Shown here: positions 1 through 64,000 of the stretch, piece after piece
How positions within the stretch are numbered: position 1 is the stretch's first letter
How the letters are laid out: each line of letters opens with the position of its first letter
Virus record (IMG/VR): IMGVR_UViG_3300050034_000187
Coordinates: 103,866-167,865 of that record
Direction: 5' to 3' (one strand)
Source: a virus
Length of the DNA: 64,000 nucleotides
Program-made: the position numbers and the translations under genes
Notes under the pieces: model-generated
The model's database searches: none
What the model saw: the letters and a program-made list of their open reading frames with translations, nothing else
What the model was told of the DNA's origin: nothing

Positions 1-85
1 TCCTGCTTCATCGATATAGCTTTCATATCTCCACAGGCATTTTTACTGGTGACAATTCCTGCCATACCAATCTTTAAAATATTAA
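1..85 (-). mobile_element. Orphan copy of the tnpB 3' end/omegaRNA region of the element at 57377-58618 (continues left of the window)
   Basis: 82/85 nt identical to 57409-57493; identity stops abruptly at ATTAA. Confidence 0.85.
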
Positions 86-190
86 AACTGGAGTTTGACT
101 ACTAACATATATAACATTGTTATGAGAATATTTTGAACCATGCGTAAGTTTTGCTTTTAATATAAAACTATCTCTCGTATCTTTTTCCAT
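74..190 (-). pseudogene. Truncated homing-endonuclease-associated repeat ORF (38 aa) fused to the tnpB remnant
   Basis: Translates MEKDTRDSFILKAKLTHGSKYSHNNVIYVSSQTPVLIF*, resembling the FIxKAxxxHGxKYxYxxVxY repeat of phage HNH proteins; TAAATA-N5-ATG upstream. Confidence 0.55.
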
Positions 191-207
191 ACCTATATTT
201 AACAACT

Positions 208-215
208 ATAAATAC
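208..215 (+). promoter_or_regulatory. T4-type late promoter TATAAATA
   Basis: Perfect consensus followed by AAGGAG and ATG at 233. Confidence 0.7.
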
Positions 216-232
216 TCGCATCAAGGAGAATT

Positions 233-1159
233 ATGCAACTTCAAGTTACAAAAGAACAAATTGAATTTCTGCGCACTCAACATCTAGCAATTATGACTCC
301 CATGTATGGTGGTCTTTGTTATTCAAATTATGTCTCCGCTCTATTAGAACTCAACAAAATTGCGTTACAAATTGGTATGAAAATTTCTTTTATGCCGCTA
401 GTAAATGAGTCACTCATCCCCCGGGCGAGAAATACTTTGGTCGCAAGAGCATTAATGGATGAATCAGTTACTAAGCTATTATTCATTGATGCCGATATTT
501 CATTTACCCCATTTCAGATTATTCAAATGATGCTTCATGAGAAGGAAGTAATTGGTGGATTATATCCAAAGAAAACTCTTCCTATTGATTATGTTGTTAA
601 TGTTGATCCAATTGCGGTTGATGCCGAAGGGAAGATTAAAAACAAAGATGGATTGATTCCGGTTACTCGCATGGGAACTGGCATGATGATGATTGATAGA
701 TCAGTTTTTGAAAAGTTAATGGTTGCCTTTCCCACTCTTCAATTTAATAACAATATTGGTCAACCTCCCGAGATTAATAAGTATATGTATGCATTTTTTG
801 ATTGCTGGATTACTACTGATAAGACGCGGGAATATGTGTCAGAGGATTGGGCATTCTGCCAATTGGTTCGTTCAATCGGAATTGAGATTTGGATGGATCA
901 ATCGATTCGATGTGATCACACCGGCACATTTACTTATCCAGCATTTCCAGATGCTCTTTATCAACGATTTGGGATTGAAACCGCCAAGGATGATAAAAAA
1001 TATGCTCCGCATATTGCCGTCCGCCCAGATGAAGTTGATGAAAACGGAAAAATTGCAATGCCAACTCAGCCAGACTTAGATGCCCTAAAGAAATGGGAAG
1101 AAAGTAAAACTAAAAAAATTGAAATTGCAGAATGCTTTGGAAATATTAAAATTGTATAA
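233..1159 (+). CDS. Phage glycosyltransferase (GT-A fold)
   Basis: ESLIPRARN, LFIDADI (DxD) and SEDWAFC motifs. Confidence 0.8.
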   Translation: MQLQVTKEQIEFLRTQHLAIMTPMYGGLCYSNYVSALLELNKIALQIGMKISFMPLVNESLIPRARNTLVARALMDESVTKLLFIDADISFTPFQIIQMMLHEKEVIGGLYPKKTLPIDYVVNVDPIAVDAEGKIKNKDGLIPVTRMGTGMMMIDRSVFEKLMVAFPTLQFNNNIGQPPEINKYMYAFFDCWITTDKTREYVSEDWAFCQLVRSIGIEIWMDQSIRCDHTGTFTYPAFPDALYQRFGIETAKDDKKYAPHIAVRPDEVDENGKIAMPTQPDLDALKKWEESKTKKIEIAECFGNIKIV

Positions 1160-1162
1160 GAT

Positions 1163-1185
1163 AAGGGCCATTAAAATGGCCCTTT
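1163..1185 (+). terminator. Intrinsic terminator hairpin
   Basis: AAGGGCCAT-taaa-ATGGCCCTT followed by a short T run. Confidence 0.7.
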
Positions 1186-1373
1186 CGTTTGGAGAAAAAT
1201 ATGATTAAAAGATTAATAGGCGCTCATAGATTTTTCATTGAGAAAAGTCCACATTATCTTTTTGATAATTACAAAGAATATAAGAAATATAAAAGAGAAT
1301 ATTACTTTAATTTCTCTCTTGCATATGTCAGATTTATGTGGTATACTATTAAAGATGAATGGAAAGGATACTC

Positions 1374-2537
1374 ATGGAAAAAATTTTAAATAGTGAATTA
1401 AATAAGTGGTTATATTCGTCACCTAATCAGGATGATTCAATGTGTAGCAAACTAATTCCTTATTTGGAATATCTTGCTAATACAAAGATGAGTAAAATTA
1501 GATTTTTTACTCGGCTAGAATCCGTGTTTTCAATTCAGTTCATAGATGATTCAAACACCGAAAGTTGCTTTACTTTTTCTTTTCCGCCATTGGACGATGC
1601 AACGTATTTTGATGAAACTTTAATTAAATACAATCTAATTCCAAAAAAATACTATAAGGAATTCAAGAATAAGATTTTTGGGAAAATTAGCTCATTTTAT
1701 AAAGTGGGAGATATTATTCAATATGCAGATGGAATTGGGCGCATTGTTGAGAGCGAATATTTTCCAGAAATTAAACAGTCTGATCTAGTAGACCTGCAAC
1801 CTCGTTCATCTCTTTGGGGATACGCAATTGATAATGGAATTGAGCGAGATTATATTCATCTTATTAGTCTTAAAGAAGATGATATTTTGCAGAAGGCAAA
1901 CAAGGCTATCGCTGATAATTTTGCAAAATCTTATCCAGAAAAAGACTTTTCCAAAGAGAGAGAAGATTATTACTCCGAGAAAACCAAGCTCAAGAAACAG
2001 CGAACTGATGAAATTGCCGCAATGAAAGATGTTCAATATAATACGGGAGATTTTTTATTTATTCCAGATGATATTGGCGGATTTCATATGATCATCGAGA
2101 TTGTTGAAATGAAGGATAACTCCATTAAGTATAATACCAGATTTGTTGGTGGAAATACCGGCAAACCAATCACTCTTACTTCTCCCGATTCCATTATGGA
2201 TAAGTGGAGAGAAACTGTTACCAAAAAACTTTCATCAGAAGAAGCTGATACATTTATGAAAGATGGGCGCGATCCTATCTATGATTGGAATCGAAAAGAT
2301 ATTCGGCATGGTGGGGAAGCTTCAAAAAAGGAAACTAAAATTGTTGCTGGTGATCATTATCAATTGGCAATGAACGGCATGGAGTTTGTTTATGAGATTA
2401 TCAAAGTAACTGAAAAGGAAGTTACTTATAAATCTAGAATTTCCTCAACTAAAAAATGGGGAAAGAAAATTGTAAAACCTCTTATTCCATTTGAAAAATG
2501 GTTATCCAATGGAGTTAGCAAAGTTACCGAAAAATAA
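1374..2537 (+). CDS. Hypothetical protein with SH3/KOW-like repeats
   Basis: Long ORF; YKVGDII, YNTGDFL and IVAGDHY repeats; AAGGA before ATG 1374. Confidence 0.6.
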   Translation: MEKILNSELNKWLYSSPNQDDSMCSKLIPYLEYLANTKMSKIRFFTRLESVFSIQFIDDSNTESCFTFSFPPLDDATYFDETLIKYNLIPKKYYKEFKNKIFGKISSFYKVGDIIQYADGIGRIVESEYFPEIKQSDLVDLQPRSSLWGYAIDNGIERDYIHLISLKEDDILQKANKAIADNFAKSYPEKDFSKEREDYYSEKTKLKKQRTDEIAAMKDVQYNTGDFLFIPDDIGGFHMIIEIVEMKDNSIKYNTRFVGGNTGKPITLTSPDSIMDKWRETVTKKLSSEEADTFMKDGRDPIYDWNRKDIRHGGEASKKETKIVAGDHYQLAMNGMEFVYEIIKVTEKEVTYKSRISSTKKWGKKIVKPLIPFEKWLSNGVSKVTEK

Positions 2538-2546
2538 TTAAAGTAA

Positions 2547-2568
2547 AGGGAGATGCCATCATCTCCCT
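2547..2568 (+). terminator. Hairpin abutting the late promoter
   Basis: AGGGAGATG-ccat-CATCTCCCT. Confidence 0.55.
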
Positions 2569-2578
2569 AAATATAAGT

Positions 2579-3463
2579 ATGGCGAATAACACTTATCAAA
2601 CAAGCTGGAATACAATTTTAAATGCGTTAACTAAAGCTGATCGTGGCGCATATAAATGCACATATATTGCGCAGGTAGAACGCAGCAAAGTTGGCACAAA
2701 TTCATATAGAGTATTACATACTTATACCGGCTCGGTATCTCCTGTACAAGGGCACCCATGGTCAACTTCTGCTACTATCTATTTTTCTGGTAATAGTACA
2801 TTATCGCCAACACCAGATGGAACCACCACTATTTTTACTATTCCAAATTCAGCAGTAGTAGATGGCAGTTTAATTATTTCATATAATGGATTAGTACTTA
2901 ATCCAGATAAAGATTATACAATAAGTGATCAAACCATAACAATGTCATTTGCTCCGAGCGCATCCATGATATTGTCTGCATTTTATATATACAGCGTAGA
3001 AACCATTGCTGGATATTATGTAGAGGCTCCCACCGGAACAATTGATGGAAGTAATGTTACTTTTACTACCAGCGAATCAGCACGCCCGTCTACCAGCCTT
3101 AGAACGTTTTTAAATGGCCTTCTGTTAGTACCAATCACAGACTATACTTATTCCGGGACTACTATTACTTCAAATATAACCATTCCATCCGGAGAATTGC
3201 TTTTATGTGAATACCGAACAGTTAATGCAGAAGAAGGTGGATATACATTTGTAGATTATGAAATTCCGTCAGGAACTATTAATGGGAGCAACACTACCTT
3301 TACCTTGGTCAATGCGCCATCACCAACTGATTATACTCAAATTTTTTATCGAGGAGAATTGTTGACATTGGGAGATGATTATTCATTATCAGATTCCACT
3401 ATCACTTTTAATTTTGCTCCAATAACAGGATCATATCTATATGCATTCTACGTACATGAATAG
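2579..3463 (+). CDS. Virion structural protein with three beta-rich repeats
   Basis: Thr/Ser-rich repeats GTIDGSNxTFT ... NGLLLxxxxDYTxSxxTIT; late promoter. Confidence 0.7.
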   Translation: MANNTYQTSWNTILNALTKADRGAYKCTYIAQVERSKVGTNSYRVLHTYTGSVSPVQGHPWSTSATIYFSGNSTLSPTPDGTTTIFTIPNSAVVDGSLIISYNGLVLNPDKDYTISDQTITMSFAPSASMILSAFYIYSVETIAGYYVEAPTGTIDGSNVTFTTSESARPSTSLRTFLNGLLLVPITDYTYSGTTITSNITIPSGELLLCEYRTVNAEEGGYTFVDYEIPSGTINGSNTTFTLVNAPSPTDYTQIFYRGELLTLGDDYSLSDSTITFNFAPITGSYLYAFYVHE

Positions 3464-3471
3464 GAGTTTGT

Positions 3472-3987
3472 TTGAAAATACCGGAAATTACTACCAAATT
3501 TTTTATAGATATGGACGGAGTGTTAGCTGACCTAAAATCAGCTATAGCTGAATATAATATGGTTTCCATGGATGAAATAGAAAAATATTATTGGGGAGGA
3601 CCATATTGGAATAATATGATGATGAATGCCAATATGAGAGACATTTTTGCAAATCTAAATTGGATGCCGCAAGCAAAAGAGTTATTGTCATTTTTTAATG
3701 ATAGAGAAATTCCCTATACTTTCCTTTCTAGACCAGCAGATGAACCAAAAACTTTTGATTGTATTTCTGGCAAGATGGCATGGCTACATTCTCATAAGTT
3801 GGATGATCATCCAGTAATATTTGAATTTGATAAAGAAAAATATTCTGGATTAGATCATGTATTGATTGATGATGATCCTTATAATATTTCAAAATGGAAT
3901 GATGCTGGTGGAATTGGAATGTTATATTCTGTAAATAGATATGATGAAATATTAGACGAGGTTGAACATATTCTAAATGAAGATTAA
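3472..3987 (+). CDS. HAD-family 5'(3')-deoxyribonucleotidase-like protein
   Basis: IDMDGVLAD and LIDDDPYNI motifs. Confidence 0.85.
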   Translation: MKIPEITTKFFIDMDGVLADLKSAIAEYNMVSMDEIEKYYWGGPYWNNMMMNANMRDIFANLNWMPQAKELLSFFNDREIPYTFLSRPADEPKTFDCISGKMAWLHSHKLDDHPVIFEFDKEKYSGLDHVLIDDDPYNISKWNDAGGIGMLYSVNRYDEILDEVEHILNED

Positions 3988-4618
3988 TGAAGTTATAAAT
4001 AATGATTTAGATAATATACTTGATACAATATCCCAAGAATGCTCAGATTTTCTCGAAGAGGGTGGGTGGCAATTATTGTTCCGAGGAATTAAAAATGCAA
4101 ATTCTCCTACCTTACTATCTCAATCAAGAGAAGGTAGGAGAGCCAAAGATTCTTCATGGCAATGGCAAGAAGCAATTGATACTAAATTAAAGGAAGCTGG
4201 ATATTCTGCATTACGAAGTAATAGTATTTTCGTATCTGGAAATCAGCAAGTTGCACAAGCGTACGGAGATTTATATTGCATATTCCCCATTGATGGATTT
4301 CAATATACATGGTCCGGAGAAATCAGAGATATTTTTGCAGAGTATTCTACTGATGAATATAATTGGGATAGATGGACCAAACATGTTAGTATTAATCCAA
4401 AAACCGATCCACTTCTTGCTAAATCATATAATTTTTTTGTTGATTTAAAAACGTTAACAGGAAAAGAATTTGCAGGTAAATATGCCTTTGAAAATTCTGA
4501 TTTAAAAGATGCAATCAATTCTAAGCATGAGATTTATATACGAGGAAGTTATTATGCAATATTATATAAGAAATTAGAAGACATGGGATATGCAGAAAAT
4601 TGGAGGCTATTTCTTTAA
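3977..4618 (+). CDS. Putative ADP-ribosyltransferase-fold protein (paralog 1)
   Basis: LFRG, SIFVS, YCIFP and HEIY; MKINEV N-terminus. Confidence 0.5.
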   Translation: MKINEVINNDLDNILDTISQECSDFLEEGGWQLLFRGIKNANSPTLLSQSREGRRAKDSSWQWQEAIDTKLKEAGYSALRSNSIFVSGNQQVAQAYGDLYCIFPIDGFQYTWSGEIRDIFAEYSTDEYNWDRWTKHVSINPKTDPLLAKSYNFFVDLKTLTGKEFAGKYAFENSDLKDAINSKHEIYIRGSYYAILYKKLEDMGYAENWRLFL

Positions 4619-5178
4619 TGAAAATTTTAATAATTTTATCGGGAGGGTATCATCCAATTTCACCACACCATGTTTATCTGTGGAATAAATTAAATAATGA
4701 ATTCCCATCTGCTGATATTTTCTTAGCTGCCAGTAATAATACAAAAACTCGTCCATTTCCGTTTATATGCAAACAATTTTTAGCAAGTCAAGCAGGAATT
4801 CCATCAAATCATTTTATTCAGGTGTCTCAACCTTATAAACCCATTGAAATTACGTCTTGCTATGATCCAGCAAAAACTATCTTAATTATGCCGCTTTCTT
4901 CAAAAGATTCTAATAGATTTATAATGAATTCTTCTAGTTACTTTCAACCATTTTCTCAAATTGATGATTGTACTGCGATGAATAATCATGGTTATATAAT
5001 GAATATTCCTTCTATTAAATATCATTTAAATGGCTCCATTATATCATCGGCAAGTCAAATAAGAGATATGTATCATACTTCTAAAAATAAAAGTGAATTT
5101 CTAAAAATGTTATATCCTCATTGTACCGACTTATATAAAATAAAACAAATTTTTGATGCTGTTCTTGGGAATGCTTAA
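4618..5178 (+). CDS. Cytidylyltransferase/nucleotidyltransferase-like protein
   Basis: GGYHPISPHH (HxGH variant), PFPF and ISSASQIR motifs. Confidence 0.7.
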   Translation: MKILIILSGGYHPISPHHVYLWNKLNNEFPSADIFLAASNNTKTRPFPFICKQFLASQAGIPSNHFIQVSQPYKPIEITSCYDPAKTILIMPLSSKDSNRFIMNSSSYFQPFSQIDDCTAMNNHGYIMNIPSIKYHLNGSIISSASQIRDMYHTSKNKSEFLKMLYPHCTDLYKIKQIFDAVLGNA

Positions 5179-5205
5179 TGCATTCCCATTTTGTTAAATA
5201 CTATT

Positions 5206-5412
5206 ATGAAAATATCTGAAGTAGTTAAACATATCTTTCCAAAACATATCAAGAAAATTGATTGTGAAAATTGTAGTGGAACTGGCTTCGTAAAAGGCAG
5301 CAGAGATGGGAAAAGCTATTCCAAGAAATGTCCAACTTGCCATGGTTGGGGATGGTTCCCGGAAAAAAGCGAACCGGACATTCAAAAAATTCGAGCAAAT
5401 GATAAAGATTAA
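5206..5412 (+). CDS. Small DnaJ-type zinc-finger protein
   Basis: CENCSGTG and CPTCHGWG; leaderless late start. Confidence 0.7.
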   Translation: MKISEVVKHIFPKHIKKIDCENCSGTGFVKGSRDGKSYSKKCPTCHGWGWFPEKSEPDIQKIRANDKD

Positions 5413-5435
5413 TAAATACCGATAGGAGATTTATA

Positions 5436-5870
5436 ATGGATAATTTCAAAATTAGATTAAGAATTTTAAGTGCATCAGTTTTTTGCTTATATTTAAAAAC
5501 ACACAATTATCATTTGAACACCATCGGCCCCTCGTTTTATCAAATCCATTTACTTTTAGATAATCAATGGAAATTTTTAATAGACAGTTGGGATTCGTTA
5601 TCTGAGCAAATTCGAGCATTGGATATGTATGCTCCAGCAACGTTGCATGAATTTTCAACTTTATCAGCGGTGCAAGATGGCAAGCAAAATACAGAAGCAT
5701 ACGAAATGCTTCGAGAATTATTGATTGATAATGAAAGAGTTTTACAATTATATACAGAAGTCAATGATATGGCTACCGGGCATATTGGCTTACAAAATTT
5801 AATTACAACCAATGCGCAAGAACATGAAAAAATGTGTTTCTTTCTACGAAGCATGATTGGTAAAAAATAA
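5436..5870 (+). CDS. dps: Dps/ferritin-like protein
   Basis: LKTHNYHLNTIGPSFYQIH ... DSLSEQIRAL ... HEK motifs. Confidence 0.85.
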   Translation: MDNFKIRLRILSASVFCLYLKTHNYHLNTIGPSFYQIHLLLDNQWKFLIDSWDSLSEQIRALDMYAPATLHEFSTLSAVQDGKQNTEAYEMLRELLIDNERVLQLYTEVNDMATGHIGLQNLITTNAQEHEKMCFFLRSMIGKK

Positions 5871-6589
5871 TGAGATTAAAAGAATTTTGCGGAACTAGCT
5901 CAGGAAGTATTTCAACGGGAATGGCATCTGGTTCAATCCCAGATGGTCAATTCTTTGGCGGAGATCCAGCATCTTCAATTTACCCATCCATAAAAAAGCA
6001 TAGGGATGATCGGGAAGAAGTTGTTGATGAAACCAGCAAGAAGATGGGTCCGCAGAAGCATCCGAAGGCTCTAGGACCGACTGAGAAGGTTAAAAAGGTA
6101 TCACCCCTGCTCGGAACTAATAAGAACGTCATAGCCACTGACAAATTCGTTGGGGAAAGCGCCCATTTAGGAAAAGCTGGATTTATTCCGTATTATAAAG
6201 ATGGGAAGGATATCTTCATGAAATTTGTTATTTCGTCTGATCCAGAATATGGTGGAAGCAAACCTATGATTGCCAAAGGACATATTGATGCGGGAGAAGA
6301 TGCATATACCGCAGCAGTAAGAGAAGCTCACGAAGAATGCGGATTGATATCTTCTAATTTAATTTCCAATACCATTAAAGTTGGATGGAGAGGAAATATT
6401 ACTGGTATGACCGAAACGGCTCCAATGACAATTTATATTGGAGAAGTTCAAAATCCAAATAATTTTGATAAACCCGGATATGAAGTATCTAAAACTGTAT
6501 GGATGACAATGGAAGAATATACTGCCAATGGTAGAAAATCTCAATTGGGTGTCGTTCAATCTTGCTACAATAATATAGGAAACGATTAA
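5870..6589 (+). CDS. Nudix hydrolase with N-terminal extension
   Basis: Nudix box GHIDAGEDAYTAAVREAHEECGL; MRLKEF start. Confidence 0.85.
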   Translation: MRLKEFCGTSSGSISTGMASGSIPDGQFFGGDPASSIYPSIKKHRDDREEVVDETSKKMGPQKHPKALGPTEKVKKVSPLLGTNKNVIATDKFVGESAHLGKAGFIPYYKDGKDIFMKFVISSDPEYGGSKPMIAKGHIDAGEDAYTAAVREAHEECGLISSNLISNTIKVGWRGNITGMTETAPMTIYIGEVQNPNNFDKPGYEVSKTVWMTMEEYTANGRKSQLGVVQSCYNNIGND

Positions 6590-6606
6590 TCGTTTCCTAT
6601 ATTATT
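6569..6606. repeat. Perfect 38-bp palindrome at a convergent gene junction
   Basis: AATAATATAGGAAACGATT|AATCGTTTCCTATATTATT. Confidence 0.95.
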
Positions 6607-7359
6607 TAATAAACCATTTCCATATTTAGATCGAAGAATATTAATATATTCTTTTGCTTTGACATTTATCAGATAGCATTTGCTATCAGTCCATAATTCA
6701 CGAGGATCATTGCTTGCTTCTGGTAATCCTTCAATTGGTACTACCGAAAATCCCAAGTTTACTGGATCATACATTTCATCTAGATAAACAATCATCTCTG
6801 CATCAGTTTTAATATTTATATCATTGTTAAATATACTAGCTGCCAAACCATCATAATGCATATCTCGGATCATAGATTGATAACTACTATCTGAAATACC
6901 ATAAGATGAATATATTCTATTCCACTCATACATGCGTCTTCCTTGAATATTAGTTAACCATATATCTCTTTGCGGGCAAATTCCTATCTTTGCACCATTA
7001 AATGGTAGCACAATATAAACTCCACCGTTTTTATCATTGTCCTGACTGAATAATTCAGCGACATGCCGACTGGTAGAACATATCAACGACTTACTTCTTT
7101 TTGGATAGTTCTGCCAACTTGGAAGATTATCGATCAATAAAGTATAATAATTTTCTGTATTTGCACTTTTTCTTTGAGAAGCCGATGGATCAACTAACAT
7201 TACGGGAAGAGTATTAATTCTAGTTCCTCGAAATATCATTTTTCCATTAGAACAAGCTTCTAAAGCATCAGAACAGCGCCCTTCTATCTTTGCAAAATTA
7301 TCATTAGCTTTGCCGTTCTTTTCAAAAACTTCATATTTTAATACTTCATTTATTCTCAT
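6586..7359 (-). CDS. Putative ADP-ribosyltransferase-fold protein (paralog 2)
   Basis: IFRG, KRSKSLICSTS, YIVLP and RELW; MRINEV start after TATAAATA. Confidence 0.55.
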   Translation of the reverse strand: MRINEVLKYEVFEKNGKANDNFAKIEGRCSDALEACSNGKMIFRGTRINTLPVMLVDPSASQRKSANTENYYTLLIDNLPSWQNYPKRSKSLICSTSRHVAELFSQDNDKNGGVYIVLPFNGAKIGICPQRDIWLTNIQGRRMYEWNRIYSSYGISDSSYQSMIRDMHYDGLAASIFNNDINIKTDAEMIVYLDEMYDPVNLGFSVVPIEGLPEASNDPRELWTDSKCYLINVKAKEYINILRSKYGNGLLNNIGND

Positions 7360-7373
7360 ATAAGTATTTATAA

Positions 7374-7685
7374 CTACCAATACATAGCATCAAAATCAGC
7401 ATCACTTAATCTTCCGCGATTTTTTGATCCATAAGTATCCGTTTGACTATGACAATTAGGACAAAGAAATCTCAGATTTTCCGGAGAGTTATTCAAAAAA
7501 TCCCCATCAATATGATCTATTTGTAATAATAAGTTATTACTATTCCATTCGCAGGAACATCCGCAAATACCACACTGATAAGGAAATCCATATTCAAACA
7601 TTGCTCTTCTTAATAATGCAGTATTTGTTCTAGATTTCCTTCTTCCATTTACCAAAATATCTTCGTAACACAATCTCTTAAACAT
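7374..7685 (-). CDS. HNH endonuclease
   Basis: CGICG ... LQIDHIDGDFLNNSPENLRFLCPNCH. Confidence 0.9.
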   Translation of the reverse strand: MFKRLCYEDILVNGRRKSRTNTALLRRAMFEYGFPYQCGICGCSCEWNSNNLLLQIDHIDGDFLNNSPENLRFLCPNCHSQTDTYGSKNRGRLSDADFDAMYW

Positions 7686-7689
7686 AAAA

Positions 7690-8478
7690 CTATTTATAAT
7701 TAATTATTTCTTGTAAAAACTGTGAATCTTCTTGCACCAAATAACTTTCTCCATTTGTCCAGACTTCATTATCATCAAAATCATTATTTAAAATAGTACT
7801 TATAGTTCCAATTTTAAACCCGGCTTGAGTTGGATTATATAACTCGGATATGAATTTTAACACATCTCCATTACAATTATTCCATGCTGTAGGAGCAGCT
7901 TCCACCGGATCATCAAATTGGGACTCTTCATTAGATAATTCATTTGCAAAGTGTTCTCTCATCCATCTATCTATATATCTTTTCTTTAATTCTAAAATAA
8001 ATTCTGCAAAATTATTATCTGGTAAATGATATTTATCAAATATTTTATTTAGTTTTACAATGTGAATATTATATAGTTTTGTTCCCCATATATCATTGTC
8101 AGGGCAAATTCCCCATTTGTTTCCATTCACAGGGAGAACAACATAACTATAGCCTCCCCCATAACCTCGTGCATACTCACAATTTGTAGAGCAAATTATA
8201 GATTGACTTCTTTTTGGAAACATACTCCATTCCGGTAGACTATCAATGATCATTGTATAATAATTACTTGTATTTGCAGACCTTCTAATAAATTTTGATG
8301 GCTCAACATGCACAATATCCGAATCTATGGACCGAATACCTCTGTATATAAATTTATTCTGCTTTGCTAAAAGCACTGCTTCAGAACAATTAGTAACTAT
8401 GTTCTTGATAGTATTATTTGTTAACTTTACTGGATTTTCCCGAGTAGTTTTATATTTAACGATTTCATTAATTTTCAT
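7690..8478 (-). CDS. Putative ADP-ribosyltransferase-fold protein (paralog 3)
   Basis: IYRG, KRSQSIICSTN, YVVLP and NEVW; MKINEI start. Confidence 0.55.
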   Translation of the reverse strand: MKINEIVKYKTTRENPVKLTNNTIKNIVTNCSEAVLLAKQNKFIYRGIRSIDSDIVHVEPSKFIRRSANTSNYYTMIIDSLPEWSMFPKRSQSIICSTNCEYARGYGGGYSYVVLPVNGNKWGICPDNDIWGTKLYNIHIVKLNKIFDKYHLPDNNFAEFILELKKRYIDRWMREHFANELSNEESQFDDPVEAAPTAWNNCNGDVLKFISELYNPTQAGFKIGTISTILNNDFDDNEVWTNGESYLVQEDSQFLQEIINYK

Positions 8479-9226
8479 ATTTTCCACCTGTCAATGTATT
8501 AAACAACGGAGTGTTCCCTCTAATCAAATATGATTTAGAATTTGTCCAGACTTCACTATCCTTTCTTCCTTCCAATGAGTTTATGCTTCCATGAGAATAT
8601 CCCCACGCAACTGGATTATATAGTTGCTTAACAAATTCCAATGGGTTATCTTTATATTTCAACATCATATTACTTAATTGAATATAATATCTCCCATGCA
8701 CATATTCTAATATCTCACCAAAATTATTTGTATAATCATTAATGAAAGCCGATAGATTATCTTCAGATAATTTACACCTTTTCCATATTCCATTTAACTC
8801 GTATATGCACAAATTATCAATATATTTTGAATTTTGAAAATCAGTAAATGAACTTATGCCAAAATTAGCATTATCAAATGGTAATACCAAATATAAACTG
8901 TTAATAGAATCAGCATAATCTATGGCATACCCATAGGAAGTAGAACATATTAATGACTCACTTCTTTTTGGATATGCCTTCCATTCAGGCAGACTATCAA
9001 TCATCATTGTATAATAATTAGAAGTCCATTTTGATTTTCGTTTTTGCAAAGTTGGATCAACTAATAATACTTTATCGGTTATGTTGTTCAATCCGCGATA
9101 TACCCGTATATTATGTTGTGCCGCATCAAGTGCTTGCGAACAGTTCACTTTAATTTCATCATAAATATTTTCTGGATTATCCACTGCTAGATTTCTTTTA
9201 TCGCCAATAATCTCATTGATTTTCAT
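8468..9226 (-). CDS. Putative ADP-ribosyltransferase-fold protein (paralog 4)
   Basis: VYRG, KRSESLICSTS, YLVLP and SEVW; MKINEI start. Confidence 0.55.
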   Translation of the reverse strand: MKINEIIGDKRNLAVDNPENIYDEIKVNCSQALDAAQHNIRVYRGLNNITDKVLLVDPTLQKRKSKWTSNYYTMMIDSLPEWKAYPKRSESLICSTSYGYAIDYADSINSLYLVLPFDNANFGISSFTDFQNSKYIDNLCIYELNGIWKRCKLSEDNLSAFINDYTNNFGEILEYVHGRYYIQLSNMMLKYKDNPLEFVKQLYNPVAWGYSHGSINSLEGRKDSEVWTNSKSYLIRGNTPLFNTLTGGKYEN

Positions 9227-9249
9227 ATTAGTATTTATGTTTAAGACCG

Positions 9250-11514
9250 CTATGATGTTTCAACGGTCTTAACAAAATGATCAAATGATCCGCATTTTAC
9301 TTTATTAGGATCAGCAGAAGTAACCCATTGTTGGTATACTTGTTGAATCATATCATTGGAAAACATTTGACGATGATTCTTGATATATCCAACAATTTTA
9401 CAATATGGAATATCACGGTGATGCGGGCGAACTTCATCAATTCTCTTTAAAATAGGAGCCATGATATTGTTGTTTTGAACAAACGGAATAATGATAGTTT
9501 CTTTATCTTCTTGATTGCACACTTCAATAACATTTCCCGAAGTATAATAGAAAAAATTATAGTCGGAAAACTCTTTATTAATACCCGGCATATAATAAAG
9601 CTGAGTAATCTTATAAGATGATTCATCAATTTCAAAAATAACTTTACTTTGAGTATCTTTAATAAGAGAATATATCATTTCTCCTACGGCAATTGATACT
9701 TCTCTGTACTGAATAGAATTACTAACAGATTCATTCAATGCAATCATAACTCTCATCTTGTTTATGCCATCTTTTTTATGATTAAATGATGAGCATACAA
9801 TTGATTCAAGATTTGCATCATGTAAAATACTTGCTACTTTTTTCGGTTCAATATTAGAATTGTCAATATCCAATACAACCATTGGATTATATTGGATAAT
9901 ATCTTTATTGGTTCTTCCATTTGCTTTTGCATTCATGAATAGGAGTGCTTCATTCTTGGAAGTGTAAGTACGATTCATACTTTCGAAAAACTCTGCCATC
10001 TCTTTAAATGAAGTAAATGAATAATCATTTTCTGCTAGTTTGCTTGATACTTTTGAATAAAATGAAAATACAATATTCTCTTCAGACGCAGGATTATTTA
10101 CAAAATACTTTTTAATATTCTTTCTTACTCTTGACCGAATAGACAACTGTGCATTGGTAAGAACTTCCTTATTCTTCAGAAAATCATTATATAAAACGTT
10201 TTTTGTAGTCATCTGTTGAACAGAGGCATTGGGAAAAAAGTTATTTTTTAATTCGGTTGCTATCTTTTCGGTGGGAACAAAAATACGATGAAGAAATTTA
10301 TTTGCATTTTCTGTTCGAGCAGATGAACGCATGAATCCCTGATAGTTATGAAGAACCATTCGACGTAGTTGTAATTTATCTGCATGCGGAATATGTTCAA
10401 TTTGCATAATAGAAAGTCTTTCAGGAGTAAAATTATATGCGCCGCATTCCGAATAATTATGAACCTGAGTAAACTTTTCCTTATTCAATCCCTCTGCATT
10501 ATATGGAAGTTGTACTCTTTTCAATTCAGGTATCCAAGTATTGTTCTTATTGTTTTGAACTAAAATTGAATCTTCCCTATTATTCTCTTTTACCAAAGCC
10601 ATATATACATCTAAATTAGACATGGCATTATTATATGACTGCTTATAATAACTTACTGACCATGTATCTCGATGAGAAGCATAATTAATTTCTACTTTTA
10701 AATTATGCTTCTGATTAGAATTATGAGAAGATGGAACTAAATCAAAACCGGCTTGAATTAACATACTGGACATTTGAGAATTCTCAATATCGGCTCCCAT
10801 AATGGTTACACTTTTAAATTTAGTAAACATAGCCATATCAAAAATAGCCCACAGATATAATTTCTTACTTTCCTTATTCATAAAAGTATTCCAATATTCT
10901 TGGGTAGTTTTAATTCTAAAATTCTTTTTTGAAATATACGAATTCAAAGACTTAAATGCTCCGTAAAGGGCATCATCATTGGACCACACTTCTAAATCTT
11001 GCCATGAAACCTCTTTATTAGGTCTAAAATATACAAAGGGAGACTCTTGATTATTAACTTCCATCACATCTTTCAAATAAGTAATAGCAAAATCTTGTGA
11101 TCCTAAATTTCTCGGATCATTAAATTGTAATGTTAAATCATATAAAAACTCCATCTCTTCATCAATATATAAATTCCATTCATTTGAAAACTGCCAGTAT
11201 GTATTTAAAGTAAATAATGACTGGGTAATAATTAGAATTTGAGCACCATTGTGCGATTCCAAATGATTTCTTAAATCAATGGATGCAGAGGTAGATTGTA
11301 GATTGGTAGTATTAATAGCATATACATCCACTTTAATTTTTTTAGAATGACAAAAATCATTAATTCTACTTACATATTCTTTTTGCAAGTCAATTGAAGG
11401 GACAACAAATGCATACTTTTCTTTAGATAATGATGCACCGATACAAGCTTGTTTAATTGCAAATGCAGTTTTTCCAGAACCGCAAAGACCGTTCATATAA
11501 TTAATTGTTTTCAT
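9250..11514 (-). CDS. Helicase-like NTPase fused to an AEP primase-like domain
   Basis: Walker A GLCGSGKT, Walker B YIDEE; C-terminal VLDIDN, SSFNH and KMRVMIAL. Confidence 0.65.
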   Translation of the reverse strand: MKTINYMNGLCGSGKTAFAIKQACIGASLSKEKYAFVVPSIDLQKEYVSRINDFCHSKKIKVDVYAINTTNLQSTSASIDLRNHLESHNGAQILIITQSLFTLNTYWQFSNEWNLYIDEEMEFLYDLTLQFNDPRNLGSQDFAITYLKDVMEVNNQESPFVYFRPNKEVSWQDLEVWSNDDALYGAFKSLNSYISKKNFRIKTTQEYWNTFMNKESKKLYLWAIFDMAMFTKFKSVTIMGADIENSQMSSMLIQAGFDLVPSSHNSNQKHNLKVEINYASHRDTWSVSYYKQSYNNAMSNLDVYMALVKENNREDSILVQNNKNNTWIPELKRVQLPYNAEGLNKEKFTQVHNYSECGAYNFTPERLSIMQIEHIPHADKLQLRRMVLHNYQGFMRSSARTENANKFLHRIFVPTEKIATELKNNFFPNASVQQMTTKNVLYNDFLKNKEVLTNAQLSIRSRVRKNIKKYFVNNPASEENIVFSFYSKVSSKLAENDYSFTSFKEMAEFFESMNRTYTSKNEALLFMNAKANGRTNKDIIQYNPMVVLDIDNSNIEPKKVASILHDANLESIVCSSFNHKKDGINKMRVMIALNESVSNSIQYREVSIAVGEMIYSLIKDTQSKVIFEIDESSYKITQLYYMPGINKEFSDYNFFYYTSGNVIEVCNQEDKETIIIPFVQNNNIMAPILKRIDEVRPHHRDIPYCKIVGYIKNHRQMFSNDMIQQVYQQWVTSADPNKVKCGSFDHFVKTVETS

Positions 11515-11671
11515 TAATTTCCTTTTGTGAATATTATCCTTATATTTAGAGGGCCACTACAGCCCTCTCTTCAAAGGAATAATGATTCATTGAATAGCAA
11601 GTTCAATGAGATACTTTTCATATCTGTAAACAAGTTTATCAAAGAAAAAATGTCATTTCAAATTTTCTTTA

Positions 11672-11700
11672 TTGACAATGCTAGAGTATTTTGGTATATT
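11672..11700 (+). promoter_or_regulatory. sigma70 promoter
   Basis: TTGACA-N17-TATATT. Confidence 0.7.
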
Positions 11701-11718
11701 CAATTAACAGGAGTAATA

Positions 11719-11994
11719 ATGAATATTCCCTATGATAAAAATAATAATATAATTCATGTGGGGGATTGGATTAAGACGAGAACCTTTGCATCTATATTAG
11801 GTCCAGATTCTAATCCAATTCTAGAAAGTGATTATATTATAACTCAAGTAATAGATATTATATTTAACGAATATATTTCAAAAACTGTGGTATATTTTGA
11901 TAATTTATTAGAAGCTTATGATGGAGCAAGAATATCAACTGCATGCGAAGTAATATCCAAAGAAGAAGCAATGCAATGGAAAATGGAAGCATGA
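11719..11994 (+). CDS. ME-tail family small protein (array A)
   Basis: DKNNNIIHVGD N-terminus; ISKEEAMQWKMEA tail. Confidence 0.8.
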   Translation: MNIPYDKNNNIIHVGDWIKTRTFASILGPDSNPILESDYIITQVIDIIFNEYISKTVVYFDNLLEAYDGARISTACEVISKEEAMQWKMEA

Positions 11995-12142
11995 CAGGAA
12001 ACCCGTAAAGATCTATACGAAAAACATGTCGGTCCTAGTTGTCTATAATAATTTACTACACAAGATATAGTGCTTTTAATATAACCAACCCATAATCTTT
12101 TTATATGATATTCGTCCAAAAAATAATTAATTAGGAGAAAGT

Positions 12143-12385
12143 ATGAATGTGATTAAAGATATGAATAGAGTAGAAATTCATATAGGAGATTATTTATGTA
12201 ATTTTGATGCATATTGTGCATATTGTGCATATGTAAAAGATATCGAGGAAGAGGATGACGGAATTCTGCTGCACACTAATTTAAGTTATGTAATATTATA
12301 TGCATGGAAATATAACAATTATGAATTAAAAAATACTATCAAAATATCTGAAGAAGAATATTTGCAATATGTGATGGAGAAATAA
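12143..12385 (+). CDS. ME-tail family small protein (array A)
   Basis: DMNRVEIHIGD; ISEEEYLQYVMEK. Confidence 0.8.
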   Translation: MNVIKDMNRVEIHIGDYLCNFDAYCAYCAYVKDIEEEDDGILLHTNLSYVILYAWKYNNYELKNTIKISEEEYLQYVMEK

Positions 12386-12387
12386 CT

Positions 12388-12651
12388 ATGCGCAAAGTAT
12401 ATGATGTCAAGGGAGAAGAAATTCATATTGGTGATTATTTTTGGCAAGTTCTTAATTGTTTAACTCAGGAGCATGATATGTATGTCTACAAACTCCTTGA
12501 CTGGAAAAATGCCGCGATTGACGGAGAGTATCAACTTCGTTATGTTGGTAAAGTAAATGGAAATGATATCACATTATCATGCACACTAAGTTGGACAGAT
12601 ATTTTAAAATTATCAGAAGAAGAAACCTTGCAATATGTGATGGAGTTATAA
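12388..12651 (+). CDS. ME-tail family small protein (array A)
   Basis: DVKGEEIHIGD; LSEEETLQYVMEL. Confidence 0.8.
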   Translation: MRKVYDVKGEEIHIGDYFWQVLNCLTQEHDMYVYKLLDWKNAAIDGEYQLRYVGKVNGNDITLSCTLSWTDILKLSEEETLQYVMEL

Positions 12652-12653
12652 TT

Positions 12654-12896
12654 ATGAGAAACGTATATGACAAAAATGGTGTTGAAATTCATAATGGAGA
12701 TTTTCTTTTATATTCTTATAAATTAGAGAGTGCGGTATATGCTGTGGTAGAAATGAGAATGATTAATTCTAGCAGCATATGCGTTGCCAACAATGATTAT
12801 CAAGGATTGTATGCGGTTTTATGTAATAATTATAATCTTGAAAATACTTGTAAAATAAGTGAAGAAGAATATTTACAATACTTAATGGAGGAATGA
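12654..12896 (+). CDS. ME-tail family small protein (array A)
   Basis: DKNGVEIHNGD; ISEEEYLQYLMEE. Confidence 0.8.
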   Translation: MRNVYDKNGVEIHNGDFLLYSYKLESAVYAVVEMRMINSSSICVANNDYQGLYAVLCNNYNLENTCKISEEEYLQYLMEE

Positions 12897-13156
12897 TAAT
12901 GATTAAAGTATATGATAAATCTGGTGATGAAATCAATAATGGTGATTTTCTGATATGCAAAGATAAAGGCGGCGAAGAATATTTTGCAGTCACCGATATA
13001 CAGGAACCAAAAGCCATTGATGGAAGTATTTTGATTTCTAAAAATGATTTATATAGTTTGAATGCAATTCCTTCAGAAACTTCAGAAAATTATAAATTAC
13101 GAACTACATATAAAATAAGTGAAGACGAATATCTGCAATATATTATGGAGAAATAA
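12893..13156 (+). CDS. ME-tail family small protein (array A)
   Basis: DKSGDEINNGD; ISEDEYLQYIMEK. Confidence 0.8.
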   Translation: MIMIKVYDKSGDEINNGDFLICKDKGGEEYFAVTDIQEPKAIDGSILISKNDLYSLNAIPSETSENYKLRTTYKISEDEYLQYIMEK

Positions 13157-13352
13157 CTATGCGCAAAATATATGATAAATCTGGCAGATGATGGTACTAA
13201 GTATTTTTTGGATTCTGAGAATGTTGCGGTGATCACGGCGGACGAGTATTATGAAAATGTAGCTTCCTTGCAAAAGGTGGCAACATTTTAATATAATTTT
13301 CTTGCGTTTTCAACAACAATGTTGTATAATTATTTTATTGATTGGAGAGAAC

Positions 13353-13553
13353 ATGACGATTCATCGGATGACGCAGCTTACCACGGTTTATGATTATTTC
13401 AAGACGAAGGCAGAACGTATTCATAAGACTGCCTATAATCAGAGGATGATTGGAAATGTTGGCTTTGCAGATGAACGCGAATCTCGTGCCAATCGCTATG
13501 ATAGGATTGCCGGAAAGATTCTTCATCGTCTTGAGACTGATATTGTAGAATAA
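13353..13553 (+). CDS. Hypothetical protein
   Basis: Promoter-like TTGCGT..TATAAT and GGAG RBS precede the ATG. Confidence 0.6.
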   Translation: MTIHRMTQLTTVYDYFKTKAERIHKTAYNQRMIGNVGFADERESRANRYDRIAGKILHRLETDIVE

Positions 13554-13559
13554 TATCAG

Positions 13560-13588
13560 TTGACATCACCAGAATTTTTTGGTATTAT
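13560..13588 (+). promoter_or_regulatory. sigma70 promoter of the MTase gene
   Basis: TTGACA-N17-TATTAT. Confidence 0.75.
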
Positions 13589-13616
13589 TAAATAGTAATC
13601 AAGAAAAGGAGTAATT

Positions 13617-14810
13617 ATGAAATTCAGAGTTTTTAATGATGTGCCGAAAGAGCAAGAAAAAGAGGTCACATTCGCGCAAAAAAACTTGACAGGCTTCCCG
13701 CCATTAACAGGCATCGAAACGTTCTGCGGTGCTGGGGGAATGTCTTTGGGATTGATTCGTGCCGGGGTCGATGTGCGCTTGGCGTTCGATCTAAACCCCA
13801 AGGCCGTTGAAACCTACAACCGCAACATTGCCAATCACTGCCGGGTTATGGATGCCCGCAACGTTACAGGCAGTCAACTCTTAGAGTTGGCGGGGCTTTC
13901 TAGCGTTGGGGTAGATGTAATCAGCGGTGGGCCACCATGCCAAGGCTTCTCCAAGCAAAAGCGAGGGGCGCACCTTCTTTCGGATAAACGCAATTCTCTA
14001 GTTCTTGAGTTTGCTCGGATCGTTGAAGAAACCCATGCACGAGCATTCATCTTCGAGAACGTCGAAATTTTCGGACAAAAGCGCGGTGGCGAACTCATTG
14101 ATGAGATTCGCCATACACTTGCTAACTATCAGATTTACACCTACTTTGTTTCCTCGTCAGATTTCGGGCTTGCCCAAAAGCGCGGTAGATTTCTGATGAT
14201 CGGAATCGACCGGGCGGAAAGTGACATTATTCCAGTCCTTGAGGTTACAAACAAGATGAGGACGGTTAGAGATGTCATAGGCAATCTTCCGGCCCCGCCA
14301 GCCGACTACACAGAGCACCCTCTCTACCCTAACCACATGAAATGTAAGATTACGAAGCTCAACGAAGAGCGTTTTTCTCATGTCCCGCCCGGGGGTGGTT
14401 GGCAGGATATACCTCAGTCTTTGCGCCTTCCTTGCCATCAAAACGCAGACATTAAGAGTGGCGGGTGGCCCGATGTCTATGGCCGTTTGGTTTGGGATGG
14501 GCAATGCCCCACGATTACGGCGGGGTTTGACAGTTTCACACGAGGTCGCTACGGACACCCGGAACAGAACCGGTCTTTGACCCTTCGTGAGGGCGCGCGC
14601 CTACAGGGATTTCCTGACGATTTTCGCTTTTATGGGACGCGCCATGATGTCCGCCTTCAGATTGGTAATGCTGTTGCGCCTCCCGTGGCGAAAGCGGCGG
14701 CGGAGGCCGTCCAAAGAGCGCTCAATGGGGTGAAGCAACGTCCTGCCTTGTATCAATTGCCAGAGGAAACCCTGATGGAGATCAGCCAGCTTTCTCTTGC
14801 CCGGAAGTGA
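13617..14810 (+). CDS. dcm: DNA (cytosine-5) methyltransferase, orphan
   Basis: FCGAGG, GGPPCQGFS, FENV, QKRGR, REGARLQGFPDDF and QIGNAV motifs. Confidence 0.95.
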   Translation: MKFRVFNDVPKEQEKEVTFAQKNLTGFPPLTGIETFCGAGGMSLGLIRAGVDVRLAFDLNPKAVETYNRNIANHCRVMDARNVTGSQLLELAGLSSVGVDVISGGPPCQGFSKQKRGAHLLSDKRNSLVLEFARIVEETHARAFIFENVEIFGQKRGGELIDEIRHTLANYQIYTYFVSSSDFGLAQKRGRFLMIGIDRAESDIIPVLEVTNKMRTVRDVIGNLPAPPADYTEHPLYPNHMKCKITKLNEERFSHVPPGGGWQDIPQSLRLPCHQNADIKSGGWPDVYGRLVWDGQCPTITAGFDSFTRGRYGHPEQNRSLTLREGARLQGFPDDFRFYGTRHDVRLQIGNAVAPPVAKAAAEAVQRALNGVKQRPALYQLPEETLMEISQLSLARK

Positions 14811-14968
14811 GCAGTATTTATCGAAAGTCTCTGGGAAATGCTGTCATGGAATTTAACGAAGACATACTTTCGCTTGATGCACCAGCCAATCAAGATTTTC
14901 AGCTTGGTATGAGAGAAGGACAACGAGATGCTGCCAGAATGACACTGAGACAAATCGAACGATTTTAC
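14807..14968 (+). pseudogene. Small ORF interrupted by IS605-family element
   Basis: Removing 14969-16736 gives an in-frame ...RFY-TELNSH* ending. Confidence 0.55.
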
Positions 14969-15091
14969 CACAACGTAGCTGAAAGCCCCTAGTTTCAACT
15001 ATGGGGATGAAAGCGGCTTCGTCGTTCCCTTCTTTTTGTGATATTTCTTTAATTTGTTGTACTATATAGCTAACTGTGATATACTACATAT

Positions 15092-15508
15092 ATGAATATT
15101 AAATATAAGTCTAACAACAATATTGTCTATTCCTGCAAATATCATGTAGTCTGGTGTCCTAAGTATCGTAGGAAGGTTTTGACTGGCAAAATTGAAGTTC
15201 GTTTGAAAGAATTAATACAAGAAACATGTATTGAACTTCAATCAGAATTAATTGAACTAGAAATAATGTCAGACCATGTACATCTTCTTATAGAGGTTGA
15301 TCCTCAATTTGGAGTCCATAAAGTCATTAAAGTCATTAAAGCCATTAAAGGTAAAACATCAAGAATACTCAGAAAGGAGTTTCCAATACTAACATCCAAA
15401 ATTCCTACATTATGGACAAACTCATATTTTATATCTACCGTTGGTGGTGCGCCATTAGAAATAGTTAAGCAATATATTGAGAATCAGAAAACATCAGGAA
15501 GGAAGTGA
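15092..15508 (+). CDS. tnpA: IS200/IS605 HUH (Y1) transposase
   Basis: YHVVWCPKYRR, DHVHLL, LWTNSYF and YIENQ. Confidence 0.95.
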   Translation: MNIKYKSNNNIVYSCKYHVVWCPKYRRKVLTGKIEVRLKELIQETCIELQSELIELEIMSDHVHLLIEVDPQFGVHKVIKVIKAIKGKTSRILRKEFPILTSKIPTLWTNSYFISTVGGAPLEIVKQYIENQKTSGRK

Positions 15509-15512
15509 TAAT

Positions 15513-16610
15513 ATGCAGATAACAACACAAGTCAAACTACTTCCAACTCCCGAACAAATACTCTTGATTAATAGCACCATGCAAGAGTATATCAGTACTG
15601 CCAACAACATAGTTAATGATTATGTTGTTGGTGACAAAGGAACAAAGCATACATCTAAAACCGTTATTGCTAACTTGCCAAGTGCCTTGAAGAACCAAGC
15701 CATTCAAGATGCTAAAAGTATTTTCAAGAAGTACACTAAGAAGCTGAAAGCTAATGAAAAGAAAGAAACTGACAAACAAAAAATCATCAAAGTTCCAATT
15801 CTCAAAAAGCCTATAGCCGTATGGAATAATCAGAACTATGCTATCAAATTTAGCTATATAACCTTTCCTGTTTGGCTTAATGGCAAGTCCACTAGAATTT
15901 TAGTTAAAGCCGTCATAACAGACCATCAAGCGAATCTAATAACCAATAAACTAGGCACTCTACGAATAACTAAAAAGTTAGGGAAGTATATTGCCCAAAT
16001 TGCCGTTGAAGTTGAACCAATACTATCTACTGGAACTATCGCTATGGGAATAGACTTAGGCTTGAAGATACCTGCTGTAGCGGTAACTGAGAGCGGTAAG
16101 ACTAAATTCATTGGCAATGGTCGGCAGAATAAATACATGAAACGTAAAAATCGTGCTACTCGTAAAAAACTAGGCAAGTTGAAGAAACAAAAAGCAATCA
16201 ACAAACTAGATAACAAAGAACAACGATGGATGCAAGATGCCGACCATAAAGTAAGTCGTCAATTGGTCAATTTCGCAGTAACTAATAATGTTGCAGTAAT
16301 TCGACTAGAAAAACTATCTGGCATACGTCAGACGGCAAGAACAAGCCGTAAAAACGCAAAGAATCTTCACACATGGTCATTCTACCGATTAGCTAATTTT
16401 ATCGAATATAAGGCAATTTTAGAGGGTATTAAGGTTGAATATGTCAATCCTAAATATACTAGTCAGACCTGTCCTGCCTGTGGTGAAAAAAATAAGGCTA
16501 ATGATAGAAAGTATAAGTGTGGATGCGGTTATAAGAAACACCGCGACATGGTGGGTGCAATCAATATCATTTCTGCACCTGTGGTAGATGGTAAAAGTCT
16601 ATCAGCCTAG
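15513..16610 (+). CDS. tnpB: RNA-guided endonuclease TnpB
   Basis: GIDLG, RLEKL and HRD catalytic triad; zinc finger CPACG. Confidence 0.95.
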   Translation: MQITTQVKLLPTPEQILLINSTMQEYISTANNIVNDYVVGDKGTKHTSKTVIANLPSALKNQAIQDAKSIFKKYTKKLKANEKKETDKQKIIKVPILKKPIAVWNNQNYAIKFSYITFPVWLNGKSTRILVKAVITDHQANLITNKLGTLRITKKLGKYIAQIAVEVEPILSTGTIAMGIDLGLKIPAVAVTESGKTKFIGNGRQNKYMKRKNRATRKKLGKLKKQKAINKLDNKEQRWMQDADHKVSRQLVNFAVTNNVAVIRLEKLSGIRQTARTSRKNAKNLHTWSFYRLANFIEYKAILEGIKVEYVNPKYTSQTCPACGEKNKANDRKYKCGCGYKKHRDMVGAINIISAPVVDGKSLSA

Positions 16611-16768
16611 TCTGCTATATGCACTGGACTAGGAAGGGTAATGGCATACCCTCAACTTGGGTCATACTTGCCTACTGGAAACAGACTGGCATTTAATCAC
16701 CAAGAATCCCCCAGATTCATCTGTGGGGAGTGTCAAACAGAGTTAAATAGTCACTAAGGAGAATAAGC

Positions 16769-17095
16769 ATGAAGAAGATTTTTGATTGGGACGAAGATAT
16801 TCTAGAAAATGAAGAAGATGCGATTGCCCGCGTAATTGAAAGTTTTAGTTGTCCGGGAGGATTGGATGATGCTGAATTGCATTATGCAGTATATGGTATT
16901 GAGGATTACGCTGACGGCTCAGCCGAAGTAGTTTTTGAGCGGGGGGGAAAGTTATTTGCTGTATATGGCAGTCATTGCTCTTGCTACGGTTTGGAAGATC
17001 AATGGGAACCACACGAGACGGATTGGGAAACATTAGCAATGCGTTCTGATGAACTTGGTGCATATGCAAAATTTATGATTTCTAGCAAGAACTAG
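16769..17095 (+). CDS. Hypothetical phage protein
   Basis: AAGGAG RBS; GSHCSCYGLE motif. Confidence 0.7.
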   Translation: MKKIFDWDEDILENEEDAIARVIESFSCPGGLDDAELHYAVYGIEDYADGSAEVVFERGGKLFAVYGSHCSCYGLEDQWEPHETDWETLAMRSDELGAYAKFMISSKN

Positions 17096-17107
17096 AAAGG
17101 ATATTAT

Positions 17108-17416
17108 ATGTCATTTAATTCAGATACTTCAATTAATTTTGAATGTTATGCACTTTTTAATTATGCGCATTTATATGTGAACTATCATACTGATGAGGCA
17201 AAGCAAGAAGTCATTCGATTATTGACTCCATTTTTGGATAATGCCGAGAATATCTCAGACATTCGTTTTGATACTAATGGCGGCTTACTTATTGTTCGGC
17301 CTCCATTTCTTCCAGAATGGCATGAGAGGGTGTTCCGTATTCCAGAAGAAGTGTCACATGGTGGATCGTTGAAGGGGTTTTTCGATAGCATTCATGATGG
17401 TGTTTGTGTTGATTGA
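17108..17416 (+). CDS. Hypothetical protein
   Basis: RBS and operon packing. Confidence 0.6.
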   Translation: MSFNSDTSINFECYALFNYAHLYVNYHTDEAKQEVIRLLTPFLDNAENISDIRFDTNGGLLIVRPPFLPEWHERVFRIPEEVSHGGSLKGFFDSIHDGVCVD

Positions 17417-17466
17417 CAATTGATTTAAATTTTGGTATTATAGATTCATTGGTCGAGGAGAAACAG

Positions 17467-17811
17467 ATGATTGGAAAAATTATCAAAGACGCGTACAAAC
17501 AAAAGTACGGAGGATATCCAGTTCTGCATATCGAAGAGATATATCGTGGTGAGGATTATGAAGGAAAAAGCGGCGGTGAATTTTACATTGATATTGCTAA
17601 GTTAGAATCTATTGGGGATTCTGAACTGCGATATGTAGAGGGGATTCTACGGATTCCTTTAAATAAGGGAACAAAGGATAGCAGAACTTTTGAAACAGAA
17701 GCATCCGCAAAATATTCTTTTTCAGATGAAGAGGAATGGTGGAGGAATTCAATTTCCTATGATCATAAGAATAGGATGATTATTTACATTGATGTTACCT
17801 TGACACTTTAA
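17467..17811 (+). CDS. Hypothetical protein
   Basis: GAGGAG RBS before ATG 17467. Confidence 0.6.
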   Translation: MIGKIIKDAYKQKYGGYPVLHIEEIYRGEDYEGKSGGEFYIDIAKLESIGDSELRYVEGILRIPLNKGTKDSRTFETEASAKYSFSDEEEWWRNSISYDHKNRMIIYIDVTLTL

Positions 17812-17830
17812 TTGAAAGGGGATTTATTAC

Positions 17831-18733
17831 ATGGGAAAGACAAATTGGGGAGTTGTAATCGGACGATTTCAGTTGGATAATCTGACAGAAGCGCATAAGC
17901 TTCTTCTAGCAAAGGTTTCATCAAAGCATCCTCGGGTGGTTGTATTTATTGGAGTGCGGGCAGGTTGTTCAACTTCAAATGACCCTTTGGATTATGCAAC
18001 CCGAGAGAAGATGATTCGAGCAGAAGTTCCGAATGCTATTATCTCTCCACTTCGAGACGAGAAGTATGATGAGGATTGGTCACGTAATCTTGACAATAAG
18101 ATTCTTGAAATTACAGGATCAATTCCCGCAGATATTACTCTTTATGGTGGCAGGGATAGTTTTGCAACAAGTTATCTTGGACGATTTTCCGTAAAGGAAT
18201 TGGAGCTTGAAGTACCCATTGAAATTTCTGCAAGTAAGGTTCGAGCATTCATCACAGACAATGTGATGAGTTCAAGTGATTTTCGAGCAGGGGCAATTTA
18301 TGCTCTTCAGCAAAATTTTCCGAAGGTTTATACCACGGTTGATATTGCGCCAATTCACGGTGATGAAATTCTGCTAGGAAAGAAGAAGATGGATCGTGGT
18401 TGGCGCTTTCCGGGCGGATTTGTAGAAGTTCAAAGTGAAGATAGCTCTCTTGAAGAAAATGCTAAGCGAGAACTTCAAGAAGAGACTGCGTTGAGCGTTA
18501 GTTCTATCCATTATATTACTTCTCATGTGATAAATGATTGGCGATATAAGGGAAGTCCAGATAATATTATGACAACCTTTTTTCTTGCTCATACTACCGA
18601 TCTTGCTGCAAGGGCCTCCGATGATCTTGATTCTGTGAAGTGGTTCAAGCTTGCTGATGTAAATGAAGATATGTTCGAAGGGGAACATGCGCAACTTTGG
18701 AAGGCTCTGAAAAGTTATTTGGATAAGGAGTAA
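17831..18733 (+). CDS. nadM: Bifunctional NMN adenylyltransferase/Nudix ADP-ribose pyrophosphatase
   Basis: IGRFQ..TEAH, NDPLDYATR, ISASKVR, TTVD, FPGGFV and RELQEET. Confidence 0.9.
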   Translation: MGKTNWGVVIGRFQLDNLTEAHKLLLAKVSSKHPRVVVFIGVRAGCSTSNDPLDYATREKMIRAEVPNAIISPLRDEKYDEDWSRNLDNKILEITGSIPADITLYGGRDSFATSYLGRFSVKELELEVPIEISASKVRAFITDNVMSSSDFRAGAIYALQQNFPKVYTTVDIAPIHGDEILLGKKKMDRGWRFPGGFVEVQSEDSSLEENAKRELQEETALSVSSIHYITSHVINDWRYKGSPDNIMTTFFLAHTTDLAARASDDLDSVKWFKLADVNEDMFEGEHAQLWKALKSYLDKE

Positions 18734-18736
18734 TTT

Positions 18737-19063
18737 ATGCATAATAGGATTTGGTTTGCGGTGATGATATTTATGTTGTTGACTATCATCACCGGATGTA
18801 AAGATACTTCGGTTGTCGATGGAACACTATTATATAGGAGTATTGATCCCGCCCACGATGTAATGGTTATGAAGTCGGCTGGAAAACTTCAGTATGTTGA
18901 AACAGATCATATTGATGCCCGATATTATATTACCGTGGCAGGAATAAATTCGTCCGGAAAACATGTGCAAGAGAGTTTGGGAGTTCCAAAAGAATTCTAT
19001 GACTCTGCTCGGGCAGGAAATCATTTTGTATATTCAAATAAGCATTATTGGTGGAGTAAGTGA
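18737..19063 (+). CDS. Putative lipoprotein
   Basis: Hydrophobic signal ending in ITGC. Confidence 0.6.
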   Translation: MHNRIWFAVMIFMLLTIITGCKDTSVVDGTLLYRSIDPAHDVMVMKSAGKLQYVETDHIDARYYITVAGINSSGKHVQESLGVPKEFYDSARAGNHFVYSNKHYWWSK

Positions 19064-19201
19064 TATATTCTCAAAATGGATTTTTTCAAAGAGCAAGAGA
19101 AGTACATGGCAAAAAGTATCTTTGTGATAAGATGAATTGAAATAAAATTATTATTATGTGTCCAATTTATTTCAATTTTAAAGTTAGTACAGGAGGATAT
19201 T

Positions 19202-19447
19202 ATGAATCTATTCAAGAAAACTATTACCAAGATTTGCGGAGATTACAAACGAGTGCATAAGTGTACTCGTTGTGGCGCGGTAAATGCTAATTTAACCATA
19301 GATATTTGCTGGTCCTGTGGTAGCAATAGTAATTATTTTGTTGATACGGTTGCTCGGCATGTTACCGAATCTGTCTATGAATGGTGGAAGCCATTTTCTT
19401 ATTCTTCTGGAGAATATTATTGGGAAGAATCTCCATATCAAGATTAA
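19202..19447 (+). CDS. Small zinc-ribbon protein
   Basis: CTRCG ... CWSCG; GGAGG RBS. Confidence 0.65.
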   Translation: MNLFKKTITKICGDYKRVHKCTRCGAVNANLTIDICWSCGSNSNYFVDTVARHVTESVYEWWKPFSYSSGEYYWEESPYQD

Positions 19448-19494
19448 TTGCACGCAAAATATGTGCTATAATTAATAATGAAAAGGAGAAATAT

Positions 19495-20919
19495 ATGGGG
19501 CAGGACTTGGTAATTAACAATTTGGATTTGGTGGATTCTTACAAGGATACGCAATTTTCAATGTATCCGACGGGTGTGGAAACAATTTATGATTATTTCG
19601 AACCTCGCGGCGGAATTTATCCATACACTTGTTTATTTGGTTTGCAGTATATTTTGAAGCGATATCTAGCGGGGGAGTTTGTAACTCAGAATATGTTGAA
19701 TGAGCAAATTGCGATGGTAATGCCGAATCATATGGGTCCACAATTTAAGTACAATGTTGCAGGATGGCAATATCTTATTGATGAATACGGCGGGCGTCTT
19801 CCAGTTAAGATTCGGGCAGTTCAAGAAGGTATTCCAATTCCAGTTAAGAATATTGTGTTAGATATTGAAAATACTGGGGGAAATAAGACTGCGTGGATTC
19901 CCAACTTTTTAGAAACAATAATTCAGCAATCATGGTACGGTTCAAGCGTTTTTTCTACCAGTCGCATAATTAAGGAAACAATTCATAATGCTCTGGTAAA
20001 GTCTTCAGAAAGTATTAATGGAGAATATCCTTCTCTTCCTTTTCAGTTGCATGATTTCGGTTTTCGCGGAGTTAGTTCAGTAGAATCATCTGCAATTGGG
20101 GGAGCGGCCCATCTTTGCAATTTTCTAGGGACTGATAATAAGATTGCAATGAGTTTTCTCCATCAGTATTATAATGCTCCATATGGATGTGGAAAGAGCG
20201 TGGTTGCTTCCGAGCATTCCGTGATGGAATTTTCTCTCGGAGAAGAAAATGAAGCGGAAACCGTTTCAAGAATTTTGGATGAGAATCCTATTGGAATTGT
20301 TTCTATTGTTGGGGATACCTATAATATTTTTAAGTTTGCCGATAATATTATTGGTAAAGAATTACATGATAAGATTATGAATCGTCCCGATGGAAGTAAG
20401 GTTGTAATTCGGCCAGATTCTGGTGAGCCTACGGAGATTGTTTTGTATGTTCTGAATTCTCTTGCAAATAGCTTTGGATATACCGTGAATTCGCTTGGCT
20501 ATAAGGTTCTTAATCCACATGTTGGCGTTATTCAGGGTGATGGTATGACTCCTTCATCTATTAAGGAATTGTTTGATGTAATTCTTACGCAGGGGTGGTC
20601 TGCGGAAAATGTTCTCACTGGTTCTGGCGGTGGGTTGCTTCAACGCATTAATAGAGATAGTCAAAAGTTCGCTATTAAGGCATCTGCTGCGATTGTTGAT
20701 GGAAAGGTGCTCGAACTATTTAAAGATCCTATTACTGATCCGGGCAAGAAGAGCAAACGAGGATTTCATTCATTGGTGTTTCGAAATGGAAGTTATCAGA
20801 CCATTAATCGAGGCCACGATGAAATTGTTCCCGATGATCTGCTTGAACCTGTATTCGAAAATGGAGAAATTCTTCGTGATCTTTCATGGGATACCATTTG
20901 CAAGAATGCCGCACTTTAA
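19495..20919 (+). CDS. nadV: Nicotinamide phosphoribosyltransferase (NAMPT)
   Basis: DSYK, LHDFGFRG, ASEHSV, VIRPDSG, IQGDG and GSGGGLLQ. Confidence 0.95.
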   Translation: MGQDLVINNLDLVDSYKDTQFSMYPTGVETIYDYFEPRGGIYPYTCLFGLQYILKRYLAGEFVTQNMLNEQIAMVMPNHMGPQFKYNVAGWQYLIDEYGGRLPVKIRAVQEGIPIPVKNIVLDIENTGGNKTAWIPNFLETIIQQSWYGSSVFSTSRIIKETIHNALVKSSESINGEYPSLPFQLHDFGFRGVSSVESSAIGGAAHLCNFLGTDNKIAMSFLHQYYNAPYGCGKSVVASEHSVMEFSLGEENEAETVSRILDENPIGIVSIVGDTYNIFKFADNIIGKELHDKIMNRPDGSKVVIRPDSGEPTEIVLYVLNSLANSFGYTVNSLGYKVLNPHVGVIQGDGMTPSSIKELFDVILTQGWSAENVLTGSGGGLLQRINRDSQKFAIKASAAIVDGKVLELFKDPITDPGKKSKRGFHSLVFRNGSYQTINRGHDEIVPDDLLEPVFENGEILRDLSWDTICKNAAL

Positions 20920-20922
20920 TTA

Positions 20923-20970
20923 AATATACTCTTCATATTTTGGTTGACATCCTTGTATGAAGAGTATATT
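20923..20970. promoter_or_regulatory. Perfect 15-bp inverted repeat enclosing a sigma70 -35 box
   Basis: AATATACTCTTCATA-N18 (contains TTGACA)-TATGAAGAGTATATT. Confidence 0.75.
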
Positions 20971-20999
20971 ATTGTAATTAATGCGAATATCAGGAAGGT

Positions 21000-21566
21000 G
21001 TGATGGAATATATAAATGATGCCAAAGAAGCTTCGCGATTAGAGAATGTCAAGGTATGGAAAAATATTAGCGGGAGAAATAAATTATTTCCGAATGAGCA
21101 ATATTGGAGTTTGATTGATGGAAATTCAAATGAAGCAGAGTCTCTTCTTAAGTCCGGTGCCATGTACAAATATCAAATGCATGGAATAACCAGAGAGCAA
21201 AATGATTTGGATTTATATGTCAGCAAGTATTCGATTGATGCATATTGCGGAGATTGGAATACTATTGTAAAATCTATAGGTATCTGCCCAAACGGAGGAA
21301 TTGTATATTTGGATTCAATTACCAATGTGAATAATCCAGAGGCATCCGAACTGGCAAATATTACTATGCAGTATAGTGGATTGCATACGTTAATTTGTGC
21401 TAATTATATTGCTGAAAATTATCATCATGGCGGTAAATTGGATGAGAGAACATTGTTTGAATTATTGACAATCCCGGCGGGATGGACTATGATTAATAAT
21501 AAGTATTATCCACCAAAAACTCATTTAACTCAGATGGTTACATACTTTTTTTGGAGAGAATTTTAA
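21000..21566 (+). CDS. Hypothetical protein, possibly SAM-methyltransferase-like fold
   Basis: YCGDW and IVYLDS resemble class I MTase strands; coupled to the helicase via TAATG. Confidence 0.45.
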   Translation: MMEYINDAKEASRLENVKVWKNISGRNKLFPNEQYWSLIDGNSNEAESLLKSGAMYKYQMHGITREQNDLDLYVSKYSIDAYCGDWNTIVKSIGICPNGGIVYLDSITNVNNPEASELANITMQYSGLHTLICANYIAENYHHGGKLDERTLFELLTIPAGWTMINNKYYPPKTHLTQMVTYFFWREF

Positions 21567-23509
21567 TGAAAATTTTTAGTTTGAATGTTGATAATTTATT
21601 TGATACAAAAGCAATGCCGCATGGTAGGTGGGAAGCAATTGATGAAGATCTATTGCAGAAAGTGCAAAATAAAAAGAAAATAAATACTGTTGCCTTTTCT
21701 GGTAATTATCAATGGCAAGAGGATGTTATTCATATGGTGGTGAATAACGATGTTTCTTTGATTAATAGTCCAACGGGTAGTGGTAAGTCGAATATTCTCA
21801 TGTGTTCTGCGGCAGTTTTATCATCGGTTGGATTTAAAACTATGATTATTTGCCCCCGCCAATCAATTGTGCATGGTTTTTTATCTAAAAATTTTATGTT
21901 TGAAAATAAAGAATACATCGGAAATGTATCGACAGTATCCAGCACAAATACGTATAATTCTATCAATAATATTAAAACATGGTTATTGAATAATAAAACT
22001 TCAAATACCATGGTAACAACTATTCCATCTTTTCTGGGAGCATTTAATTCATTTTCCGATGAAGAAAAGAATTATTTTATTGAAAATATTGCCCCTAAAT
22101 TTTGGATTGGAATTGATGAATTTCATCATGCGGGTGAAGAAGATACCGATGATAATACTACCGAGTTGGGAAAGATAGTCAAAGAATTACTTACAATGAA
22201 AATTCGTATGGTTGGCTGCACTGCCACTTATTTTCGTAACGATGATATGCCGCTATTTCCCGGTTTACATTTTGCTCTATTTGATTCAGTAACTAAAATT
22301 GGAAATCAATATGTGCGGGAATTTATTGATCATTTTTCTACTTTGAATCTTGATAGTTTCACTTTGAATATTTTTGGTTCTGATCTTGACCCAATGGATG
22401 ATCTAATTGCTAATATTCAAAATGAGCCAAATGAAGTGCATCTTGTTTGCATTCCGGCACTGCTTCCAACTCATGCATATTGCAATGAAAGTTGGAAAAG
22501 CAAAATTCGTTTCTCCTTTAAAGAATTATTTGGAGATACCTGCATTGATTTATTGGGAGAAGATAGGCATGATAATTTGAAGAAATTAATTAAGGCAAAT
22601 TGTGAATATGAAAAATCTAATGTTTTCCCATATAAGGTTATTTTGTCATGTGATATGGTGCGAGAAGGCACTGATATTATTCCGGCATCTAGATTGCATG
22701 ATTTGGCTCCTTCGAAAAGTGAAGTGAAGAAGCAACAAACTATTGGCCGGGTATTGCGGCGTGACCCTTGGGGAAATAAACACGATGCACAATACAATGT
22801 ATATTTTGCAAATTTTAATTCTTTTTATTCAGAAGAACAGCAGAAACAATTAGCATCTGATTTTATCATAGTTGCGATGGTTGGTCTTCTTACTTCATTG
22901 GATTATTTTGAACCCCCAACTATTAATCAAGCAGATAATAATATATGTGAAGAGGTATTTAACACTTCTGCAAAAGAAGTTAAAAGCTCGTTGATGACGA
23001 CATTATTGTTAGAGAATGGAGACAAAGAAAAAACAATTAATACGGTGTTGCAAAATAATAATATTTGTGGTATAAACAATAGGAAGAGAGCTAAAAAATA
23101 CCTTGAGAAATTGTGTATTCAATGGGAAAAAACTATTGATCAACCAGAAAAAGAAGTTGATAAAATCCCAACTAAGCAAGAAAAAGATAGTTCAACTATT
23201 GTAAAGAAACCTTCGGTGTGGTATTATTATCCAAATGGAGAAGTACAATACCTAAGTAAATTATATCCAGCATTGATGAGTAGCATTGGAAATTATTTTG
23301 GGAAATATACCGAAGGAATTATGCAAAAACTACGGCAGGATGTGAATTTTTTAAAAAGTGATCGAACGGATGCAATTTATGCAATTTATAAAGACCGATT
23401 CTCTGAGCGAAATAAAAAAGGAAAAACTGCTCGTAATAGAATGCGATCCAAGGGAATTCACAATATTTTAATTGAGGCGGGAAAACCTGAAAAAGATATT
23501 GACAGTTAA
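21566..23509 (+). CDS. Superfamily 2 DExH helicase (Res-like)
   Basis: PTGSGKS, IDEFHHA, CTATYFR, VREGTD and QTIGRVLR. Confidence 0.85.
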   Translation: MKIFSLNVDNLFDTKAMPHGRWEAIDEDLLQKVQNKKKINTVAFSGNYQWQEDVIHMVVNNDVSLINSPTGSGKSNILMCSAAVLSSVGFKTMIICPRQSIVHGFLSKNFMFENKEYIGNVSTVSSTNTYNSINNIKTWLLNNKTSNTMVTTIPSFLGAFNSFSDEEKNYFIENIAPKFWIGIDEFHHAGEEDTDDNTTELGKIVKELLTMKIRMVGCTATYFRNDDMPLFPGLHFALFDSVTKIGNQYVREFIDHFSTLNLDSFTLNIFGSDLDPMDDLIANIQNEPNEVHLVCIPALLPTHAYCNESWKSKIRFSFKELFGDTCIDLLGEDRHDNLKKLIKANCEYEKSNVFPYKVILSCDMVREGTDIIPASRLHDLAPSKSEVKKQQTIGRVLRRDPWGNKHDAQYNVYFANFNSFYSEEQQKQLASDFIIVAMVGLLTSLDYFEPPTINQADNNICEEVFNTSAKEVKSSLMTTLLLENGDKEKTINTVLQNNNICGINNRKRAKKYLEKLCIQWEKTIDQPEKEVDKIPTKQEKDSSTIVKKPSVWYYYPNGEVQYLSKLYPALMSSIGNYFGKYTEGIMQKLRQDVNFLKSDRTDAIYAIYKDRFSERNKKGKTARNRMRSKGIHNILIEAGKPEKDIDS

Positions 23510-23527
23510 ATATAAACCTGCTATCAT
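23499..23527 (+). promoter_or_regulatory. sigma70 promoter of the cas12-like gene
   Basis: TTGACA-N17-TATCAT. Confidence 0.7.
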
Positions 23528-23548
23528 TGAAAATGAAAGGAATATATT

Positions 23549-25552
23549 ATGGCACTTGCCAAGAACAAAGAAACTTTTGAAGCAAAGATGAAAAAGTATG
23601 ATGAAATGCGAGAAGATAACGAAAAAAGTGCGCAGGTATTGGCAAAGATTGAACGTTCTCGGCAGCAGTATATTATGCAAAATCAGGGATTTGCGCAAGA
23701 ATGCGGTATTAATCTTGGTAATAGTGTTACGCGGGTTGTAACCTATGCCGGATTTGGACACATTCATGAGGTTAATACCAATCTTACTGGTGAACAATAT
23801 ATGCGGTTGAGTCATGAATATTATAACGATTGTGCCGAGGCTCTTCAGCCAATGGTTAAAAAGTTTTGGAAGATGATTAATGGACCTATCGGAATGCAAT
23901 TTCAAAAACTTTCCAATGATATTAATACATTGTATGATACAATTCGAAAAATTAAATCAATTGCATTTCTTCAAAAGAATGCCACAGCAGAAATGAAAGA
24001 AGTAACTGACAAGCAAATTTCTGATATTAAAGATCAAATTTCAGTTTTTCAAAATCTGAAGTCGGAAATCATTCTACCGATGTATGATGAACGTCGCCAG
24101 AATATGAAAAAGCACGCCGAAGAAATTCTTGCTCTGAAGGATGAGAAGAATGCAATCATTACCGGCTGCCGCGCCAAGATTCGTGAGCAAAAGCTTTATG
24201 CCGGAGCATACAAGGCAATTGAGGCGGCAGTAAATGCATCCTATAAGAAAGTAACCGATACCAAGAATATTGATCGGCTTGAAATGCGTTATCGTTATGG
24301 CGATATTCGTACTGGCAACCCACCTTCCGAAAGTATGCTTACTTATCCTAAATGGGATGGGGAAGGAACAATTTATAGCAATCAGATTTCAGTCAATTAT
24401 TCTGTCAAGGATATTATGAATCGTATTAATACAATTGTACAGATTCGTAAGTATAATCCGCAAGTAGATAATGAAATTTTTGGTATGAAATCGTCATTTA
24501 CCGAAAAGAAAGTTCCTCTTTATATTGTAGCAATTGCCGATGCAATGGTGCACGATTCTCGCGGCAAGGCAAGCATTAAAACATGGTATGAAATTCCGAT
24601 GTTTATGCATCGTCCTCTTTCAGATAATGATTCGGATTCTGTTCTTGGGGTGAAAGTGGTTCGAACAAAGGTTGGATTTAAGCATTCCTTTGAGATTCAG
24701 TTTTGTATTAAGAAGGAAGTTTTTTTTGATAGAATTACCAATAAAAAGAAGGAAGTTTTCATTACTCCCACCTTTGAAACATTAGAAAATAATGATCTTC
24801 AATTTTGTACTTGGACAGACAATAGTGGAACTTCTGGAAATGGCATTATTCCATCAAACCTTTTTGTTGATAAGAAGATGACACAAAATGCTGATTTGCA
24901 GCGGCGAATTCAAGAACATCTTTCAATGATGAAAAACTATCTTGATAGCAATAAACTTTATAATTCACCAGAATTGCAAGTATATGCTGTTGATATCACG
25001 TCTGGAAGAAGTCAGATGCGGTATGCTTTTCGAGATTGGACAAATAAACTTATTACTTCAGATAAAAGTAAATATGACGATATTAAGCATCTTCGTTATT
25101 ACGCCCGGGATCGTCATTTGGAAAAGTCTCCAGATGGTAAATTTATTCCATATGGCGGGGATTATGAGGCAATGGTAGATCACATCGCCACTAACATCGG
25201 AAAACTATTCCCCACCATGAATCAAACATCTACGTATGCATATGCAGCGTTGCTAATATTTAATGAGAGGTTCTCTCATTTGTATACCTTTTATACCGAT
25301 GCATCAAGTAAGGCAGAACGTCAACGAAAAGAAGAATTTCGAAAGTTTGCTAAGAGTATTTGTGATACTTATAATAATGTAACCATCACAAATGTTAATT
25401 TTGCAACCCGCCGAATTACTCCAACTCAAAAAATTATTGCTCCTTCTATTTTTGTTAGTGTCTTGGAAAGCACCGCTGGTAATAATGGCGTTCGCTTAAT
25501 TAAACTGAAGGAAAAGAAAGCGAATATCAGGAAGGTCCGCGCTAATTCATAG
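23549..25552 (+). CDS. cas12m: Type V CRISPR effector, Cas12m (V-U1)-like, predicted nuclease-dead and C-terminally truncated
   Basis: Adjacent to an array; QYMRLSHEYYND, LYAGAY, KWDGEGTI, IPMFMHRPL, VVRTKVG and QKIIAPSIF recall Cas12m motifs; RuvC-I/II acidic residues replaced by Thr. Confidence 0.75.
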   Translation: MALAKNKETFEAKMKKYDEMREDNEKSAQVLAKIERSRQQYIMQNQGFAQECGINLGNSVTRVVTYAGFGHIHEVNTNLTGEQYMRLSHEYYNDCAEALQPMVKKFWKMINGPIGMQFQKLSNDINTLYDTIRKIKSIAFLQKNATAEMKEVTDKQISDIKDQISVFQNLKSEIILPMYDERRQNMKKHAEEILALKDEKNAIITGCRAKIREQKLYAGAYKAIEAAVNASYKKVTDTKNIDRLEMRYRYGDIRTGNPPSESMLTYPKWDGEGTIYSNQISVNYSVKDIMNRINTIVQIRKYNPQVDNEIFGMKSSFTEKKVPLYIVAIADAMVHDSRGKASIKTWYEIPMFMHRPLSDNDSDSVLGVKVVRTKVGFKHSFEIQFCIKKEVFFDRITNKKKEVFITPTFETLENNDLQFCTWTDNSGTSGNGIIPSNLFVDKKMTQNADLQRRIQEHLSMMKNYLDSNKLYNSPELQVYAVDITSGRSQMRYAFRDWTNKLITSDKSKYDDIKHLRYYARDRHLEKSPDGKFIPYGGDYEAMVDHIATNIGKLFPTMNQTSTYAYAALLIFNERFSHLYTFYTDASSKAERQRKEEFRKFAKSICDTYNNVTITNVNFATRRITPTQKIIAPSIFVSVLESTAGNNGVRLIKLKEKKANIRKVRANS

Positions 25553-25665
25553 CAAATGACTTAGAAGATATTATGAATTAATTGTAACAAAATGTAACAC
25601 TACTTGGGGCGGTTCGCGTAATTCATTGCATAAGTAATTGATTGCACGAGAGTTAAAATGCCGCC

Positions 25666-25845
25666 CCAACAATAGGGTGCTCAATCCCTTTATAGTTGAG
25701 ACGCTGATATGTATTCGCCCAGTCTTGCCACTCAACACCAACAATAGGGTGCTCAATCCCTTTATAGTTGAGACCTAATTTATGTAAAATTTCTATCGGC
25801 TCACGCGGCCAACAATAGGGTGCTCAATCCCTTTATAGTTGAGAC
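25666..25845 (+). CRISPR. Mini CRISPR array: 3 identical 37-nt repeats, 2 spacers (35 and 34 nt)
   Basis: Repeat CCAACAATAGGGTGCTCAATCCCTTTATAGTTGAGAC at 25666, 25738 and 25809. Confidence 0.95.
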
Positions 25846-25906
25846 TGACCGTTCCCTCTTTACAATTGAGAGTGAATGGTATATTATTTTTATAGAGGGG
25901 AATTAT

Positions 25907-26356
25907 ATGAAAACTGCACACGATTTTACCGGATTTCAACTCATCGTGGTATTGATGATTGTTGTTCCGTTTATTTTTCTTCCAGCAATGCTGTTTAGCT
26001 ATTACATGCATAGTACTCTTTTGGTACTTTGCCTGTTTTTTGCTAGTTGGCCTATTTCTGGGATGTTTACCGCTGCAATGCTTGGCTATTATGTTCGGAA
26101 AGCAGCAGACATTAATCGGAGGAATCATGTAGAAACTCCTTGCATTTTCTTTCCAAGAATTCTTGATCAGTTGACCAATGGACCAATCTTTGAATGGATT
26201 GCGATCTTTTCATGGATGTTTTTGTGCAGTATTGGTGGATATTTTATTTCTGTTTTCAACTTGGTGGTTTGCCATTGGATGAAGCAGCATATTCGTACCT
26301 TGATGGTGACCGAAGTTCAGAATGAAGTTTGGGATATGCGCCAAAATAATCGGTAA
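25907..26356 (+). CDS. Membrane protein
   Basis: Several hydrophobic segments; GAGGGG RBS. Confidence 0.65.
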   Translation: MKTAHDFTGFQLIVVLMIVVPFIFLPAMLFSYYMHSTLLVLCLFFASWPISGMFTAAMLGYYVRKAADINRRNHVETPCIFFPRILDQLTNGPIFEWIAIFSWMFLCSIGGYFISVFNLVVCHWMKQHIRTLMVTEVQNEVWDMRQNNR

Positions 26357-26402
26357 GAATTGTCAAAATCGTGCTATAATAAGGTTATTGAAAAGGAGAA
26401 AC

Positions 26403-26618
26403 ATGAATTATTTCGCAGATGGAACACAGGTTACTATTCATTCGCTCGGTATTGACACTCCCGGAGAATTCCATGCAATTGTTCGCGGGATTGCTGTCAA
26501 GGATAACGTCGAACCTGCCCAGATTTACATTCTGGAAATGGTTGATGTGATTGATGCCGACTACGAATATCGATTTGCTACGTTTCCTCGTGCTTGCCTT
26601 CGGGAAGGATGGAATTAA
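26403..26618 (+). CDS. Hypothetical protein (resembles 50560-50796)
   Basis: AAGGAG RBS; similar GIxxG..Y..Y pattern. Confidence 0.6.
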   Translation: MNYFADGTQVTIHSLGIDTPGEFHAIVRGIAVKDNVEPAQIYILEMVDVIDADYEYRFATFPRACLREGWN

Positions 26619-26843
26619 ATGGTGGATATTATCAAGTTTGCAAATCCGGTGGGCGTCAGTAAGATAAGTGGATCTGGTGTGGTCACTTCAAAGATTGGAA
26701 AGGAGGATACGACCATTGCTGGTGTGGTGCTTTTTGCAGAAGCAACTCCCTATATCAATCTCAAATTGAATCGAAAAGTGACCATAGAAGAATTACATGG
26801 CATTATTTCCGAGCTTGCTGATTTGGAAAAAGCATTAAAGTAG
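26619..26843 (+). CDS. Hypothetical protein
   Basis: Coupled ORF. Confidence 0.5.
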   Translation: MVDIIKFANPVGVSKISGSGVVTSKIGKEDTTIAGVVLFAEATPYINLKLNRKVTIEELHGIISELADLEKALK

Positions 26844-26900
26844 TTGACAATCTGCTGATTTTTTGATATTATTTAAGAGTCCTAGAAAGGGATAATCACA

Positions 26901-27176
26901 ATGACGTATTCTTCTTATGCTACAGAAATGGAAAACGGTTGGAATAAGAATGTTATTGGGAAGAAGGCATACGCGCACGGATTGACCCGGGAGACGAAGA
27001 TTTTGTATTGCGTAGCCAAAATTAATAAGGCTCCGTATACCATCACAGATCGTACTTCTGGTTTAGTTATCCCCTGTGAGACAATTGAAGAAGCTCGTTC
27101 TGAGTTTGGTCGTATTCAGAAGAAGCTATATGCCAAAGGTTGGAAAACTTCAGATAAGATTTGCAAAATCTATTAA
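26901..27176 (+). CDS. Hypothetical protein
   Basis: TTGACA promoter at 26845 and RBS. Confidence 0.6.
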   Translation: MTYSSYATEMENGWNKNVIGKKAYAHGLTRETKILYCVAKINKAPYTITDRTSGLVIPCETIEEARSEFGRIQKKLYAKGWKTSDKICKIY

Positions 27177-27185
27177 GGAGAGGAA

Positions 27186-27377
27186 ATGGATACGAATGAT
27201 ATTTTGGAAGTTCTTCGCGATGCAGAAATGAAGTTTGTTGCCCTGTATCGGTCGGTCGCTCCCTTGGGAAATTATAATACATCAGATAACTACTGTGCAG
27301 ATCGCGATGAATCTGTTCAAAAGGTACGGGCCACGATTTTTACTTTGGAAAAGGAGATTCATGAAAGAGTTAATTGA
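27186..27377 (+). CDS. Hypothetical protein
   Basis: GGAGAGG RBS. Confidence 0.55.
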   Translation: MDTNDILEVLRDAEMKFVALYRSVAPLGNYNTSDNYCADRDESVQKVRATIFTLEKEIHERVN

Positions 27378-29358
27378 AACGTTGAATAGCGAGTTGAAGA
27401 ATTACCAGCATGCCTATTATGCTGGTAATCCCCTTGTTTCCGATGCAGAATATGATCAAAAAGAACAGCAACTTATTTCTTTGATCAAAAGCAATCCCCA
27501 ATATTCTAATATTGCCACGGTTCTATATACTGTTGGAACTAAGGATAGCTCTGGCCGAATTCCGCATACCCGTCCAATGAAGTCTATCGAAAATCATTAT
27601 ACCAAAGAGTCTGCGGTTGATGAAGCTCGGACATATGGCAAAATTGTTTTGGTTGAGCAAAAGCGAGATGGTATATCCAACGAAATTACCTACGTTGACG
27701 GGGATCTTATTCAATCTGTCACGCGAGGAGATGGCGCAGCAGGAGAAGATCAAACTCTCCAAACAAAGGCTTGCAAATTGATTCCGCAACATATCAATTC
27801 TCCCGTACACATTTTAAAAGTGCGCGGAGAAATGGTGATGCGCAAGGATGAATTGGAACGTATCAATGCTTTGCAAGAAGCCAAGGGCCTTCCTGCATAT
27901 GCCAATACTCGCAATCTGGTTGCTGGTACATTGAAAAATAAAGATACTAGGATTATATCTGAACGAAACATTTTTTTGATGCCGTGGGATGTATACTCTC
28001 CTAATGAAGATGATACTTTGCCAGATAGCGCATATGAAAGAATGCTTCTTTTGGAATCGCTCGGTTTTCCAAAGTATCAGGGATTCATTGCACACAATAT
28101 CAATGAGATTGAACCATTGATTGATAGGGTTCTGAAGTTCAATGAGACTGATTCCATCCAGAATGATGGCGTTGTAATTAAGACTGATTCTCATAAGCTT
28201 CGTAATGTACTTGGTGTAAAAACGAAATTTACAAACTTTCAGTGCTGCTATAAAAATCAGCACATTAGTGCAGAAACCACCATTCTTGGCATTGAATGGG
28301 GGGTTGGTCGGCAAGGAAAAGTTACGCCGGTATTATTGATTGATCCTATTGATTTGGGTGGAGCAATCACTTCTCGGGCAACCGGAAACAACGTTACTTG
28401 GATGAATGCTCTTGGTATTCAAAATGGATCGGTGGTAAGCGTGTGCCGCAGTGGAGAAGTAATTCCGATGGTGACCGAAGTTATCGATAATTCGCATGCT
28501 ACTCCCTTTGATATTCCAGAAGTATGCCCTGCCTGTGGAAATAAACTGGAAGTGAATTGCGATAATGGAATTACAATTCTATTCTGCCGCAATTCTTTAT
28601 GTGAAGGAAAAGCAGCAGAAACATTTTATTACATTGCAGATCGTGCTACTCTGGAAATTGATAATCTTGGAATTGAAATGGCAAAAGAATTGATCGAACA
28701 TCATATTACTAGTTTAAGTGATCTATTTGAGTTTGCGAATGTATCAATTAATGCTCCAGCAACTTATTTTAAGAACACCTTGCAGTTTCGTTCAGGGGCG
28801 AATGTAGTAAAAATGGTCAAGTCTATTCAAGATGCAAAGACTAGAGATTGGGATAAGTGGTTTGCTGCATTTGGTATTCCAATGGTTGGTCATACTCTTG
28901 GAAAAGTGATTGCTACAAAGTTGAATCTGCAAAGTGAGGATATGCAAGATCTTTGTGAGAAGATTCTAACTATTCAAGATGGGCAGATTGATGGTCTTGG
29001 AGTAGTTAAATTGCAATCATTGCGTACTTGGGCGAATGATGAAAAGAATGTTGCACTTTGCATTGCTCTTTATCATGATGGCGTGCGCCCACAACCATTA
29101 ACTAACAAGGAGAAAACTATGGATGGAAAATTGAATGATATTACGTTTTGTATTACCGGAACATTCAAGGAAACCTTTGGTTCTAGAACCGTTATTACTG
29201 GGCAGCTAGAGGCCCTTGGCGCGAAGTCTGTTTCTTCGGTGACCAAAGCTTGCAACCTATTGATCGCCGGAGACAAGGTGGGCTCAAAACTTTCAAAAGC
29301 TGAGAAGCTTGGAATCAAGATTGTGGGTGAAGAATGGCTGAGTTCGGCGCTGGACTAG
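27361..29358 (+). CDS. ligA: NAD-dependent DNA ligase
   Basis: SDAEYD, EQKRDG, VTRGDG, VRGE, NTRN, DGVVIK, Zn finger and BRCT GSKLSKA. Confidence 0.95.
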   Translation: MKELIETLNSELKNYQHAYYAGNPLVSDAEYDQKEQQLISLIKSNPQYSNIATVLYTVGTKDSSGRIPHTRPMKSIENHYTKESAVDEARTYGKIVLVEQKRDGISNEITYVDGDLIQSVTRGDGAAGEDQTLQTKACKLIPQHINSPVHILKVRGEMVMRKDELERINALQEAKGLPAYANTRNLVAGTLKNKDTRIISERNIFLMPWDVYSPNEDDTLPDSAYERMLLLESLGFPKYQGFIAHNINEIEPLIDRVLKFNETDSIQNDGVVIKTDSHKLRNVLGVKTKFTNFQCCYKNQHISAETTILGIEWGVGRQGKVTPVLLIDPIDLGGAITSRATGNNVTWMNALGIQNGSVVSVCRSGEVIPMVTEVIDNSHATPFDIPEVCPACGNKLEVNCDNGITILFCRNSLCEGKAAETFYYIADRATLEIDNLGIEMAKELIEHHITSLSDLFEFANVSINAPATYFKNTLQFRSGANVVKMVKSIQDAKTRDWDKWFAAFGIPMVGHTLGKVIATKLNLQSEDMQDLCEKILTIQDGQIDGLGVVKLQSLRTWANDEKNVALCIALYHDGVRPQPLTNKEKTMDGKLNDITFCITGTFKETFGSRTVITGQLEALGAKSVSSVTKACNLLIAGDKVGSKLSKAEKLGIKIVGEEWLSSALD

Positions 29359-29621
29359 GAATTGATGATGTTAATGGGGTTCCATTGAAAATTGGAACCC
29401 CAATTAAATTTGAAATAGAAGACGTGGGCTGCTATTATGGGTACATTAAATCTTTGATTTATGAGGCTGAGGGCCATCATGTTTTTGATATGGATAGTAG
29501 CGCAGGTTCTAACGGAAGATTTTACAAGTCCATTAATATTTCGTGGCACGATTGGGTTCGTGCGTATCAGTTAACTGTTATTTCAGAGGAAGAATATGTG
29601 CAGGGAATAATGGAGAGTTAA
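29334..29621 (+). CDS. ME-tail family small protein (array B)
   Basis: DVNGVPLKIG; ISEEEYVQGIMES. Confidence 0.75.
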   Translation: MAEFGAGLGIDDVNGVPLKIGTPIKFEIEDVGCYYGYIKSLIYEAEGHHVFDMDSSAGSNGRFYKSINISWHDWVRAYQLTVISEEEYVQGIMES

Positions 29622-29622
29622 T

Positions 29623-29898
29623 GTGAAAATTGAATTAGGTATTAGTGATGTTAGGGGGGTTCCATTAAAAATAGGAACCCCAATTAAATTTGGAATGGAA
29701 TCTGAATGTTATGGACACATTAAATCGCTGATTTATAAATATGATTCGGTATATCATGTTTTTGATATGGATAGTAGTGTATGCCCAGATGGAAAATTTT
29801 ACAAGAATGTTGCTAGTTCGTGGGCCGAGCACGTTAGTTTGTATCAGTTAACTGCAATTTCAGAGGAAGAATATGTACAGGGAATAATGGAGAGTTAA
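29623..29898 (+). CDS. ME-tail family small protein (array B)
   Basis: Close paralog of the previous gene; ISEEEYVQGIMES. Confidence 0.8.
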   Translation: MKIELGISDVRGVPLKIGTPIKFGMESECYGHIKSLIYKYDSVYHVFDMDSSVCPDGKFYKNVASSWAEHVSLYQLTAISEEEYVQGIMES

Positions 29899-29899
29899 T

Positions 29900-30163
29900 A
29901 TGTTTAAATTTACAGATATGCATGAAAATGAATTACATAATGGAGATTACATTGCATTTGGAAAATTTCCTAAATTATATAGAAAAATAGATCATTTTGA
30001 GCAATCCGCAGATTTCGCATATATGTATGATGATAATACTAATATTTTGTGGTCCATTTCTCTGCTGCGCGTGGCAGATGACTGGATGATGACGTGCGCT
30101 CGTGCAAGTAATCTAGAAAAGGTTTCGGAAGAGGAATATTTGCAATGGATAATGGAGCAATAA
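29900..30163 (+). CDS. ME-tail family small protein (array B)
   Basis: DMHENELHNGD; VSEEEYLQWIMEQ. Confidence 0.8.
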   Translation: MFKFTDMHENELHNGDYIAFGKFPKLYRKIDHFEQSADFAYMYDDNTNILWSISLLRVADDWMMTCARASNLEKVSEEEYLQWIMEQ

Positions 30164-30164
30164 A

Positions 30165-30463
30165 ATGAATGATGAATTGGGAATTAATGATGTTAATGGT
30201 GTTCCATCATATATTAAATGGCAATTTTCAGATTGGAAAAAAGAAAAAATATAGAATATTGTTGGGGAATAATTACTTCGTTGATCGGTGAATGTGAATT
30301 TGCTGGCATAGAAAAATATCACTTCTTTTCAATAAGCAATTCAAATTTATCGATAATCAGGTTTTCTAAGCCAATTCTTCTTTCATGGGATCTCTGTATA
30401 TCGACATGTAGGATGACTGTTATTTCGAAAGAAGAATTTTGGCAACTTGTAATGGAGAACTAG
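30165..30463 (+). pseudogene. Frameshifted ME-tail family gene (array B)
   Basis: MNDELGINDVNGVP start is in a different frame from the ISKEEFWQLVMEN tail. Confidence 0.6.
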
Positions 30464-30719
30464 AATATTGTTGACAGTCTAATTTATCTTTGATACTATT
30501 GAATAGTCAATGAAAGAGGATTCCATGAAGCTCACACAAACTCAAATGAAGATCATGAACAACATCGAGTATTTTGGATTCTACATCGTTAAAGGGAAAG
30601 TTGAATGATGCATTGCAGCACGCCATTATTCGAAATGACAAACAACTGATTGCTGAAATCCGCGCGAAGATTTTAAAGCGCGATGAAAATAGCAATCAAT
30701 AATTGATGGGAGAATTAGT

Positions 30720-30911
30720 ATGTCAAAAGATAAAAATGTATTTGTAATTAATTTTAATGACCCACGCATTCCAGAGGAAATTCATGCTGATTTTGTGGCG
30801 GTAATAGAGAGATTTGTTCATTTTGTGCAAGGAACTTCCGAGGATAATATGGTGGTTGGGCTTTATCCGATTGCGGATATTAAGTCGGTTTACCGCAAGG
30901 ATGTAAAGTAA
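30720..30911 (+). CDS. Hypothetical protein
   Basis: GGGAG RBS. Confidence 0.5.
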   Translation: MSKDKNVFVINFNDPRIPEEIHADFVAVIERFVHFVQGTSEDNMVVGLYPIADIKSVYRKDVK

Positions 30912-31140
30912 TATGGGATGTGCGGAGAGGGAAGCAGATCGGTTTGAAGAGGAGGAAGAATATCTTGCTTCTTTGGAAACTCGATGGGAAAATGATCAAC
31001 TTAAAATTAAATATTTAACGCAGAAAAATAAATAACTGCAAGATAAGGTTGATCATTTGAAAACGGTTTGTGCAATTAAAAATTGATCCTCTTCGCCATA
31101 CCGGAAAAGATAATCCAATTATTGATGAATTACCAGAGGT

Positions 31141-31371
31141 ATGACTATGAAATTTAATTATGATGGCATTGAACTTGATAGATGGTCAAAAGGAATAGAT
31201 CATGATCGCCGATCAGAAAAGATTGGAAGAGCGCTTGGCACCATTGATTATGAAATATTTGATGATTCTATGGATTTGAAGTTTGGTGGTGCCGGGGATA
31301 ATGGAGAAACTCTGATGTATGCTCTTGATATCTATTTTGATCTTTTAGATCGGGGGAAGATAAAAGAATGA
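31141..31371 (+). CDS. Hypothetical phage protein
   Basis: KFGGAGDNGETLMY motif; GAGG RBS. Confidence 0.6.
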   Translation: MTMKFNYDGIELDRWSKGIDHDRRSEKIGRALGTIDYEIFDDSMDLKFGGAGDNGETLMYALDIYFDLLDRGKIKE

Positions 31372-31634
31372 AAAAATTAATTGAATGGTTTAAATTTCAA
31401 TATGCAAAATGCGTCCTTAAATCAAATAATATTTGTCTTGAACATCTTCTTCCAGAGACGTGGGAAAATAATCCGGTTTCTAATACATGGGAGCCATATA
31501 TTAGAATTTGCCCAGAATGTTTAAAGAAAATTCAAGCAGAAGACAAAGAAAGATGGAAGAAACGTTTTGCTACGTTAAATGAGGAAGAAAAAGAATTAAA
31601 TAAAGCAATTTTATATATTAAGAACAGAAAATAG
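31368..31634 (+). CDS. Hypothetical zinc-binding protein
   Basis: CLEH ... CPEC. Confidence 0.55.
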   Translation: MKKLIEWFKFQYAKCVLKSNNICLEHLLPETWENNPVSNTWEPYIRICPECLKKIQAEDKERWKKRFATLNEEEKELNKAILYIKNRK

Positions 31635-31692
31635 TTCTTGCATTTTGAACATTAATTTGCTATATTATATTTGTTGTTAAGAAAGAGAACAC

Positions 31693-32220
31693 ATGACGTA
31701 TACCAAGATTTTTGTAACCATGGCATTGCTTGTTAGTAGCTATGTTTCCGCCCAGAATGTTGTTGCAACCGCCATCAAGGAAAATGTTCATGCCAATGGC
31801 TATATTGAATTTTCATTGGCTCCCCCACATAACGAAATTGATCCGGGCATTTGCGGATTGCGTAATACCGATACATATTGTTCAGCTTTTGCTCGATATA
31901 TGTTAGGTGAGAATATTTCCATTCAACCATTTGCAAATGTTCCATATGCCAGCCATCTTCGAACACATTTTAACACCAATTTGCTTCTGGGGAAGACTAT
32001 TCCTCAATATCAATATACATGGTCACCAAAGGCCATTGGGATTGAACGTTCTGCTTCCGTTGGTATTATGTTTTCTCACAATATTGAATTGGTTGGAACT
32101 CAGCATTATCTCTTCGATATTATGAATTCTGATTATAAGAAGAGCGATGTTTACAAGGGAAATAACGGTCCTTGGGGGCGCTATAACACGGTTTCGGTGC
32201 GAAAGTATATCAACTTTTAA
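31693..32220 (+). CDS. Secreted or outer-membrane-like protein
   Basis: Signal peptide ending VSA-Q; amphipathic beta strands; C-terminal Phe. Confidence 0.55.
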   Translation: MTYTKIFVTMALLVSSYVSAQNVVATAIKENVHANGYIEFSLAPPHNEIDPGICGLRNTDTYCSAFARYMLGENISIQPFANVPYASHLRTHFNTNLLLGKTIPQYQYTWSPKAIGIERSASVGIMFSHNIELVGTQHYLFDIMNSDYKKSDVYKGNNGPWGRYNTVSVRKYINF

Positions 32221-32231
32221 TAAATACTTTC

Positions 32232-32891
32232 ATGAGACTTCATGAATTTTCCAATATATCATTAGAAGAAGGTTTTCTTAAAAATGGAATATTATCGGCT
32301 GCTCTTGCTGCATCCACAGTTGGAGCGGCCTATAATATTCATAAAACAACTCCGCAAGATGCTCAGCTTACTTCTCTTGGGCAGAGTATGATTAAAGATA
32401 TGCCTTCTGTCTTACAGCACAAATTGGGAAATGTAAATGATATAAAATTCGTTTCTGGTATTCCAGATGGCGGAGATCCAAATGCGATTGCCCAAGTAGA
32501 ACAAGGTTCTAAAATAGTATATATAAATCCAAAATATATTAATCAATTTAAAAATGGTGATGCCGATCAAATTGTTCAGCATGAATTAACTCATATCGCT
32601 CAGCAAAATAATATAAAATATAAAAATAGTGATAATCCGCATGATTATGAAGGAATGGATAATTTAAATATATGGCCGTCTCTACAAAAGATGAGAAATT
32701 CCGGCGACACCATGAAAAATCATACCAGAGAAGCTCAGGCAATGATTGTTCAACAGCGGGTTGCGCAAGTTCATATGTTAAATAATTTAATCAATTCCAA
32801 TAAAAAAGATAATTATACATTAAATGCCATAAAATTATGTAAATCTCATATTTCTTTAGCTGACGAATATATTTCTGATTTTAATAATTGA
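32232..32891 (+). CDS. Late protein with a zincin motif, putative internal virion protein
   Basis: QHELTH (HExxH); MRLHEF...LEEG N-terminus; TAAATA-N5-ATG. Confidence 0.6.
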   Translation: MRLHEFSNISLEEGFLKNGILSAALAASTVGAAYNIHKTTPQDAQLTSLGQSMIKDMPSVLQHKLGNVNDIKFVSGIPDGGDPNAIAQVEQGSKIVYINPKYINQFKNGDADQIVQHELTHIAQQNNIKYKNSDNPHDYEGMDNLNIWPSLQKMRNSGDTMKNHTREAQAMIVQQRVAQVHMLNNLINSNKKDNYTLNAIKLCKSHISLADEYISDFNN

Positions 32892-32921
32892 CATATTTTG
32901 AAAGGATGATATAATATATCT

Positions 32922-33548
32922 ATGTTTGATTCAGCAAAATACGAAGCCAGTCTAAAGGCAATGCCAGATTTGATGGAATTGGATTTTGATTTGGATAAAA
33001 CCGAATACTGCACCTTGGATGAAGCCAGAGATTGGTGCAAAGAAAATGGAATTAATAGTCAGTCAAAATATCGAGAAGTGGTAACTGGTGGAGTATATAA
33101 TTCCGATGGAAAGAAATTACCAAGCGCTCCAAGTAGGTATTATAAAATTTTATGGAGTAAATTTTTTGGAAAAGAAGAACGGTATACTGGAGACTATACT
33201 TCTTTAGAAGAATGTAAAAATTGGTGCAAGGAAAATGAAATTAATACCAGAGAAAAATACCGAGAAGTGGTAAATGGTGGAGTATATAATTCGGATGGAA
33301 AGAAACTACCCGGAGGTCCAAATAAGAAATATAAAATTTCATGGAATGAATTTTTTGAGAAATCTGAATATTGTTCTTTGGATGAAGCAAGGGATTGGTG
33401 CAAACTAAATGTAATTAACTCGGTGGACAAATACGATAAAGCAGTAAATGGCGGTGTGTATAATTCCAATGGTAAGAAATTACCGAGTCATCCATATCAA
33501 AAATATAAAAATACTGGTTGGGTTTCGTGGCCAGATTTATGGAAATAA
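32922..33548 (+). CDS. Protein of three integrase-repeat-like units
   Basis: 3 x YCxLDEARDWC..I.S..KY...KLPSxP..YK..W. Confidence 0.75.
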   Translation: MFDSAKYEASLKAMPDLMELDFDLDKTEYCTLDEARDWCKENGINSQSKYREVVTGGVYNSDGKKLPSAPSRYYKILWSKFFGKEERYTGDYTSLEECKNWCKENEINTREKYREVVNGGVYNSDGKKLPGGPNKKYKISWNEFFEKSEYCSLDEARDWCKLNVINSVDKYDKAVNGGVYNSNGKKLPSHPYQKYKNTGWVSWPDLWK

Positions 33549-33678
33549 TTATTGCCTTGTTCCACAAGACTGCGGCAAGTTTCGGCAGATGTTGATGACT
33601 ATTTTGAAAAACATCACAATAAAATTACTTCATTCAAGCAAACTATGGTATAATTTAACATAGTGAGAAAGGAAACCA

Positions 33679-34473
33679 ATGTTTATCGAATCTATTAAGC
33701 GAGAATTTTCAAATGGCGTAGTTTATGCAATGAAAACCGAGGATGGCTATCCTATTGAAACAACGGATACTTTCCTGCCGTATTATACCAAATTTGCAAT
33801 TAATGAGCATACCAATAAGTTGAAGTCCGATGATGTTGGATCACGCAAAGAGCGTTGGATGATTGGTGTTAGTTGCATGTCATCGTGCCCCGTTCACTGC
33901 CGTTTTTGCGCCACTGGCCAGTTGAAGCGTACTCGAAAGCTTTCTGCTCAGGAAATTGTTGATCAAGTTAAGTTCATTCTTGTGAAGAATCATGATTTAA
34001 CTCCAAGTGATTCTAAGGAATTTAAAATCAATTATACTAGGTGCGGCGAACCATTCCTAAACATTGAAGCTGTGAAGGAAGCTATTCGCAGCATTGATGC
34101 AATGCTTCCGGGGGTACGCGTGCATCATTATATTTCTACTATTGGTTTAAGGGGAATGGATACCTCATGGATTAAGGATAATATCACTCTTCAGCTATCT
34201 CTACATAGCACCGATGAAATCCGGCGGAATGATCTTATTCCAGTATCCAATTTAATGAGTATTGAAGAGTTGGGAAAAGTTCGCACGGAAAGCGAATTGA
34301 AGACCACTATTAATATGACTCTGGTCGATACAGCGGACTTTAATATTGATGTGATCAAAAAGAATTTTGACCCGGATTACTTTTTTATAAAAATTTCTCC
34401 AATTAACGTTAACTCGGTGAGTGAAGCAAATCATATGGGGGCTGGAATTATCAAGGCAGTTAATTTGATTTAA
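33679..34473 (+). CDS. RlmN/Cfr-like radical SAM enzyme lacking the C-terminal AACGQL segment
   Basis: IET, CPVHCRFCATG, LSAQEIVDQV, GEPFLN, ISTIG and LSLHS..RNDLIP. Confidence 0.85.
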   Translation: MFIESIKREFSNGVVYAMKTEDGYPIETTDTFLPYYTKFAINEHTNKLKSDDVGSRKERWMIGVSCMSSCPVHCRFCATGQLKRTRKLSAQEIVDQVKFILVKNHDLTPSDSKEFKINYTRCGEPFLNIEAVKEAIRSIDAMLPGVRVHHYISTIGLRGMDTSWIKDNITLQLSLHSTDEIRRNDLIPVSNLMSIEELGKVRTESELKTTINMTLVDTADFNIDVIKKNFDPDYFFIKISPINVNSVSEANHMGAGIIKAVNLI

Positions 34474-34485
34474 GAAAGGGAACTG

Positions 34486-34686
34486 ATGAAATATTGGCAG
34501 AAGATGACTTTGTATATTGTAATGATGGTTGGTGGACTGCTGGGTGGTGCAATTTTGCAGGACAACGAACACTCATCATTTTTTGAACATAATAAGAATC
34601 TTAATGATGTATTGATTTCATTGTGCGGTTTCAGCACCGTGATTGGAATTATATTGGGCATCGAAACAATTAAGGAAACAGATTAA
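34486..34686 (+). CDS. Small membrane protein
   Basis: Two hydrophobic helices; paralog of 34889-35083. Confidence 0.6.
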   Translation: MKYWQKMTLYIVMMVGGLLGGAILQDNEHSSFFEHNKNLNDVLISLCGFSTVIGIILGIETIKETD

Positions 34687-34888
34687 TCATTGAAATTTAA
34701 ATAACGCATTGACCAATTATGACCATTCAAAGAATAAGATCCTTGCTATAATTATAATCATTGAAGGTTGATTATTAATATATAGAAGGGAGGTTGCCTG
34801 ATATCGACGTATGGCTGGCTTAATATAAATTACTTGTTAAGCAGATTTTATTGGATACCGCATAAAAGTTTCACGCGGAGGAAAATAT

Positions 34889-35083
34889 ATGAGAGTTTGG
34901 CAAAAAATTGTTCTTTGCATTATAATAGCAGGTGGAGTTTTTGGTGGAGCTAGATTAGAAGATCGGGATCACAATCCACTGTATGAATATTATAATAATG
35001 TTCATGATAAACTAGAAAGAGTATCTATTGTTCTTTCTGTTTCTGGTACAAAACGATTTCGGAACTATCAGTTTAAAAAATAA
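34889..35083 (+). CDS. Small membrane protein
   Basis: WQK....GG..GGA.L pattern shared with 34486. Confidence 0.55.
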   Translation: MRVWQKIVLCIIIAGGVFGGARLEDRDHNPLYEYYNNVHDKLERVSIVLSVSGTKRFRNYQFKK

Positions 35084-35087
35084 ATCC

Positions 35088-35116
35088 TTGCATTTTTAAT
35101 TAATTCAATGTAGTAT
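35088..35116 (+). promoter_or_regulatory. sigma70 promoter of the AACGQL peptide gene
   Basis: TTGCAT-N17-TAGTAT. Confidence 0.6.
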
Positions 35117-35138
35117 TAACCAATAAGGAGAACAAACA

Positions 35139-35279
35139 ATGGAAAGTGTAATTGAGAAGTTGAAGGATGCTGGTTATGATTATGCTGTTGCAATTTCAAC
35201 AGAAAGCGAACAAAAGGCGAATGCCGCGTGCGGCCAGCTAAGTCTTGTTGTTGAACTAGATACGCAGGAGAATAGCTAA
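35139..35279 (+). CDS. 46-aa peptide matching the RlmN/Cfr C-terminal catalytic segment (absent from the ORF track)
   Basis: MESVIEKLKDAGYDYAVAISTESEQKANAACGQLSLVVELDTQENS; own promoter, AAGGAG RBS and downstream hairpin. Confidence 0.85.
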   Translation: MESVIEKLKDAGYDYAVAISTESEQKANAACGQLSLVVELDTQENS

Positions 35280-35295
35280 TATTTGGCTGTTATTT

Positions 35296-35337
35296 AAAAT
35301 TCCTCTATTATATTAATCTATGGTAGAGGAATTTTTA
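35296..35337 (+). terminator. Hairpin after the peptide gene
   Basis: AAAATTCCTCTA ... TAGAGGAATTTT inverted repeat. Confidence 0.55.
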
Positions 35338-35393
35338 TATTGACAAATCAGTTGATATTTGATATTATTAGTATGTTGATAAGGAGATTAATT

Positions 35394-35579
35394 ATGAATT
35401 ACAAAAATCTGATTGAAACGAATATTTCACTGCGGACTCAGCTTAAATATAAATTGGACATTGAGCCGGACTACCAGTTGGCAGAAGAGATTGAGAAGGC
35501 GCTGCTCGCGACCCTTCCCACCGACGTTGAACTTGCCAAGGATGAGAACCAACAGTTGGCCGTATTGCTTCTTCGGTAA
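35394..35579 (+). CDS. Hypothetical protein
   Basis: TTGACA promoter at 35341; AAGGAG RBS. Confidence 0.6.
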   Translation: MNYKNLIETNISLRTQLKYKLDIEPDYQLAEEIEKALLATLPTDVELAKDENQQLAVLLLR

Positions 35580-35723
35580 ATTGATGTTTCTTTATAAGGA
35601 GATTAATTATGAAAGGTTTTCGAGGAGTCATTTTTGGAATTGCACTATCCTTGCCAGTTTGGATTGGTGCCATAATTCTCATTCGCTGGCTTAGCTTGCG
35701 ATAACCAATTGAGGAGGAATATT

Positions 35724-36080
35724 ATGTGGTTTTTTAATAAGAAAGCAACTCCCATTATTGAAAAGATTGTTCCATCACCACCAGAAATGCAAATCTATCT
35801 AAGTAGTGTCGAGTATAGGATTGGTCATTTGTGTGACAATTGCTCCCATCTTGAATTCTTTCCAAAAGGGATTGTAAGTGAACAGTTGTGTAATCTTTGC
35901 GGTTCTATTGCCAACGCAACGGTGATCCGAGTACTCCATTATCAAATCGAAAATTTTGATAATGAATGCCTGAACTTCTTAAAAGATAAAGATTTTATTG
36001 TTGGCCGGAGTGATAGAACTGGCGGAAGATACATGACGAAATATTTTCGCACCGATAAACCGATACCAAAGAAGGGATAA
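35724..36080 (+). CDS. Hypothetical zinc-ribbon protein
   Basis: CDNC ... CNLC; GAGGAGG RBS. Confidence 0.6.
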   Translation: MWFFNKKATPIIEKIVPSPPEMQIYLSSVEYRIGHLCDNCSHLEFFPKGIVSEQLCNLCGSIANATVIRVLHYQIENFDNECLNFLKDKDFIVGRSDRTGGRYMTKYFRTDKPIPKKG

Positions 36081-36356
36081 TATGAAGATTAAAATTGATC
36101 CGCATTATACTGGATGTGAAAGTGGTTATGTTAATGTTAGCATTACCGATGATTTTGGTAAGATTGTAACTCACAAAATTGATCTTATTTCAGTATGTAA
36201 TGCTATGGGAGGCGCAGTACATGGCATGAAGCTGCTTGCAGAAGCAGTCAATAAAGAGAACTAAACTAAGAAATATGCGATATCGCACACATTGCCCATG
36301 GATTATTAATTCATTTATTCCAGCGGTTCCAACAAATTAATTTAAGGAGATTAGTC

Positions 36357-36608
36357 ATGGGAGAATTTAAAAAACTGGAACAGGTGATTCCTAATAACAC
36401 CGAATTTGATGGTTTCAAAGGCATGGCTCCCGGAAATGACGATGGATATGGAAATAGTTATGTGAAATATTCGGATGCAATCGCAAGAGAGAACCTGCTC
36501 TTGGATGCTATAGAACGTGCCATTCTTGTTCTTGACAATCTTCCGGGTATTTCCATTGATACCATCGGCCTGAAATATGTACATGAAAATATCAAAAATA
36601 CGCAATAA
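36357..36608 (+). CDS. Hypothetical protein
   Basis: AAGGAG RBS. Confidence 0.55.
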   Translation: MGEFKKLEQVIPNNTEFDGFKGMAPGNDDGYGNSYVKYSDAIARENLLLDAIERAILVLDNLPGISIDTIGLKYVHENIKNTQ

Positions 36609-36646
36609 TAATTGACAATTGAGTTCAATCTTGCTATTATTAATAC

Positions 36647-37195
36647 ATGGAAAACAAGATTGAACTCGCCATATCCCCCCTCAAGAATGATGCAGTCAAA
36701 TCTGCCTTGGCTATTGCGCATGATGATATTGAATCCGTTAAGAAAAATCTTGAAGCATCTGGGTGGGATCGCGAAAAAGTTGCCTCTTATCCGGCGTCCA
36801 ATTGGGCAACTCCTTGCAAAGATTATCAAATGAAGGTTGAAATGTACAAATTTGTTTGCTCAATTACCGCCGGAGATGATAGCAAAAATTCTGGGTCGAG
36901 GAAGCTGAATGATCCATATTTTGTTGTGATGAGCAATGCCGGGATTGATAATTATTTGGAGATGGTTGCAAGAGATGCCGGTTCTCGGTATGTTTCCTTC
37001 GTTGCAAAGATGGTGAAGAAAATTGGGGATGTGGCGGATGCTTCTTTGGAAGGCAACCATGTTTGGGGAAATAGCATTCTTACTATTACTCGCGAAGACG
37101 GTTCAAGGGAGCGGTGGTTCACTCAGCAGATCATCAATGTTTCTAAATGGGGTCGGCTGTTTAATCAATGGCCTTCGAGAAAGATGAAAGGATAA
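36647..37195 (+). CDS. Hypothetical phage protein, leaderless
   Basis: TTGACA-N17-TATTAT-N6-ATG; QQIINVSKWGRLFNQWP tail. Confidence 0.7.
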   Translation: MENKIELAISPLKNDAVKSALAIAHDDIESVKKNLEASGWDREKVASYPASNWATPCKDYQMKVEMYKFVCSITAGDDSKNSGSRKLNDPYFVVMSNAGIDNYLEMVARDAGSRYVSFVAKMVKKIGDVADASLEGNHVWGNSILTITREDGSRERWFTQQIINVSKWGRLFNQWPSRKMKG

Positions 37196-37209
37196 TATAA
37201 AGTAATTTT

Positions 37210-37241
37210 GAAATGCTCCCATGGGATTTTGGGAGCATTTC
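37210..37241 (+). terminator. Hairpin/terminator
   Basis: GAAATGCTCCCA-N8-TGGGAGCATTTC. Confidence 0.6.
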
Positions 37242-37267
37242 TATGAGAAAGGTGATATAATATATCT

Positions 37268-37531
37268 ATGATTGATTCAGCCAAAGACGAAGCCATTCTC
37301 AAGGCAATGCCAGATTTGATGGAACTGGATTTTGATTTGGATAAAACCGAATACTGTTCTTTGGAAGAAGCGCGAGATTGGTGCAAATTAAATGAAATTA
37401 GTACTCAAGTCAGATATAACAAATCAGTTTTCGGTGGAGTATATAATTCTGACGGAAAGAAGCTTCCGAGTAGTCCCAATAGGCAGTATAAAAATTCTGG
37501 TTGGGTTTCGTGGACAGAGTTATGGAAATAA
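37268..37531 (+). CDS. Single integrase-repeat-like unit protein, recent paralog of 32922
   Basis: Near-identical DNA including the upstream TATAATATATCT. Confidence 0.75.
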   Translation: MIDSAKDEAILKAMPDLMELDFDLDKTEYCSLEEARDWCKLNEISTQVRYNKSVFGGVYNSDGKKLPSSPNRQYKNSGWVSWTELWK

Positions 37532-37751
37532 TTCTTGACATTCAATCATGCAACGGGGTATAATATACATATGAATAATTCACAAAAGGTATGCGAGCAT
37601 CGATGGAAATATTCTCTTGATTCTGCAAGTGATAGAGAAGTATTTTGTATTCATTGCGGGATGGTTGGAGAAGTTAACGATATAGAGCCACCAAATAATC
37701 CAGATGATATTATTGACGTATTTTATCCAGCAAGTTGATGAAAGGAGCACA

Positions 37752-38030
37752 ATGATTGTTAATAAATTCAAGGCACTAAAAGCAGTAGAAGCTGCAAGAA
37801 CTCGCTTAATTAAGTTTGTATTGTCTGAAAAAGAAGAGTTTATCAATAAGCTCTTATTGCATCCCCGTAAATATTTTTTCTTTTTTAATGGTGCCCCATA
37901 TACCAAGGCGCAAGCGGGTGAGAAGTGGTATACTTCAGATAAATTCCTAGCAGCAATGCAAATGTACACGGAAGAAGTATATTTGGATTTTTCTGAATAC
38001 AAATTGTTGAGAACCTTTTTGGAGGCATGA
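37752..38030 (+). CDS. Hypothetical protein
   Basis: AAGGAG RBS. Confidence 0.55.
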   Translation: MIVNKFKALKAVEAARTRLIKFVLSEKEEFINKLLLHPRKYFFFFNGAPYTKAQAGEKWYTSDKFLAAMQMYTEEVYLDFSEYKLLRTFLEA

Positions 38031-38653
38031 TATGACGACAATTAAAATTCAATTGGAGAAATGTACTAGCGGTGTTATTTCCTGCCCGTATTGCGAAGAA
38101 TCCAGAACAATGGGTGCCGGTTATGCAATGGATTATCATTGCGGAAAGAATCATAAGGAAATTGCTCATTATGTTGAATTTAATTCTGAAATTCCTTCTG
38201 TTCCAACGTGGTGCCCCTGTAAAAGTTAAGAAAGGAAATATGATGAAAATCCCAGAAGAAGTATTTGATGATTCCCTTTTTGAAAAGAAGATTAAACTTC
38301 AAAGTCTTAAAGTCGAGGAAGATCAATATACGTTATTGTATATGTGGATCAAACAAGGAGTGATTAGCAAAAAAGAGTTTATTTACCTGATTGAACGGAT
38401 TAATCATGATTGATTTCATTAAAAACTTTTGGCATAGTTATCACACTATTATTTTGTGGATTGTCGTTGAAATTGCATTATCTTATCTAATTGGATTTGA
38501 ATTTTGTCTGTGGTCACCAACTTCTATCTGCCCATGGTATGGGACTATAACTATATTTTGGACAATTGGTGCGGATATACTTTGGTTTCTGGTTGGATGG
38601 GCTAAATTCATGGATTGGATTGATTTGAATTAACAAGTAACAAAAGGAGAAAA

Positions 38654-38914
38654 ATGGCAGTAGAACAATTAGGACCGAGTGAAGTACAAAAACTTCGGGA
38701 ACTTTTGCAAGAAAGTTTAAAGGTACGGCAGGAATGTGATGATCTAAAATCATCCCTTTCTGAAACGATCTCGTGTATTTCTGAGGAGCTTTCTATTCCA
38801 AAGAAATATATTAGCAAAGCAATTCAAATTGCTTATAAAGGGAAATTCAGCGATTCCGAGGAAGAGCTTGCGCAGATCGGTGAGATTCTTTCTAAGACTG
38901 GCTTCAAGGATTAA
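38654..38914 (+). CDS. dsDNA-binding protein, T4 DsbA/GapR-like
   Basis: Helical pattern DDLKSSLSETI...EELSIPKKYISKAIQIAYK. Confidence 0.65.
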   Translation: MAVEQLGPSEVQKLRELLQESLKVRQECDDLKSSLSETISCISEELSIPKKYISKAIQIAYKGKFSDSEEELAQIGEILSKTGFKD

Positions 38915-38926
38915 TTTTAATTGACA

Positions 38927-38966
38927 TTTCCTCCGATGTTTGCTATTATATATTCATCGGAGGAAA
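38927..38966 (+). promoter_or_regulatory. RBS-sequestering hairpin with the -10 box in its loop
   Basis: TTTCCTCCGATG-loop (TATTAT)-CATCGGAGGAAA; TTGACA at 38921. Confidence 0.7.
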
Positions 38967-38973
38967 TACAAAA

Positions 38974-39225
38974 ATGATGTATCCTACTGTTCATTTAAAC
39001 GGAACTTCGCAAAAGGATCTTCTAGGCCAATATTGTGAAATGGCGTATTCTCTGGGAAAAGCGTTGGATAAGATGCAAGAGAACGGTCCCCATGGGCGAG
39101 ACTATTATCCGCAAGGAGATTCTGCTCTGTATAAGGCGCAGGATGAGCATCGGGATAGGTGCAATCGTCTATTGAAGATCAAGCAAGAGATTGAAGATAT
39201 CATGTATCATATCAACGATATTTAA
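38974..39225 (+). CDS. Hypothetical phage protein
   Basis: PTVHLNGTS and PHGRDYYPQG motifs. Confidence 0.7.
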   Translation: MMYPTVHLNGTSQKDLLGQYCEMAYSLGKALDKMQENGPHGRDYYPQGDSALYKAQDEHRDRCNRLLKIKQEIEDIMYHINDI

Positions 39226-39303
39226 AATAGTTGTTGACAGATTATAAAAGATCTGCTAATATAAAGTTGTAATTAAAAATGTATTACCACAAGGAGATAT
39301 ATC

Positions 39304-39696
39304 ATGGCTAAGAGCAAGAATTTCGTAACATTTTCAGAGTTTCAAGAGTTTGCAAAGGCACAAAACATTCACAGCGTAACCGAGTTTCAAGCATTTCGCA
39401 AGGCAAATCCATCCTTCGCCCAAGGTGAAAAGAGCATTCCATCAAACCCACAGGTTGCTTATAATACCTCGTGGGCGGTTCTGTTGGGAAAGACTCCCCG
39501 CACAACTTATGGTAAGAATTTTGTTACCGTGGATGAATTTAAGCAATTCCTTGCTGAGAAGAGTATTAAGACCTCAACCGAATTTGTTAAGTTTTATCAT
39601 ACAGCAGAGACTCGCCCGACCTTTGCAGAAAAGGATATTCCATCGAATCCAACACACACTTTAAAGACAAATTGGAAGAGTCTTCTTTCAGCATAA
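39304..39696 (+). CDS. Protein of two integrase-repeat-like units
   Basis: 2 x KNFVT..EF..F.....I....EF...IPSNP......W..LL. Confidence 0.7.
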   Translation: MAKSKNFVTFSEFQEFAKAQNIHSVTEFQAFRKANPSFAQGEKSIPSNPQVAYNTSWAVLLGKTPRTTYGKNFVTVDEFKQFLAEKSIKTSTEFVKFYHTAETRPTFAEKDIPSNPTHTLKTNWKSLLSA

Positions 39697-39701
39697 AATA
39701 G

Positions 39702-39726
39702 TGGGAGGAGAAAATCCTCCCATTTT
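39702..39726 (+). terminator. Intrinsic terminator
   Basis: TGGGAGGA-gaaaa-TCCTCCCA-TTTT. Confidence 0.75.
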
Positions 39727-39732
39727 AAATAT

Positions 39733-39909
39733 ATGAAAATTATTGGCGATAACGAAACTATATTTTATTTCGACGAACATAGAAAATTTCATAGAGAAGA
39801 TGGCCCAGCTATAATTTTCAAAGATGGCATAACTGTGTGGTTTTTTCATGATAAATTATTAAATGAAGAAGGCCCAACTGTTTGTATTTGGAGGGATAAT
39901 GAAGAGTAA
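39733..39909 (+). CDS. Small HREDGPA-repeat protein (absent from the ORF track)
   Basis: FHREDGPAIIFKDG..WFFHD. Confidence 0.55.
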   Translation: MKIIGDNETIFYFDEHRKFHREDGPAIIFKDGITVWFFHDKLLNEEGPTVCIWRDNEE

Positions 39910-40111
39910 GATCCAAACAATCAATGAAAGAAGGTATATGTTCGCAAAAGCTTAAAAACTATCCCTTCATCGGTTCTCTGCGCCGGAAAGAAACTTGCTA
40001 TTGATATTTTGGTTGCAGATACTCCTTCTTTATTGGATATTCATGATGGGAATATTATGAGGCGCGGGAAAACTTTGGTATTTACAGATCCATGTTATTA
40101 ACGGAGAGTTT

Positions 40112-41038
40112 ATGAAGAAATTATTATTACTAGCACTTCTACAATCCCCATTCTTGCTCTCCCAAGGCCCCGCCAAGCCGTTGGTAGACACAACTCAGTA
40201 TGTTACCTATACTACCTATTTGAGTGAGCCACAGGTGTTTGAAAATGCAAAAGAAGTCCCAACAGAACGGTTTCATTTATTCATGCCCGGAGTTGCTAAA
40301 GTTAATTTAAGTGATAAATTTGGAGAGAATGAAACTCCTAGATGGACGCTCACCGGAGAATTGCATCCAGCATGGCTTATTAAAGATACCAAACCATATC
40401 GAGAATATATTAGTATACGAGGATATGTTGATTTAGATAATGAATTAAATGCTAATCCAAATTCCATTAATCTAAGTATTCAAACAAATCTAAGAAATAC
40501 TTCCTCGTTGAATAGACGATATTTTCGTGATCCAGAACTTAATTCAGATATAGTTGGATTTGAATATGATTATTCTCTTCATAATTTAAATTATATTTCT
40601 GGGGCAGATATTTTAGAACCATTTATTGTTTTACATTCGGGAATGATTTTAATAAAAGGCGGAGCGGGAATGGTGGCGGGTCATCGAATTAAAGAAAATG
40701 ATAAAACTAACTCCGATCCTATTTTAAGAATGACTATTCGAGGGCAAGTGGCATATCAAACCAATGATGGATTTTCAATTACTGCAAAATTAAAAAGTGC
40801 ATTGCCATTCTATGATGAGCCAGAAACTATTGAAGTGAGTACTACTAAGAAGCCGACAATTACTTATAGTACAACTCCAAGACATTATTTTACGATGGTG
40901 CTTGCCAAGAAAATGAATGCCTATGCCGCCATGTCTATTCAAGGAAACTGGGGAGAACTTCCCCCTAGTTTTTGGAATGTTAAACCAAATGTAACAATTG
41001 GTATTCTACTTACTAGCGGAGGAAACAAAAGTGAATAG
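40112..41038 (+). CDS. Secreted or outer-membrane beta-rich protein
   Basis: MKKLLLLALL signal peptide; alternating beta-strand pattern. Confidence 0.55.
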   Translation: MKKLLLLALLQSPFLLSQGPAKPLVDTTQYVTYTTYLSEPQVFENAKEVPTERFHLFMPGVAKVNLSDKFGENETPRWTLTGELHPAWLIKDTKPYREYISIRGYVDLDNELNANPNSINLSIQTNLRNTSSLNRRYFRDPELNSDIVGFEYDYSLHNLNYISGADILEPFIVLHSGMILIKGGAGMVAGHRIKENDKTNSDPILRMTIRGQVAYQTNDGFSITAKLKSALPFYDEPETIEVSTTKKPTITYSTTPRHYFTMVLAKKMNAYAAMSIQGNWGELPPSFWNVKPNVTIGILLTSGGNKSE

Positions 41039-41228
41039 CGGAAAATGGTCCAGAGATTCTGAAGGGAATACGTTTCATAAAGACTTATTTGGAAGATTGC
41101 ATAATGAAATTTATCCAGCAGTTATCACAAATATAAGAAAATATTTCTTTTTTCATGGGCAGCAATTGATGTTGGAAGGCCCATCTGTATCAAGTTGGAA
41201 AGATAAAGAACATTTGAAAAGTAATTAA
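41031..41228 (+). CDS. Small HREDGPA-like protein
   Basis: GRLHNEIYPAVI...FFFHG. Confidence 0.5.
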   Translation: MNSGKWSRDSEGNTFHKDLFGRLHNEIYPAVITNIRKYFFFHGQQLMLEGPSVSSWKDKEHLKSN

Positions 41229-41248
41229 AATAAGGATAAACTATATCT

Positions 41249-42886
41249 ATGTCATATATAAGTGCATTTCACGATAAGAAAAAAGAAGTTATTCACGTAG
41301 TGGAAAGGGATCAAGAAGGTAATCGAGTTTATAAAGATTATGTTCCTGATTATTCTTTCTATGTTTCAGATGATAACGGTTCATATAAAACTATTTTTCA
41401 AAATAGAGTCAAAAAGATTATTCCTAAAAATTCCGCAGATTTTCATAAGTATCTTAATATGTATAAAGGTAAAAAGACTCTATGGGAATCTGATCTAAAT
41501 TTAGTATATAAGTGTTTGGCAGAGAATTATAGGAATGCTCCGCTTCCTCCCCTTCATATAGCATTCCTTGATATTGAAGCAGATTTTTCACAAGAACGCG
41601 GGTTTGCTCCAATTGAAGATCCATTTAATCAAATCACGGCAATTACGGTTTACTTATCTTGGCTAGATGAATTAATAACTCTTGCAATTCCTCCCAAAAC
41701 ACTCAGTAAAGATGAAGCAAATAAAATTGCATCTGAATTTGAAAATACTCTATTATTTGATAATGATGCAGATTTATTAAATGCATTTGTTATTTTGATA
41801 GAAGATGCCGACGTATTAACAAATTGGAATGGCGATGCCTACGATATTCCATATATCATTAATAGAACCAAAAGAGTATTATCAACCAATGATACTCGCA
41901 AAATGTGTTTATGGGATCAATTACCCGCAGAAAAAACAGCGGTAAGTTTTAATAATGAATATCTAACTTATGAATTAGTTGGAAGAGTACAACTTGATTT
42001 ATTGAAATTATATCAGAAGTTTACTTATGAAGAACGACGATCATATTCGTTGGATTCTATTGGAGAATATGAATTAGATGAACATAAGACTTCTTATGAA
42101 GGAAACTTGGATCAGTTATATAATAATGATTTCAAGTTATTCATTCAATATAACCGCCAAGATGTTATGCTTATTAAAAAACTAGAAGATAAATTGAAGC
42201 TGATTTCTTTGGCTAATGCTCTTGCTCATGAAAATACGGTTCTATTGCCGAATGCATTGGGAACCGTTGCAATGATTGATCAAGCAATTATTAATAGAGC
42301 GCACGATTTGGTATTAGTTGTTCCTAATAAAAAGCATAGCAAAGAAGAAGTTATTGCGGCTGGCGCATATGTTGCTGATCCAATTGTTGGGATACATTCT
42401 TACGTAGGCAGCACAGATATTAACTCGCTCTATCCATCGGATATTCGAGCATTGAATATGAGCATTGATACATTGATTGGAACTATTGTCCCGATATATA
42501 CCAAAAAGATGTTGGAAGAAAAATCTTCTCAGGGAAAATCCAGCGCAGAATGTTGGGAAAAAGTTTTTGGTTCTTTGGAATATCAAGGAATTATGAAGCA
42601 AGATGAAAATATGGAATTGGATATTCAATGGGAGCATTCTGATCAAGTAACTCATTGTACTGCAAATGATGCCTATAATCTTATTTTTAATTCAGGAAAC
42701 AATTGGATTTTATCTGGCAATGGTATTATTTTCACCAAAGAAAAAAAAGGAATTATTCCAGAACTTCTTGCTGATTGGTATAATGAACGAAAAAAAATGC
42801 AAAAGGAAATGAGGTCATTGGATGCTATCAATCATGGTATCGAAATACCCAATGATTTATTTGAAAATATAGAAAAACTATTATGA
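41249..42886 (+). CDS. Family B DNA polymerase, N-terminal subunit (exonuclease plus motif A)
   Basis: FLDIEAD, WNGDAYDIPY, YSLDSI, YNRQDV and DINSLYPS. Confidence 0.92.
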   Translation: MSYISAFHDKKKEVIHVVERDQEGNRVYKDYVPDYSFYVSDDNGSYKTIFQNRVKKIIPKNSADFHKYLNMYKGKKTLWESDLNLVYKCLAENYRNAPLPPLHIAFLDIEADFSQERGFAPIEDPFNQITAITVYLSWLDELITLAIPPKTLSKDEANKIASEFENTLLFDNDADLLNAFVILIEDADVLTNWNGDAYDIPYIINRTKRVLSTNDTRKMCLWDQLPAEKTAVSFNNEYLTYELVGRVQLDLLKLYQKFTYEERRSYSLDSIGEYELDEHKTSYEGNLDQLYNNDFKLFIQYNRQDVMLIKKLEDKLKLISLANALAHENTVLLPNALGTVAMIDQAIINRAHDLVLVVPNKKHSKEEVIAAGAYVADPIVGIHSYVGSTDINSLYPSDIRALNMSIDTLIGTIVPIYTKKMLEEKSSQGKSSAECWEKVFGSLEYQGIMKQDENMELDIQWEHSDQVTHCTANDAYNLIFNSGNNWILSGNGIIFTKEKKGIIPELLADWYNERKKMQKEMRSLDAINHGIEIPNDLFENIEKLL

Positions 42887-42897
42887 AAATAGTAGAG

Positions 42898-42941
42898 TGA
42901 GTCTCCGTATAATGTATTAATAAATACTCGAAGGAGACTTA
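42898..42941 (+). promoter_or_regulatory. Late promoter inside an RBS-occluding hairpin
   Basis: TGAGTCTCC ... TAAATA ... GGAGACTTA, then ATG 42943. Confidence 0.75.
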
Positions 42942-42942
42942 C

Positions 42943-44139
42943 ATGGATCGCATAGAAATTGAAAAGAAGTTTAGGGAAACTTATACTATAAAAAGTGAGT
43001 TGCATTTTAACAGATATTTGAATTATTTTGAAAAATATTTTTATTCATTTGAAAAATATAGAGTTAATTGTATTATGGAAAAGCATCATATATTCCCGGT
43101 GTCGTTATTTCCTGAATATAAAAAAGAAAAATGGAATAAAGTAAAGATTTCTGCAAGAGAGCATTTCTTACTTCATTTTCTATTGTATAAAGCTATTAAA
43201 AGTAGTAGCATGGTATATGCGTTTAATCAAATGCGAAGATATTTAAAAACATCTTCCTGCCAATATGCATGGTTATATGTTAAACATAGAGAAGAGATTT
43301 GTAAAATAATTTCCAAATGTAATACTGGAAGAATTAGAACAGAAGAGCAAAAGTTGGCAATGTCTATTTCTCGAAAGGGAATGATGGCTTGGAAAAATTT
43401 GGAAACTGGAGAAACTTGTTATGCTCTACATGGAAGTTTAAAATATCCATGGGTGCATATCTGTACTGGAAATAAGCATAGCGAAAATACAAAGAAACAA
43501 ATTGGAGAATCGCAAAAAGGAAAATTGTGGCAATATAATCCAGCGACCGGGGAAATTCGGCAAGAGTATGAATTACTAGATGGATTTGTTTGGGGAATGA
43601 GTCCAGAATTAAAAAAGCACAATAGTTTGCATATACAAAAACGAATTGTAGATTCTCTCTGGGTTATCAAAGATGGCAAAGAACTTAGAGTTAAATCTGG
43701 AGATATTACCGACGATATGACTGTTGGAAGATTACCGGATACTGCTGAAGTTGGATTATCAATCATGAACAATAAGGATTATAAAAAATTACTTAATTTG
43801 AAAACAAAGCAATATGAACTTGTTCTTATGAAAACTAGCAAGCCATGGCAAATCCCAGCCGGAGCAAAATTATCCACTCTTTATATTTTTGAATATAAAG
43901 GAATTTATTCTGCTAGCGCTAACCAAATGTGGAAATGTTTTTCATACTTGCCAATAAAAAATGGAAAAAAAGATTTATCATTGATGAATAAATTAATTCC
44001 AAAGCCAAGACCAAATTGGTCCAAAGAACGAAATGAGTTTTATACCAAATACCACGGAGAGACATTGCATGAGGTTGGATTTCATGTAATTCCATTAAAA
44101 GATTATACGTTTAGTGAGGAACATATATGGCTGAAATAG
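42943..44139 (+). CDS. Free-standing HNH homing endonuclease with NUMOD3-like repeats
   Basis: EKHHIFP, AREHFLLH, RTEEQKLAMS and HSENTKKQI. Confidence 0.88.
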   Translation: MDRIEIEKKFRETYTIKSELHFNRYLNYFEKYFYSFEKYRVNCIMEKHHIFPVSLFPEYKKEKWNKVKISAREHFLLHFLLYKAIKSSSMVYAFNQMRRYLKTSSCQYAWLYVKHREEICKIISKCNTGRIRTEEQKLAMSISRKGMMAWKNLETGETCYALHGSLKYPWVHICTGNKHSENTKKQIGESQKGKLWQYNPATGEIRQEYELLDGFVWGMSPELKKHNSLHIQKRIVDSLWVIKDGKELRVKSGDITDDMTVGRLPDTAEVGLSIMNNKDYKKLLNLKTKQYELVLMKTSKPWQIPAGAKLSTLYIFEYKGIYSASANQMWKCFSYLPIKNGKKDLSLMNKLIPKPRPNWSKERNEFYTKYHGETLHEVGFHVIPLKDYTFSEEHIWLK

Positions 44140-45350
44140 CAGAGAAATTGAAAGATCTAATTGAGTGCGGAGATGTTAAAAAGATTTCTGTATTCATGAA
44201 AGATAATAATCTAATTTTAGATAAAAAACACAAAACTATTACATATGCAAATAATAATGACATAGCTAAAAAGGTTGAATTTTTAGATCAGAGTCAGCAT
44301 GTAAGAAAAATCAAGATGAACAGCTTATTTGGTTCGGAATTAAATTTAGCATCTAGATTTAATGATCATAGAATTGGCCAATCTATTACTTTATCTGGTA
44401 GATTAATTGTGAAGCATATGTCTGCCTATATTAATCAGTTATTGACTGGAAAATATGATTATGTTGGTGAAACTATATTATACAATGACACGGATAGTGC
44501 ATACTTTACTATTTGGCCTATTATCAAAAATAAAGTAGAATCTGGAGAAATGGAATGGAATGCTGATATTGCTATAAAACTATATAATGAAATTGCAGAA
44601 AAGGTGAATAATAATTTTCCATCTTTTATGAAATCGGCATTTAATTGTTCACTGGAAGATGGTGCTATTATTAAGTGCGGGCGTGAGATAGTTGCATCCA
44701 AGATGTTGTTGATTGTTAAAAAAAGATATGCAGCAATGATGGTAGACAAAGATGGTATTCGTTATGATGTAGATGGAAAGCCCGGTAAAATGAAAGTTAT
44801 GGGATTGGATCTACGTAGATCAGATACTCCCGCAATTGTTCAAAAGTTCCTTAAAGATACTTTGTTAGAAGTTCTTACTTCCAATGATGAGAATGTTATT
44901 GTGGAGAAGATCAAAGCATTCAAGAAAACATTTAAGAATCTTCCACCGTGGGAAATGGGATCGCCAAAAAGAGGGAACCGACTTACGTTTTATAAAGAGT
45001 TGATTAAGGAAGGCAAAGGAAATAGAACTCCGGGACATGTTCGCGGAGCACTAAATTGGAATAAATTATGTGATCAACATCATGATAAGATGACGGGAAG
45101 AATTGCAGATGGAATGAAATTGGTGGTTGTTCCATTAAAAGAAAATAATATGGGAATGAAATCCATTGCTTATCCAACTGATGAAAAGAGATTACCAGAA
45201 TGGTTTAAGAAATTACCGTTTGATACCGCATCTATGATGAAAACCGTTGTTGAAAAACGAATTGAAAATCTATTAAGTAAACTTCCTAATTGGAAAAGTA
45301 TTGAAAGACGTACTCAACAAGAAACTGGATTGGATGCATTTTTCATTTGA
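44127..45350 (+). CDS. Family B DNA polymerase, C-terminal subunit (motifs B and C)
   Basis: KIKMNSLFG, YNDTDS, KKRY and GLDLRRSDTP; clamp-binding-like tail LDAFF. Confidence 0.92.
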   Translation: MAEIAEKLKDLIECGDVKKISVFMKDNNLILDKKHKTITYANNNDIAKKVEFLDQSQHVRKIKMNSLFGSELNLASRFNDHRIGQSITLSGRLIVKHMSAYINQLLTGKYDYVGETILYNDTDSAYFTIWPIIKNKVESGEMEWNADIAIKLYNEIAEKVNNNFPSFMKSAFNCSLEDGAIIKCGREIVASKMLLIVKKRYAAMMVDKDGIRYDVDGKPGKMKVMGLDLRRSDTPAIVQKFLKDTLLEVLTSNDENVIVEKIKAFKKTFKNLPPWEMGSPKRGNRLTFYKELIKEGKGNRTPGHVRGALNWNKLCDQHHDKMTGRIADGMKLVVVPLKENNMGMKSIAYPTDEKRLPEWFKKLPFDTASMMKTVVEKRIENLLSKLPNWKSIERRTQQETGLDAFFI

Positions 45351-45390
45351 CATTAATATCCTCTTCTGTTATCATATGGAAGAGGATATT
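45347..45390 (+). promoter_or_regulatory. sigma70 promoter within an RBS-sequestering hairpin
   Basis: TTGACA-N17-TATCAT; arms AATATCCTCTTC / GAAGAGGATATT. Confidence 0.7.
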
Positions 45391-45393
45391 TTC

Positions 45394-45621
45394 ATGCATC
45401 TAGATAAACTTGGCAATGAACTTCAAGTCGGGGATTATATTAAAGAATATTATCCTTTTTGCGGTTCTAATAATACAGAAGGAATTATTACTAGGTTTGA
45501 TCGAACCGGTTCCGGGAAAGATATTGCTAGATATAGCGAAACGAGCGGAGATTATGCATATTTAGATCATTCTGAGAAGCAGTCTGAAGAAGATAGAATT
45601 CAATATATAATGGAGAGATAA
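45394..45621 (+). CDS. ME-tail family small protein (array C)
   Basis: DKLGNELQVGD; SEEDRIQYIMER. Confidence 0.8.
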   Translation: MHLDKLGNELQVGDYIKEYYPFCGSNNTEGIITRFDRTGSGKDIARYSETSGDYAYLDHSEKQSEEDRIQYIMER

Positions 45622-46058
45622 TGGAATATAAATGTAGAAATGGATTTATGAATATTGGTGACTGGATGGGAACCTTGGGATCATCCTATTATGATGCGGG
45701 TGGGCAAGTCGTGGATTTTTGCTGGAAGTATGGTCCATTGTATGCCGATATTCAAGATCTACGAGGAACCGTATATTGGAGTAATATATATTTTTCTAAC
45801 TTATGGAAATTTGAAAATAAAGTAGAATTCGATAATTGGAAAAATAATAGGATGCCGGAGTCATTTGACTTGAATGGAATGACTTTTAAAATTGGAGATT
45901 ATTTTTCTCAGGGAGAAGTAGTGGGAAAGAAAATTGATATTATTTATCTGCTTCCAGATAAATCGTATGCAATAGGTCACGCAATTCCATTTAATATAGA
46001 TAATTCTGTTAGAAGGGCAACAGACGAAGAAATATTGCAATATACAATGGAGCAATAA
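45621..46058 (+). CDS. ME-tail family protein with two domains (array C)
   Basis: Two IGD modules; TDEEILQYTMEQ. Confidence 0.8.
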   Translation: MEYKCRNGFMNIGDWMGTLGSSYYDAGGQVVDFCWKYGPLYADIQDLRGTVYWSNIYFSNLWKFENKVEFDNWKNNRMPESFDLNGMTFKIGDYFSQGEVVGKKIDIIYLLPDKSYAIGHAIPFNIDNSVRRATDEEILQYTMEQ

Positions 46059-46059
46059 T

Positions 46060-46290
46060 ATGAATTATAAAGTTGGAGAGTATTATACTTTGATGAATCC
46101 AGCTAGACAGCGGGATGATAGAATATGGGAAATTGTTAATATAAATGGCACTCGCGTTTATATTAAATTAGTAATGATTGGCGGCGGAATGGTAAGTTGG
46201 GGGACTTCTCAAAGAGTATCAATAAAATATATGAATAGGTATGAATTGATTTCAAAAGAAGAAGTTATGCAAGAAATCATGGAAAAATAA
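46060..46290 (+). CDS. ME-tail family small protein (array C)
   Basis: YKVGE; ISKEEVMQEIMEK. Confidence 0.8.
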   Translation: MNYKVGEYYTLMNPARQRDDRIWEIVNINGTRVYIKLVMIGGGMVSWGTSQRVSIKYMNRYELISKEEVMQEIMEK

Positions 46291-46291
46291 T

Positions 46292-46492
46292 ATGGGAAGA
46301 AATAATATTCAATTACATGTTGGCGACTATGTTATGGAAACCTTTTGTGGAAGAATAATTGATATTGGGAGGTTAAGCAGCATTGATACCAGAGACGGTG
46401 GTATTGGATTTTGCGGTAAGCAGATTGTAATATTGGGGATGACAGAAAAAATAAGCGAAGAAGAATATCTACAATATGTTATGGAGAGATAA
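46292..46492 (+). CDS. ME-tail family small protein (array C)
   Basis: LHVGD; ISEEEYLQYVMER. Confidence 0.8.
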   Translation: MGRNNIQLHVGDYVMETFCGRIIDIGRLSSIDTRDGGIGFCGKQIVILGMTEKISEEEYLQYVMER

Positions 46493-46729
46493 ATGAGACA
46501 TAGATGTCAAAATGGATTAATTGGCGTGGGAGATTATGTAGTAATTCGCAAAACGCATGGATTCGGCCATGGGAAAGTGACTGGATTTTCTCAAGCAAGC
46601 AGCCTATGGGGACATGCATGGAAAGCTACGATAGAAGGTTATGATAAACCAAACAATTGGGGATTCTGCTGTCTTGCAAAAAAATTTAATAGTGACGAGG
46701 AAATTATACAATTTATTATGGAGCAATGA
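46493..46729 (+). CDS. ME-tail family small protein (array C)
   Basis: IGVGD; SDEEIIQFIMEQ. Confidence 0.8.
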   Translation: MRHRCQNGLIGVGDYVVIRKTHGFGHGKVTGFSQASSLWGHAWKATIEGYDKPNNWGFCCLAKKFNSDEEIIQFIMEQ

Positions 46730-46730
46730 T

Positions 46731-46964
46731 ATGAAATTTAAAGTAGATGATTTAATTCGTGATGATAATGATATTAGCAGAATATGGAAAATTATCGGAG
46801 TATATCCAATGGATAAATCTTATAATACTATTCTATATATGCTGTCGGGACATATGATTGCATGGGGAGAAGATTATCCACAAAACGTATTGGCGTCCTT
46901 TCTCGAAGAAGATTTTAATGTATTGTCCAATGAAGAAATTATGCAATATATTATGGAGCAATAA
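46731..46964 (+). CDS. ME-tail family small protein (array C)
   Basis: MKFKVDD; LSNEEIMQYIMEQ. Confidence 0.8.
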   Translation: MKFKVDDLIRDDNDISRIWKIIGVYPMDKSYNTILYMLSGHMIAWGEDYPQNVLASFLEEDFNVLSNEEIMQYIMEQ

Positions 46965-46965
46965 T

Positions 46966-47232
46966 ATGAAATTTAAAGTTGGTGATTATATTAGAAATGT
47001 AGATAGCACCATTGATGATAGAGTATGGAAAATAATAGCATTGGCTTTTGATGAAAATCAATATGTATTAGACTTAAAATTTTTTGTAAATATTGCAATT
47101 CCGTATTCTTACAGCATTATTGGTGATTGCTCCTTAAAGCCATTTGTTAGCTATGGTGAAGTTATACTGACAGACCGTACCATGGAAAAAGTATCAGATG
47201 AAGAAATATTGCAATTGGAAATGGAGCAATAA
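46966..47232 (+). CDS. ME-tail family small protein (array C)
   Basis: MKFKVGD; VSDEEILQLEMEQ. Confidence 0.8.
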   Translation: MKFKVGDYIRNVDSTIDDRVWKIIALAFDENQYVLDLKFFVNIAIPYSYSIIGDCSLKPFVSYGEVILTDRTMEKVSDEEILQLEMEQ

Positions 47233-47474
47233 TGAAATTTAAAGTTGGTGATATAATTTGGTGGAAAGATCATTCTGATGCTGATGATTGTCGTATTTGG
47301 AAAATTGTTGAAATATTAAAACATGGTGAATATATGATTGTTATATATCGAAGAATGTCTGGAGATTATCCAAGTTATGAAGAGTTGAGGTTATTTAAAT
47401 TAACTTCGGACATAGCTGGTGGGATGGAAAAAGTATCATCGGAAGAAATTATGCAACTTGACATGGAATTATAA
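47232..47474 (+). CDS. ME-tail family small protein (array C)
   Basis: MKFKVGD; VSSEEIMQLDMEL. Confidence 0.8.
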   Translation: MKFKVGDIIWWKDHSDADDCRIWKIVEILKHGEYMIVIYRRMSGDYPSYEELRLFKLTSDIAGGMEKVSSEEIMQLDMEL

Positions 47475-47534
47475 GAACATTTGAAATAACATTTGTTAAC
47501 GAGTAAACTGGTATTATAACAAGGAGAAACAACA

Positions 47535-48248
47535 TTGATTATTGACGCACTCAAGGAAATTATCGCACATACTTATTCACTCTCATTAGAAAAGGTGAAG
47601 GTATTAGGAACCGAAGATTCCACGACTTTTATTTCACAAGCAAACAACATTTATCTTAATAGTGAATTTAAAAATCCTATTCCAGAATTTTCTGGTATGT
47701 TTGGATTACATGATTTGGCACGGTTGAATACCATTGTTAATATTCCAGAATATTCAGAAAATGCAAAGGTTTCAATTAAGGAATCAAATGGTATTCCTTC
47801 TAGTATCACTTTTGTAAATGAGAAGGGCGATTTTAAGAATGAATATCGATTTATGGCTCATGCGGTAATTGATGAGGAAGTTCCAAGCCGAACCATTCGT
47901 TCAATTCCATGGGATATCACAGTTATTCCAACTGTGCAAAGTATTCAACGATTGAAGTATCAAAGTCAAGCAACCGGAAATACCGTTACAACGTTTCGAG
48001 CATGGACTGAAAATGGTTCATTGAAGTTTGCTCTGGGCGAAGCGGGTTCTGTTTGTGGAGATTTTGAATTTTCTAATAATGTTCCTGATCGTATCAAGGA
48101 AGCAACAAATTGGCCATTGACCACCGTTTTGGCAGTTCTCTCTTTACAGGGAGAGAAGACCTTGAAAATTTATGGTGGTGGATTAATGGAAATCACGGTG
48201 GATAGCGGATTTGCCATTCATCAATATAGTATTGGCGCAGTAATTTAA
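47535..48248 (+). CDS. Probable sliding clamp (gp45-like)
   Basis: About 237 aa; FGLHDLARL and YRF motifs as in T4-like clamps; near polB. Confidence 0.6.
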   Translation: MIIDALKEIIAHTYSLSLEKVKVLGTEDSTTFISQANNIYLNSEFKNPIPEFSGMFGLHDLARLNTIVNIPEYSENAKVSIKESNGIPSSITFVNEKGDFKNEYRFMAHAVIDEEVPSRTIRSIPWDITVIPTVQSIQRLKYQSQATGNTVTTFRAWTENGSLKFALGEAGSVCGDFEFSNNVPDRIKEATNWPLTTVLAVLSLQGEKTLKIYGGGLMEITVDSGFAIHQYSIGAVI

Positions 48249-48251
48249 AAT

Positions 48252-48277
48252 AAAAGGAGCCGAAGGGCTCCTTTTTC
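48252..48277 (+). terminator. Intrinsic terminator
   Basis: AAAAGGAGCC-gaag-GGCTCCTTTTT. Confidence 0.8.
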
Positions 48278-48313
48278 ATTGACATAATATAGAAATCGCG
48301 GTATTATCTTTAC

Positions 48314-49141
48314 ATGAGCTACTTCAAAAGCAACGGCGAAATCTTCGAAGGAACGGTTTTTGATGCCAACGAAAAGAAGGGCATTGCCTATTATTCTTTT
48401 CAGGACAAGTGCCATAAATGTGGTGGCGCTGGCGGTAGGCCCGAGTGGAATTATACCGGGTGGGTTTGCTTTCGTTGTGGTGGAAGCGGTCTGGAAGCGG
48501 TTAAAACGGACAAGGTTTATAATGCCGTGGCATATGCAAAGATGGATGCTGCTCGTGCCAAGCGTGCCATTGCTAAGAAGATTAAGGATGATATCAAGGT
48601 TGCAGAGTATAAAGCAAAGCAGGAAGAGATTGCTGCAACTATTCGGGAAAAGGGACTTGCATTTTCCAAAGAGCATTCCGAGGAAATTTCTTTCTTGAAT
48701 AATTATCAAGAGAATCTTTCCAACGAAAATGCCAAGTATAATGATTTTCTTTCGTCTCTATACGCCATGTTTGATAAGAATGGATATTTGAGCGATAATC
48801 AACTTGCCTCTATTCAAAAGATGCTTGCCGCCAAGAAAGAACTTTCCGAATCTAGTTTTATTGATGCAAATATCGGAGATAAGATTGAAAAGAGTCTTAC
48901 TTTGGTGAAAGCATTCACCTTCAAAACTTCATACTCATATTATTCTTGCTCGACCATCTATATCATGAAGGATGAAGATGGGAATTATTATAAGTATTGC
49001 GGATCGACTGGCAAGAATGTTCCAGAAGTTATTGGAGAAACCCGCAAAATTCAATTCACCATCAAGGAATTTTCAACCTATAATGATATGAAGCAAACTG
49101 TCATCGCTCGTCCTAAGCTGCTTGATTCAATTGCAGCTTAG
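48314..49141 (+). CDS. Zinc-finger plus OB-fold-like protein, leaderless
   Basis: CHKCGGAG, CFRCGGSG, LSDNQ and C-terminal QTVIARPK. Confidence 0.65.
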   Translation: MSYFKSNGEIFEGTVFDANEKKGIAYYSFQDKCHKCGGAGGRPEWNYTGWVCFRCGGSGLEAVKTDKVYNAVAYAKMDAARAKRAIAKKIKDDIKVAEYKAKQEEIAATIREKGLAFSKEHSEEISFLNNYQENLSNENAKYNDFLSSLYAMFDKNGYLSDNQLASIQKMLAAKKELSESSFIDANIGDKIEKSLTLVKAFTFKTSYSYYSCSTIYIMKDEDGNYYKYCGSTGKNVPEVIGETRKIQFTIKEFSTYNDMKQTVIARPKLLDSIAA

Positions 49142-49160
49142 GCTTTAAAAGGAGATTGAA

Positions 49161-50546
49161 TTGTACACAATTATTTTTATTACTGCGCTAATTTCTTTGG
49201 GAATTGGATTAGCTATCAAAATTATTGATGGAAGAAAATTTTCATGGATTGAATTTACAATCGGGATTGGTGTAAGTGTTTTTATTATTGGCCCGGCGGT
49301 TGCACATATTGGATATAGCTTATCCAAAAATAATTTAACTGAATTTTCAGAATATCGAAATGGTTGGGAACTATCCGCAAATAAGAGTATGGTAGAATGC
49401 ACGCGTGATGGAAGCTGTCATTATACATATGATTGTGATCCATATACGGTTGTTGTTCCAGAAACTTCCTGTGATAGCAAAGGAACCTGCCATACTACTT
49501 ATCATACCGAAACCAAGTACCATGATTGCCCCTATTCTTCGGAAGAAGATAGCTATAGCATTCATACCACGTTAGGTGATTATAATATCGCAAGCGGAGT
49601 ATTCCCAAACAATCCTCAGCAGCATCGCTATCGCGACTATGAGGCTATTCCTGCCTCTGTTATCTCTTCGGCGGGGGTCGGCTCACCAAATTTTTGGAAT
49701 GCTGCCTACACTCGAATTAAGAATGGCAGTCCGGGTCCTGTTGCTATTCGAGCGAATTATAAAAATTATATTCTTGCCAGTGACAATACCATTTTGAAGC
49801 AATATTCAAATGATATTTCTACCTATCAAAAGAAGGGATTGCTTCCTTCAATTAATTCAACCATTGAAGATACTTATCATGCTCGGAAGGTATATTTTGT
49901 GGGAGTACCGGCAAATAATTATTGGGATTGGGAAAGTAGAATGCAATATCTTGATTCCGCGCTCGGAAGCGAACGGCAAGGTGATGCTCACTTAATTATT
50001 GTCAATGCTAACATGATAGATAATCCAGATAATTATATTCTGGCAGTAAAAAGCTATTGGCAAGATAAGAAAATATTTGATAAAAATACTTTGGCAAAGA
50101 ATGGTATTCTAATTGTGGCAGGAACTACTAATGGCAAAACCGTTTCTTGGATGAGAGCTACCACAGGAATGCCCATTGGAAATCAACAGTTAATCACGGC
50201 ATTTCAAAATGTAGCAAGTATTCCGTTGACTCCTTTAGCAGTGATCGGAAATACATATTCTAAGATTGACAAAGGGGTGGTTAAGACTTATCATATGAAT
50301 GGAGCAATTGAGAATATTCTTTGGAATAATACCACCGGATTTCGTCGTGTAAGTATGTCTGGAAAGAATGGTCCCGGATTTAAATACCTTTTAGATGAAA
50401 TTCAACCAACAACTGGCGGAACCATTTTAATTTATTTCATTGCAATTCTATTGGATATTGTGTTATGGTGTATGTTGATTTACATTTCTGAGCAAATGGT
50501 TTCATCATCAAATCATTCAACCACCTCGCATAACAACTTTTTGTAG
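49161..50546 (+). CDS. Membrane protein with an extracytoplasmic TPM-like domain
   Basis: Two N-terminal and one C-terminal TM helix; Cys-rich loop; KNGILIV. Confidence 0.6.
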   Translation: MYTIIFITALISLGIGLAIKIIDGRKFSWIEFTIGIGVSVFIIGPAVAHIGYSLSKNNLTEFSEYRNGWELSANKSMVECTRDGSCHYTYDCDPYTVVVPETSCDSKGTCHTTYHTETKYHDCPYSSEEDSYSIHTTLGDYNIASGVFPNNPQQHRYRDYEAIPASVISSAGVGSPNFWNAAYTRIKNGSPGPVAIRANYKNYILASDNTILKQYSNDISTYQKKGLLPSINSTIEDTYHARKVYFVGVPANNYWDWESRMQYLDSALGSERQGDAHLIIVNANMIDNPDNYILAVKSYWQDKKIFDKNTLAKNGILIVAGTTNGKTVSWMRATTGMPIGNQQLITAFQNVASIPLTPLAVIGNTYSKIDKGVVKTYHMNGAIENILWNNTTGFRRVSMSGKNGPGFKYLLDEIQPTTGGTILIYFIAILLDIVLWCMLIYISEQMVSSSNHSTTSHNNFL

Positions 50547-50559
50547 AAAGGAATACTCC

Positions 50560-50796
50560 ATGGCAATTAAAGCAGATGAAAATAATGCACTTCTTCCCTA
50601 TGGATTACGGGTTGCATTCAAGTTATCCGATGAAATTTTTGGAAAAGGGATTATCTATGGTTGTGTCAATAATGGAGCAGCTATCATTGGCCGGGGATAT
50701 GCGGTGAAGTATGATGAAATTTCAATTGATTATCATGAATATCCGATGATCACCGCATTCGAATGTCAACTAACAATTATTAATCAGGAGGATTAA
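50560..50796 (+). CDS. Hypothetical protein
   Basis: AAGGA RBS. Confidence 0.55.
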   Translation: MAIKADENNALLPYGLRVAFKLSDEIFGKGIIYGCVNNGAAIIGRGYAVKYDEISIDYHEYPMITAFECQLTIINQED

Positions 50797-51432
50797 ATGA
50801 GTAAAACAGGCAATATTATTTTGGGAATTTTCGTAGCAATTGTAGCAGTTATTTTATTTTCAACTATCGGCGCTTTTTCGTATGTCAATTCAATTCGCAA
50901 TGAAGGAGTTGGGTATGAATCTCAACTTAATGCTCAGTATCTTTCAAATCAAAACTATCTAAGTTCGTATATTTCCGGATTTTACGAGCAGACTGGCCTT
51001 GTTAAGTATAAGAGTGAAAAGCTTGATCAGATTTTAAGTGATTATGCCAAGGGACGTTCTGGTGGAAGCGACAAGGAAGATCGTGGTAATTTTATTAATG
51101 CTGTTCATGAGGCTGCACCAGATCTTTCTGGATTGAATATTGCAGACAAGATGTTGGCATATGTTTCATCTGGTCGAGCCGGTTATCGAGATAAGCAGGA
51201 TCAGCTTCTTGATCTATTGCGTAGTTATGATAAGTGGCGTAATACTGGAATCTTTCAAAGTATGATTATTAAGAATGTTCTAAATTATCCATCTGATAAT
51301 TTAGAAGCGCGTATTGGTACAACCGTTGTTAGAGGTTCATCTGCTCGGGATAAGATGTATGAGATTGTGCTTGCGCCGCAAGCCAAGACTGCATATCAAT
51401 CTGGCGAAATGACTCCTCTCAGTATTAAGTAA
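50797..51432 (+). CDS. LemA-like membrane-anchored protein
   Basis: N-terminal TM helix; helical body with GRAGY...Q..L.D..RSY. Confidence 0.55.
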   Translation: MSKTGNIILGIFVAIVAVILFSTIGAFSYVNSIRNEGVGYESQLNAQYLSNQNYLSSYISGFYEQTGLVKYKSEKLDQILSDYAKGRSGGSDKEDRGNFINAVHEAAPDLSGLNIADKMLAYVSSGRAGYRDKQDQLLDLLRSYDKWRNTGIFQSMIIKNVLNYPSDNLEARIGTTVVRGSSARDKMYEIVLAPQAKTAYQSGEMTPLSIK

Positions 51433-51667
51433 TGAAAATTTATTGTGCTGGATGACTATATTGAAGTTGTCCAGCATAATAAATTACTTGTCAGATGTGC
51501 GCGGCTTAAATAATTTAATATTTAACCTCGTCGGCAAGAATTCTCCCACCTCAATGAGTCTCAACGAATAGGTGGGAGATGAATTGCCGTCCTTACTTAT
51601 GTTGTAATTGCTAATACTTCCCCTTCATGATATAATCAGTAGTATAACGATGAATGGAGGAAATACA

Positions 51668-52069
51668 ATGGATTTAGACAACAATAATCATTCAGTATTC
51701 TTGATGTATTATCATCTAGTCTTTGTCGTAAAGTACCGTAGAAAAGTTATTGACGATACTGTTTCTTCTAGCCTAAAAGGAATATTTGAGCGCATATCAC
51801 CAAACTACAATATCTCCTTACAAGAATGGAATCACGACAAAGATCATGTTCATGTACTGTTCAAGGCTCACCCTAATACCGAGTTATCAAAATTCATCAA
51901 CTCCTATAAGAGTGCTTCATCACGATTGATTAAGAAAGAGTATCCTCAAATTCGTAAATCATTGTGGAAAGAGTACTTTTGGTCAAGAAGTTTTTGTTTA
52001 CTTACTACTGGTGGCGCGCCTATTGACGTTGTGAAGAGATATATCGAAAGCCAAGGTGAGAAGTTATGA
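51668..52069 (+). CDS. tnpA: IS200/IS605 transposase
   Basis: YHLVFVVKYRR, DHVHVL, FWSRSF and YIESQ. Confidence 0.95.
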   Translation: MDLDNNNHSVFLMYYHLVFVVKYRRKVIDDTVSSSLKGIFERISPNYNISLQEWNHDKDHVHVLFKAHPNTELSKFINSYKSASSRLIKKEYPQIRKSLWKEYFWSRSFCLLTTGGAPIDVVKRYIESQGEKL

Positions 52070-53139
52070 TTAAGGCTTTCAAGTACCGCATATACCCAAA
52101 CAATGAGCAACGTGAATATTTTGCTAAGACGTTTGGTTGTACTAGATTCGTGTATAATCGGATGTTGCATGACAAGATCGAACATTACAAAACTACTGAG
52201 CAAACTCTAAAGAATACACCAGCACAATATAAGGATGAATTCCCTTGGCTAAAAGAAGTGGACAGCCTAGCACTTGCTAATGCTCAAATGAATTTAGAAA
52301 AGGCTTATAAAAACTTCTTTCGAGATAAAAGTGTTGGTTTTCCAAAATTCAAGAGCAAAAAGAATAATCACCGTAGTTATACCACCAATAACCAGAAGGG
52401 TACTGTGTCGATTGAGAATAGGCATATCAAACTACCTAAACTAAAATCAATGGTCAGAATTAAGCAACATAGGTTATTTGATGGTTTGATAAAGTCTTGC
52501 ACTGTCTCGCAAACTCCAAGTGGTAAATACTTTGTATCAATATTGGTTGAATGTGAGATTGAGAAACTACCACAATTAGAAACTAAAGTGGGTATTGATG
52601 TTGGTATAAAAACTTTTGCCTTTATGTCCAATGGTAAAGAAATTGCAAATCCTAAGCACCTCAGAAAGTCAGAAAAGCGACTTGCTAAACTACAAAAAGA
52701 CCTGTCCAGAAAACAAAAAGGCAGTCGCAATCGTGCCAAGGCTAGAATCAAAGTTGCTACACTACATGAGAAAATAAGCAACCAAAGACTTGATTTCCTA
52801 CACAAAATATCTTTTGAAATTATCCGCGATAACCAAGCAATAGTTCTCGAAGATTTGAAAATCAAGAACATGGTCAAAAACCATAAGCTGGCAAAATCCA
52901 TCTCAGAAGTGTCATGGGGAATGTTTAGAGCAATGATTGAATATAAGGCTGAATGGTACGGTAGAGAGGTTATTATTGCGCCTCCCAATTATGCCAGTAG
53001 CCAACTTTGTTCTGAATGTGGCAATAAATCGAGTCAAACAAAAGATTTGTCTTGCAGAACTTATATGTGTCCCGTATGTGGTTTAGAGATTGATCGGGAC
53101 TATAATGCAAGCCTAAATCTACTAAAGTTAGCTGTGTAA
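52066..53139 (+). CDS. tnpB: TnpB
   Basis: AFKYRIYP, GIDVG, LEDL, DRDYNA and a zinc finger. Confidence 0.95.
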   Translation: MIKAFKYRIYPNNEQREYFAKTFGCTRFVYNRMLHDKIEHYKTTEQTLKNTPAQYKDEFPWLKEVDSLALANAQMNLEKAYKNFFRDKSVGFPKFKSKKNNHRSYTTNNQKGTVSIENRHIKLPKLKSMVRIKQHRLFDGLIKSCTVSQTPSGKYFVSILVECEIEKLPQLETKVGIDVGIKTFAFMSNGKEIANPKHLRKSEKRLAKLQKDLSRKQKGSRNRAKARIKVATLHEKISNQRLDFLHKISFEIIRDNQAIVLEDLKIKNMVKNHKLAKSISEVSWGMFRAMIEYKAEWYGREVIIAPPNYASSQLCSECGNKSSQTKDLSCRTYMCPVCGLEIDRDYNASLNLLKLAV

Positions 53140-53255
53140 ATACAAGATATATAGCTAATCGGGATAGGACATATCCTTAGAGCTTGGTAATTATGCTGGC
53201 GTTAGTCGGTACGTCCCAAGAAGCCCCCACCTCTTAGGCGGTGGGAGTATGTCAC

Positions 53256-53321
53256 AGGAAGTATTCGTGGATATAATATGCTATTAAGAGAAGAAGCACT
53301 GCAATATAAACTGGAGTTATA
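53256..53321 (+). pseudogene. 3' remnant of an ME-tail gene disrupted by the IS
   Basis: GSIRGYNMLLREEALQYKLEL*; decayed 5' part (DYIEVV) near 51453. Confidence 0.6.
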
Positions 53322-53323
53322 AA

Positions 53324-53578
53324 ATGGACGAATATAAAATTGGAGATTATATTGAAGTTATCAAAGACAATGATGAAATTATGATTTGTATAATTGATAA
53401 CATATATAGTGAAGAAATTCATGCTATGATTCTAGGTAGGTATCGCGACGATAGTTATGGGTGGATACTGCCCATTAATAAAGGATCTCTTTTTGATAGA
53501 CGCTTCTTTTCGTACCAAACAAAATCATATAGAAAATTATCAAATGAAGAGATTTTGCAATGGAAAATGGAGTTATAA
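53324..53578 (+). CDS. ME-tail family small protein (array D)
   Basis: YKIGD; LSNEEILQWKMEL. Confidence 0.8.
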   Translation: MDEYKIGDYIEVIKDNDEIMICIIDNIYSEEIHAMILGRYRDDSYGWILPINKGSLFDRRFFSYQTKSYRKLSNEEILQWKMEL

Positions 53579-53579
53579 T

Positions 53580-53891
53580 ATGAAAAGTTATCCGCATGGA
53601 ATTAATCCATATTATGCATGGAACGGAGATTATTTACAAATTGGTGATATGGTGCAAGTTTTGGGAGGAATTGGGAAAATTGTTGATATATATCCATATG
53701 GAAATTACAGCAATGCAAAGTTGGATACTCTTGATGATCAAAAATCGGCGGCAGAAATTGTAGTAAAACTTGAACATACTTCTTGGTTGCCCGTTGGAGC
53801 AATGCTTCATAGAAATTATAGACTTGAAACCAGTGATTATATAAGGAAAGTATCGCAAGAAGAAGTTATGCAATATATTATGGAATTGTAA
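53580..53891 (+). CDS. ME-tail family small protein (array D)
   Basis: AWNGDYLQIGD; VSQEEVMQYIMEL. Confidence 0.8.
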   Translation: MKSYPHGINPYYAWNGDYLQIGDMVQVLGGIGKIVDIYPYGNYSNAKLDTLDDQKSAAEIVVKLEHTSWLPVGAMLHRNYRLETSDYIRKVSQEEVMQYIMEL

Positions 53892-53900
53892 GGAGAACGT

Positions 53901-54173
53901 ATGGTTAATGTTAATACTGGCAGAAATTTTAAAACTTACATTGCATGGAATGGTGATGAAGTAAATGTAGGAGATTACATCAAATATCAAAGATTGTTTC
54001 CTTGCGCCAAAGACTCGGAATCTTTATATATAAACAAAGTGGATTATTTTTATGAAAATCATAAGTTTGCTTCAATTGATAATGGAAAACACATAGTAGA
54101 CCTCGATAGTTCCGATAAGTATTTGGGGAAAGCATCAAAAGAAGAATACCTACAATATATCATGGAGTTGTGA
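53901..54173 (+). CDS. ME-tail family small protein (array D)
   Basis: AWNGDEVNVGD; SKEEYLQYIMEL. Confidence 0.8.
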   Translation: MVNVNTGRNFKTYIAWNGDEVNVGDYIKYQRLFPCAKDSESLYINKVDYFYENHKFASIDNGKHIVDLDSSDKYLGKASKEEYLQYIMEL

Positions 54174-54174
54174 A

Positions 54175-54426
54175 ATGGACGAATATAAAATTGGAGATTA
54201 TTTGGAAGTTATCAAAGACAATGATGAAATTATGATTTGTATAATTGATAGAATCGATGACAAAGATATTATTACCGTTCCGTTTGATAAAGTCAATTGT
54301 TATCAGAATGTTTGGCTTCTTCCTCTATATTTGTCTAAACTCACTAATGCAATGTTGGGATATATTACGAAAGCATATCGAAAATTATCAAATGAAGAAG
54401 TATTGCAATGGAAAATGGAGCAATAA
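54175..54426 (+). CDS. ME-tail family small protein (array D)
   Basis: YKIGD; LSNEEVLQWKMEQ. Confidence 0.8.
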   Translation: MDEYKIGDYLEVIKDNDEIMICIIDRIDDKDIITVPFDKVNCYQNVWLLPLYLSKLTNAMLGYITKAYRKLSNEEVLQWKMEQ

Positions 54427-54430
54427 TGAA

Positions 54431-54700
54431 ATGGTGAGCGCATGGACCGGAGAAAAATTAGAAATCAATGATATAGTACAGGTTGATGGTGGAGTTGGAA
54501 TAATTCAACAAATTTCCACTAGGAATACTGCGCTGGCGGTAGCATCGGATTATATTGTGGTTAAATTATTGGTTAAATTTAAAGTAAATGACTATCCAGA
54601 CTATCCAACAACAGTCAGACGAAATTATACTGTTAAATCAAATGATTTTGTAAGAAAATTATCAAATGAAGAATTACTTCAACTTCAAATGGAGCAATAA
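54431..54700 (+). CDS. ME-tail family small protein (array D)
   Basis: AWTGEKLEIND; LSNEELLQLQMEQ. Confidence 0.8.
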   Translation: MVSAWTGEKLEINDIVQVDGGVGIIQQISTRNTALAVASDYIVVKLLVKFKVNDYPDYPTTVRRNYTVKSNDFVRKLSNEELLQLQMEQ

Positions 54701-54931
54701 ATGAAATATGCAAAAGGTGATTATATTGAAGTTACCCCCGAGGATGGAAAAATATTCGTGGGGAAAATTTCTTCAATAGATTCTATTCGATTTTATATTA
54801 AAAGCGGTCCATCTCATACTCAATGGTTCTTGCCCTTAAATAAGTTGCATCTAAGAAATCGTAATTATAATACCAAAGCATATCGAAAATTATCAAATGA
54901 AGAAGTATTGCAATGGAAAATGGAATTATAA
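54701..54931 (+). CDS. ME-tail family small protein (array D)
   Basis: YAKGD; LSNEEVLQWKMEL. Confidence 0.8.
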   Translation: MKYAKGDYIEVTPEDGKIFVGKISSIDSIRFYIKSGPSHTQWFLPLNKLHLRNRNYNTKAYRKLSNEEVLQWKMEL

Positions 54932-55018
54932 TTATCTTGCAATCTGTGTTACAACCGTTCATCACAAATATAATATTTAGTATTAAAATGTATAAATTTA
55001 TATGAGATAAATAAACAT

Positions 55019-55588
55019 ATGAGATTAAAAGAATATGCAAAATTACAAGGTATTACTTATCAAACCGCGTGGAATTGGTTCAAATCTGGATTAATTTTGA
55101 ATGCCTATCAAATGCCAACAGGCACAATTATTGTTCCCATTGACAATGACATCACAAATAAAGAAAAAATAATCAATGTTATCTATTGTCGAGTTAGCAA
55201 TCAATCAAGAAAAAAAGAACTAGAATACCAAGTTAAACGAGTTGAAGATTATTGCATAGCAAATGGAATGACAATTTCAAGAGTATATAAAGAAGTAGCA
55301 TCTGGAATGAATGATAATAGGCTTCAATTATGGAAAATGATAAATTCGAAACCAACTACCATAATTGTGGAAAACAAAGATAGATTGACTCGATTTGGTT
55401 TTAGATATATTAAAAATTTACTAGAAAAACTAGATACAAAAATAATTGTAATTCATGAAGATGCCACCGATGAACAGGACTTAATTAAAGATTTGGTATC
55501 AATTATTACCAGTTTTTGTTGTAGATTATATGGTATGCGTCGTGGTTATAAAAAGGCGCAAGAAATAAAGAATACCGCCATTTCTTAA
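55019..55588 (+). CDS. tnpA: IS607 serine transposase
   Basis: MerR-like N-terminal HTH, YCRVS, EVASG, KDRLTRFG and RLYG. Confidence 0.93.
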   Translation: MRLKEYAKLQGITYQTAWNWFKSGLILNAYQMPTGTIIVPIDNDITNKEKIINVIYCRVSNQSRKKELEYQVKRVEDYCIANGMTISRVYKEVASGMNDNRLQLWKMINSKPTTIIVENKDRLTRFGFRYIKNLLEKLDTKIIVIHEDATDEQDLIKDLVSIITSFCCRLYGMRRGYKKAQEIKNTAIS

Positions 55589-55634
55589 ATGATAGTTTTT
55601 TATAAATTTATATAAATAGATATAGAAGAGAATA

Positions 55635-56936
55635 ATGTTACTTATTAGATCAACAAATCACAGCACGAAATATACCAATTCAGATAAGAAAAATAATCTG
55701 AAAGAATTTCTTATTGAATATACCAAAATAATTTGGTGGTTTGTTGACTATTTTTGGGATAATAAAATTATATGGAATAATAAAACACTTGATATTAAAA
55801 ATAATAAATTAGAGTGCCCAAAATTTATTTCAACTACAAATATTAAAGTTCCTTCGGAACTATCTGCTCGGGCGATTAAATTAGCAAGTAGTGCCGCGCT
55901 GGGTATTATTTCAAGCCGAATTGAAAAAAGAAAACGGCAATTTTATGTTCTTAATAAAAAACAACATCTGGATGATAAAGTAGCAAGTGCTAAAATTCAA
56001 TCTAAAATTGATAGCACACCATTAACTAAACCAGAAAGAATCAATAATAAGTTATTTGCTAATTTGGATAGTAATTGCTGTGATTTTCAAAATGAGCATA
56101 ATAAGAAATTTGATGGGTTCTTGGAATTAAAATCCATCTGGAAAACAAGACGAGGATTTAAAATTCGAATTCCAATTAAATTTACAAAGTGCAGTAATAA
56201 ATTTAAAAATAATAAATGGAATTTAAAAACTAGTTGGAATATTTCATTAGATCAAGTAACGGCTCGTTGGGAAAAAGATATTGCAATCTCCGTTGGTAAT
56301 AAAATTATAGGCGGAGATCAGGGTGCAACTACCTGCTTATCTCTATCCGATGGGCAAGTAACGGGTAAAAATAATGATGGTTATGACTTATCGTTCATTA
56401 TGAAAATACTATCAAGAAAGAAAAAAGGAAGTAAAGCATTTAAACGAGCCCAATGTCACCGAACAAATTATATTAATTGGAGTATTAAACAATTAGATTT
56501 TAGTAACATAAAAGAATTTAGATTAGAAAAATTGTTTCAAGTTAGAAAAGGAAGGAAAATTAGTTCTTTTCTAGGTAGTTGGACATATACCCAAATAAAT
56601 GAAGCTATTGTAAATTCCTGTGAATTACTTGGGGTCCAAGTAATATTGCAAGACTCGACTTATAGAAGTCAGCGGTGTTCTTCATGTGGGTGGGTTCAAA
56701 AATCCAATAGGAAGAGAAAGGAGTTTATATGCCATGCGTGCGGAGAAATTCATGATGCAGATATAAATGGCGCTCTTAATCATGTAGTTGACTTATATCA
56801 ACTCCCTACTTGGATTCGACAAAGGAAATTAAATATTGCTGGTTTTTATTGGTTAGAAACCGGAATATTTAATTCATTTGGTCGGGAGCTTACAGTCCCC
56901 GATGAATATAAAAATGCTTTATATTCATTTATATAA
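55635..56936 (+). CDS. tnpB: TnpB (IS607-associated)
   Basis: GGDQG, RLEKL, DADING and CSSCG/CHACG zinc finger. Confidence 0.9.
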   Translation: MLLIRSTNHSTKYTNSDKKNNLKEFLIEYTKIIWWFVDYFWDNKIIWNNKTLDIKNNKLECPKFISTTNIKVPSELSARAIKLASSAALGIISSRIEKRKRQFYVLNKKQHLDDKVASAKIQSKIDSTPLTKPERINNKLFANLDSNCCDFQNEHNKKFDGFLELKSIWKTRRGFKIRIPIKFTKCSNKFKNNKWNLKTSWNISLDQVTARWEKDIAISVGNKIIGGDQGATTCLSLSDGQVTGKNNDGYDLSFIMKILSRKKKGSKAFKRAQCHRTNYINWSIKQLDFSNIKEFRLEKLFQVRKGRKISSFLGSWTYTQINEAIVNSCELLGVQVILQDSTYRSQRCSSCGWVQKSNRKRKEFICHACGEIHDADINGALNHVVDLYQLPTWIRQRKLNIAGFYWLETGIFNSFGRELTVPDEYKNALYSFI

Positions 56937-56985
56937 AAAGCATTACTGTTAAAAGCTGTTATAATACAAATAGAAAGAAGGCAAA

Positions 56986-57396
56986 ATGCAAACTATTAAA
57001 ATGTATATGGCGTATGATATGGCAAGATTTTTACATAGGAATCAATTAGATAAAGCTGGTAAGAAATATTTTAATCATCCGCTGCGCGTTGCTGAAAAAG
57101 TAAAATCATATGGAGAATTATATTATGTTGCTGCCATACTCCATGACTGCGTAGAGGATACCTCGATAACCTTGAAAGATATTATATACTATTTCGGAGA
57201 AGATGTTGGAGAAATTGTAGATTGTATTAGTCGCAGGAACGGAGAAAAGTATATGGATTTTGTTGATCGATGCAAGAAGAATGAAATTGCAAAGATTATT
57301 AAACTAGCAGATATAGAAGACAATTCTGATCCGATTAGGAGGTTTGGCGATGATAAGAGTTATGCCTCGCTAATTAGTGAACTACTGCGACCATAA
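56986..57396 (+). pseudogene. HD-domain (RelA/SpoT hydrolase, Mesh1-like) gene with its 3' end displaced by an IS
   Basis: HRNQ.DKAG..Y..HPLRVA, LHDCVEDT and KLADIEDN; native tail NKYARARKRLTEELNV* at 58619-58668. Confidence 0.8.
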
Positions 57397-58562
57397 CGGG
57401 TAGCAGCTTCCTGCTTCATCGATACAACTTTCATATCTCCACAGGCATTTTTACTGGTGGCAATTCCTGCCATACCAATCTTTAAAATATTAACTGCTGC
57501 ATTATAATCGCGGTTTGCTACAAAACCACAAGCAGGGCATACATATTTCCTTTCGGAAAGAGGCATCTTTTGTTGACGGCCGCATTCGGAACATAATTGA
57601 GAGGAAGGTGCAAACCGAGCTATTTTATGCATTGCTCCACCTTTCCATTTCATCTTGTATTCCAAATATGTTATGAATTGACTCCAGCCGCAATCCGATA
57701 TTGCTTTTGCCAATTTGTGATTTTTTAACATGTTCTTTACAGCTAGGTCTTCTACAAATACATTGTCATTGCTTTTGGCTATCGAGCAACTACCTTTATG
57801 TAAGAAATCCTTTCTTTGAAATCTTGTTTTTCTATACATCTTTGCTAATTTAACTTTTGCTTTGCTATAATTATGACTTCCTTTTTTCTTTCTTGCTAAA
57901 TTTTGTTGCAATTTCTTTATTTTATCTTCTGAATTTCTTAGGTACTTTGGATTATCAATATATTCACTTTCTGAGGTAACCGCGAATGACTTAATTCCTA
58001 AGTCAATGCCCAAAGAGGTACTTTCTTTAACTTCTAATTGATATGAAATATCCGGTACTTCGGTTAAAATAGAAACGTACCATTGATCGATATATCTAGA
58101 AATAGTAATTGATTTCATAATACCAATTAATTCTCGATGTTTCTTAATTTTTATTTGACTTAATTTGGGAATTTTGATATACTTATCAAGTAAAGAAATA
58201 TGTTTTCCTACTTGAGGAATATAAATACCTGATTCATTGGAACCTTTCTTTTTAAAGTGGGGAAATCCCACGTCCATGCTTTTGCGATTCTTACAATAAG
58301 TTCGTAAGGATTGATCCAAGGATCTTCCTATGTATTGAAGAGAATGTGCAGGAGCATTTAACCAAGGATATTGAACTTTCAACGAAGGTAATTGCATATT
58401 TAATGCATATTTCCAAATAAATGTCTTATCTTTCTTATATTGCTCAATATTTTGCTCTAAGAATAGGTTCCAAATAAATCTGGTTTGTCCTAACCAATTG
58501 ATCAAGGCATTAGCTTGTTCTTTGTTTGGATAAATTCGATATTTGAATGCCCTGTTCATCAT
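57360..58562 (-). CDS. tnpB: TnpB
   Basis: AFKYRIYP, GIDLG, VEDL, NRDYNAA and a zinc finger; ORF reads through the right end. Confidence 0.95.
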   Translation of the reverse strand: MMNRAFKYRIYPNKEQANALINWLGQTRFIWNLFLEQNIEQYKKDKTFIWKYALNMQLPSLKVQYPWLNAPAHSLQYIGRSLDQSLRTYCKNRKSMDVGFPHFKKKGSNESGIYIPQVGKHISLLDKYIKIPKLSQIKIKKHRELIGIMKSITISRYIDQWYVSILTEVPDISYQLEVKESTSLGIDLGIKSFAVTSESEYIDNPKYLRNSEDKIKKLQQNLARKKKGSHNYSKAKVKLAKMYRKTRFQRKDFLHKGSCSIAKSNDNVFVEDLAVKNMLKNHKLAKAISDCGWSQFITYLEYKMKWKGGAMHKIARFAPSSQLCSECGRQQKMPLSERKYVCPACGFVANRDYNAAVNILKIGMAGIATSKNACGDMKVVSMKQEAATRYGRSSSLISEA

Positions 58563-58618
58563 AGATATTTATACTTTACAAAACGAGCCAGTCAAACTCA
58601 TTCTGGTTCAAAAACACA
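57377..58618 (-). mobile_element. IS1341-type TnpB-only element, target TTTAT
   Basis: RE guide GAAG plus hairpin ending TTCAC; precise excision restores the HD reading frame. Confidence 0.88.
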
Positions 58619-58660
58619 ATAAATACGCCAGAGCAAGGAAGCGTTTGACGGAGGAGCTAA

Positions 58661-58993
58661 ATGTTTAAAAAATGGTGGAATAAACTATTAAGTAAAAATA
58701 AAAAATACAATAATAAAAAGAATTTATCATACGAAAAAGAAAAGGCAACCAAAAATCATGAGCCTTGGGTTGGTATTGTATCAATCAATGTTGACCCAGA
58801 AGATATGGGTTCAGGTTCATTTGAGCTTGATTGGAATGAAATATTCGTTGCCCGTCTTGTTAGATTGGGGTGGTCTGGAAAAAATGATGTTGATATTGTG
58901 AATGCATGGTTCTCCGATTTGTGCGGAGGAGTATATTATAATATGTTTGAAGATGAAATGGCTGATCCAGACAATAGGAAGCCGAAGGAATAA
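58661..58993 (+). CDS. Conserved phage hypothetical protein
   Basis: EPWV...FELDWN motif; GGAGG RBS; precedes RNase H. Confidence 0.7.
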   Translation: MFKKWWNKLLSKNKKYNNKKNLSYEKEKATKNHEPWVGIVSINVDPEDMGSGSFELDWNEIFVARLVRLGWSGKNDVDIVNAWFSDLCGGVYYNMFEDEMADPDNRKPKE

Positions 58994-58994
58994 T

Positions 58995-59981
58995 ATGAAA
59001 AAGTTTTTACTTGTAGATGCCTCACATTTATATCATCGGGCCAAACATTCTGTAAAGGGAAATGATTATGATAAAGCTGGTTTTTGTCTTCATTTAATTT
59101 TTTCTTGTTTAGGAAAAGTTTGGAGAAAGTATAAGTCGGATCATATTGTATTTGCTTTTGATGGTAACCAATATTGGCGCAGAGAATTATATTCCCCTTA
59201 TAAAAAGCAACGTATTGAAAAAGCAGCTAAGCGAAGTCAAGAAGAAAAAGAAGAAGATGATTATTTTTTTGAAGTCTTCGAAGTTTTTAAAAAGTTTGTT
59301 ACGGAAAAAACAAACTGCACAGTATTATATCATCCTAAATTAGAAGCAGATGACAATATTGCTGGCTGGGTACAATCACATCCAAATGATGAACATATTA
59401 TTGTATCGGGAGACAAGGATTTTGAGCAATTAATTTCATCAAATGTTTCTCTGTATGATGGAATTAAAGATCATCTAAATACGTTGACTGGGGTATATGA
59501 TGAAAGAGGGCATCAAGTAACTGATAAGTTTGGAACTGTTTTAATTCCAAATCCAGAATTAAGTTTATTTGAAAAAGAAGTTAAAGGTTGCACAACTGAT
59601 AATATTTTTTCATCAAGTCCGGGCATTCGTATAAAATCTTCTAAAAACAAAGTTGGATTAATGGAAGCATTTGAAGATAGAAATAAAAAAGGGTTTGCGT
59701 GGAGCGCAGTTATGATGAATCGATGGGTCGATCATAATAATATTGAACATCGTACCTTGGATGATTATACTCGAAATGTTACCTTGGTGGATTTAAAGAA
59801 GCAACCAGAAGAAATTAAAAAAATCATGAATGAAACTATTTCATCTGCTATTCAAAAGCCGCATGTTCCCATGGTAGGAATTCATTTCATGAAATTCTGT
59901 TCAAAATATGAATTAGTTAAATTAGGAGAGATGAATAAGTTTTATGGGGAAATGTTAAATAAACCATATGGCACTCTCTAG
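58995..59981 (+). CDS. rnh: T4-type RNase H / 5'-3' flap exonuclease
   Basis: LVDAS, AFDG, WRR..Y..YK..R, EADD, SGDKDF.QL and DNI. Confidence 0.92.
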   Translation: MKKFLLVDASHLYHRAKHSVKGNDYDKAGFCLHLIFSCLGKVWRKYKSDHIVFAFDGNQYWRRELYSPYKKQRIEKAAKRSQEEKEEDDYFFEVFEVFKKFVTEKTNCTVLYHPKLEADDNIAGWVQSHPNDEHIIVSGDKDFEQLISSNVSLYDGIKDHLNTLTGVYDERGHQVTDKFGTVLIPNPELSLFEKEVKGCTTDNIFSSSPGIRIKSSKNKVGLMEAFEDRNKKGFAWSAVMMNRWVDHNNIEHRTLDDYTRNVTLVDLKKQPEEIKKIMNETISSAIQKPHVPMVGIHFMKFCSKYELVKLGEMNKFYGEMLNKPYGTL

Positions 59982-60321
59982 AGCAGAATGGGAAGAAGAA
60001 GCAAAAAAGAATCTTCCTTCCATCATTAATGGAATGTCAATTGACGATGAGCAATGGTGGAAACTTCCAATTTCAAAAACCAATTTCAGATTAACACAGA
60101 TGGGATATACTCGATTTAAAATTGCCATTCCAAAGTATTACGAATATACCGGAATAAATATGGGAAGACTTAATGGAAATTCTATTTTAGGATTATCCAG
60201 AATAACTTCTCCTTTTTATCTTAGTTCACAAAAATTTTGTACTTGGTCCGAGGATGATGCACTTATGTTTTCAATGCTCGGGGAAAATATGGATGAATTT
60301 ATCCTATCTTACATATCATAG
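59968..60321 (+). CDS. Hypothetical phage protein
   Basis: WW...RLT..G pattern; operon packing. Confidence 0.6.
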   Translation: MALSRAEWEEEAKKNLPSIINGMSIDDEQWWKLPISKTNFRLTQMGYTRFKIAIPKYYEYTGINMGRLNGNSILGLSRITSPFYLSSQKFCTWSEDDALMFSMLGENMDEFILSYIS

Positions 60322-60334
60322 GAGGCTATCTCAC

Positions 60335-60808
60335 ATGAAGTCATTTAGTGAGTACCTTGTTGAAGTTGAAAAAGAATCAAAAGGAACATTTGCTGGATTA
60401 AAATTATCTCCGCAAAGTTCTTTAAAATTATATTCTGCTCTTTCCGATTTGGAAATTGAAAATAAATTAAATGCAGAACAATATCACTGTACTATTATTT
60501 GCTCTAAAAAATATGTTCCTGAATTAGAAGGAATCAAACCAAATTTACCAATTAGCTCTCAATGTCTTGATTGGGATATGTTGGGAGATTGCTTAGTTAT
60601 TACTTTAAAAGGAAAGCATCTTTATAAGCTATATGAGGAATGTATTAATATGGGTGCAGTGAGTGATTTTGAAGAATACATTCCTCATATCACAATTGCT
60701 CCTCATTATGAAGGGGAACTTCCAACTATTCCATGTCCAAAAATTAAACTACTATTTGATGAATTCGCGGTTGATGAATTAAATGACGAGGTATATAAAA
60801 ATGAGTAA
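60335..60808 (+). CDS. acb1: 2H phosphodiesterase, Acb1/T4 gp57B-like
   Basis: HCTI..S and DFEEYIPHITI (two HxT motifs); GGAGG RBS. Confidence 0.8.
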   Translation: MKSFSEYLVEVEKESKGTFAGLKLSPQSSLKLYSALSDLEIENKLNAEQYHCTIICSKKYVPELEGIKPNLPISSQCLDWDMLGDCLVITLKGKHLYKLYEECINMGAVSDFEEYIPHITIAPHYEGELPTIPCPKIKLLFDEFAVDELNDEVYKNE

Positions 60809-61619
60809 AGCTCCAATTGTAATTTGTGCTATTATGAAGTTAGAAGGGAAATATATACGAGAATGGTGTGCATTCCATCGCATTGCTGGTGTAGATAAAA
60901 TTTATATCTATAATAACAATGTAGAAAATGATTGGGAGGAAGCTCTACAGCCGTTTCTTGAGGATGGTTTTGTTGAAGTGATGGATTGGCCAATGGAATC
61001 TCCTTGCCAACTACAAGCGTATCAGAACTTCATTAATAAGCATATGGGGGAAGATATCTGGGCAGCATTTATTGATTGTGATGAATTTTTATTTGCTCCG
61101 CAACATTCAACTCTGCATGCTTATTTTGATCAAATTCCAAAATCAATTGCGATTGGCGCTAATTGGTGTTGTTTTGGTTCCGGCGATCAAACTGAATATT
61201 CTCCTCAGCCGGTGATTGAAAGATTTGCATATCGGACTTGCGATAATGAATGGAATAATTCTCATATTAAAAGTATTATTCGAATGAATCAACAAGTACA
61301 ATTGCTAGGTACTCCTCATTTTTTTAATGTAGAAAATAAAACTTGGTCTACTTCTGGCAAAGAAATCAATGGACCTTTTTCTACGCATGATTCTTCATAC
61401 CTACGAATTAATCATTATAAAACCAAAAGTAAGCCTGAATTTATTGATCGTTGCAAAAAGGCCAAAAAAGCAGATATTCCAAATTATGTATTAAATTGGG
61501 AACATTATAATTCCGTTCAAGCAAAAGCGGTACATGATATTACTATTCAAAAATATCTTCCACAATTAAAAAAATATTTGGAAGAACTGAATTCAAAACA
61601 ATTAAATTTTAAATTCTAA
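60801..61619 (+). CDS. Glycosyltransferase (GT92/GT2-like)
   Basis: CAIMK.E..YI.EW..FH, FIDCDEF, KSI and INHY. Confidence 0.85.
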   Translation: MSKAPIVICAIMKLEGKYIREWCAFHRIAGVDKIYIYNNNVENDWEEALQPFLEDGFVEVMDWPMESPCQLQAYQNFINKHMGEDIWAAFIDCDEFLFAPQHSTLHAYFDQIPKSIAIGANWCCFGSGDQTEYSPQPVIERFAYRTCDNEWNNSHIKSIIRMNQQVQLLGTPHFFNVENKTWSTSGKEINGPFSTHDSSYLRINHYKTKSKPEFIDRCKKAKKADIPNYVLNWEHYNSVQAKAVHDITIQKYLPQLKKYLEELNSKQLNFKF

Positions 61620-61645
61620 AAGATGGGCAAATTGCCCATCTTTTT
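61618..61645 (+). terminator. Intrinsic terminator
   Basis: AAAAGATGGGC-aaatt-GCCCATCTTTTT. Confidence 0.8.
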
Positions 61646-61681
61646 CTTGCAATCAAGGTGAATCTATGATAATATTCAGAT

Positions 61682-61912
61682 ATGAAAACACCATCTGATC
61701 TTGATCCGTGGGGAGAGAATGCAAAAGATATTAATGGATTTCATGTGAAAAACGGATGTTTGGCGAGAGAACTTTCTACCGGCTTCTGCGGAAAAATGAA
61801 ATATGATTTCGAAGACAGCTATTGGGAATTAGATGGAGAAATTGTTGATCCCAAAGAGGTAGAAGTTATAACTGATCCCTATGAAATTCTAGCATTGGAG
61901 ATGGAACAATGA
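61682..61912 (+). CDS. ME-tail family small protein (array E)
   Basis: DINGFHVKNG; TDPYEILALEMEQ. Confidence 0.78.
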   Translation: MKTPSDLDPWGENAKDINGFHVKNGCLARELSTGFCGKMKYDFEDSYWELDGEIVDPKEVEVITDPYEILALEMEQ

Positions 61913-62166
61913 TAACTTATTGGCGTGATTTGCATCTGAAGAAAGGGATGTATATTGCCGCAGCCTTGCTTTTGGATGGCACGGTCCAAAGAATATACAA
62001 AGTTAAAAAAGTGGATAAAAGTGAAATATTATTGGAAAATATCCCTACCGGACTCAGCAAAGGAGAGAATATAATTACCGCAAAAACTTATTGGATTATT
62101 CACAAAAATTATTTCGTCAAGATTTTATCTGACGAAGACGTTCTTCAACTTCAAATGGAGCTATAA
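61909..62166 (+). CDS. ME-tail family small protein (array E)
   Basis: LSDEDVLQLQMEL. Confidence 0.78.
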   Translation: MITYWRDLHLKKGMYIAAALLLDGTVQRIYKVKKVDKSEILLENIPTGLSKGENIITAKTYWIIHKNYFVKILSDEDVLQLQMEL

Positions 62167-62167
62167 T

Positions 62168-62425
62168 ATGGAAGATTTTATGCGGCTTTCTGATAAAAAT
62201 GGAAATGACGTTCAAGAAGGAGACTATGTTCGCATCCAAACAAATTCCATATCAGGAACTTTAATTGTCACCACACAAAAAGTAGTTAGATCCTTCTGGG
62301 TGGATACAAAAACAATGGAACCAATTTGTTATATTAGAGATAAGAATTGGGAGCGAATAGATTCCAGCCGAATAGAACTTATAACTGATCCTTATGAAAT
62401 TTTGGCATTACAGATGGAGGAATAA
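62168..62425 (+). CDS. ME-tail family small protein (array E)
   Basis: DKNGNDVQEGD; TDPYEILALQMEE. Confidence 0.78.
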   Translation: MEDFMRLSDKNGNDVQEGDYVRIQTNSISGTLIVTTQKVVRSFWVDTKTMEPICYIRDKNWERIDSSRIELITDPYEILALQMEE

Positions 62426-62428
62426 TAT

Positions 62429-62812
62429 ATGCATGGCGATATAACTTTTAAAATTGGAGATCTTGCTGCTTCTTTTATCATTGATCCAGAAAATGAGGAA
62501 AAATGGCTTATCGTGGGAAAATTAATTAACGATGAAAAAGGGTGGAAAGTATATGATGTTCCAACAGGTTATGGAGATACCTCGATATTAAAGCAGAGAA
62601 AGGGGAGTTTTCGTACTATGATTCTTGATAAAAATGGAGTAGAATTTACTGAAGGATGCTGGTTAAAAGTGGACGGCAAGGAACCACAATTTGTGAAAGG
62701 AAAGAATATAGTCATGGATCTTTCGGAACTTGGAAATAATGAATATATAATCAACGGCATGGAAATCATTACCGATCCATCTGAAATTCTGGCGTTAGAA
62801 ATGGAACAATAA
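62429..62812 (+). CDS. ME-tail family protein with two domains (array E)
   Basis: FKIGD and DKNGVEFTEG; TDPSEILALEMEQ. Confidence 0.78.
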   Translation: MHGDITFKIGDLAASFIIDPENEEKWLIVGKLINDEKGWKVYDVPTGYGDTSILKQRKGSFRTMILDKNGVEFTEGCWLKVDGKEPQFVKGKNIVMDLSELGNNEYIINGMEIITDPSEILALEMEQ

Positions 62813-62900
62813 TATATTTTATCATTGACAATGCTCTCCAAATTTGATATTCTTATTATGTTGTTGAGAGACAACAAATCAAAAAGGAGAATATCAGCAT

Positions 62901-63956
62901 ATGGCAAGCGTCAATATCAAGCACGGAATCTACCATCCTACTCATCCTGAAATCATTGAAAACGAAACGTTTGAACTGGTGAAGGACTTGCAGAATACCA
63001 CAAAGGGTGATTTTGGCGGGTTCCTTACCGTAAAGGATATGGATCGTTTCGGCGGTAATGGCCTTGCTCGTATCTACATCTATGGCCTCAAGGATTTCAT
63101 GATCTTTGGAGAAGTTCGCCAGCAGAACGGCCATGATTATTCGAATGATGCTGCCTTTCAACCCGAAGTGCCTGTTGAGAGCGATGAAGAGATTATGACT
63201 CGTATCAATGAGAGGTTCAATGTGCTGGATAAGCTTACTCTCGCAGCCGCAAAGGGCACCATTCGTTCTCTCATTGTTTCCGGGGCACCGGGAGTTGGGA
63301 AGTCATTTGGCATCAACAAGATGCTGGAAGAGTATGCCGAGAGCAAGCGCGATACCTTGAAGTCTTCCGAAGAACGCTTTGTCTTTGTTTCGGGGGTAAT
63401 GCGTCCGGTTGCTCTTTATATGAAATTCTTTGAATATTCGAAAAATTCGGTAATTGTGCTTGACGACGTAGATTCTGCGTTTGGAGATGTGGATTCTATC
63501 AATTTGCTCAAATCCGCACTCGATTCTTCCCCAAAGCGTACCATTCATTGGGGTTCGCAGAACCCCACCCTTCGGGCATTGGATATTCCTGATTCTTTTG
63601 AATTTACCAGTTCCGTAATTTTCGTAACCAACATCAACATCAAGAACGTGCGTGCCGGTGATTCGAAAAAGGTTCATCTGGATGCCCTTCTTTCGCGCAG
63701 CCATTATATTGACCTCACGGTCCACACTCCCCGGGAAAAGATGCTTCGCATCGAGTCCGTTGTGCTTCAGAATGGTATGCTGGACAGATATCATCTTAGC
63801 GGAGAGTGCAAGCTGGATATCATGGAATTTATTCGGAAGAATGCGGATAAATTCAGCGAAGCTCTTAGCTTGCGCACGGTGGTAAAGATTGCTGATCTGG
63901 CTGTTGCATTTCCCAATGCAGAATGGAAGGCGATTGCAAAGATTAGCTTGATGTAA
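62901..63956 (+). CDS. Phage AAA+ ATPase
   Basis: GAPGVGKS, VLDDVD, FVTN, ALLSR and SLRT. Confidence 0.85.
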   Translation: MASVNIKHGIYHPTHPEIIENETFELVKDLQNTTKGDFGGFLTVKDMDRFGGNGLARIYIYGLKDFMIFGEVRQQNGHDYSNDAAFQPEVPVESDEEIMTRINERFNVLDKLTLAAAKGTIRSLIVSGAPGVGKSFGINKMLEEYAESKRDTLKSSEERFVFVSGVMRPVALYMKFFEYSKNSVIVLDDVDSAFGDVDSINLLKSALDSSPKRTIHWGSQNPTLRALDIPDSFEFTSSVIFVTNINIKNVRAGDSKKVHLDALLSRSHYIDLTVHTPREKMLRIESVVLQNGMLDRYHLSGECKLDIMEFIRKNADKFSEALSLRTVVKIADLAVAFPNAEWKAIAKISLM

Positions 63957-63985
63957 AAGGAAGGGGATTAATCCCCTTCCTTTTT
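63955..63985 (+). terminator. Intrinsic terminator
   Basis: AAAAGGAAGGGGA-ttaa-TCCCCTTCCTTTTT. Confidence 0.85.
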
Positions 63986-64000
63986 CTTTATCAGTTTTGC

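Follow-up and report, generated by a model that had tools for sequence, protein, structure and literature searches.

What feature of a short C-terminal peptide keeps it nearly constant at the ends of dozens of small phage proteins whose cores have diverged? The question arises from a 64,000-nt stretch of DNA (the window) belonging to a 196-kb record of a large, uncultured Rak2/GAP32-like phage. An earlier note had described about 27 paralogs in five tandem arrays there and proposed that variable domains recognize different targets, with the tail docking on one common hub.

A family spread through the phage record

The last 14 residues were turned into a position-weight matrix, which was run on the ORF ends of the whole record. 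Sixty-five ends scored at least 20.9, and the next-best end scored 0.6. In 10 codon shuffles of the record (∼6,600 ORFs each), the top score was 3.8 and 12 was reached in 0 of 10, which places the shared tail beyond chance. Three variant tails (TDPxEILALxMEx), ending at window positions 61912, 62425 and 62812, bring the total to 68 tailed members in 17 arrays, all on the + strand, with a coding share of ∼9% of the record. The window contributes 28 tails, comprising 27 genes with a start codon and one start-less remnant. All five arrays lie where the note had placed them and carry 5, 4, 8, 7 (one being the start-less remnant) and 4 tails. The family is a fast-evolving lineage of small phage proteins, genome-wide rather than specific to the window.

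Array 1 opens with a 91-aa member at 11719..11994 (tail ISKEEAMQWKMEA) and an 80-aa member at 12143..12385 (tail ISEEEYLQYVMEK) and continues with genes at 12388..12651 (87 aa), 12654..12896 (80 aa; the sole member with a YopX match, a weak one) and 12899..13156 (85 aa). A worn remnant at 13159..13291 (+ strand), recognized by eye, has a family-type start, an early stop and a decayed tail and is not counted in the 28. Array 2 consists of genes at 29334..29621 (95 aa), 29623..29898 (91 aa), 29900..30163 (87 aa) and 30165..30463, the last frameshifted with an intact tail; ORF 30218-30463 is its 3′ part. In array 3, a 75-aa member (45394..45621) is followed by a two-domain member of 145 aa with a good tail on the last domain only (45621..46058) and by genes at 46060..46290 (76 aa), 46292..46492 (66 aa), 46493..46729 (78 aa), 46731..46964 (77 aa), 46966..47232 (88 aa) and 47232..47474 (80 aa). 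Array 4 begins with the start-less tail remnant (53206..53322), which lies 3′ of an IS200/IS605 element and retains GGAG for the next gene; behind it are members at 53324..53578 (84 aa), 53580..53891 (103 aa), 53901..54173 (90 aa), 54175..54426 (83 aa), 54431..54700 (89 aa) and 54701..54931 (76 aa). Array 5 holds genes at 61682..61912 (76 aa, variant tail), 61909..62166 (85 aa), 62168..62425 (85 aa, variant tail) and 62429..62812 (127 aa, two domains, of which the last alone bears a variant tail). Another tail relic, running past the usual stop, lies just beyond the window (C1:168301). Contigs from RNA libraries span parts of three tailed genes, in libraries where DNA carry-over is possible.

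Predicted barrel domains and the terminal helix

Most members are predicted to be KOW/SH3-type barrels with a terminal helix. In the model of one member (54701..54931; pLDDT 89.5), strands 8-13, 19-26, 30-35, 40-45 and 58-63 form a five-stranded barrel, and residues 66-75 form the tail helix (pLDDT 93-96). The family profile matches L24 (E 2e-4) and NusG (E 5e-4) over its first 45 positions, which leaves the tail helix uncovered, and the invariant Gly after the first turn of the KOW-type motif is present in at least 90% of 58 rows. Foldseek searches of the PDB and of viral models gave weak Tudor, Hfq and KOW matches (best E 0.013, none at or below E 0.001), and the ESM Atlas returned only viral clusters, with scores of at most 0.89. 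A KxGD-like start is present in 23 of the 27 window genes. Of the YopX/SH3-like start described earlier, the YopX part is wrong: PF09643 matched 1 of 66 members (E 0.0074), at 16.7 bits against a cut-off of 22.4. No Pfam family passed its cut-off with these 66 members, among which neither ClpS (PF02617) nor ankyrin-repeat or F-box matches were found, and PHROG matches were weak only. Cys-rich members were modelled at pLDDT 61, a confidence at which a different fold is not demonstrable, and a search outside the record found no homologues of this subfamily. We infer that the barrels bind targets.

Cores have a median pairwise identity of 21%, in keeping with the divergence noted before, compared to 50% for tails (59/67 members compared). 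All 28 window tails end in (M/L)-E-x-stop, upholding the observation that ME is followed by exactly one residue; across the record, M occupies –3 in 65/68 tails and E occupies –2 in 67/68. The proximal half of the tail, h-S/T-x-E-E-h, is an ancestral helix start and is also found inside distant multi-repeat homologues. This common helix start favours an explanation in which the tail is a structural helix, engaged in barrel packing or oligomers and multiplied by lineage-specific duplication, with its ending fixed by the next gene's ribosome-binding site and no hub. We take this explanation seriously, at a probability well short of even. The confident placement of the tail helix in the model fits packing on the barrel, and a search across the record for untailed small ORFs with a family start yielded none, the sole match being unrelated. 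A mere structural helix was the outcome that the earlier note had named as refuting its proposal; it holds for the proximal half of the tail.

The distal half, L-Q-Y/W-h-M-E-x-stop, is hydrophobic, strictly terminal, genome-specific and conserved at the protein level. From –7 to –2, terminal tails read L/M, then Q or L, then Y/W, one hydrophobic residue, M/L and E, whereas the internal helices of long multi-repeat homologues (n = 81) have mostly Ala or charged residues there. Homologous barrels thus manage without this distal surface. That positions polar in homologues should be far more conserved here than the cores argues against a purely structural helix. Two further features point the same way: all four two-domain members have a good tail at the end only, the tail of the first domain being missing or decayed, and the invariant polar residues E-10, Q-6 and E-2 share one helix face. 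We infer that the distal tail faces outward and serves for binding. Our best reading, at about even odds, is that the tail equips variable binding domains with a docking tag, the terminal helix attaching every member to one shared partner.

Tail codons and the Shine-Dalgarno of the next gene

The last Glu codon of the tail (–2) doubles as the Shine-Dalgarno of the following gene. It is GAG in 40 of 45 coupled genes versus 9 of 22 uncoupled ones (p = 7e-5), and it alone among tail positions departs strongly from genome codon usage. Because of this overlap, which the earlier note had missed, the fixed ending and register are partly explained. The two tail relics (53206..53322 and C1:168301) persist as ribosome-binding sites, their own genes having been lost. 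Both the GAG preference and the relics are expected if the helix is structural and its ending is set by the next gene. A parallel family in G001 and G029, where a terminal helix is likewise joined to a Shine-Dalgarno-like sequence, can be read in the same way. Other data argue against this reading. Glu-2 is encoded by GAA in 18 of 67 tails, 13 of which have no coupled neighbour, so the residue remains where no coupled gene follows. Met is also kept at –3, even though Lys or Glu codons would probably make an equal or better Shine-Dalgarno.

A different possibility is that what is conserved is the DNA itself, as a recombination or cassette end through which genes are shuffled, the peptide being a by-product. 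A contig from another sample, of depth 3.8, connects 54369 with 54875 through a pair of near-identical tail regions, as such shuffling would produce, and the tail does hold the next gene's Shine-Dalgarno. However, synonymous codons vary freely in the tail. The codons of E-10 and E-9 are GAG in 8/64 and 8/61 cases, compared to 19% genome-wide; synonymous codon use at these two positions, S-12 and L-7 is much like that of the genome, and pairs of tail Ser and Leu residues have the identical codon in only 23%. These data indicate that selection acts on the protein, and the synonymous variation largely refutes the DNA unit, which we consider very improbable. A second sample offered too few differences to compute dN/dS.

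Relatives, candidate partners and known systems

The tail evidently shifts in concert in each genome. Tails on the fragments G018, G020, G023 and G026 have L-6 in 20/24, L-3 in 22/24 and A-8 in 17/24, compared to Q-6 in 63/67 and M-3 in 65/67 for this record, and the ending in related phages is A-M-L-W-M-L-E-x. In a syntenic 256/258-aa pair with 24% identity, each protein carries its own genome's tail variant, and in G018 MLEQ also closes a protein whose family looks different. The relatives' ending is looser, with E at –2 in 26/31 matches. The modular tag proposed earlier finds partial support in the distal tail, which is protein-selected, strictly terminal and genome-concerted; the proximal half has its ancestral helix start. 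In viral contigs, the exact Q..ME pattern gave 22 single matches and zero arrays; in metagenomes it gave two matches, one by chance and one a real array (L157). The nine matches of the EEAM..LE pattern in bacterial and archaeal genomes included no family members, so no host or host mimic was identified, and comparisons of methyltransferase and ClpX gave no clue to the host. The family was found in 0 of 17 capsid-related records and in 0 of 3 complete ClpA-bearing records; three incomplete ones had weak matches confined to the N-terminal part.

If the tag docks on a common partner, the best candidate is the N-domain of the phage's own ClpA unfoldase, in which case the variable barrels would bring different targets to a ClpAP protease made by the phage, although we regard even this as unlikely. 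The record encodes ClpA, ClpP, ClpX and ClpS, with the ClpA gene (C1:101014) just upstream of the window. Judging from sequence, the ClpS-binding site of ClpA is remodelled in this clade: a T-x-x-L/I-E/D-R motif kept in 51/51 other phage ClpA proteins is missing from those of this record, L158 and L161, which form one clade (100/100). The L158 protein is the same as that in family-bearing G026, and ClpA of family-bearing G023 also lacks the motif. In E. coli, the Arg of this motif pairs with ClpS Glu82 (passages of PMC12493166). The docking helix of the phage ClpS, compared with tail positions –10 to –4, ranks first of 63,004 proteome windows, in a ClpS window picked after the match was seen (other windows rank 2 and 7); the Clp idea itself predates that sighting. 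G018 ClpS, compared with tails of its own lineage, ranks 1,342 of 54,273, i.e. does not match. ClpS is altered at the same contacts as ClpA in this clade, so the ClpA change could be explained by this alone, and the co-occurrence of the family with a remodelled ClpA is a single contrast, from one clade only. The small phage G022 (94% complete, one tailed member) has neither ClpA nor ClpS, and G019 (three members) has no ClpA, which leaves room for a partner from the host or for none at all. Nothing singles out the AAA ATPase at 62901, put forward earlier as a possible hub, and it flanks only 1 of 17 arrays.

Taken at its fullest, the docking-tag reading becomes programmable proteolysis, to which we would assign a low probability. 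Dozens of hypervariable KOW/SH3 adaptors in this clade would copy the ClpS docking helix at their C-terminal end, engage the remodelled N-domain of ClpA and supply ClpP with selected host proteins, defence factors for instance. Since each gene carries the next gene's ribosome-binding site, arrays could grow and shrink as modules.

Alternatively, the tail may be an address or degradation label on the members themselves, for turnover by Clp or a tail-specific protease or for virion packaging, an option we think decidedly improbable. Terminal degrons need a free, fixed end, which the tail provides, and components of both ClpXP and ClpAP are encoded by the phage itself. The family genes share a strand with the replication genes, and a sigma70-like site lies within 190 nt of the end for 11 of 17 arrays, compared to 18 of 92 other genes (by a lenient scan). 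On the other hand, known ClpXP and Prc terminal degrons are small and non-polar in character, and an acidic end tends to be stabilising. As for packaging, the T4 capsid targeting sequence is N-terminal, and the motif here is C-terminal in 68/68 members.

Should the tail be a docking tag, one partner would be common to 68 uncharacterised proteins, each barrel pointing to a host target. Were that partner ClpA, the presence of a separate Clp machinery in group 2.2 jumbo phages would be accounted for, and bacterial proteins could be targeted for degradation by way of a handle of 12 residues; programmable proteolysis, if true, would be a counterpart, in prokaryotes, of the F-box repertoires of viruses. 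Even for a purely structural tail, the overlap with the Shine-Dalgarno shows how arrays stay expressed through gene gain and loss. Under any reading, ∼9% of the phage record belongs to one undescribed family with no Pfam match above cut-off and only weak PHROG matches.

How does this family compare with known systems? The T4 sliding-clamp-binding C-terminal motif places the same tail on DNA polymerase and other replication proteins. A clamp-binding-type tail was considered and rejected here: it is absent from the ends of both PolB parts, SSB, helicase and primase, and no further ORF end scores. The family resembles KOW/Tudor/Sm-type barrels (ribosomal L24, NusG KOW, Tudor, Hfq) in its five-stranded barrel model and differs in its hypervariable cores and added terminal helix. 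A single large phage with dozens of small, divergent paralogs recalls the jumbo-phage expansions in passages of Iyer et al. (2021; PMC7824862), such as the ∼35 zinc-ribbon copies of Bacillus phage G, a lineage-specific paralog expansion; the same passages report ClpP, ClpS, ClpA and ClpX in group 2.2 phages. Unlike the phage G zinc ribbons, the present family has a KOW/SH3-type barrel, 68 copies and a strictly terminal tag throughout, and no such tag is described in the passages covered. A search of the open literature found no relevant description of such a family; the supplements of PMC7824862 may list one.

ClpS (PDB 1MBU) is an adaptor of ClpA, with contacts at Glu79, Glu82 and Lys84 (passages of PMC12493166). 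The tail core appears to resemble the docking helix (alpha-3) of this phage's ClpS, in register, but the members have neither the ClpS fold nor its N-degron pocket, their helix is terminal, and the likeness fails in G018. A precedent for a phage protein redirecting Clp protease is SPO1 Gp53, an adaptor-like protein of host ClpCP that binds its ATPase (passages of PMC6873191). In contrast to the present family, it is a single 25-kDa protein acting on a host enzyme, with no repertoire or terminal tag, and it binds through internal residues that are basic or hydrophobic. Finally, in the poxviral ankyrin/F-box adaptors, each of many paralogs combines a variable part that binds targets with a common C-terminal module for docking on a degradation machine (passages of PMC9414399). 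There is no homology and no ubiquitin system here, and docking is putative, but the proposed logic and the architecture are similar, with a variable N-terminal part (21% identity) and a shared C-terminal module (50%) in many paralogs.

Extent and turnover of the tailed family

The window (bases 103,866–167,865) belongs to a 195,761-base virus record, which may be incomplete. Its major capsid protein shares 63–66% identity with its counterparts in Vibrio phage 2.275.O and the GAP32-like phages, placing the record with group 2.2 jumbo phages, and most of its DNA is present in two runs labelled peat metagenome, either of which may have been the source. The phage also encodes an RNA polymerase omega-like protein (L005:12760-13101, a stretch of this record at C1:88760-89101; PF01192 over cut-off; ortholog in the relative G018) and, in the window, an anti-CBASS Acb1-family gene (60254-60808; PF23474, E 1e-15).

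An earlier note described about 27 paralogs in five arrays and proposed a tail-model scan of the genome. When every ORF end in the record was scored with a weight matrix, 65 tails reached at least 20.9, compared to 0.6 for the next best end and 3.8 for the highest score in ten codon shuffles. With three variant tails added the total is 68. The window's five arrays hold 28 of these, close to the number first described, but the family is record-wide, forming 17 arrays and occupying 9% of the record. Highly divergent cores with a common tail, also reported earlier, were recovered: median identity is 21% for cores and 50% for tails (59 of the 67 members with a start compared).

Frameshifts or truncations affect several members, pointing to a turnover in which copies are gained and lost. 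The matrix scored no tail at any ORF-internal site of the record, and one relic reads past its stop. This relic, at L007:1301-1339 (C1:168301), persists upstream of the next member, its GGAG retained and its stop lost; an ORF that is GC-rich and Cys-rich has taken the place of its own gene. IS200/IS605-type elements carrying TnpB lie at three sites, 15092-16610, 51608-53139 and 57360-58562, and one of them immediately precedes the first gene of array 4, which is truncated. A resolvase and TnpB element at 54946-56947 is skipped by one contig from another sample, and is therefore probably a recent or polymorphic insertion. At 54369-54875, one other-sample contig fuses two near-identical tail regions and loses the intervening gene, reflecting either array contraction or an assembly artefact.

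Using pattern scans, we found the family in the syntenic relatives G018, G020/G021, G023 and G026, and in G019 (three members) and G022 (one), which are small, unrelated phages. A metagenome contig carries an array of six members by profile, or seven by eye. The family was found in none of 17 capsid-related records and none of three complete ClpA-bearing records. No description of it was found in the portions of the literature consulted. We conclude that the tailed family is real and undescribed; its mechanism is what we infer here.

A predicted barrel ending in a layered helix

No tailed member exceeded any Pfam cut-off, and the YopX identity suggested earlier was not upheld, there being one weak Pfam match among the members. 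PHROGs matches were likewise weak, the best joining 7 of 58 members to one unnamed family. A profile of 58 members plus relatives matched ribosomal L24 (E 2e-4) and NusG KOW (E 5e-4). The array 4 member at 54701-54931 was modelled as a barrel of five strands whose tail forms helix 66–75 (pLDDT 89.5), for which Foldseek gave only weak matches, to Tudor, Hfq and KOW folds. For three Cys-rich members, no different fold was demonstrated.

Among 1.84 billion proteins searched with a profile, 133 matched, 44 of them from this record. Many of the others are long proteins in which a repeated barrel precedes a chain-internal K/R-A/L-S/T-x-E-E-V. The first half of the tail is an ancestral helix start and fits the capping-box pattern. 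Many of the long barrel-repeat proteins (P0030-P0133) share a different end motif, E-L-I-A/T-P-V-E-x-R-F-D.

The second half differs. In 81 internal helices (chosen via the helix-start pattern), Ala and charged residues prevail at positions −7 to −2, counted back from the stop, whereas terminal tails are hydrophobic there, with an invariant Glu. Two-domain members have a good tail at the chain end only (4/4). In related large-phage fragments, Glu occupies −2 in 26 of 31 distinct matches. Relatives' tails carry A-8, M-7, L-6 and L-3 (24 rows compared, with seven of other endings left out), versus Y/I/V, L, Q and M in this record, and in a syntenic 256/258-aa pair each member bears its own genome's tail variant.

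A third layer lies in the codons. The last Glu is encoded by GAG in 49 of 67 tails, compared to 19% genome-wide, while E-10 and E-9 show no codon bias. Where a start codon follows the tail directly, GAG is used in 40 of 45 genes, versus 9 of 22 elsewhere (p = 7e-5), so ATGGAG serves as the Shine-Dalgarno sequence of the next gene. It is possible, if somewhat doubtful, that the tail is a structural helix whose register is fixed by this signal. Even so, GAA encodes the last Glu in 18 cases, and codons elsewhere in the tail vary synonymously, so the peptide itself is under selection; that the region is a DNA cassette end is highly improbable. Our preferred reading, to which we give an even chance, is that the tail is a docking tag common to variable barrels that would bind different targets.

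Candidate partners of the tail

Beyond the window borders the record encodes ClpX, ClpP, a ClpA-type ATPase, ClpS, Hsp20 and DnaJ. E. coli ClpA Glu28/Thr81, Arg86 and Glu23 are contacted by ClpS Glu79, Glu82 and Lys84, respectively (PMC12493166). The record's ClpA (L006:11014-13227) and ClpS (L005:6264-6578) are both altered at these contact residues. The Arg86 motif is kept in 51 of 54 distinct phage ClpA; the three lacking it form one clade with long branches (support 100/100 in a tree of 25 of the 54), and G023 ClpA lacks it too. Glu82 and Lys84 are kept in all three ClpS compared, out of four loci in other jumbo records. On sequence grounds, the record's two proteins are possibly a private, host-insulated pair.

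The aligned helix of the record's ClpS reads EEYAQYL, and the tail consensus EEYLQYI. This helix ranks 1 of 63,004 windows against tail positions −10 to −4, a window picked after the match had been seen; longer windows rank 2 and 7. ClpA is the best named candidate for the hub that the tag would reach, though an unlikely one. Several points count against it: G018 ClpS ranks 1,342 of 54,273 against its own lineage's tails; neither ClpA nor ClpS was found in G022, which bears a tailed member; co-occurrence of the family with altered ClpA is a single phylogenetic contrast; and the ClpA change could be explained by the ClpS change alone. That the tail is instead a degron or address label, as its place at the chain end in a Clp-encoding phage might suggest, is improbable.

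The AAA ATPase at 62901, named earlier as a possible hub, has an ortholog in G018, yet no connection to the tail was seen. The tail is absent from DNA polymerase and other replication proteins. The family B DNA polymerase (41249-45350) is in two parts flanking a NUMOD3-bearing endonuclease-like ORF; its orthologs in G023 and G026 are longer, single ORFs.

Parallel arrays and known systems

An array of proteins ending A-x-x-F-x-L-x-W-x-stop occurs in two of five other jumbo records (13 and 10 matches, control 0); one G018 protein resembling this family ends MLEQ instead. These two arrays, of small genes, lie at G001:C1:157750-167369 and G029:C1:150773-168691. Within their tails, ATGA overlaps occur along with AGGTGG, a sequence that resembles a Shine-Dalgarno, and the shared part of their proteins matched no Pfam family. 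They give group 2.2 jumbo phages a second repertoire with a shared tail.

Under the docking reading, the tailed proteins would work in the manner of SPO1 Gp53 (PMC6873191) and would share the logic of poxviral ankyrin/F-box proteins (PMC9414399), although they belong to neither family. Among described systems, the nearest kind is the expansion of paralogs within particular lineages of jumbo phages (PMC7824862).

Follow-up and report, generated by a model that had tools for sequence, protein, structure and literature searches.

A phage operon in which a nuclease-dead Cas12m derivative follows conserved helicase and methyltransferase-fold genes

By definition a class 2 CRISPR effector is a single protein; to our knowledge, the ones that recruit partners do so either for transposition, as in the case of Cas12k, or, as has been proposed, to borrow Cas3. 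Cas12k of the V-K CAST systems, which recruits partner proteins, and TldR, a nuclease-dead TnpB, are RNA-guided binders whose dead RuvC domain accompanies a non-cutting job, and in this respect they resemble the phage effector described here.

Cas12m, the effector of type V-M, silences without cutting according to the available sections of PMC11013384 and PMC10442227. As far as the text of PMC10442227 was available, the published Cas12m clades carry the RuvC triads HEK/HQK, HDD, DED/NED and DED/DND/NED, and in Cas12m2 the RuvC site and a zinc-finger groove hold the displaced strand, with a His-Arg pair of the WED domain (H269/R270) reading the crRNA scaffold. Inactivation within V-M is gradual in the accessible part of PMC10691335, where branches V-U24, V-U43 and V-U44 are fully dead, and inactivated V-C, V-M, V-O and V-P are listed in the excerpted text of PMC12669027, whose section 9, to the extent available, names no helicase or methyltransferase accessory genes for type V-M. 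In a preprint (10.64898/2026.09.14.751636), as far as available, the D-E-D triad of a phage Cas12m is intact.

The available text of PMC10910872 proposes a Cas12m-Cas3 hybrid, which resembles the present locus in combining Cas12m with an SF2 helicase; the term “cas12m” is absent from eight supplementary files of that paper. Type IV-A, as far as the accessible text of PMC11656645 describes it, carries the DinG helicase and inhibits transcription, and shares with the present locus nuclease-free RNA-guided targeting, carriage by mobile elements, a helicase and the lack of an adaptation module. It is, however, a multi-subunit class 1 Csf complex with DinG, whereas the locus here encodes a single Cas12-type effector. 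We know of no methyltransferase-fold partner in type IV-A. Al-Shayeb 2022 (Cell) reportedly describes many phage type V families, nuclease-dead ones among them, and an earlier catalogue may thus include the effector clade itself; our literature search, in which neither that paper nor Wu 2022 was compared, returned no account of a dead Cas12m that has a helicase and a methyltransferase as partners.

The effector lies on a 195,761-bp virus contig (IMG/VR record IMGVR_UViG_3300050034_000187; 53% complete), of which a stretch of 64,000 nucleotides, hereafter the window, was analysed. A preliminary description of this DNA had pointed to a 667-residue ORF (P0001; 23549-25552, plus strand) with a CRISPR array 113 nt downstream, and had read it as a phage Cas12m-like effector that is RuvC-dead, lacks the zinc finger and acts alone as a further-reduced, binding-only protein, with host defence genes or rival elements as its suggested targets. 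The ORF and its array are confirmed, the effector is phage-borne, and the record has a terminase match. Of the sequencing runs, the two that match this DNA best come from peat metagenomes, and one may be its source. Absent from that account is the conserved operon of which the effector is the last gene. A methyltransferase-fold protein of 187 aa (P0063; 21003-21566, plus strand, with an alternative GTG start at 21000) is followed by an SF2 helicase of the ResIII/DEAD type (P0074, 647 aa; 21566-23509, plus strand), with the stop codon of the former overlapping the ATG of the latter by one base. The effector gene comes next, followed on the same strand by a 113-nt leader (25553-25665) and a mini-array of three 37-nt repeats and two spacers (25666-25845). 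The operon thus consists of three genes in about 4.9 kb including the array, and among its neighbours are genes for a nicotinamide phosphoribosyltransferase, a Nudix hydrolase and an NAD-dependent ligase.

The derivation of the effector from Cas12m holds up at the level of both profile and fold. A profile built from zinc-finger-less members alone matches Cas12m 23vw with an E-value of 3.7e-47, and the predicted structure contains the WED domain, REC1 and the REC2 coiled coil, and an RNase H-fold RuvC domain, as judged against the structures of MmCas12m/Cas12m2 (8HHL, 8HIO and 8HHM), GoCas12m (8PM4), 23VW and UnCas12m4a (23VU). The WED domain carries a His354-Arg355 pair, conserved in 18 of the 21 aligned clade proteins, its equivalence to H269/R270 of Cas12m2 being inferred from the motif and not from residue-level superposition.

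The catalytic losses are equally consistent with the preliminary description. Threonines (T406 and T614) occupy RuvC sites I and II of the effector and the third residue is absent, so that its triad fits none of the four published Cas12m clade types. Across the 21 aligned clade proteins on which the residue counts rest, an acidic or His residue is found at the RuvC-I site in none and an acidic residue at the RuvC-II site in one, and RuvC-III is missing throughout, whereas 10 of 10 other proteins have Asp there. The structure model stops at the position of Cas12m2 residue 551, and the last 60 residues of the effector contain no Cys; among 35 proteins scanned with the zinc-finger domain PF07282, no clade member was matched but seven canonical Cas12m-like proteins were. 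One protein, P0029, carries four Cys in the count for the zinc-finger region. The losses are common to all 21 aligned clade proteins, and a DNA run of another study matches the locus in 29 of 30 bins with no difference listed; a pseudogene or chance truncation is therefore ruled out. Reduction in this sense does not extend to overall size, since at 667 aa the effector compares with 567–663 aa for canonical Cas12m-like proteins: it has a clade-specific N-terminal extension (residues ~1-57), matched by no Cas12m structure, and a helical insertion in RuvC.

The effector clade comprises 22 rows (SH-aLRT 100) in a quick tree with SH-aLRT support and no bootstraps, and the alignment and tree omit eight partial matches (P0015, P0018, P0021, P0022, P0024, P0027, P0028 and P0037). 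Five of the 22 rows have a readable locus, and all five fall in one 14-member subclade (SH-aLRT 99), with eight rows lying outside it. Effector identity among the five loci is 21–28%; a word-indexed protein search for effector relatives returned the query alone, and a scan of IMG/VR with the query returned none. Adjacent to the clade in the tree, but outside it, lies P0026, a Cas12m-like protein without the zinc finger that is a possible intermediate.

Compared with type V-M as described, the locus shares the fold with its REC2 coiled coil, the WED His-Arg pair, the repeat type and the order of effector then array, and DNA cleavage is predicted to be absent here too. It differs in that the effector has no triad residue, zinc finger or RuvC-III, in the added extension and insertion, and in the conserved helicase and methyltransferase-fold genes upstream. 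The protein is predicted to bind DNA in the manner of Cas12m, but it departs from V-M in its triad, its missing zinc finger and its conserved partner genes, and the most fitting place for it is that of a multi-gene derivative of V-M. Even under a modest reading, it would reveal parts of Cas12 that are dispensable for RNA-guided binding. Taken alone, an effector that is dead and truncated would be moderately interesting; it is the conserved helicase and methyltransferase-fold partners that make the operon a strong experimental candidate, and its compactness makes it directly testable in E. coli.

These partners recur well beyond the window. Four outside loci (L001, L002, L003 and L090) were fetched with effector queries, and the link to the helicase was therefore not selected for. 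In all five loci an SF2 helicase gene ends 39–86 nt 5' of the effector gene, L002 contributing only the C-terminal 247 aa of its helicase, and in the four loci with enough upstream DNA (the window, L001, L003 and L090) a methyltransferase-fold gene lies 5' of the helicase gene, encoding a protein of about 190–240 aa (187 aa in the window). The methyltransferase stop overlaps the helicase start in L001 as it does in the window, and in L090, whose effector is 21% identical to that of the window, the methyltransferase-fold protein and the helicase form one ORF, a natural two-gene version of the operon. An indirect sixth case is provided by an effector (P0012) and a small protein (P0072), each of which comes from one 7,956-bp JGI contig. 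As a control, neither partner was found within 1.2–2.3 kb upstream of the effector gene in any of seven zinc-finger-bearing Cas12m-like loci, and the methyltransferase profile, which detected both of its positive controls, matched none of the seven whole records, most of which are incomplete.

This conservation bears on whether the effector silences unaided, as the preliminary description had proposed; the partners would then perform upkeep (crRNA maturation or protection, effector recycling, help with spacer acquisition) or simply travel as a cassette. Canonical Cas12m silences partner-free and processes pre-crRNA independently of RuvC, as the available text of PMC11013384 and PMC10442227 has it, and the same reading would sit well with the CRISPR-free members of the helicase family described below, with the lack of any Cas1 match across the 195,761-bp record and with the L003 repeats that sit right where the methyltransferase gene ends. 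The tight same-strand coupling is nevertheless kept at 21–28% effector identity, with stop/start overlaps and one fusion, the partners are absent from all seven zinc-finger-bearing loci, and loss of the RuvC site that in Cas12m2 holds the non-target strand is expected to weaken silencing of this kind. We regard unaided silencing as rather doubtful; of the preliminary description, the reduction in RuvC and zinc finger stands, but the stand-alone role is probably an incomplete account.

The helicase itself appears to be an intact motor. The window protein matches Pfam ResIII (E 1.8e-11), DEAD (E 1.5e-9) and Helicase_C, and carries the motifs PTGSGKS, DEFHH, TAT, REGTD and QTIGRVLR, which are intact in all four complete CRISPR-linked orthologs. 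The window helicase has only about 45 residues ahead of its Q motif, and no HD or other nuclease domain was found with Pfam or PADLOC in the four CRISPR-linked helicases. The helicase thereby differs from the type I-C-like Cas3 helicase-nuclease of the hybrid in the available text of PMC10910872: it is ResIII-like and without an HD domain, it is accompanied by a methyltransferase-fold partner, and its effector has no zinc finger or RuvC-III. Unlike in type IV-A, its resemblance to the DinG profile is weak (E 9e-4 over 86 aa).

An intact SF2 motor could also serve indirect destruction of the target, in which the R-loop and helicase would yield single-stranded DNA or stalled forks for host nucleases, in the manner of Cas3 but with a borrowed nuclease, and the hybrid proposed in PMC10910872, as far as its text was available, lends this idea a precedent. 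The CRISPR-linked helicases, however, match no nuclease domain, their matches to Cas3 profiles are weak, short and placed around the ATP-binding motifs, and the neighbourhoods listed have no nuclease gene in common, which makes destruction by this route very improbable.

The helicase family also extends to a phage without the effector. ORF100 of the Tunturiibacter phage Tunturi_5 (PP885688.1) aligns with 55% of the query at 26.6% identity (E 3e-22) and matches the helicase profile with an E-value of 5.6e-69, but the complete Tunturi_5 genome has no match to the methyltransferase or effector profile, and repeat-rich small proteins follow the helicase instead. These are two short-tandem-repeat proteins (ORF99 and ORF98; L091:8836-10691) that take the place of the dead Cas12m; that they are protein-based targeting modules, later replaced by an RNA-guided one, is speculation. 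At least 12 further helicase homologs came from a search that scored 7,997 candidates and missed known orthologs; four of these, when aligned, have the same C-terminal domain as the helicase but a different Walker A. As this domain also occurs in such homologs, it is no dedicated Cas adaptor. A helicase scan of IMG/VR had 37 unrelated helicases among the matches listed.

The AlphaFold2 model of the small protein (pLDDT 91.3) has alternating strands and helices consistent with a Rossmann-like fold, and the protein's matches in the ESM Atlas, where both sides are predicted models, include class I SAM methyltransferase clusters (TM 0.69–0.74 over 161–174 residues) and unnamed phage clusters (TM 0.77–0.80). 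An alignment of 13 homologs, P0063 included, contains 30 invariant positions, among them D39, Q58, H60, G83, W85, D104, N134 and Q177. Members of the family are rare, and the two loci recovered from IMG/VR both adjoin the effector, although the query was built from those loci and the two are not independent of it. In methyltransferases, motif I is defined by GxGxG and motif IV of the DNA methyltransferases by DPPY/NPPY or by PC after strand 4. Neither the glycine-rich motif I nor any of these forms of motif IV is present in the alignment of the 13 homologs, in which LxDxxSxE comes after strand 1 and D(S/T) after strand 4, and an invariant Cys95 sits before strand 4, not after it. Pfam gave no methyltransferase match in any of the 13 members, and a PDB sequence search with the small protein returned nothing significant. 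With motif I and the DNA-methyltransferase motif IV missing, any methyltransferase activity is putative; most likely the protein serves the helicase as a structural or SAM-binding module.

A bolder reading is natural RNA-guided methylation, in which the dead Cas12m would address the site, the helicase would open or track along the DNA and the SAM-fold protein would mark the DNA or transcript, leaving a lasting mark that silences the target or flags it for host enzymes. The predicted fold, the invariant positions, the rarity of the family, its place beside the effector and the fusion to the helicase in L090 are in its favour; against it stand the missing motifs and the lack of Pfam and PDB sequence matches, and the substrate could as well be a protein, an RNA or a small molecule, if the fold is active at all. 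We consider this unlikely, and equally unlikely its consequence that jumbo phages encode a programmable epigenetic writer, with a nuclease-free Cas12m derivative delivering a helicase-methyltransferase to chosen DNA. If it were true, this would be the first CRISPR system with methylation as its output, as opposed to cutting, blocking or transposition, and, should the methyltransferase act on DNA, a natural RNA-guided epigenome editor.

The explanation in which we place moderate confidence is a non-cutting, helicase-assisted silencing operon, whose effector is predicted to bind the target and would bring in the helicase and its partner, so that the target is blocked or remodelled. Judging from Cas12m biochemistry, the effector would load crRNA and form a PAM-dependent R-loop without cutting, and the helicase with its partner would then be recruited to extend or enforce the block. 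In type IV-A, the DinG motor loads at the R-loop and moves with ATP; by analogy the helicase here would load at the R-loop and translocate with ATP so that the block spreads. In Cas12m2 the displaced strand is kept in place by the RuvC site and the groove of the zinc finger, and loss of the zinc-finger/RuvC-III end could thus free that strand for the motor. Spacers may be supplied by host Cas1-Cas2, and the outcome would be gene silencing or replication stalling of a rival element or the host. On this analogy the operon is most likely a class 2 analogue of type IV-A with DinG; a Cas12m lineage that lost its entire catalytic end and is coupled to an ATP-driven helicase and a methyltransferase-fold protein would, if true, give type V a new functional output and be a convergent parallel to type IV-A/DinG. 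Against helicase-assisted silencing stand the lack of a protospacer for any of the arrays searched, the partly CRISPR-free helicase family and the array that interrupts the operon in L003. A predicted complex of effector residues 1-658 with helicase residues 325-647 scored 0.00, with the partner fold uncertain, and speaks neither for nor against an interaction.

None of the arrays searched yielded a convincing target. For the window spacers, the best matches in their own 195.8-kb contig (23/35 and 21/34) are no protospacers, the first 22 nt of spacer 1 had no matches in IMG/VR, and the array had only chance matches in phages (E 2–5). The L003 array had no target in plasmids and phages, the L090 array none in phages, and the L001 and L090 arrays had only short matches in their own records, the best of which (18/18 to the 3' part of an L090 spacer, at G003:C1:202737-202754, E 0.019) is probably due to chance. 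The 68 spacers of relatives share no 16-mers with the window's genome.

The arrays lie 3' of the effector in four of the five loci; in L002 the DNA stops 146 nt past the effector stop. The window array has three identical repeats, with spacers at 25703-25737 (35 nt) and 25775-25808 (34 nt), and no second CRISPR-like array was found in the 195,761-bp record; L001 has seven repeats, L090 about 22, and L003 43 plus five upstream. These five form an array (L003:2513-2819) between the methyltransferase-fold and helicase genes, and the methyltransferase ORF runs into the first of them. The four clade repeats differ in sequence, but two crossing stems are predicted for each (with no shuffle control; the first stem of the L001 repeat has 3 bp, by eye), which presumably resemble the Cas12m crRNA pseudoknot. 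When a pattern derived from the repeats of the window, L001 and L003 was used as a query, it retrieved 17 stretches of viral and 28 of genome DNA, among them seven distinct loci with zinc-finger-bearing Cas12m-like genes, and because it retrieves such canonical loci, the window repeat is of the Cas12m-locus type. Five of the viral matches (L005, L006, L013, L015 and L017) are Cas12m-type repeat arrays with no effector match in their 4-kb flanks, and several effector-less arrays share one 80-kb record with a canonical Cas12m elsewhere.

A long hairpin in the window leader (~25605-25668) closes on the first repeat. The fold of 25553-25702 has a z-score of −3.30, equalled by 1 of 200 shuffles, and the leader by itself one of −1.05. 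Hairpins also directly precede the first repeat in L001 (7122-7140; z −1.6), L003 (7029-7076; z −2.4) and the L090 leader (z −4.1), with mononucleotide shuffles in each case, and may represent a leader signal or a transcript-processing element. Wobble-rich pairing between the window leader and repeat raised the idea of a tracrRNA, but such pairing was not seen as a common feature of the other leaders.

Metatranscriptome contigs from three runs of one study cover 4–8 of 30 bins, at the helicase end and effector start, and one of them spans the junction between the two genes, at most a possible sign of expression. In the DNA of the second study, one contig joins across the array at 25665-25809 with 143 nt skipped and 37 letters in common, which reflects either repeats collapsed during assembly or a variant with a single repeat. 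Downstream, at 29334-30463 of the window, there are three to four paralogous small ORFs (81–95 aa) spaced by about 265–300 nt and with DNA in common. The region directly 5' of the operon (17831-20919) encodes a cytidyltransferase-like/Nudix fusion and the nicotinamide phosphoribosyltransferase, which together resemble a phage NAD salvage module.

Follow-up and report, generated by a model that had tools for sequence, protein, structure and literature searches.

A phage RlmN-like radical SAM enzyme apparently divided between an enzyme body and a separately encoded carrier-cysteine peptide

The window, by which we mean the whole 64,000-nt stretch of DNA that was analysed, belongs to a single virus record of 195,761 bp, estimated to be about 53% complete. 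It encodes the body of an RlmN-like radical SAM enzyme and, 665 nt further on and on the same strand, a 46-residue peptide that carries a cysteine (Table 1). Two small open reading frames occupy the gap. They are hydrophobic paralogues (42% over 43 aa), one with two hydrophobic stretches and the other with one; the initial annotation had called them membrane genes. A part for them in the system was rejected, as they are absent from all other loci. The AAGGAG ribosome-binding site reported ahead of the peptide gene is present. Of the hairpin described behind it, the structure is real (z −6.3, 0/200 shuffles), but the terminator scan made no call at this site; it may act as a terminator or a stabiliser. 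The promoter claimed for the peptide gene is plausible only. The promoter-like element was located with a pattern picked after the element had been seen, and a consensus scan, which found 8 sites against 9.9 expected, did not list it. No extra copy of the peptide was found in the roughly half-complete source record.

Table 1 Features of the split locus and its context (positions within the window)
Feature	Position	Strand	Remark
NadM-Nudix-like NMN adenylyltransferase, NARP2-like	17831..18733	+	Context, outside the split gene
Nampt-family phosphoribosyltransferase, NARP2-like	19381..20919	+	Context, about 13-14 kb upstream
RlmN-like radical SAM enzyme body, 264 aa	33679..34473	+	Without N-terminal helical domain and final helix/strand/Cys loop
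Enzyme E27, equivalent of RlmN E105	33757..33759	+	Kept in all groups (alignment)
Enzyme G63, at the position of RlmN resolving Cys118	33865..33867	+	Alignment
CxxxCxxC [4Fe-4S] motif: C70, C74, C77	33886..33909	+	Sequence/alignment
Enzyme R121 (RlmN G177; clade-diagnostic) and C122	34039..34044	+	Alignment
Enzyme K238 (RlmN N307; clade-diagnostic)	34390..34392	+	In the strand that the model pairs with the peptide
Small hydrophobic ORF 1, 66 aa	34486..34686	+	Inserted cargo, in no other locus
Small hydrophobic ORF 2, 64 aa	34889..35083	+	Paralogue of ORF 1
Promoter-like element, −35 / 17-nt spacer / −10	35087..35116	+	Weak; precedes peptide gene
Shine-Dalgarno AAGGAG	35125..35130	+	8 nt ahead of peptide start; sequence
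Peptide subunit, 46 aa: helix, strand, carrier-Cys loop	35139..35279	+	Alignment, complex model
Peptide E24, invariant	35208..35210	+	Alignment
Peptide C31, equivalent of RlmN C355	35229..35231	+	Alignment
17-bp hairpin 3′ of peptide gene	35296..35335	+	Putative terminator or stabiliser

The best family match of the enzyme is RlmN (TIGR00048, E 2.6e-17), scoring 62.8 bits where the cut-off is 290; the Cfr models TIGR04432 and NF000424 gave 50–53 bits against cut-offs of 530–550. Using the AlphaFold model of the enzyme (pLDDT 83) in Foldseek, the top 11 matches were all RlmN or Cfr. A search of the ESM Atlas returned generic radical SAM clusters only, and among plasmid records none covered 80% of the enzyme. 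Residues were compared with E. coli RlmN taken from NC_000913.3, the numbering of which was checked. The cluster motif and the SAM-binding motifs are kept. The N-terminal part is short, with 69 residues before the first cluster cysteine against 124 in RlmN, and the alignment begins at RlmN residue 79. At the other end the last strand of the model spans residues 235 to 241, and every one of the 19 split rows of the alignment is gapped in the columns holding the final helix, strand and C355 of RlmN; the enzyme is indeed truncated before this segment, as had been proposed. The reported change at the resolving cysteine also holds. The position of RlmN C118 is glycine here, in 117/117 loci and in 119 of the best 120 of 1,906 homologues. 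We considered C66 as a substitute resolving cysteine and rejected it because it is variable (Cys in 96, Val in 14 and Thr in 10 of 120 homologues) and aligned to RlmN S121. The residues that define the clade, G63, R121, Q172, K208, N212 and K238 of the enzyme and E24 of the peptide, are all present.

Searched alone against Pfam, PHROGs and solved sequences, the peptide gave nothing informative. It does align to residues 328–360 of E. coli RlmN, including C355 (probability 40.5%, E 3e-4), although a gap is needed; the alignment to the tail of one-piece enzymes that lack C118 is gapless (92.9%). The separate reading frame thus encodes the segment missing from the enzyme, as first suggested. A glutamate sits seven residues before the carrier cysteine in 113/113 peptides. 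Close pairs of peptides differ by 6,003 synonymous versus 1,492 non-synonymous codon differences, and the changes by codon position (1,113/664/6,993) are mostly at the third. Judged from these codon comparisons, the peptide is under purifying selection.

A model of the complex of enzyme and peptide scored 0.76, the best control reaching 0.02; the mark adopted for this score is reached by 116 of 157 solved pairs and by 2 of 215 mismatched pairs. Runs share at least 79% of their contacts and the pLDDT of the partner is at least 64. Peptide strand 13–16 is predicted to pair with enzyme strand 235–239, placing the cysteine loop in the active site, with about 170 contacts between the two chains. 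The barrel completion anticipated in the initial annotation is therefore reproduced by the model, but because intact RlmN has been solved, the pass may stem from likeness to RlmN. With that qualification the prediction supports the peptide being a trans-encoded part of the enzyme, which would fill the missing strand of the barrel.

A search at E 0.001 or better yielded 1,906 homologues of the enzyme, some of which are not split; the best 120 measure 261–279 aa and are all without the tail motif. We assembled 121 loci (80 from IMG/VR, 31 from GTDB, nine GenBank phages and the present window), 117 of which are of the Gly type at the C118 position. A separate Cys-peptide ORF lies downstream of the enzyme in 113 of these 117, and the enzyme lies upstream in 79 of 80 loci seeded with the peptide (the exception is at a contig edge), in redundant sets with many near-copies (clustering at 85% identity leaves 46 clusters, of which the largest has 52 members). 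The four misses are a peptide 5.6 kb away, a locus 724 nt from the contig end, a broken enzyme and a record that has no peptide anywhere. The co-occurrence in other phages that the initial annotation had asked about is therefore near-obligate and, together with conservation at the protein level and docking of the model as the missing strand, argues for the trans-acting peptide that it had put forward. The two genes are separated by 2 to 2,673 nt, the gaps being spread over all three frames (61/37/15) and no longer than 60 nt in 43/113 loci; longer inserts are ordinary genes, and an Rfam search gave no intron family.

The split is common to phages at 33–68% identity. Five cultured phages carry it: the crAss-like ‘tikkala’, Moorella MTATph1, Yersinia P778, Pectobacterium Wc4 and Vibrio D479. 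The peptide gene of Vibrio D479 holds two tandem cores; among split records with a peptide match, 29/30 have a single match. Of 37 clusters, 24 have a stronger Shine-Dalgarno sequence on the peptide than on the enzyme and 11 a weaker one (p 0.01), by a best-of-candidates scoring that is biased. There are also 72 longer proteins that include the tail; the 34 that were read are mostly fusions to neighbouring genes. One of them, P0188, is a clean one-piece enzyme of the Gly type nested inside the split group, and is apparently a genuine one-piece member that has been re-fused. The protein P0213 is permuted and has the tail at its N-terminus. A viral scan for the sister group, which stops short of the carrier cysteine, found nothing.

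Enzymes without C118 are not confined to the split family. A tree of 128 rows, built without six rows that were long or chimeric and without any row below 225 aa, separates a branch of 54 rows, 53 of them with C118, from one of 74 rows with none (SH-aLRT 99 with the trait columns included); many members of the latter are one-piece enzymes that have the carrier cysteine. With the trait columns removed, the clade of split and one-piece C118-less enzymes, on which a single origin of the C118 loss would rest, has support of 93/83, and the test does not reject the alternative (p-AU 0.18). At Versailles-type loci (phrog_24834) position 118 is threonine in 48/48 scored, of 50, and 46 keep the tail cysteine in the same chain. 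At cellular-type one-piece loci from metagenomes C118 is absent in 80/80 and glutamate stands at −7 in 79/79. One-piece (24 rows) and split (19 rows) enzymes share R177, Q231, K274, N278 and K307 in RlmN numbering. The residue at −7 from the carrier cysteine is Glu in 22/25 one-piece rows and Gly in 35/47 rows that keep C118. Since the one-piece relatives share these residues and a gapless tail, and since P0188 is nested, C118 was probably lost first, with rebuilding of the pocket, and the split came later; this order is still favoured without the trait columns, where the p-AU value leaves the alternative standing.

The cellular one-piece relatives adjoin a TrxB-like reductase in 67/80 cases and an isochorismatase-family hydrolase in 38/80, sometimes as fusions. 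The hydrolase is RutB/BiuH-like and is not a nicotinamidase. Such a neighbourhood has the layout of a small-molecule pathway. No Nampt neighbours were seen beside the one-piece C118-less relatives.

The neighbourhood of the split enzyme points to NAD metabolism. NARP2 consists of two salvage enzymes, phage Nampt and Nmnat (Osterman et al., 10.1101/2024.02.11.579819), and both genes are found in the window at 17831–20919, which concerns the neighbours and not the split enzyme itself. Across the split clade, Nampt lies in the flanking DNA (4–6 kb to either side of the locus) in 10/42 clusters; NadM-Nudix, nicotinamidase-like and NAD kinase genes also recur. Of the 19 records that have both genes, 13 show Nampt at no more than 7 kb (3.2 expected); in records over 100 kb this is so for 7/11, versus 2/26 for ThyX/ThyA/PhoH controls (thymidylate synthases 1/18, PhoH 1/8; Fisher p 9e-4), the 7-kb cut-off having been set after the distances were seen and the records being phylogenetically non-independent. 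The link could reflect a clustering of counter-defence genes, and in the window itself the NARP2-like pair lies 14 kb from the split enzyme. We rejected the split enzyme as an obligatory NARP2 component, as 0/10 loci found with the Nampt of this phage as seed have the enzyme within up to 10 kb and most carriers are without Nampt, which is present in only 4/17 near-complete IMG/VR carrier records.

Two further genes, for a second radical SAM enzyme and a small methyltransferase, often lie between enzyme and peptide. They are optional: the methyltransferase occurs in 5/35 records searched, and none of three accessory families was found in the source record (about 53% complete). Accessory genes as obligatory resolvers of the adduct were rejected on these two grounds. 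The reverse dependence is closer, with the enzyme present in 55/61 loci seeded with the methyltransferase and 19/37 seeded with the second radical SAM gene, near-copies included. We note that a ThyX gene adjoins the peptide gene in one Moorella phage. Replacement of thymidylate synthase was considered and rejected (ThyX in 14/48 and ThyA in 9/48 records, 2/22 within 7 kb; the source itself has ThyX).

The reading that we tentatively place first, while stopping short of calling it probable, is a reusable two-subunit RlmN-like enzyme that would act on a small nucleotide of the NAD pathway and not on rRNA or tRNA. Enzyme body and peptide are predicted to assemble as a heterodimer with one barrel. 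By analogy with RlmN, one SAM would methylate Cys31 of the peptide, and a second would turn this methyl group into a methylene radical that adds to the substrate. Going by the relatives, the adduct could be released without a second cysteine by the rebuilt pocket (R121, K208, K238), and the peptide would therefore be reused; Glu24 as the base is a guess. The new arginine and lysine residues suggest a phosphate or carboxylate ligand. In Cfr, residues 8 to 11 before the carrier cysteine line the target nucleotide (10.64898/2026.02.27.707579), and by counting only, the new glutamate at −7 would be placed beside that site. The gene neighbours point to NAD+, NMN or an ADP-ribose-type molecule as the candidate substrate, and to a possible role in helping the phage against NAD-directed immunity, although most carriers lack Nampt.

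The N-terminal domain binds the RNA backbone in Cfr (10.64898/2026.02.27.707579). Because this domain and the tail arginines of RlmN are absent and the neighbours are of NAD type, an RNA target is disfavoured; the domain is also missing from 28/53 rows that keep C118.

The same annotation proposed that the peptide is consumed. In the absence of a resolving cysteine the Cys–CH2–substrate adduct would be the end product, the peptide would leave on a nucleotide or nucleic acid and be replaced, and the split would have made a suicide enzyme into a catalyst with a cheap co-substrate. The glycine at the C118 position fits this, as does the behaviour of mutants: according to two sources (PMC9692996; 10.64898/2026.02.27.707579) the second cysteine of RlmN and Cfr removes the C2/C8 proton, and RlmN C118A and Cfr C105A stay crosslinked. 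The two-core gene of Vibrio D479, the often stronger Shine-Dalgarno sequence of the peptide (by the biased scoring), a peptide gene found up to 5.6 kb away and also fused to unrelated proteins, and the intervening radical SAM and methyltransferase genes, which could process an adduct, may be counted on the same side; the one-piece C118-less relatives could also be single-turnover themselves. Yet those relatives are widespread, share the residues of the pocket and occur in metabolic operons with a reductase, re-fused forms exist (P0188, P0213) and a single peptide match is the rule. The predicted barrel strand and the number of predicted contacts would argue against fast exchange. These points weaken the proposal, along with the idea of the initial annotation that the peptide stays attached to RNA or DNA, and we regard a consumable peptide as unlikely. 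Equally doubtful in our estimation is its more specific form, a disposable covalent trap in which the peptide would be welded by a radical C–C bond to a nucleotide derived from NAD, such as an immune signal of the ADP-ribose type, or to an adenine of nucleic acid, a fresh peptide then taking over.

A two-subunit nucleic-acid methylase, forming m2A or m8A on tRNA, rRNA or phage DNA as RlmN and Cfr do, with another base in place of C118, has about the same low probability. RlmN and Cfr are the nearest families and folds, the E105 equivalent, cluster and SAM-binding motifs are kept, the pocket is still basic, and one one-piece phage relative, likewise without the N-terminal domain, lies among tRNA genes. 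Against this stand the missing RNA-binding domain and tail arginines. No tRNA genes were found in the source record, about 53% complete, and no tRNA- or DNA-modification gene is among the most frequent protein neighbours, a comparison in which tRNA genes were unscored.

It is less probable again that the family is real but the present copy is decaying or functionally shifted. Of 119 conserved positions the enzyme departs from the consensus at 6 (the median being 1 and the maximum 7), among them Gly to Ser beside the first cluster cysteine and Met to Cys in the MGEP motif (C122, peculiar to this copy), the usual residue being found in 119/119 other homologues in each case; position −11 of the peptide is Ser and position −6 is Gln, residues found there in 1/113 apiece, and two foreign ORFs have been inserted. 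However, both frames are intact, E27, the cluster cysteines, R121, K238, E24 and C31 are all present, and the peptide has a strong Shine-Dalgarno sequence. That the gene was broken recently, or that its halves are joined again by splicing or ribosomal recoding, is very improbable: the short gaps at many loci and the one-piece P0188 might suggest it, but the split is family-wide at 33–68% identity, P0188 is nested within the split group, and splicing and recoding are rejected because the gaps, down to 2 nt, fall in three frames, longer inserts are ordinary genes and no Rfam intron was found. Of the outcomes that the initial annotation had named as refuting it, an intact gene in relatives and joining by splicing were thus looked for and not borne out, while binding of the peptide is predicted by the complex model.

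RlmN and Cfr serve as the textbook examples of class A radical SAM methylases, and the two cysteines of each are regarded as indispensable. Here a large natural phage family, with a crAss-like phage among its cultured carriers, has dropped one cysteine and placed the other on an exchangeable peptide, and it belongs with a wider C118-less group in which the pocket has been rebuilt. Either the adduct is released by some other route, which would offer a direct test of the accepted mechanism, or the system is a natural ligase of peptide to nucleotide; were the disposable trap true, this would be a radical SAM peptide–nucleotide ligase in counter-defence. The link to NAD-salvage genes suggests a new reaction in the contest between phage and host over NAD. 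The two-part design eases experiments, as the peptide can be synthesised, pre-methylated or mutated. In the full-text literature, a coverage that leaves out most subscription papers, we found no paper on a split or natural C118-less form of RlmN, and no study of the one-piece C118-less RlmN-like enzymes.

Among known systems, NARP2 is related by context: genes like those of NARP2 occur in the window and are over-represented next to the split enzyme. The portion of the NARP2 paper that is available (10.1101/2024.02.11.579819) mentions neither RlmN nor a methyltransferase, and that of the NARP3 paper (PMC13464706) does not mention RlmN.

Carrier or suicide co-substrate systems include the ThiS/MoaD sulfur carriers, THI4, pearlin scaffold peptides and RiPP precursors. 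The split system resembles them in its small cysteine-bearing peptide partner, in the two-core peptide of one phage and in the accessory radical SAM and methyltransferase genes. It differs in that its peptide is a structural segment belonging to the C-terminus of the enzyme itself and no independent leader–core precursor. A RiPP maturase with a leader–core precursor was rejected, as the peptide shares homology with the C-terminal end of one-piece enzymes.

The one-piece C118-less enzymes are closer. They share with the split system the absence of C118, the five residues given above, the glutamate at −7 and the gapless tail, and differ in having one chain, I, M, L, V or T at position 118 and no Nampt beside them.

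Cfr (23S rRNA A2503 C8 methylase; TIGR04432, NF000424; PDB 9P0P) shares the fold and, by descent, the carrier-cysteine chemistry. The split system has no equivalent of its C105 and no HhH2 RNA-binding domain, falls outside the RlmN/Cfr clade in both trees, and shows no sign of a resistance gene at the locus. With RlmN (class A radical SAM methyl synthase; TIGR00048; PDB 3RFA, 4PL1, 5HR6/5HR7, 6FZ6) the split enzyme has in common the fold, CxxxCxxC, E105 and the carrier-Cys motif, as well as G179-E180, S211, S233-H235, R242 and N312. It differs in that the carrier cysteine belongs to the product of a separate gene, Gly stands in place of C118, the N-terminal helical domain is absent and M176T, G177R and N307K are found; in the tail the arginines are lost, and Glu at −7 comes with a two-residue insert. 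On this comparison the fold of the split enzyme, and probably also its first steps, are those of RlmN, but by C118, chain continuity, N-terminal domain and score it is neither RlmN nor Cfr. It is a real variant of the class A radical SAM methylases, and apparently one that has not been described.

The window copy of the RlmN-like enzyme carries two unusual residues near its active site. The Gly preceding the first Cys of the CxxxCxxC cluster motif is replaced by Ser, and the Met of the MGEP motif by Cys; each position is invariant (Gly and Met, respectively) in the 119 other homologues. The additional Cys is located beside the active site. These replacements reflect either decay or a private adaptation of this enzyme. 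The two hydrophobic paralogues have no further copies elsewhere in the 195,761-bp virus record or in the fetched loci. Two of the three repeat proteins gave a weak match to INT_rpt.

Features of the split-enzyme locus and of related loci
Feature	Record	Position	Remark
Repeat protein	window	32922-33548	immediately 5′ of enzyme body gene
Gly to Ser	window	33883-33885	enzyme
Met to Cys	window	34042-34044	enzyme
Two small hydrophobic ORFs, paralogues	window	34486-35083	between enzyme and peptide genes
Similar-repeat proteins	window	37268-37531, 39304-39696	with 32922-33548, flank split-enzyme locus
Peptide gene, Vibrio phage D479	L116	5800-6078	core doubled
Intein-bearing homologues	P0350-P0370, P0194		
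Intein-bearing homologue	L111	143-1765	
Small protein, Cys-rich tail	L074	4683-5015	related loci similar
Second RlmN-like gene	L006	7925-8764	one-piece
Second RlmN-like gene	L056		

In the peptide gene of Vibrio phage D479 two carrier-Cys cores are arranged in tandem. In a sister group that also has Gly at position 118 (eleven members in alignment A7, among them P0252, P0263 and P0266) the chain stops past the last strand and the carrier-Cys motif is wholly absent; either the split point differs or the carrier has been lost. The viral scan found no viral loci of this group. Inteins, many with a LAGLIDADG domain, are present in 21 of the 73 longer homologues and are inserted at around the cluster motif, which suggests that the RlmN-like gene is under strong selection. 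Several loci encode, 5′ of the accessory radical SAM gene, small proteins whose tail is rich in Cys.

Two large-phage loci encode a second RlmN-like gene less than 4 kb from the split one; that of L006 retains C118. A distinct phage clade (L117, L118, L120, L364, L365, P0257) has one-piece enzymes that keep C118 and are devoid of the N-terminal domain; the L120 gene adjoins a Nampt-family gene and P0257 is fused to a Nudix domain. In cellular loci (L366-L445) a one-piece C118-less enzyme belongs to a conserved three-gene unit with an isochorismatase-family hydrolase and a TrxB-like reductase. We found no description of this unit in the literature, and it merits separate study.
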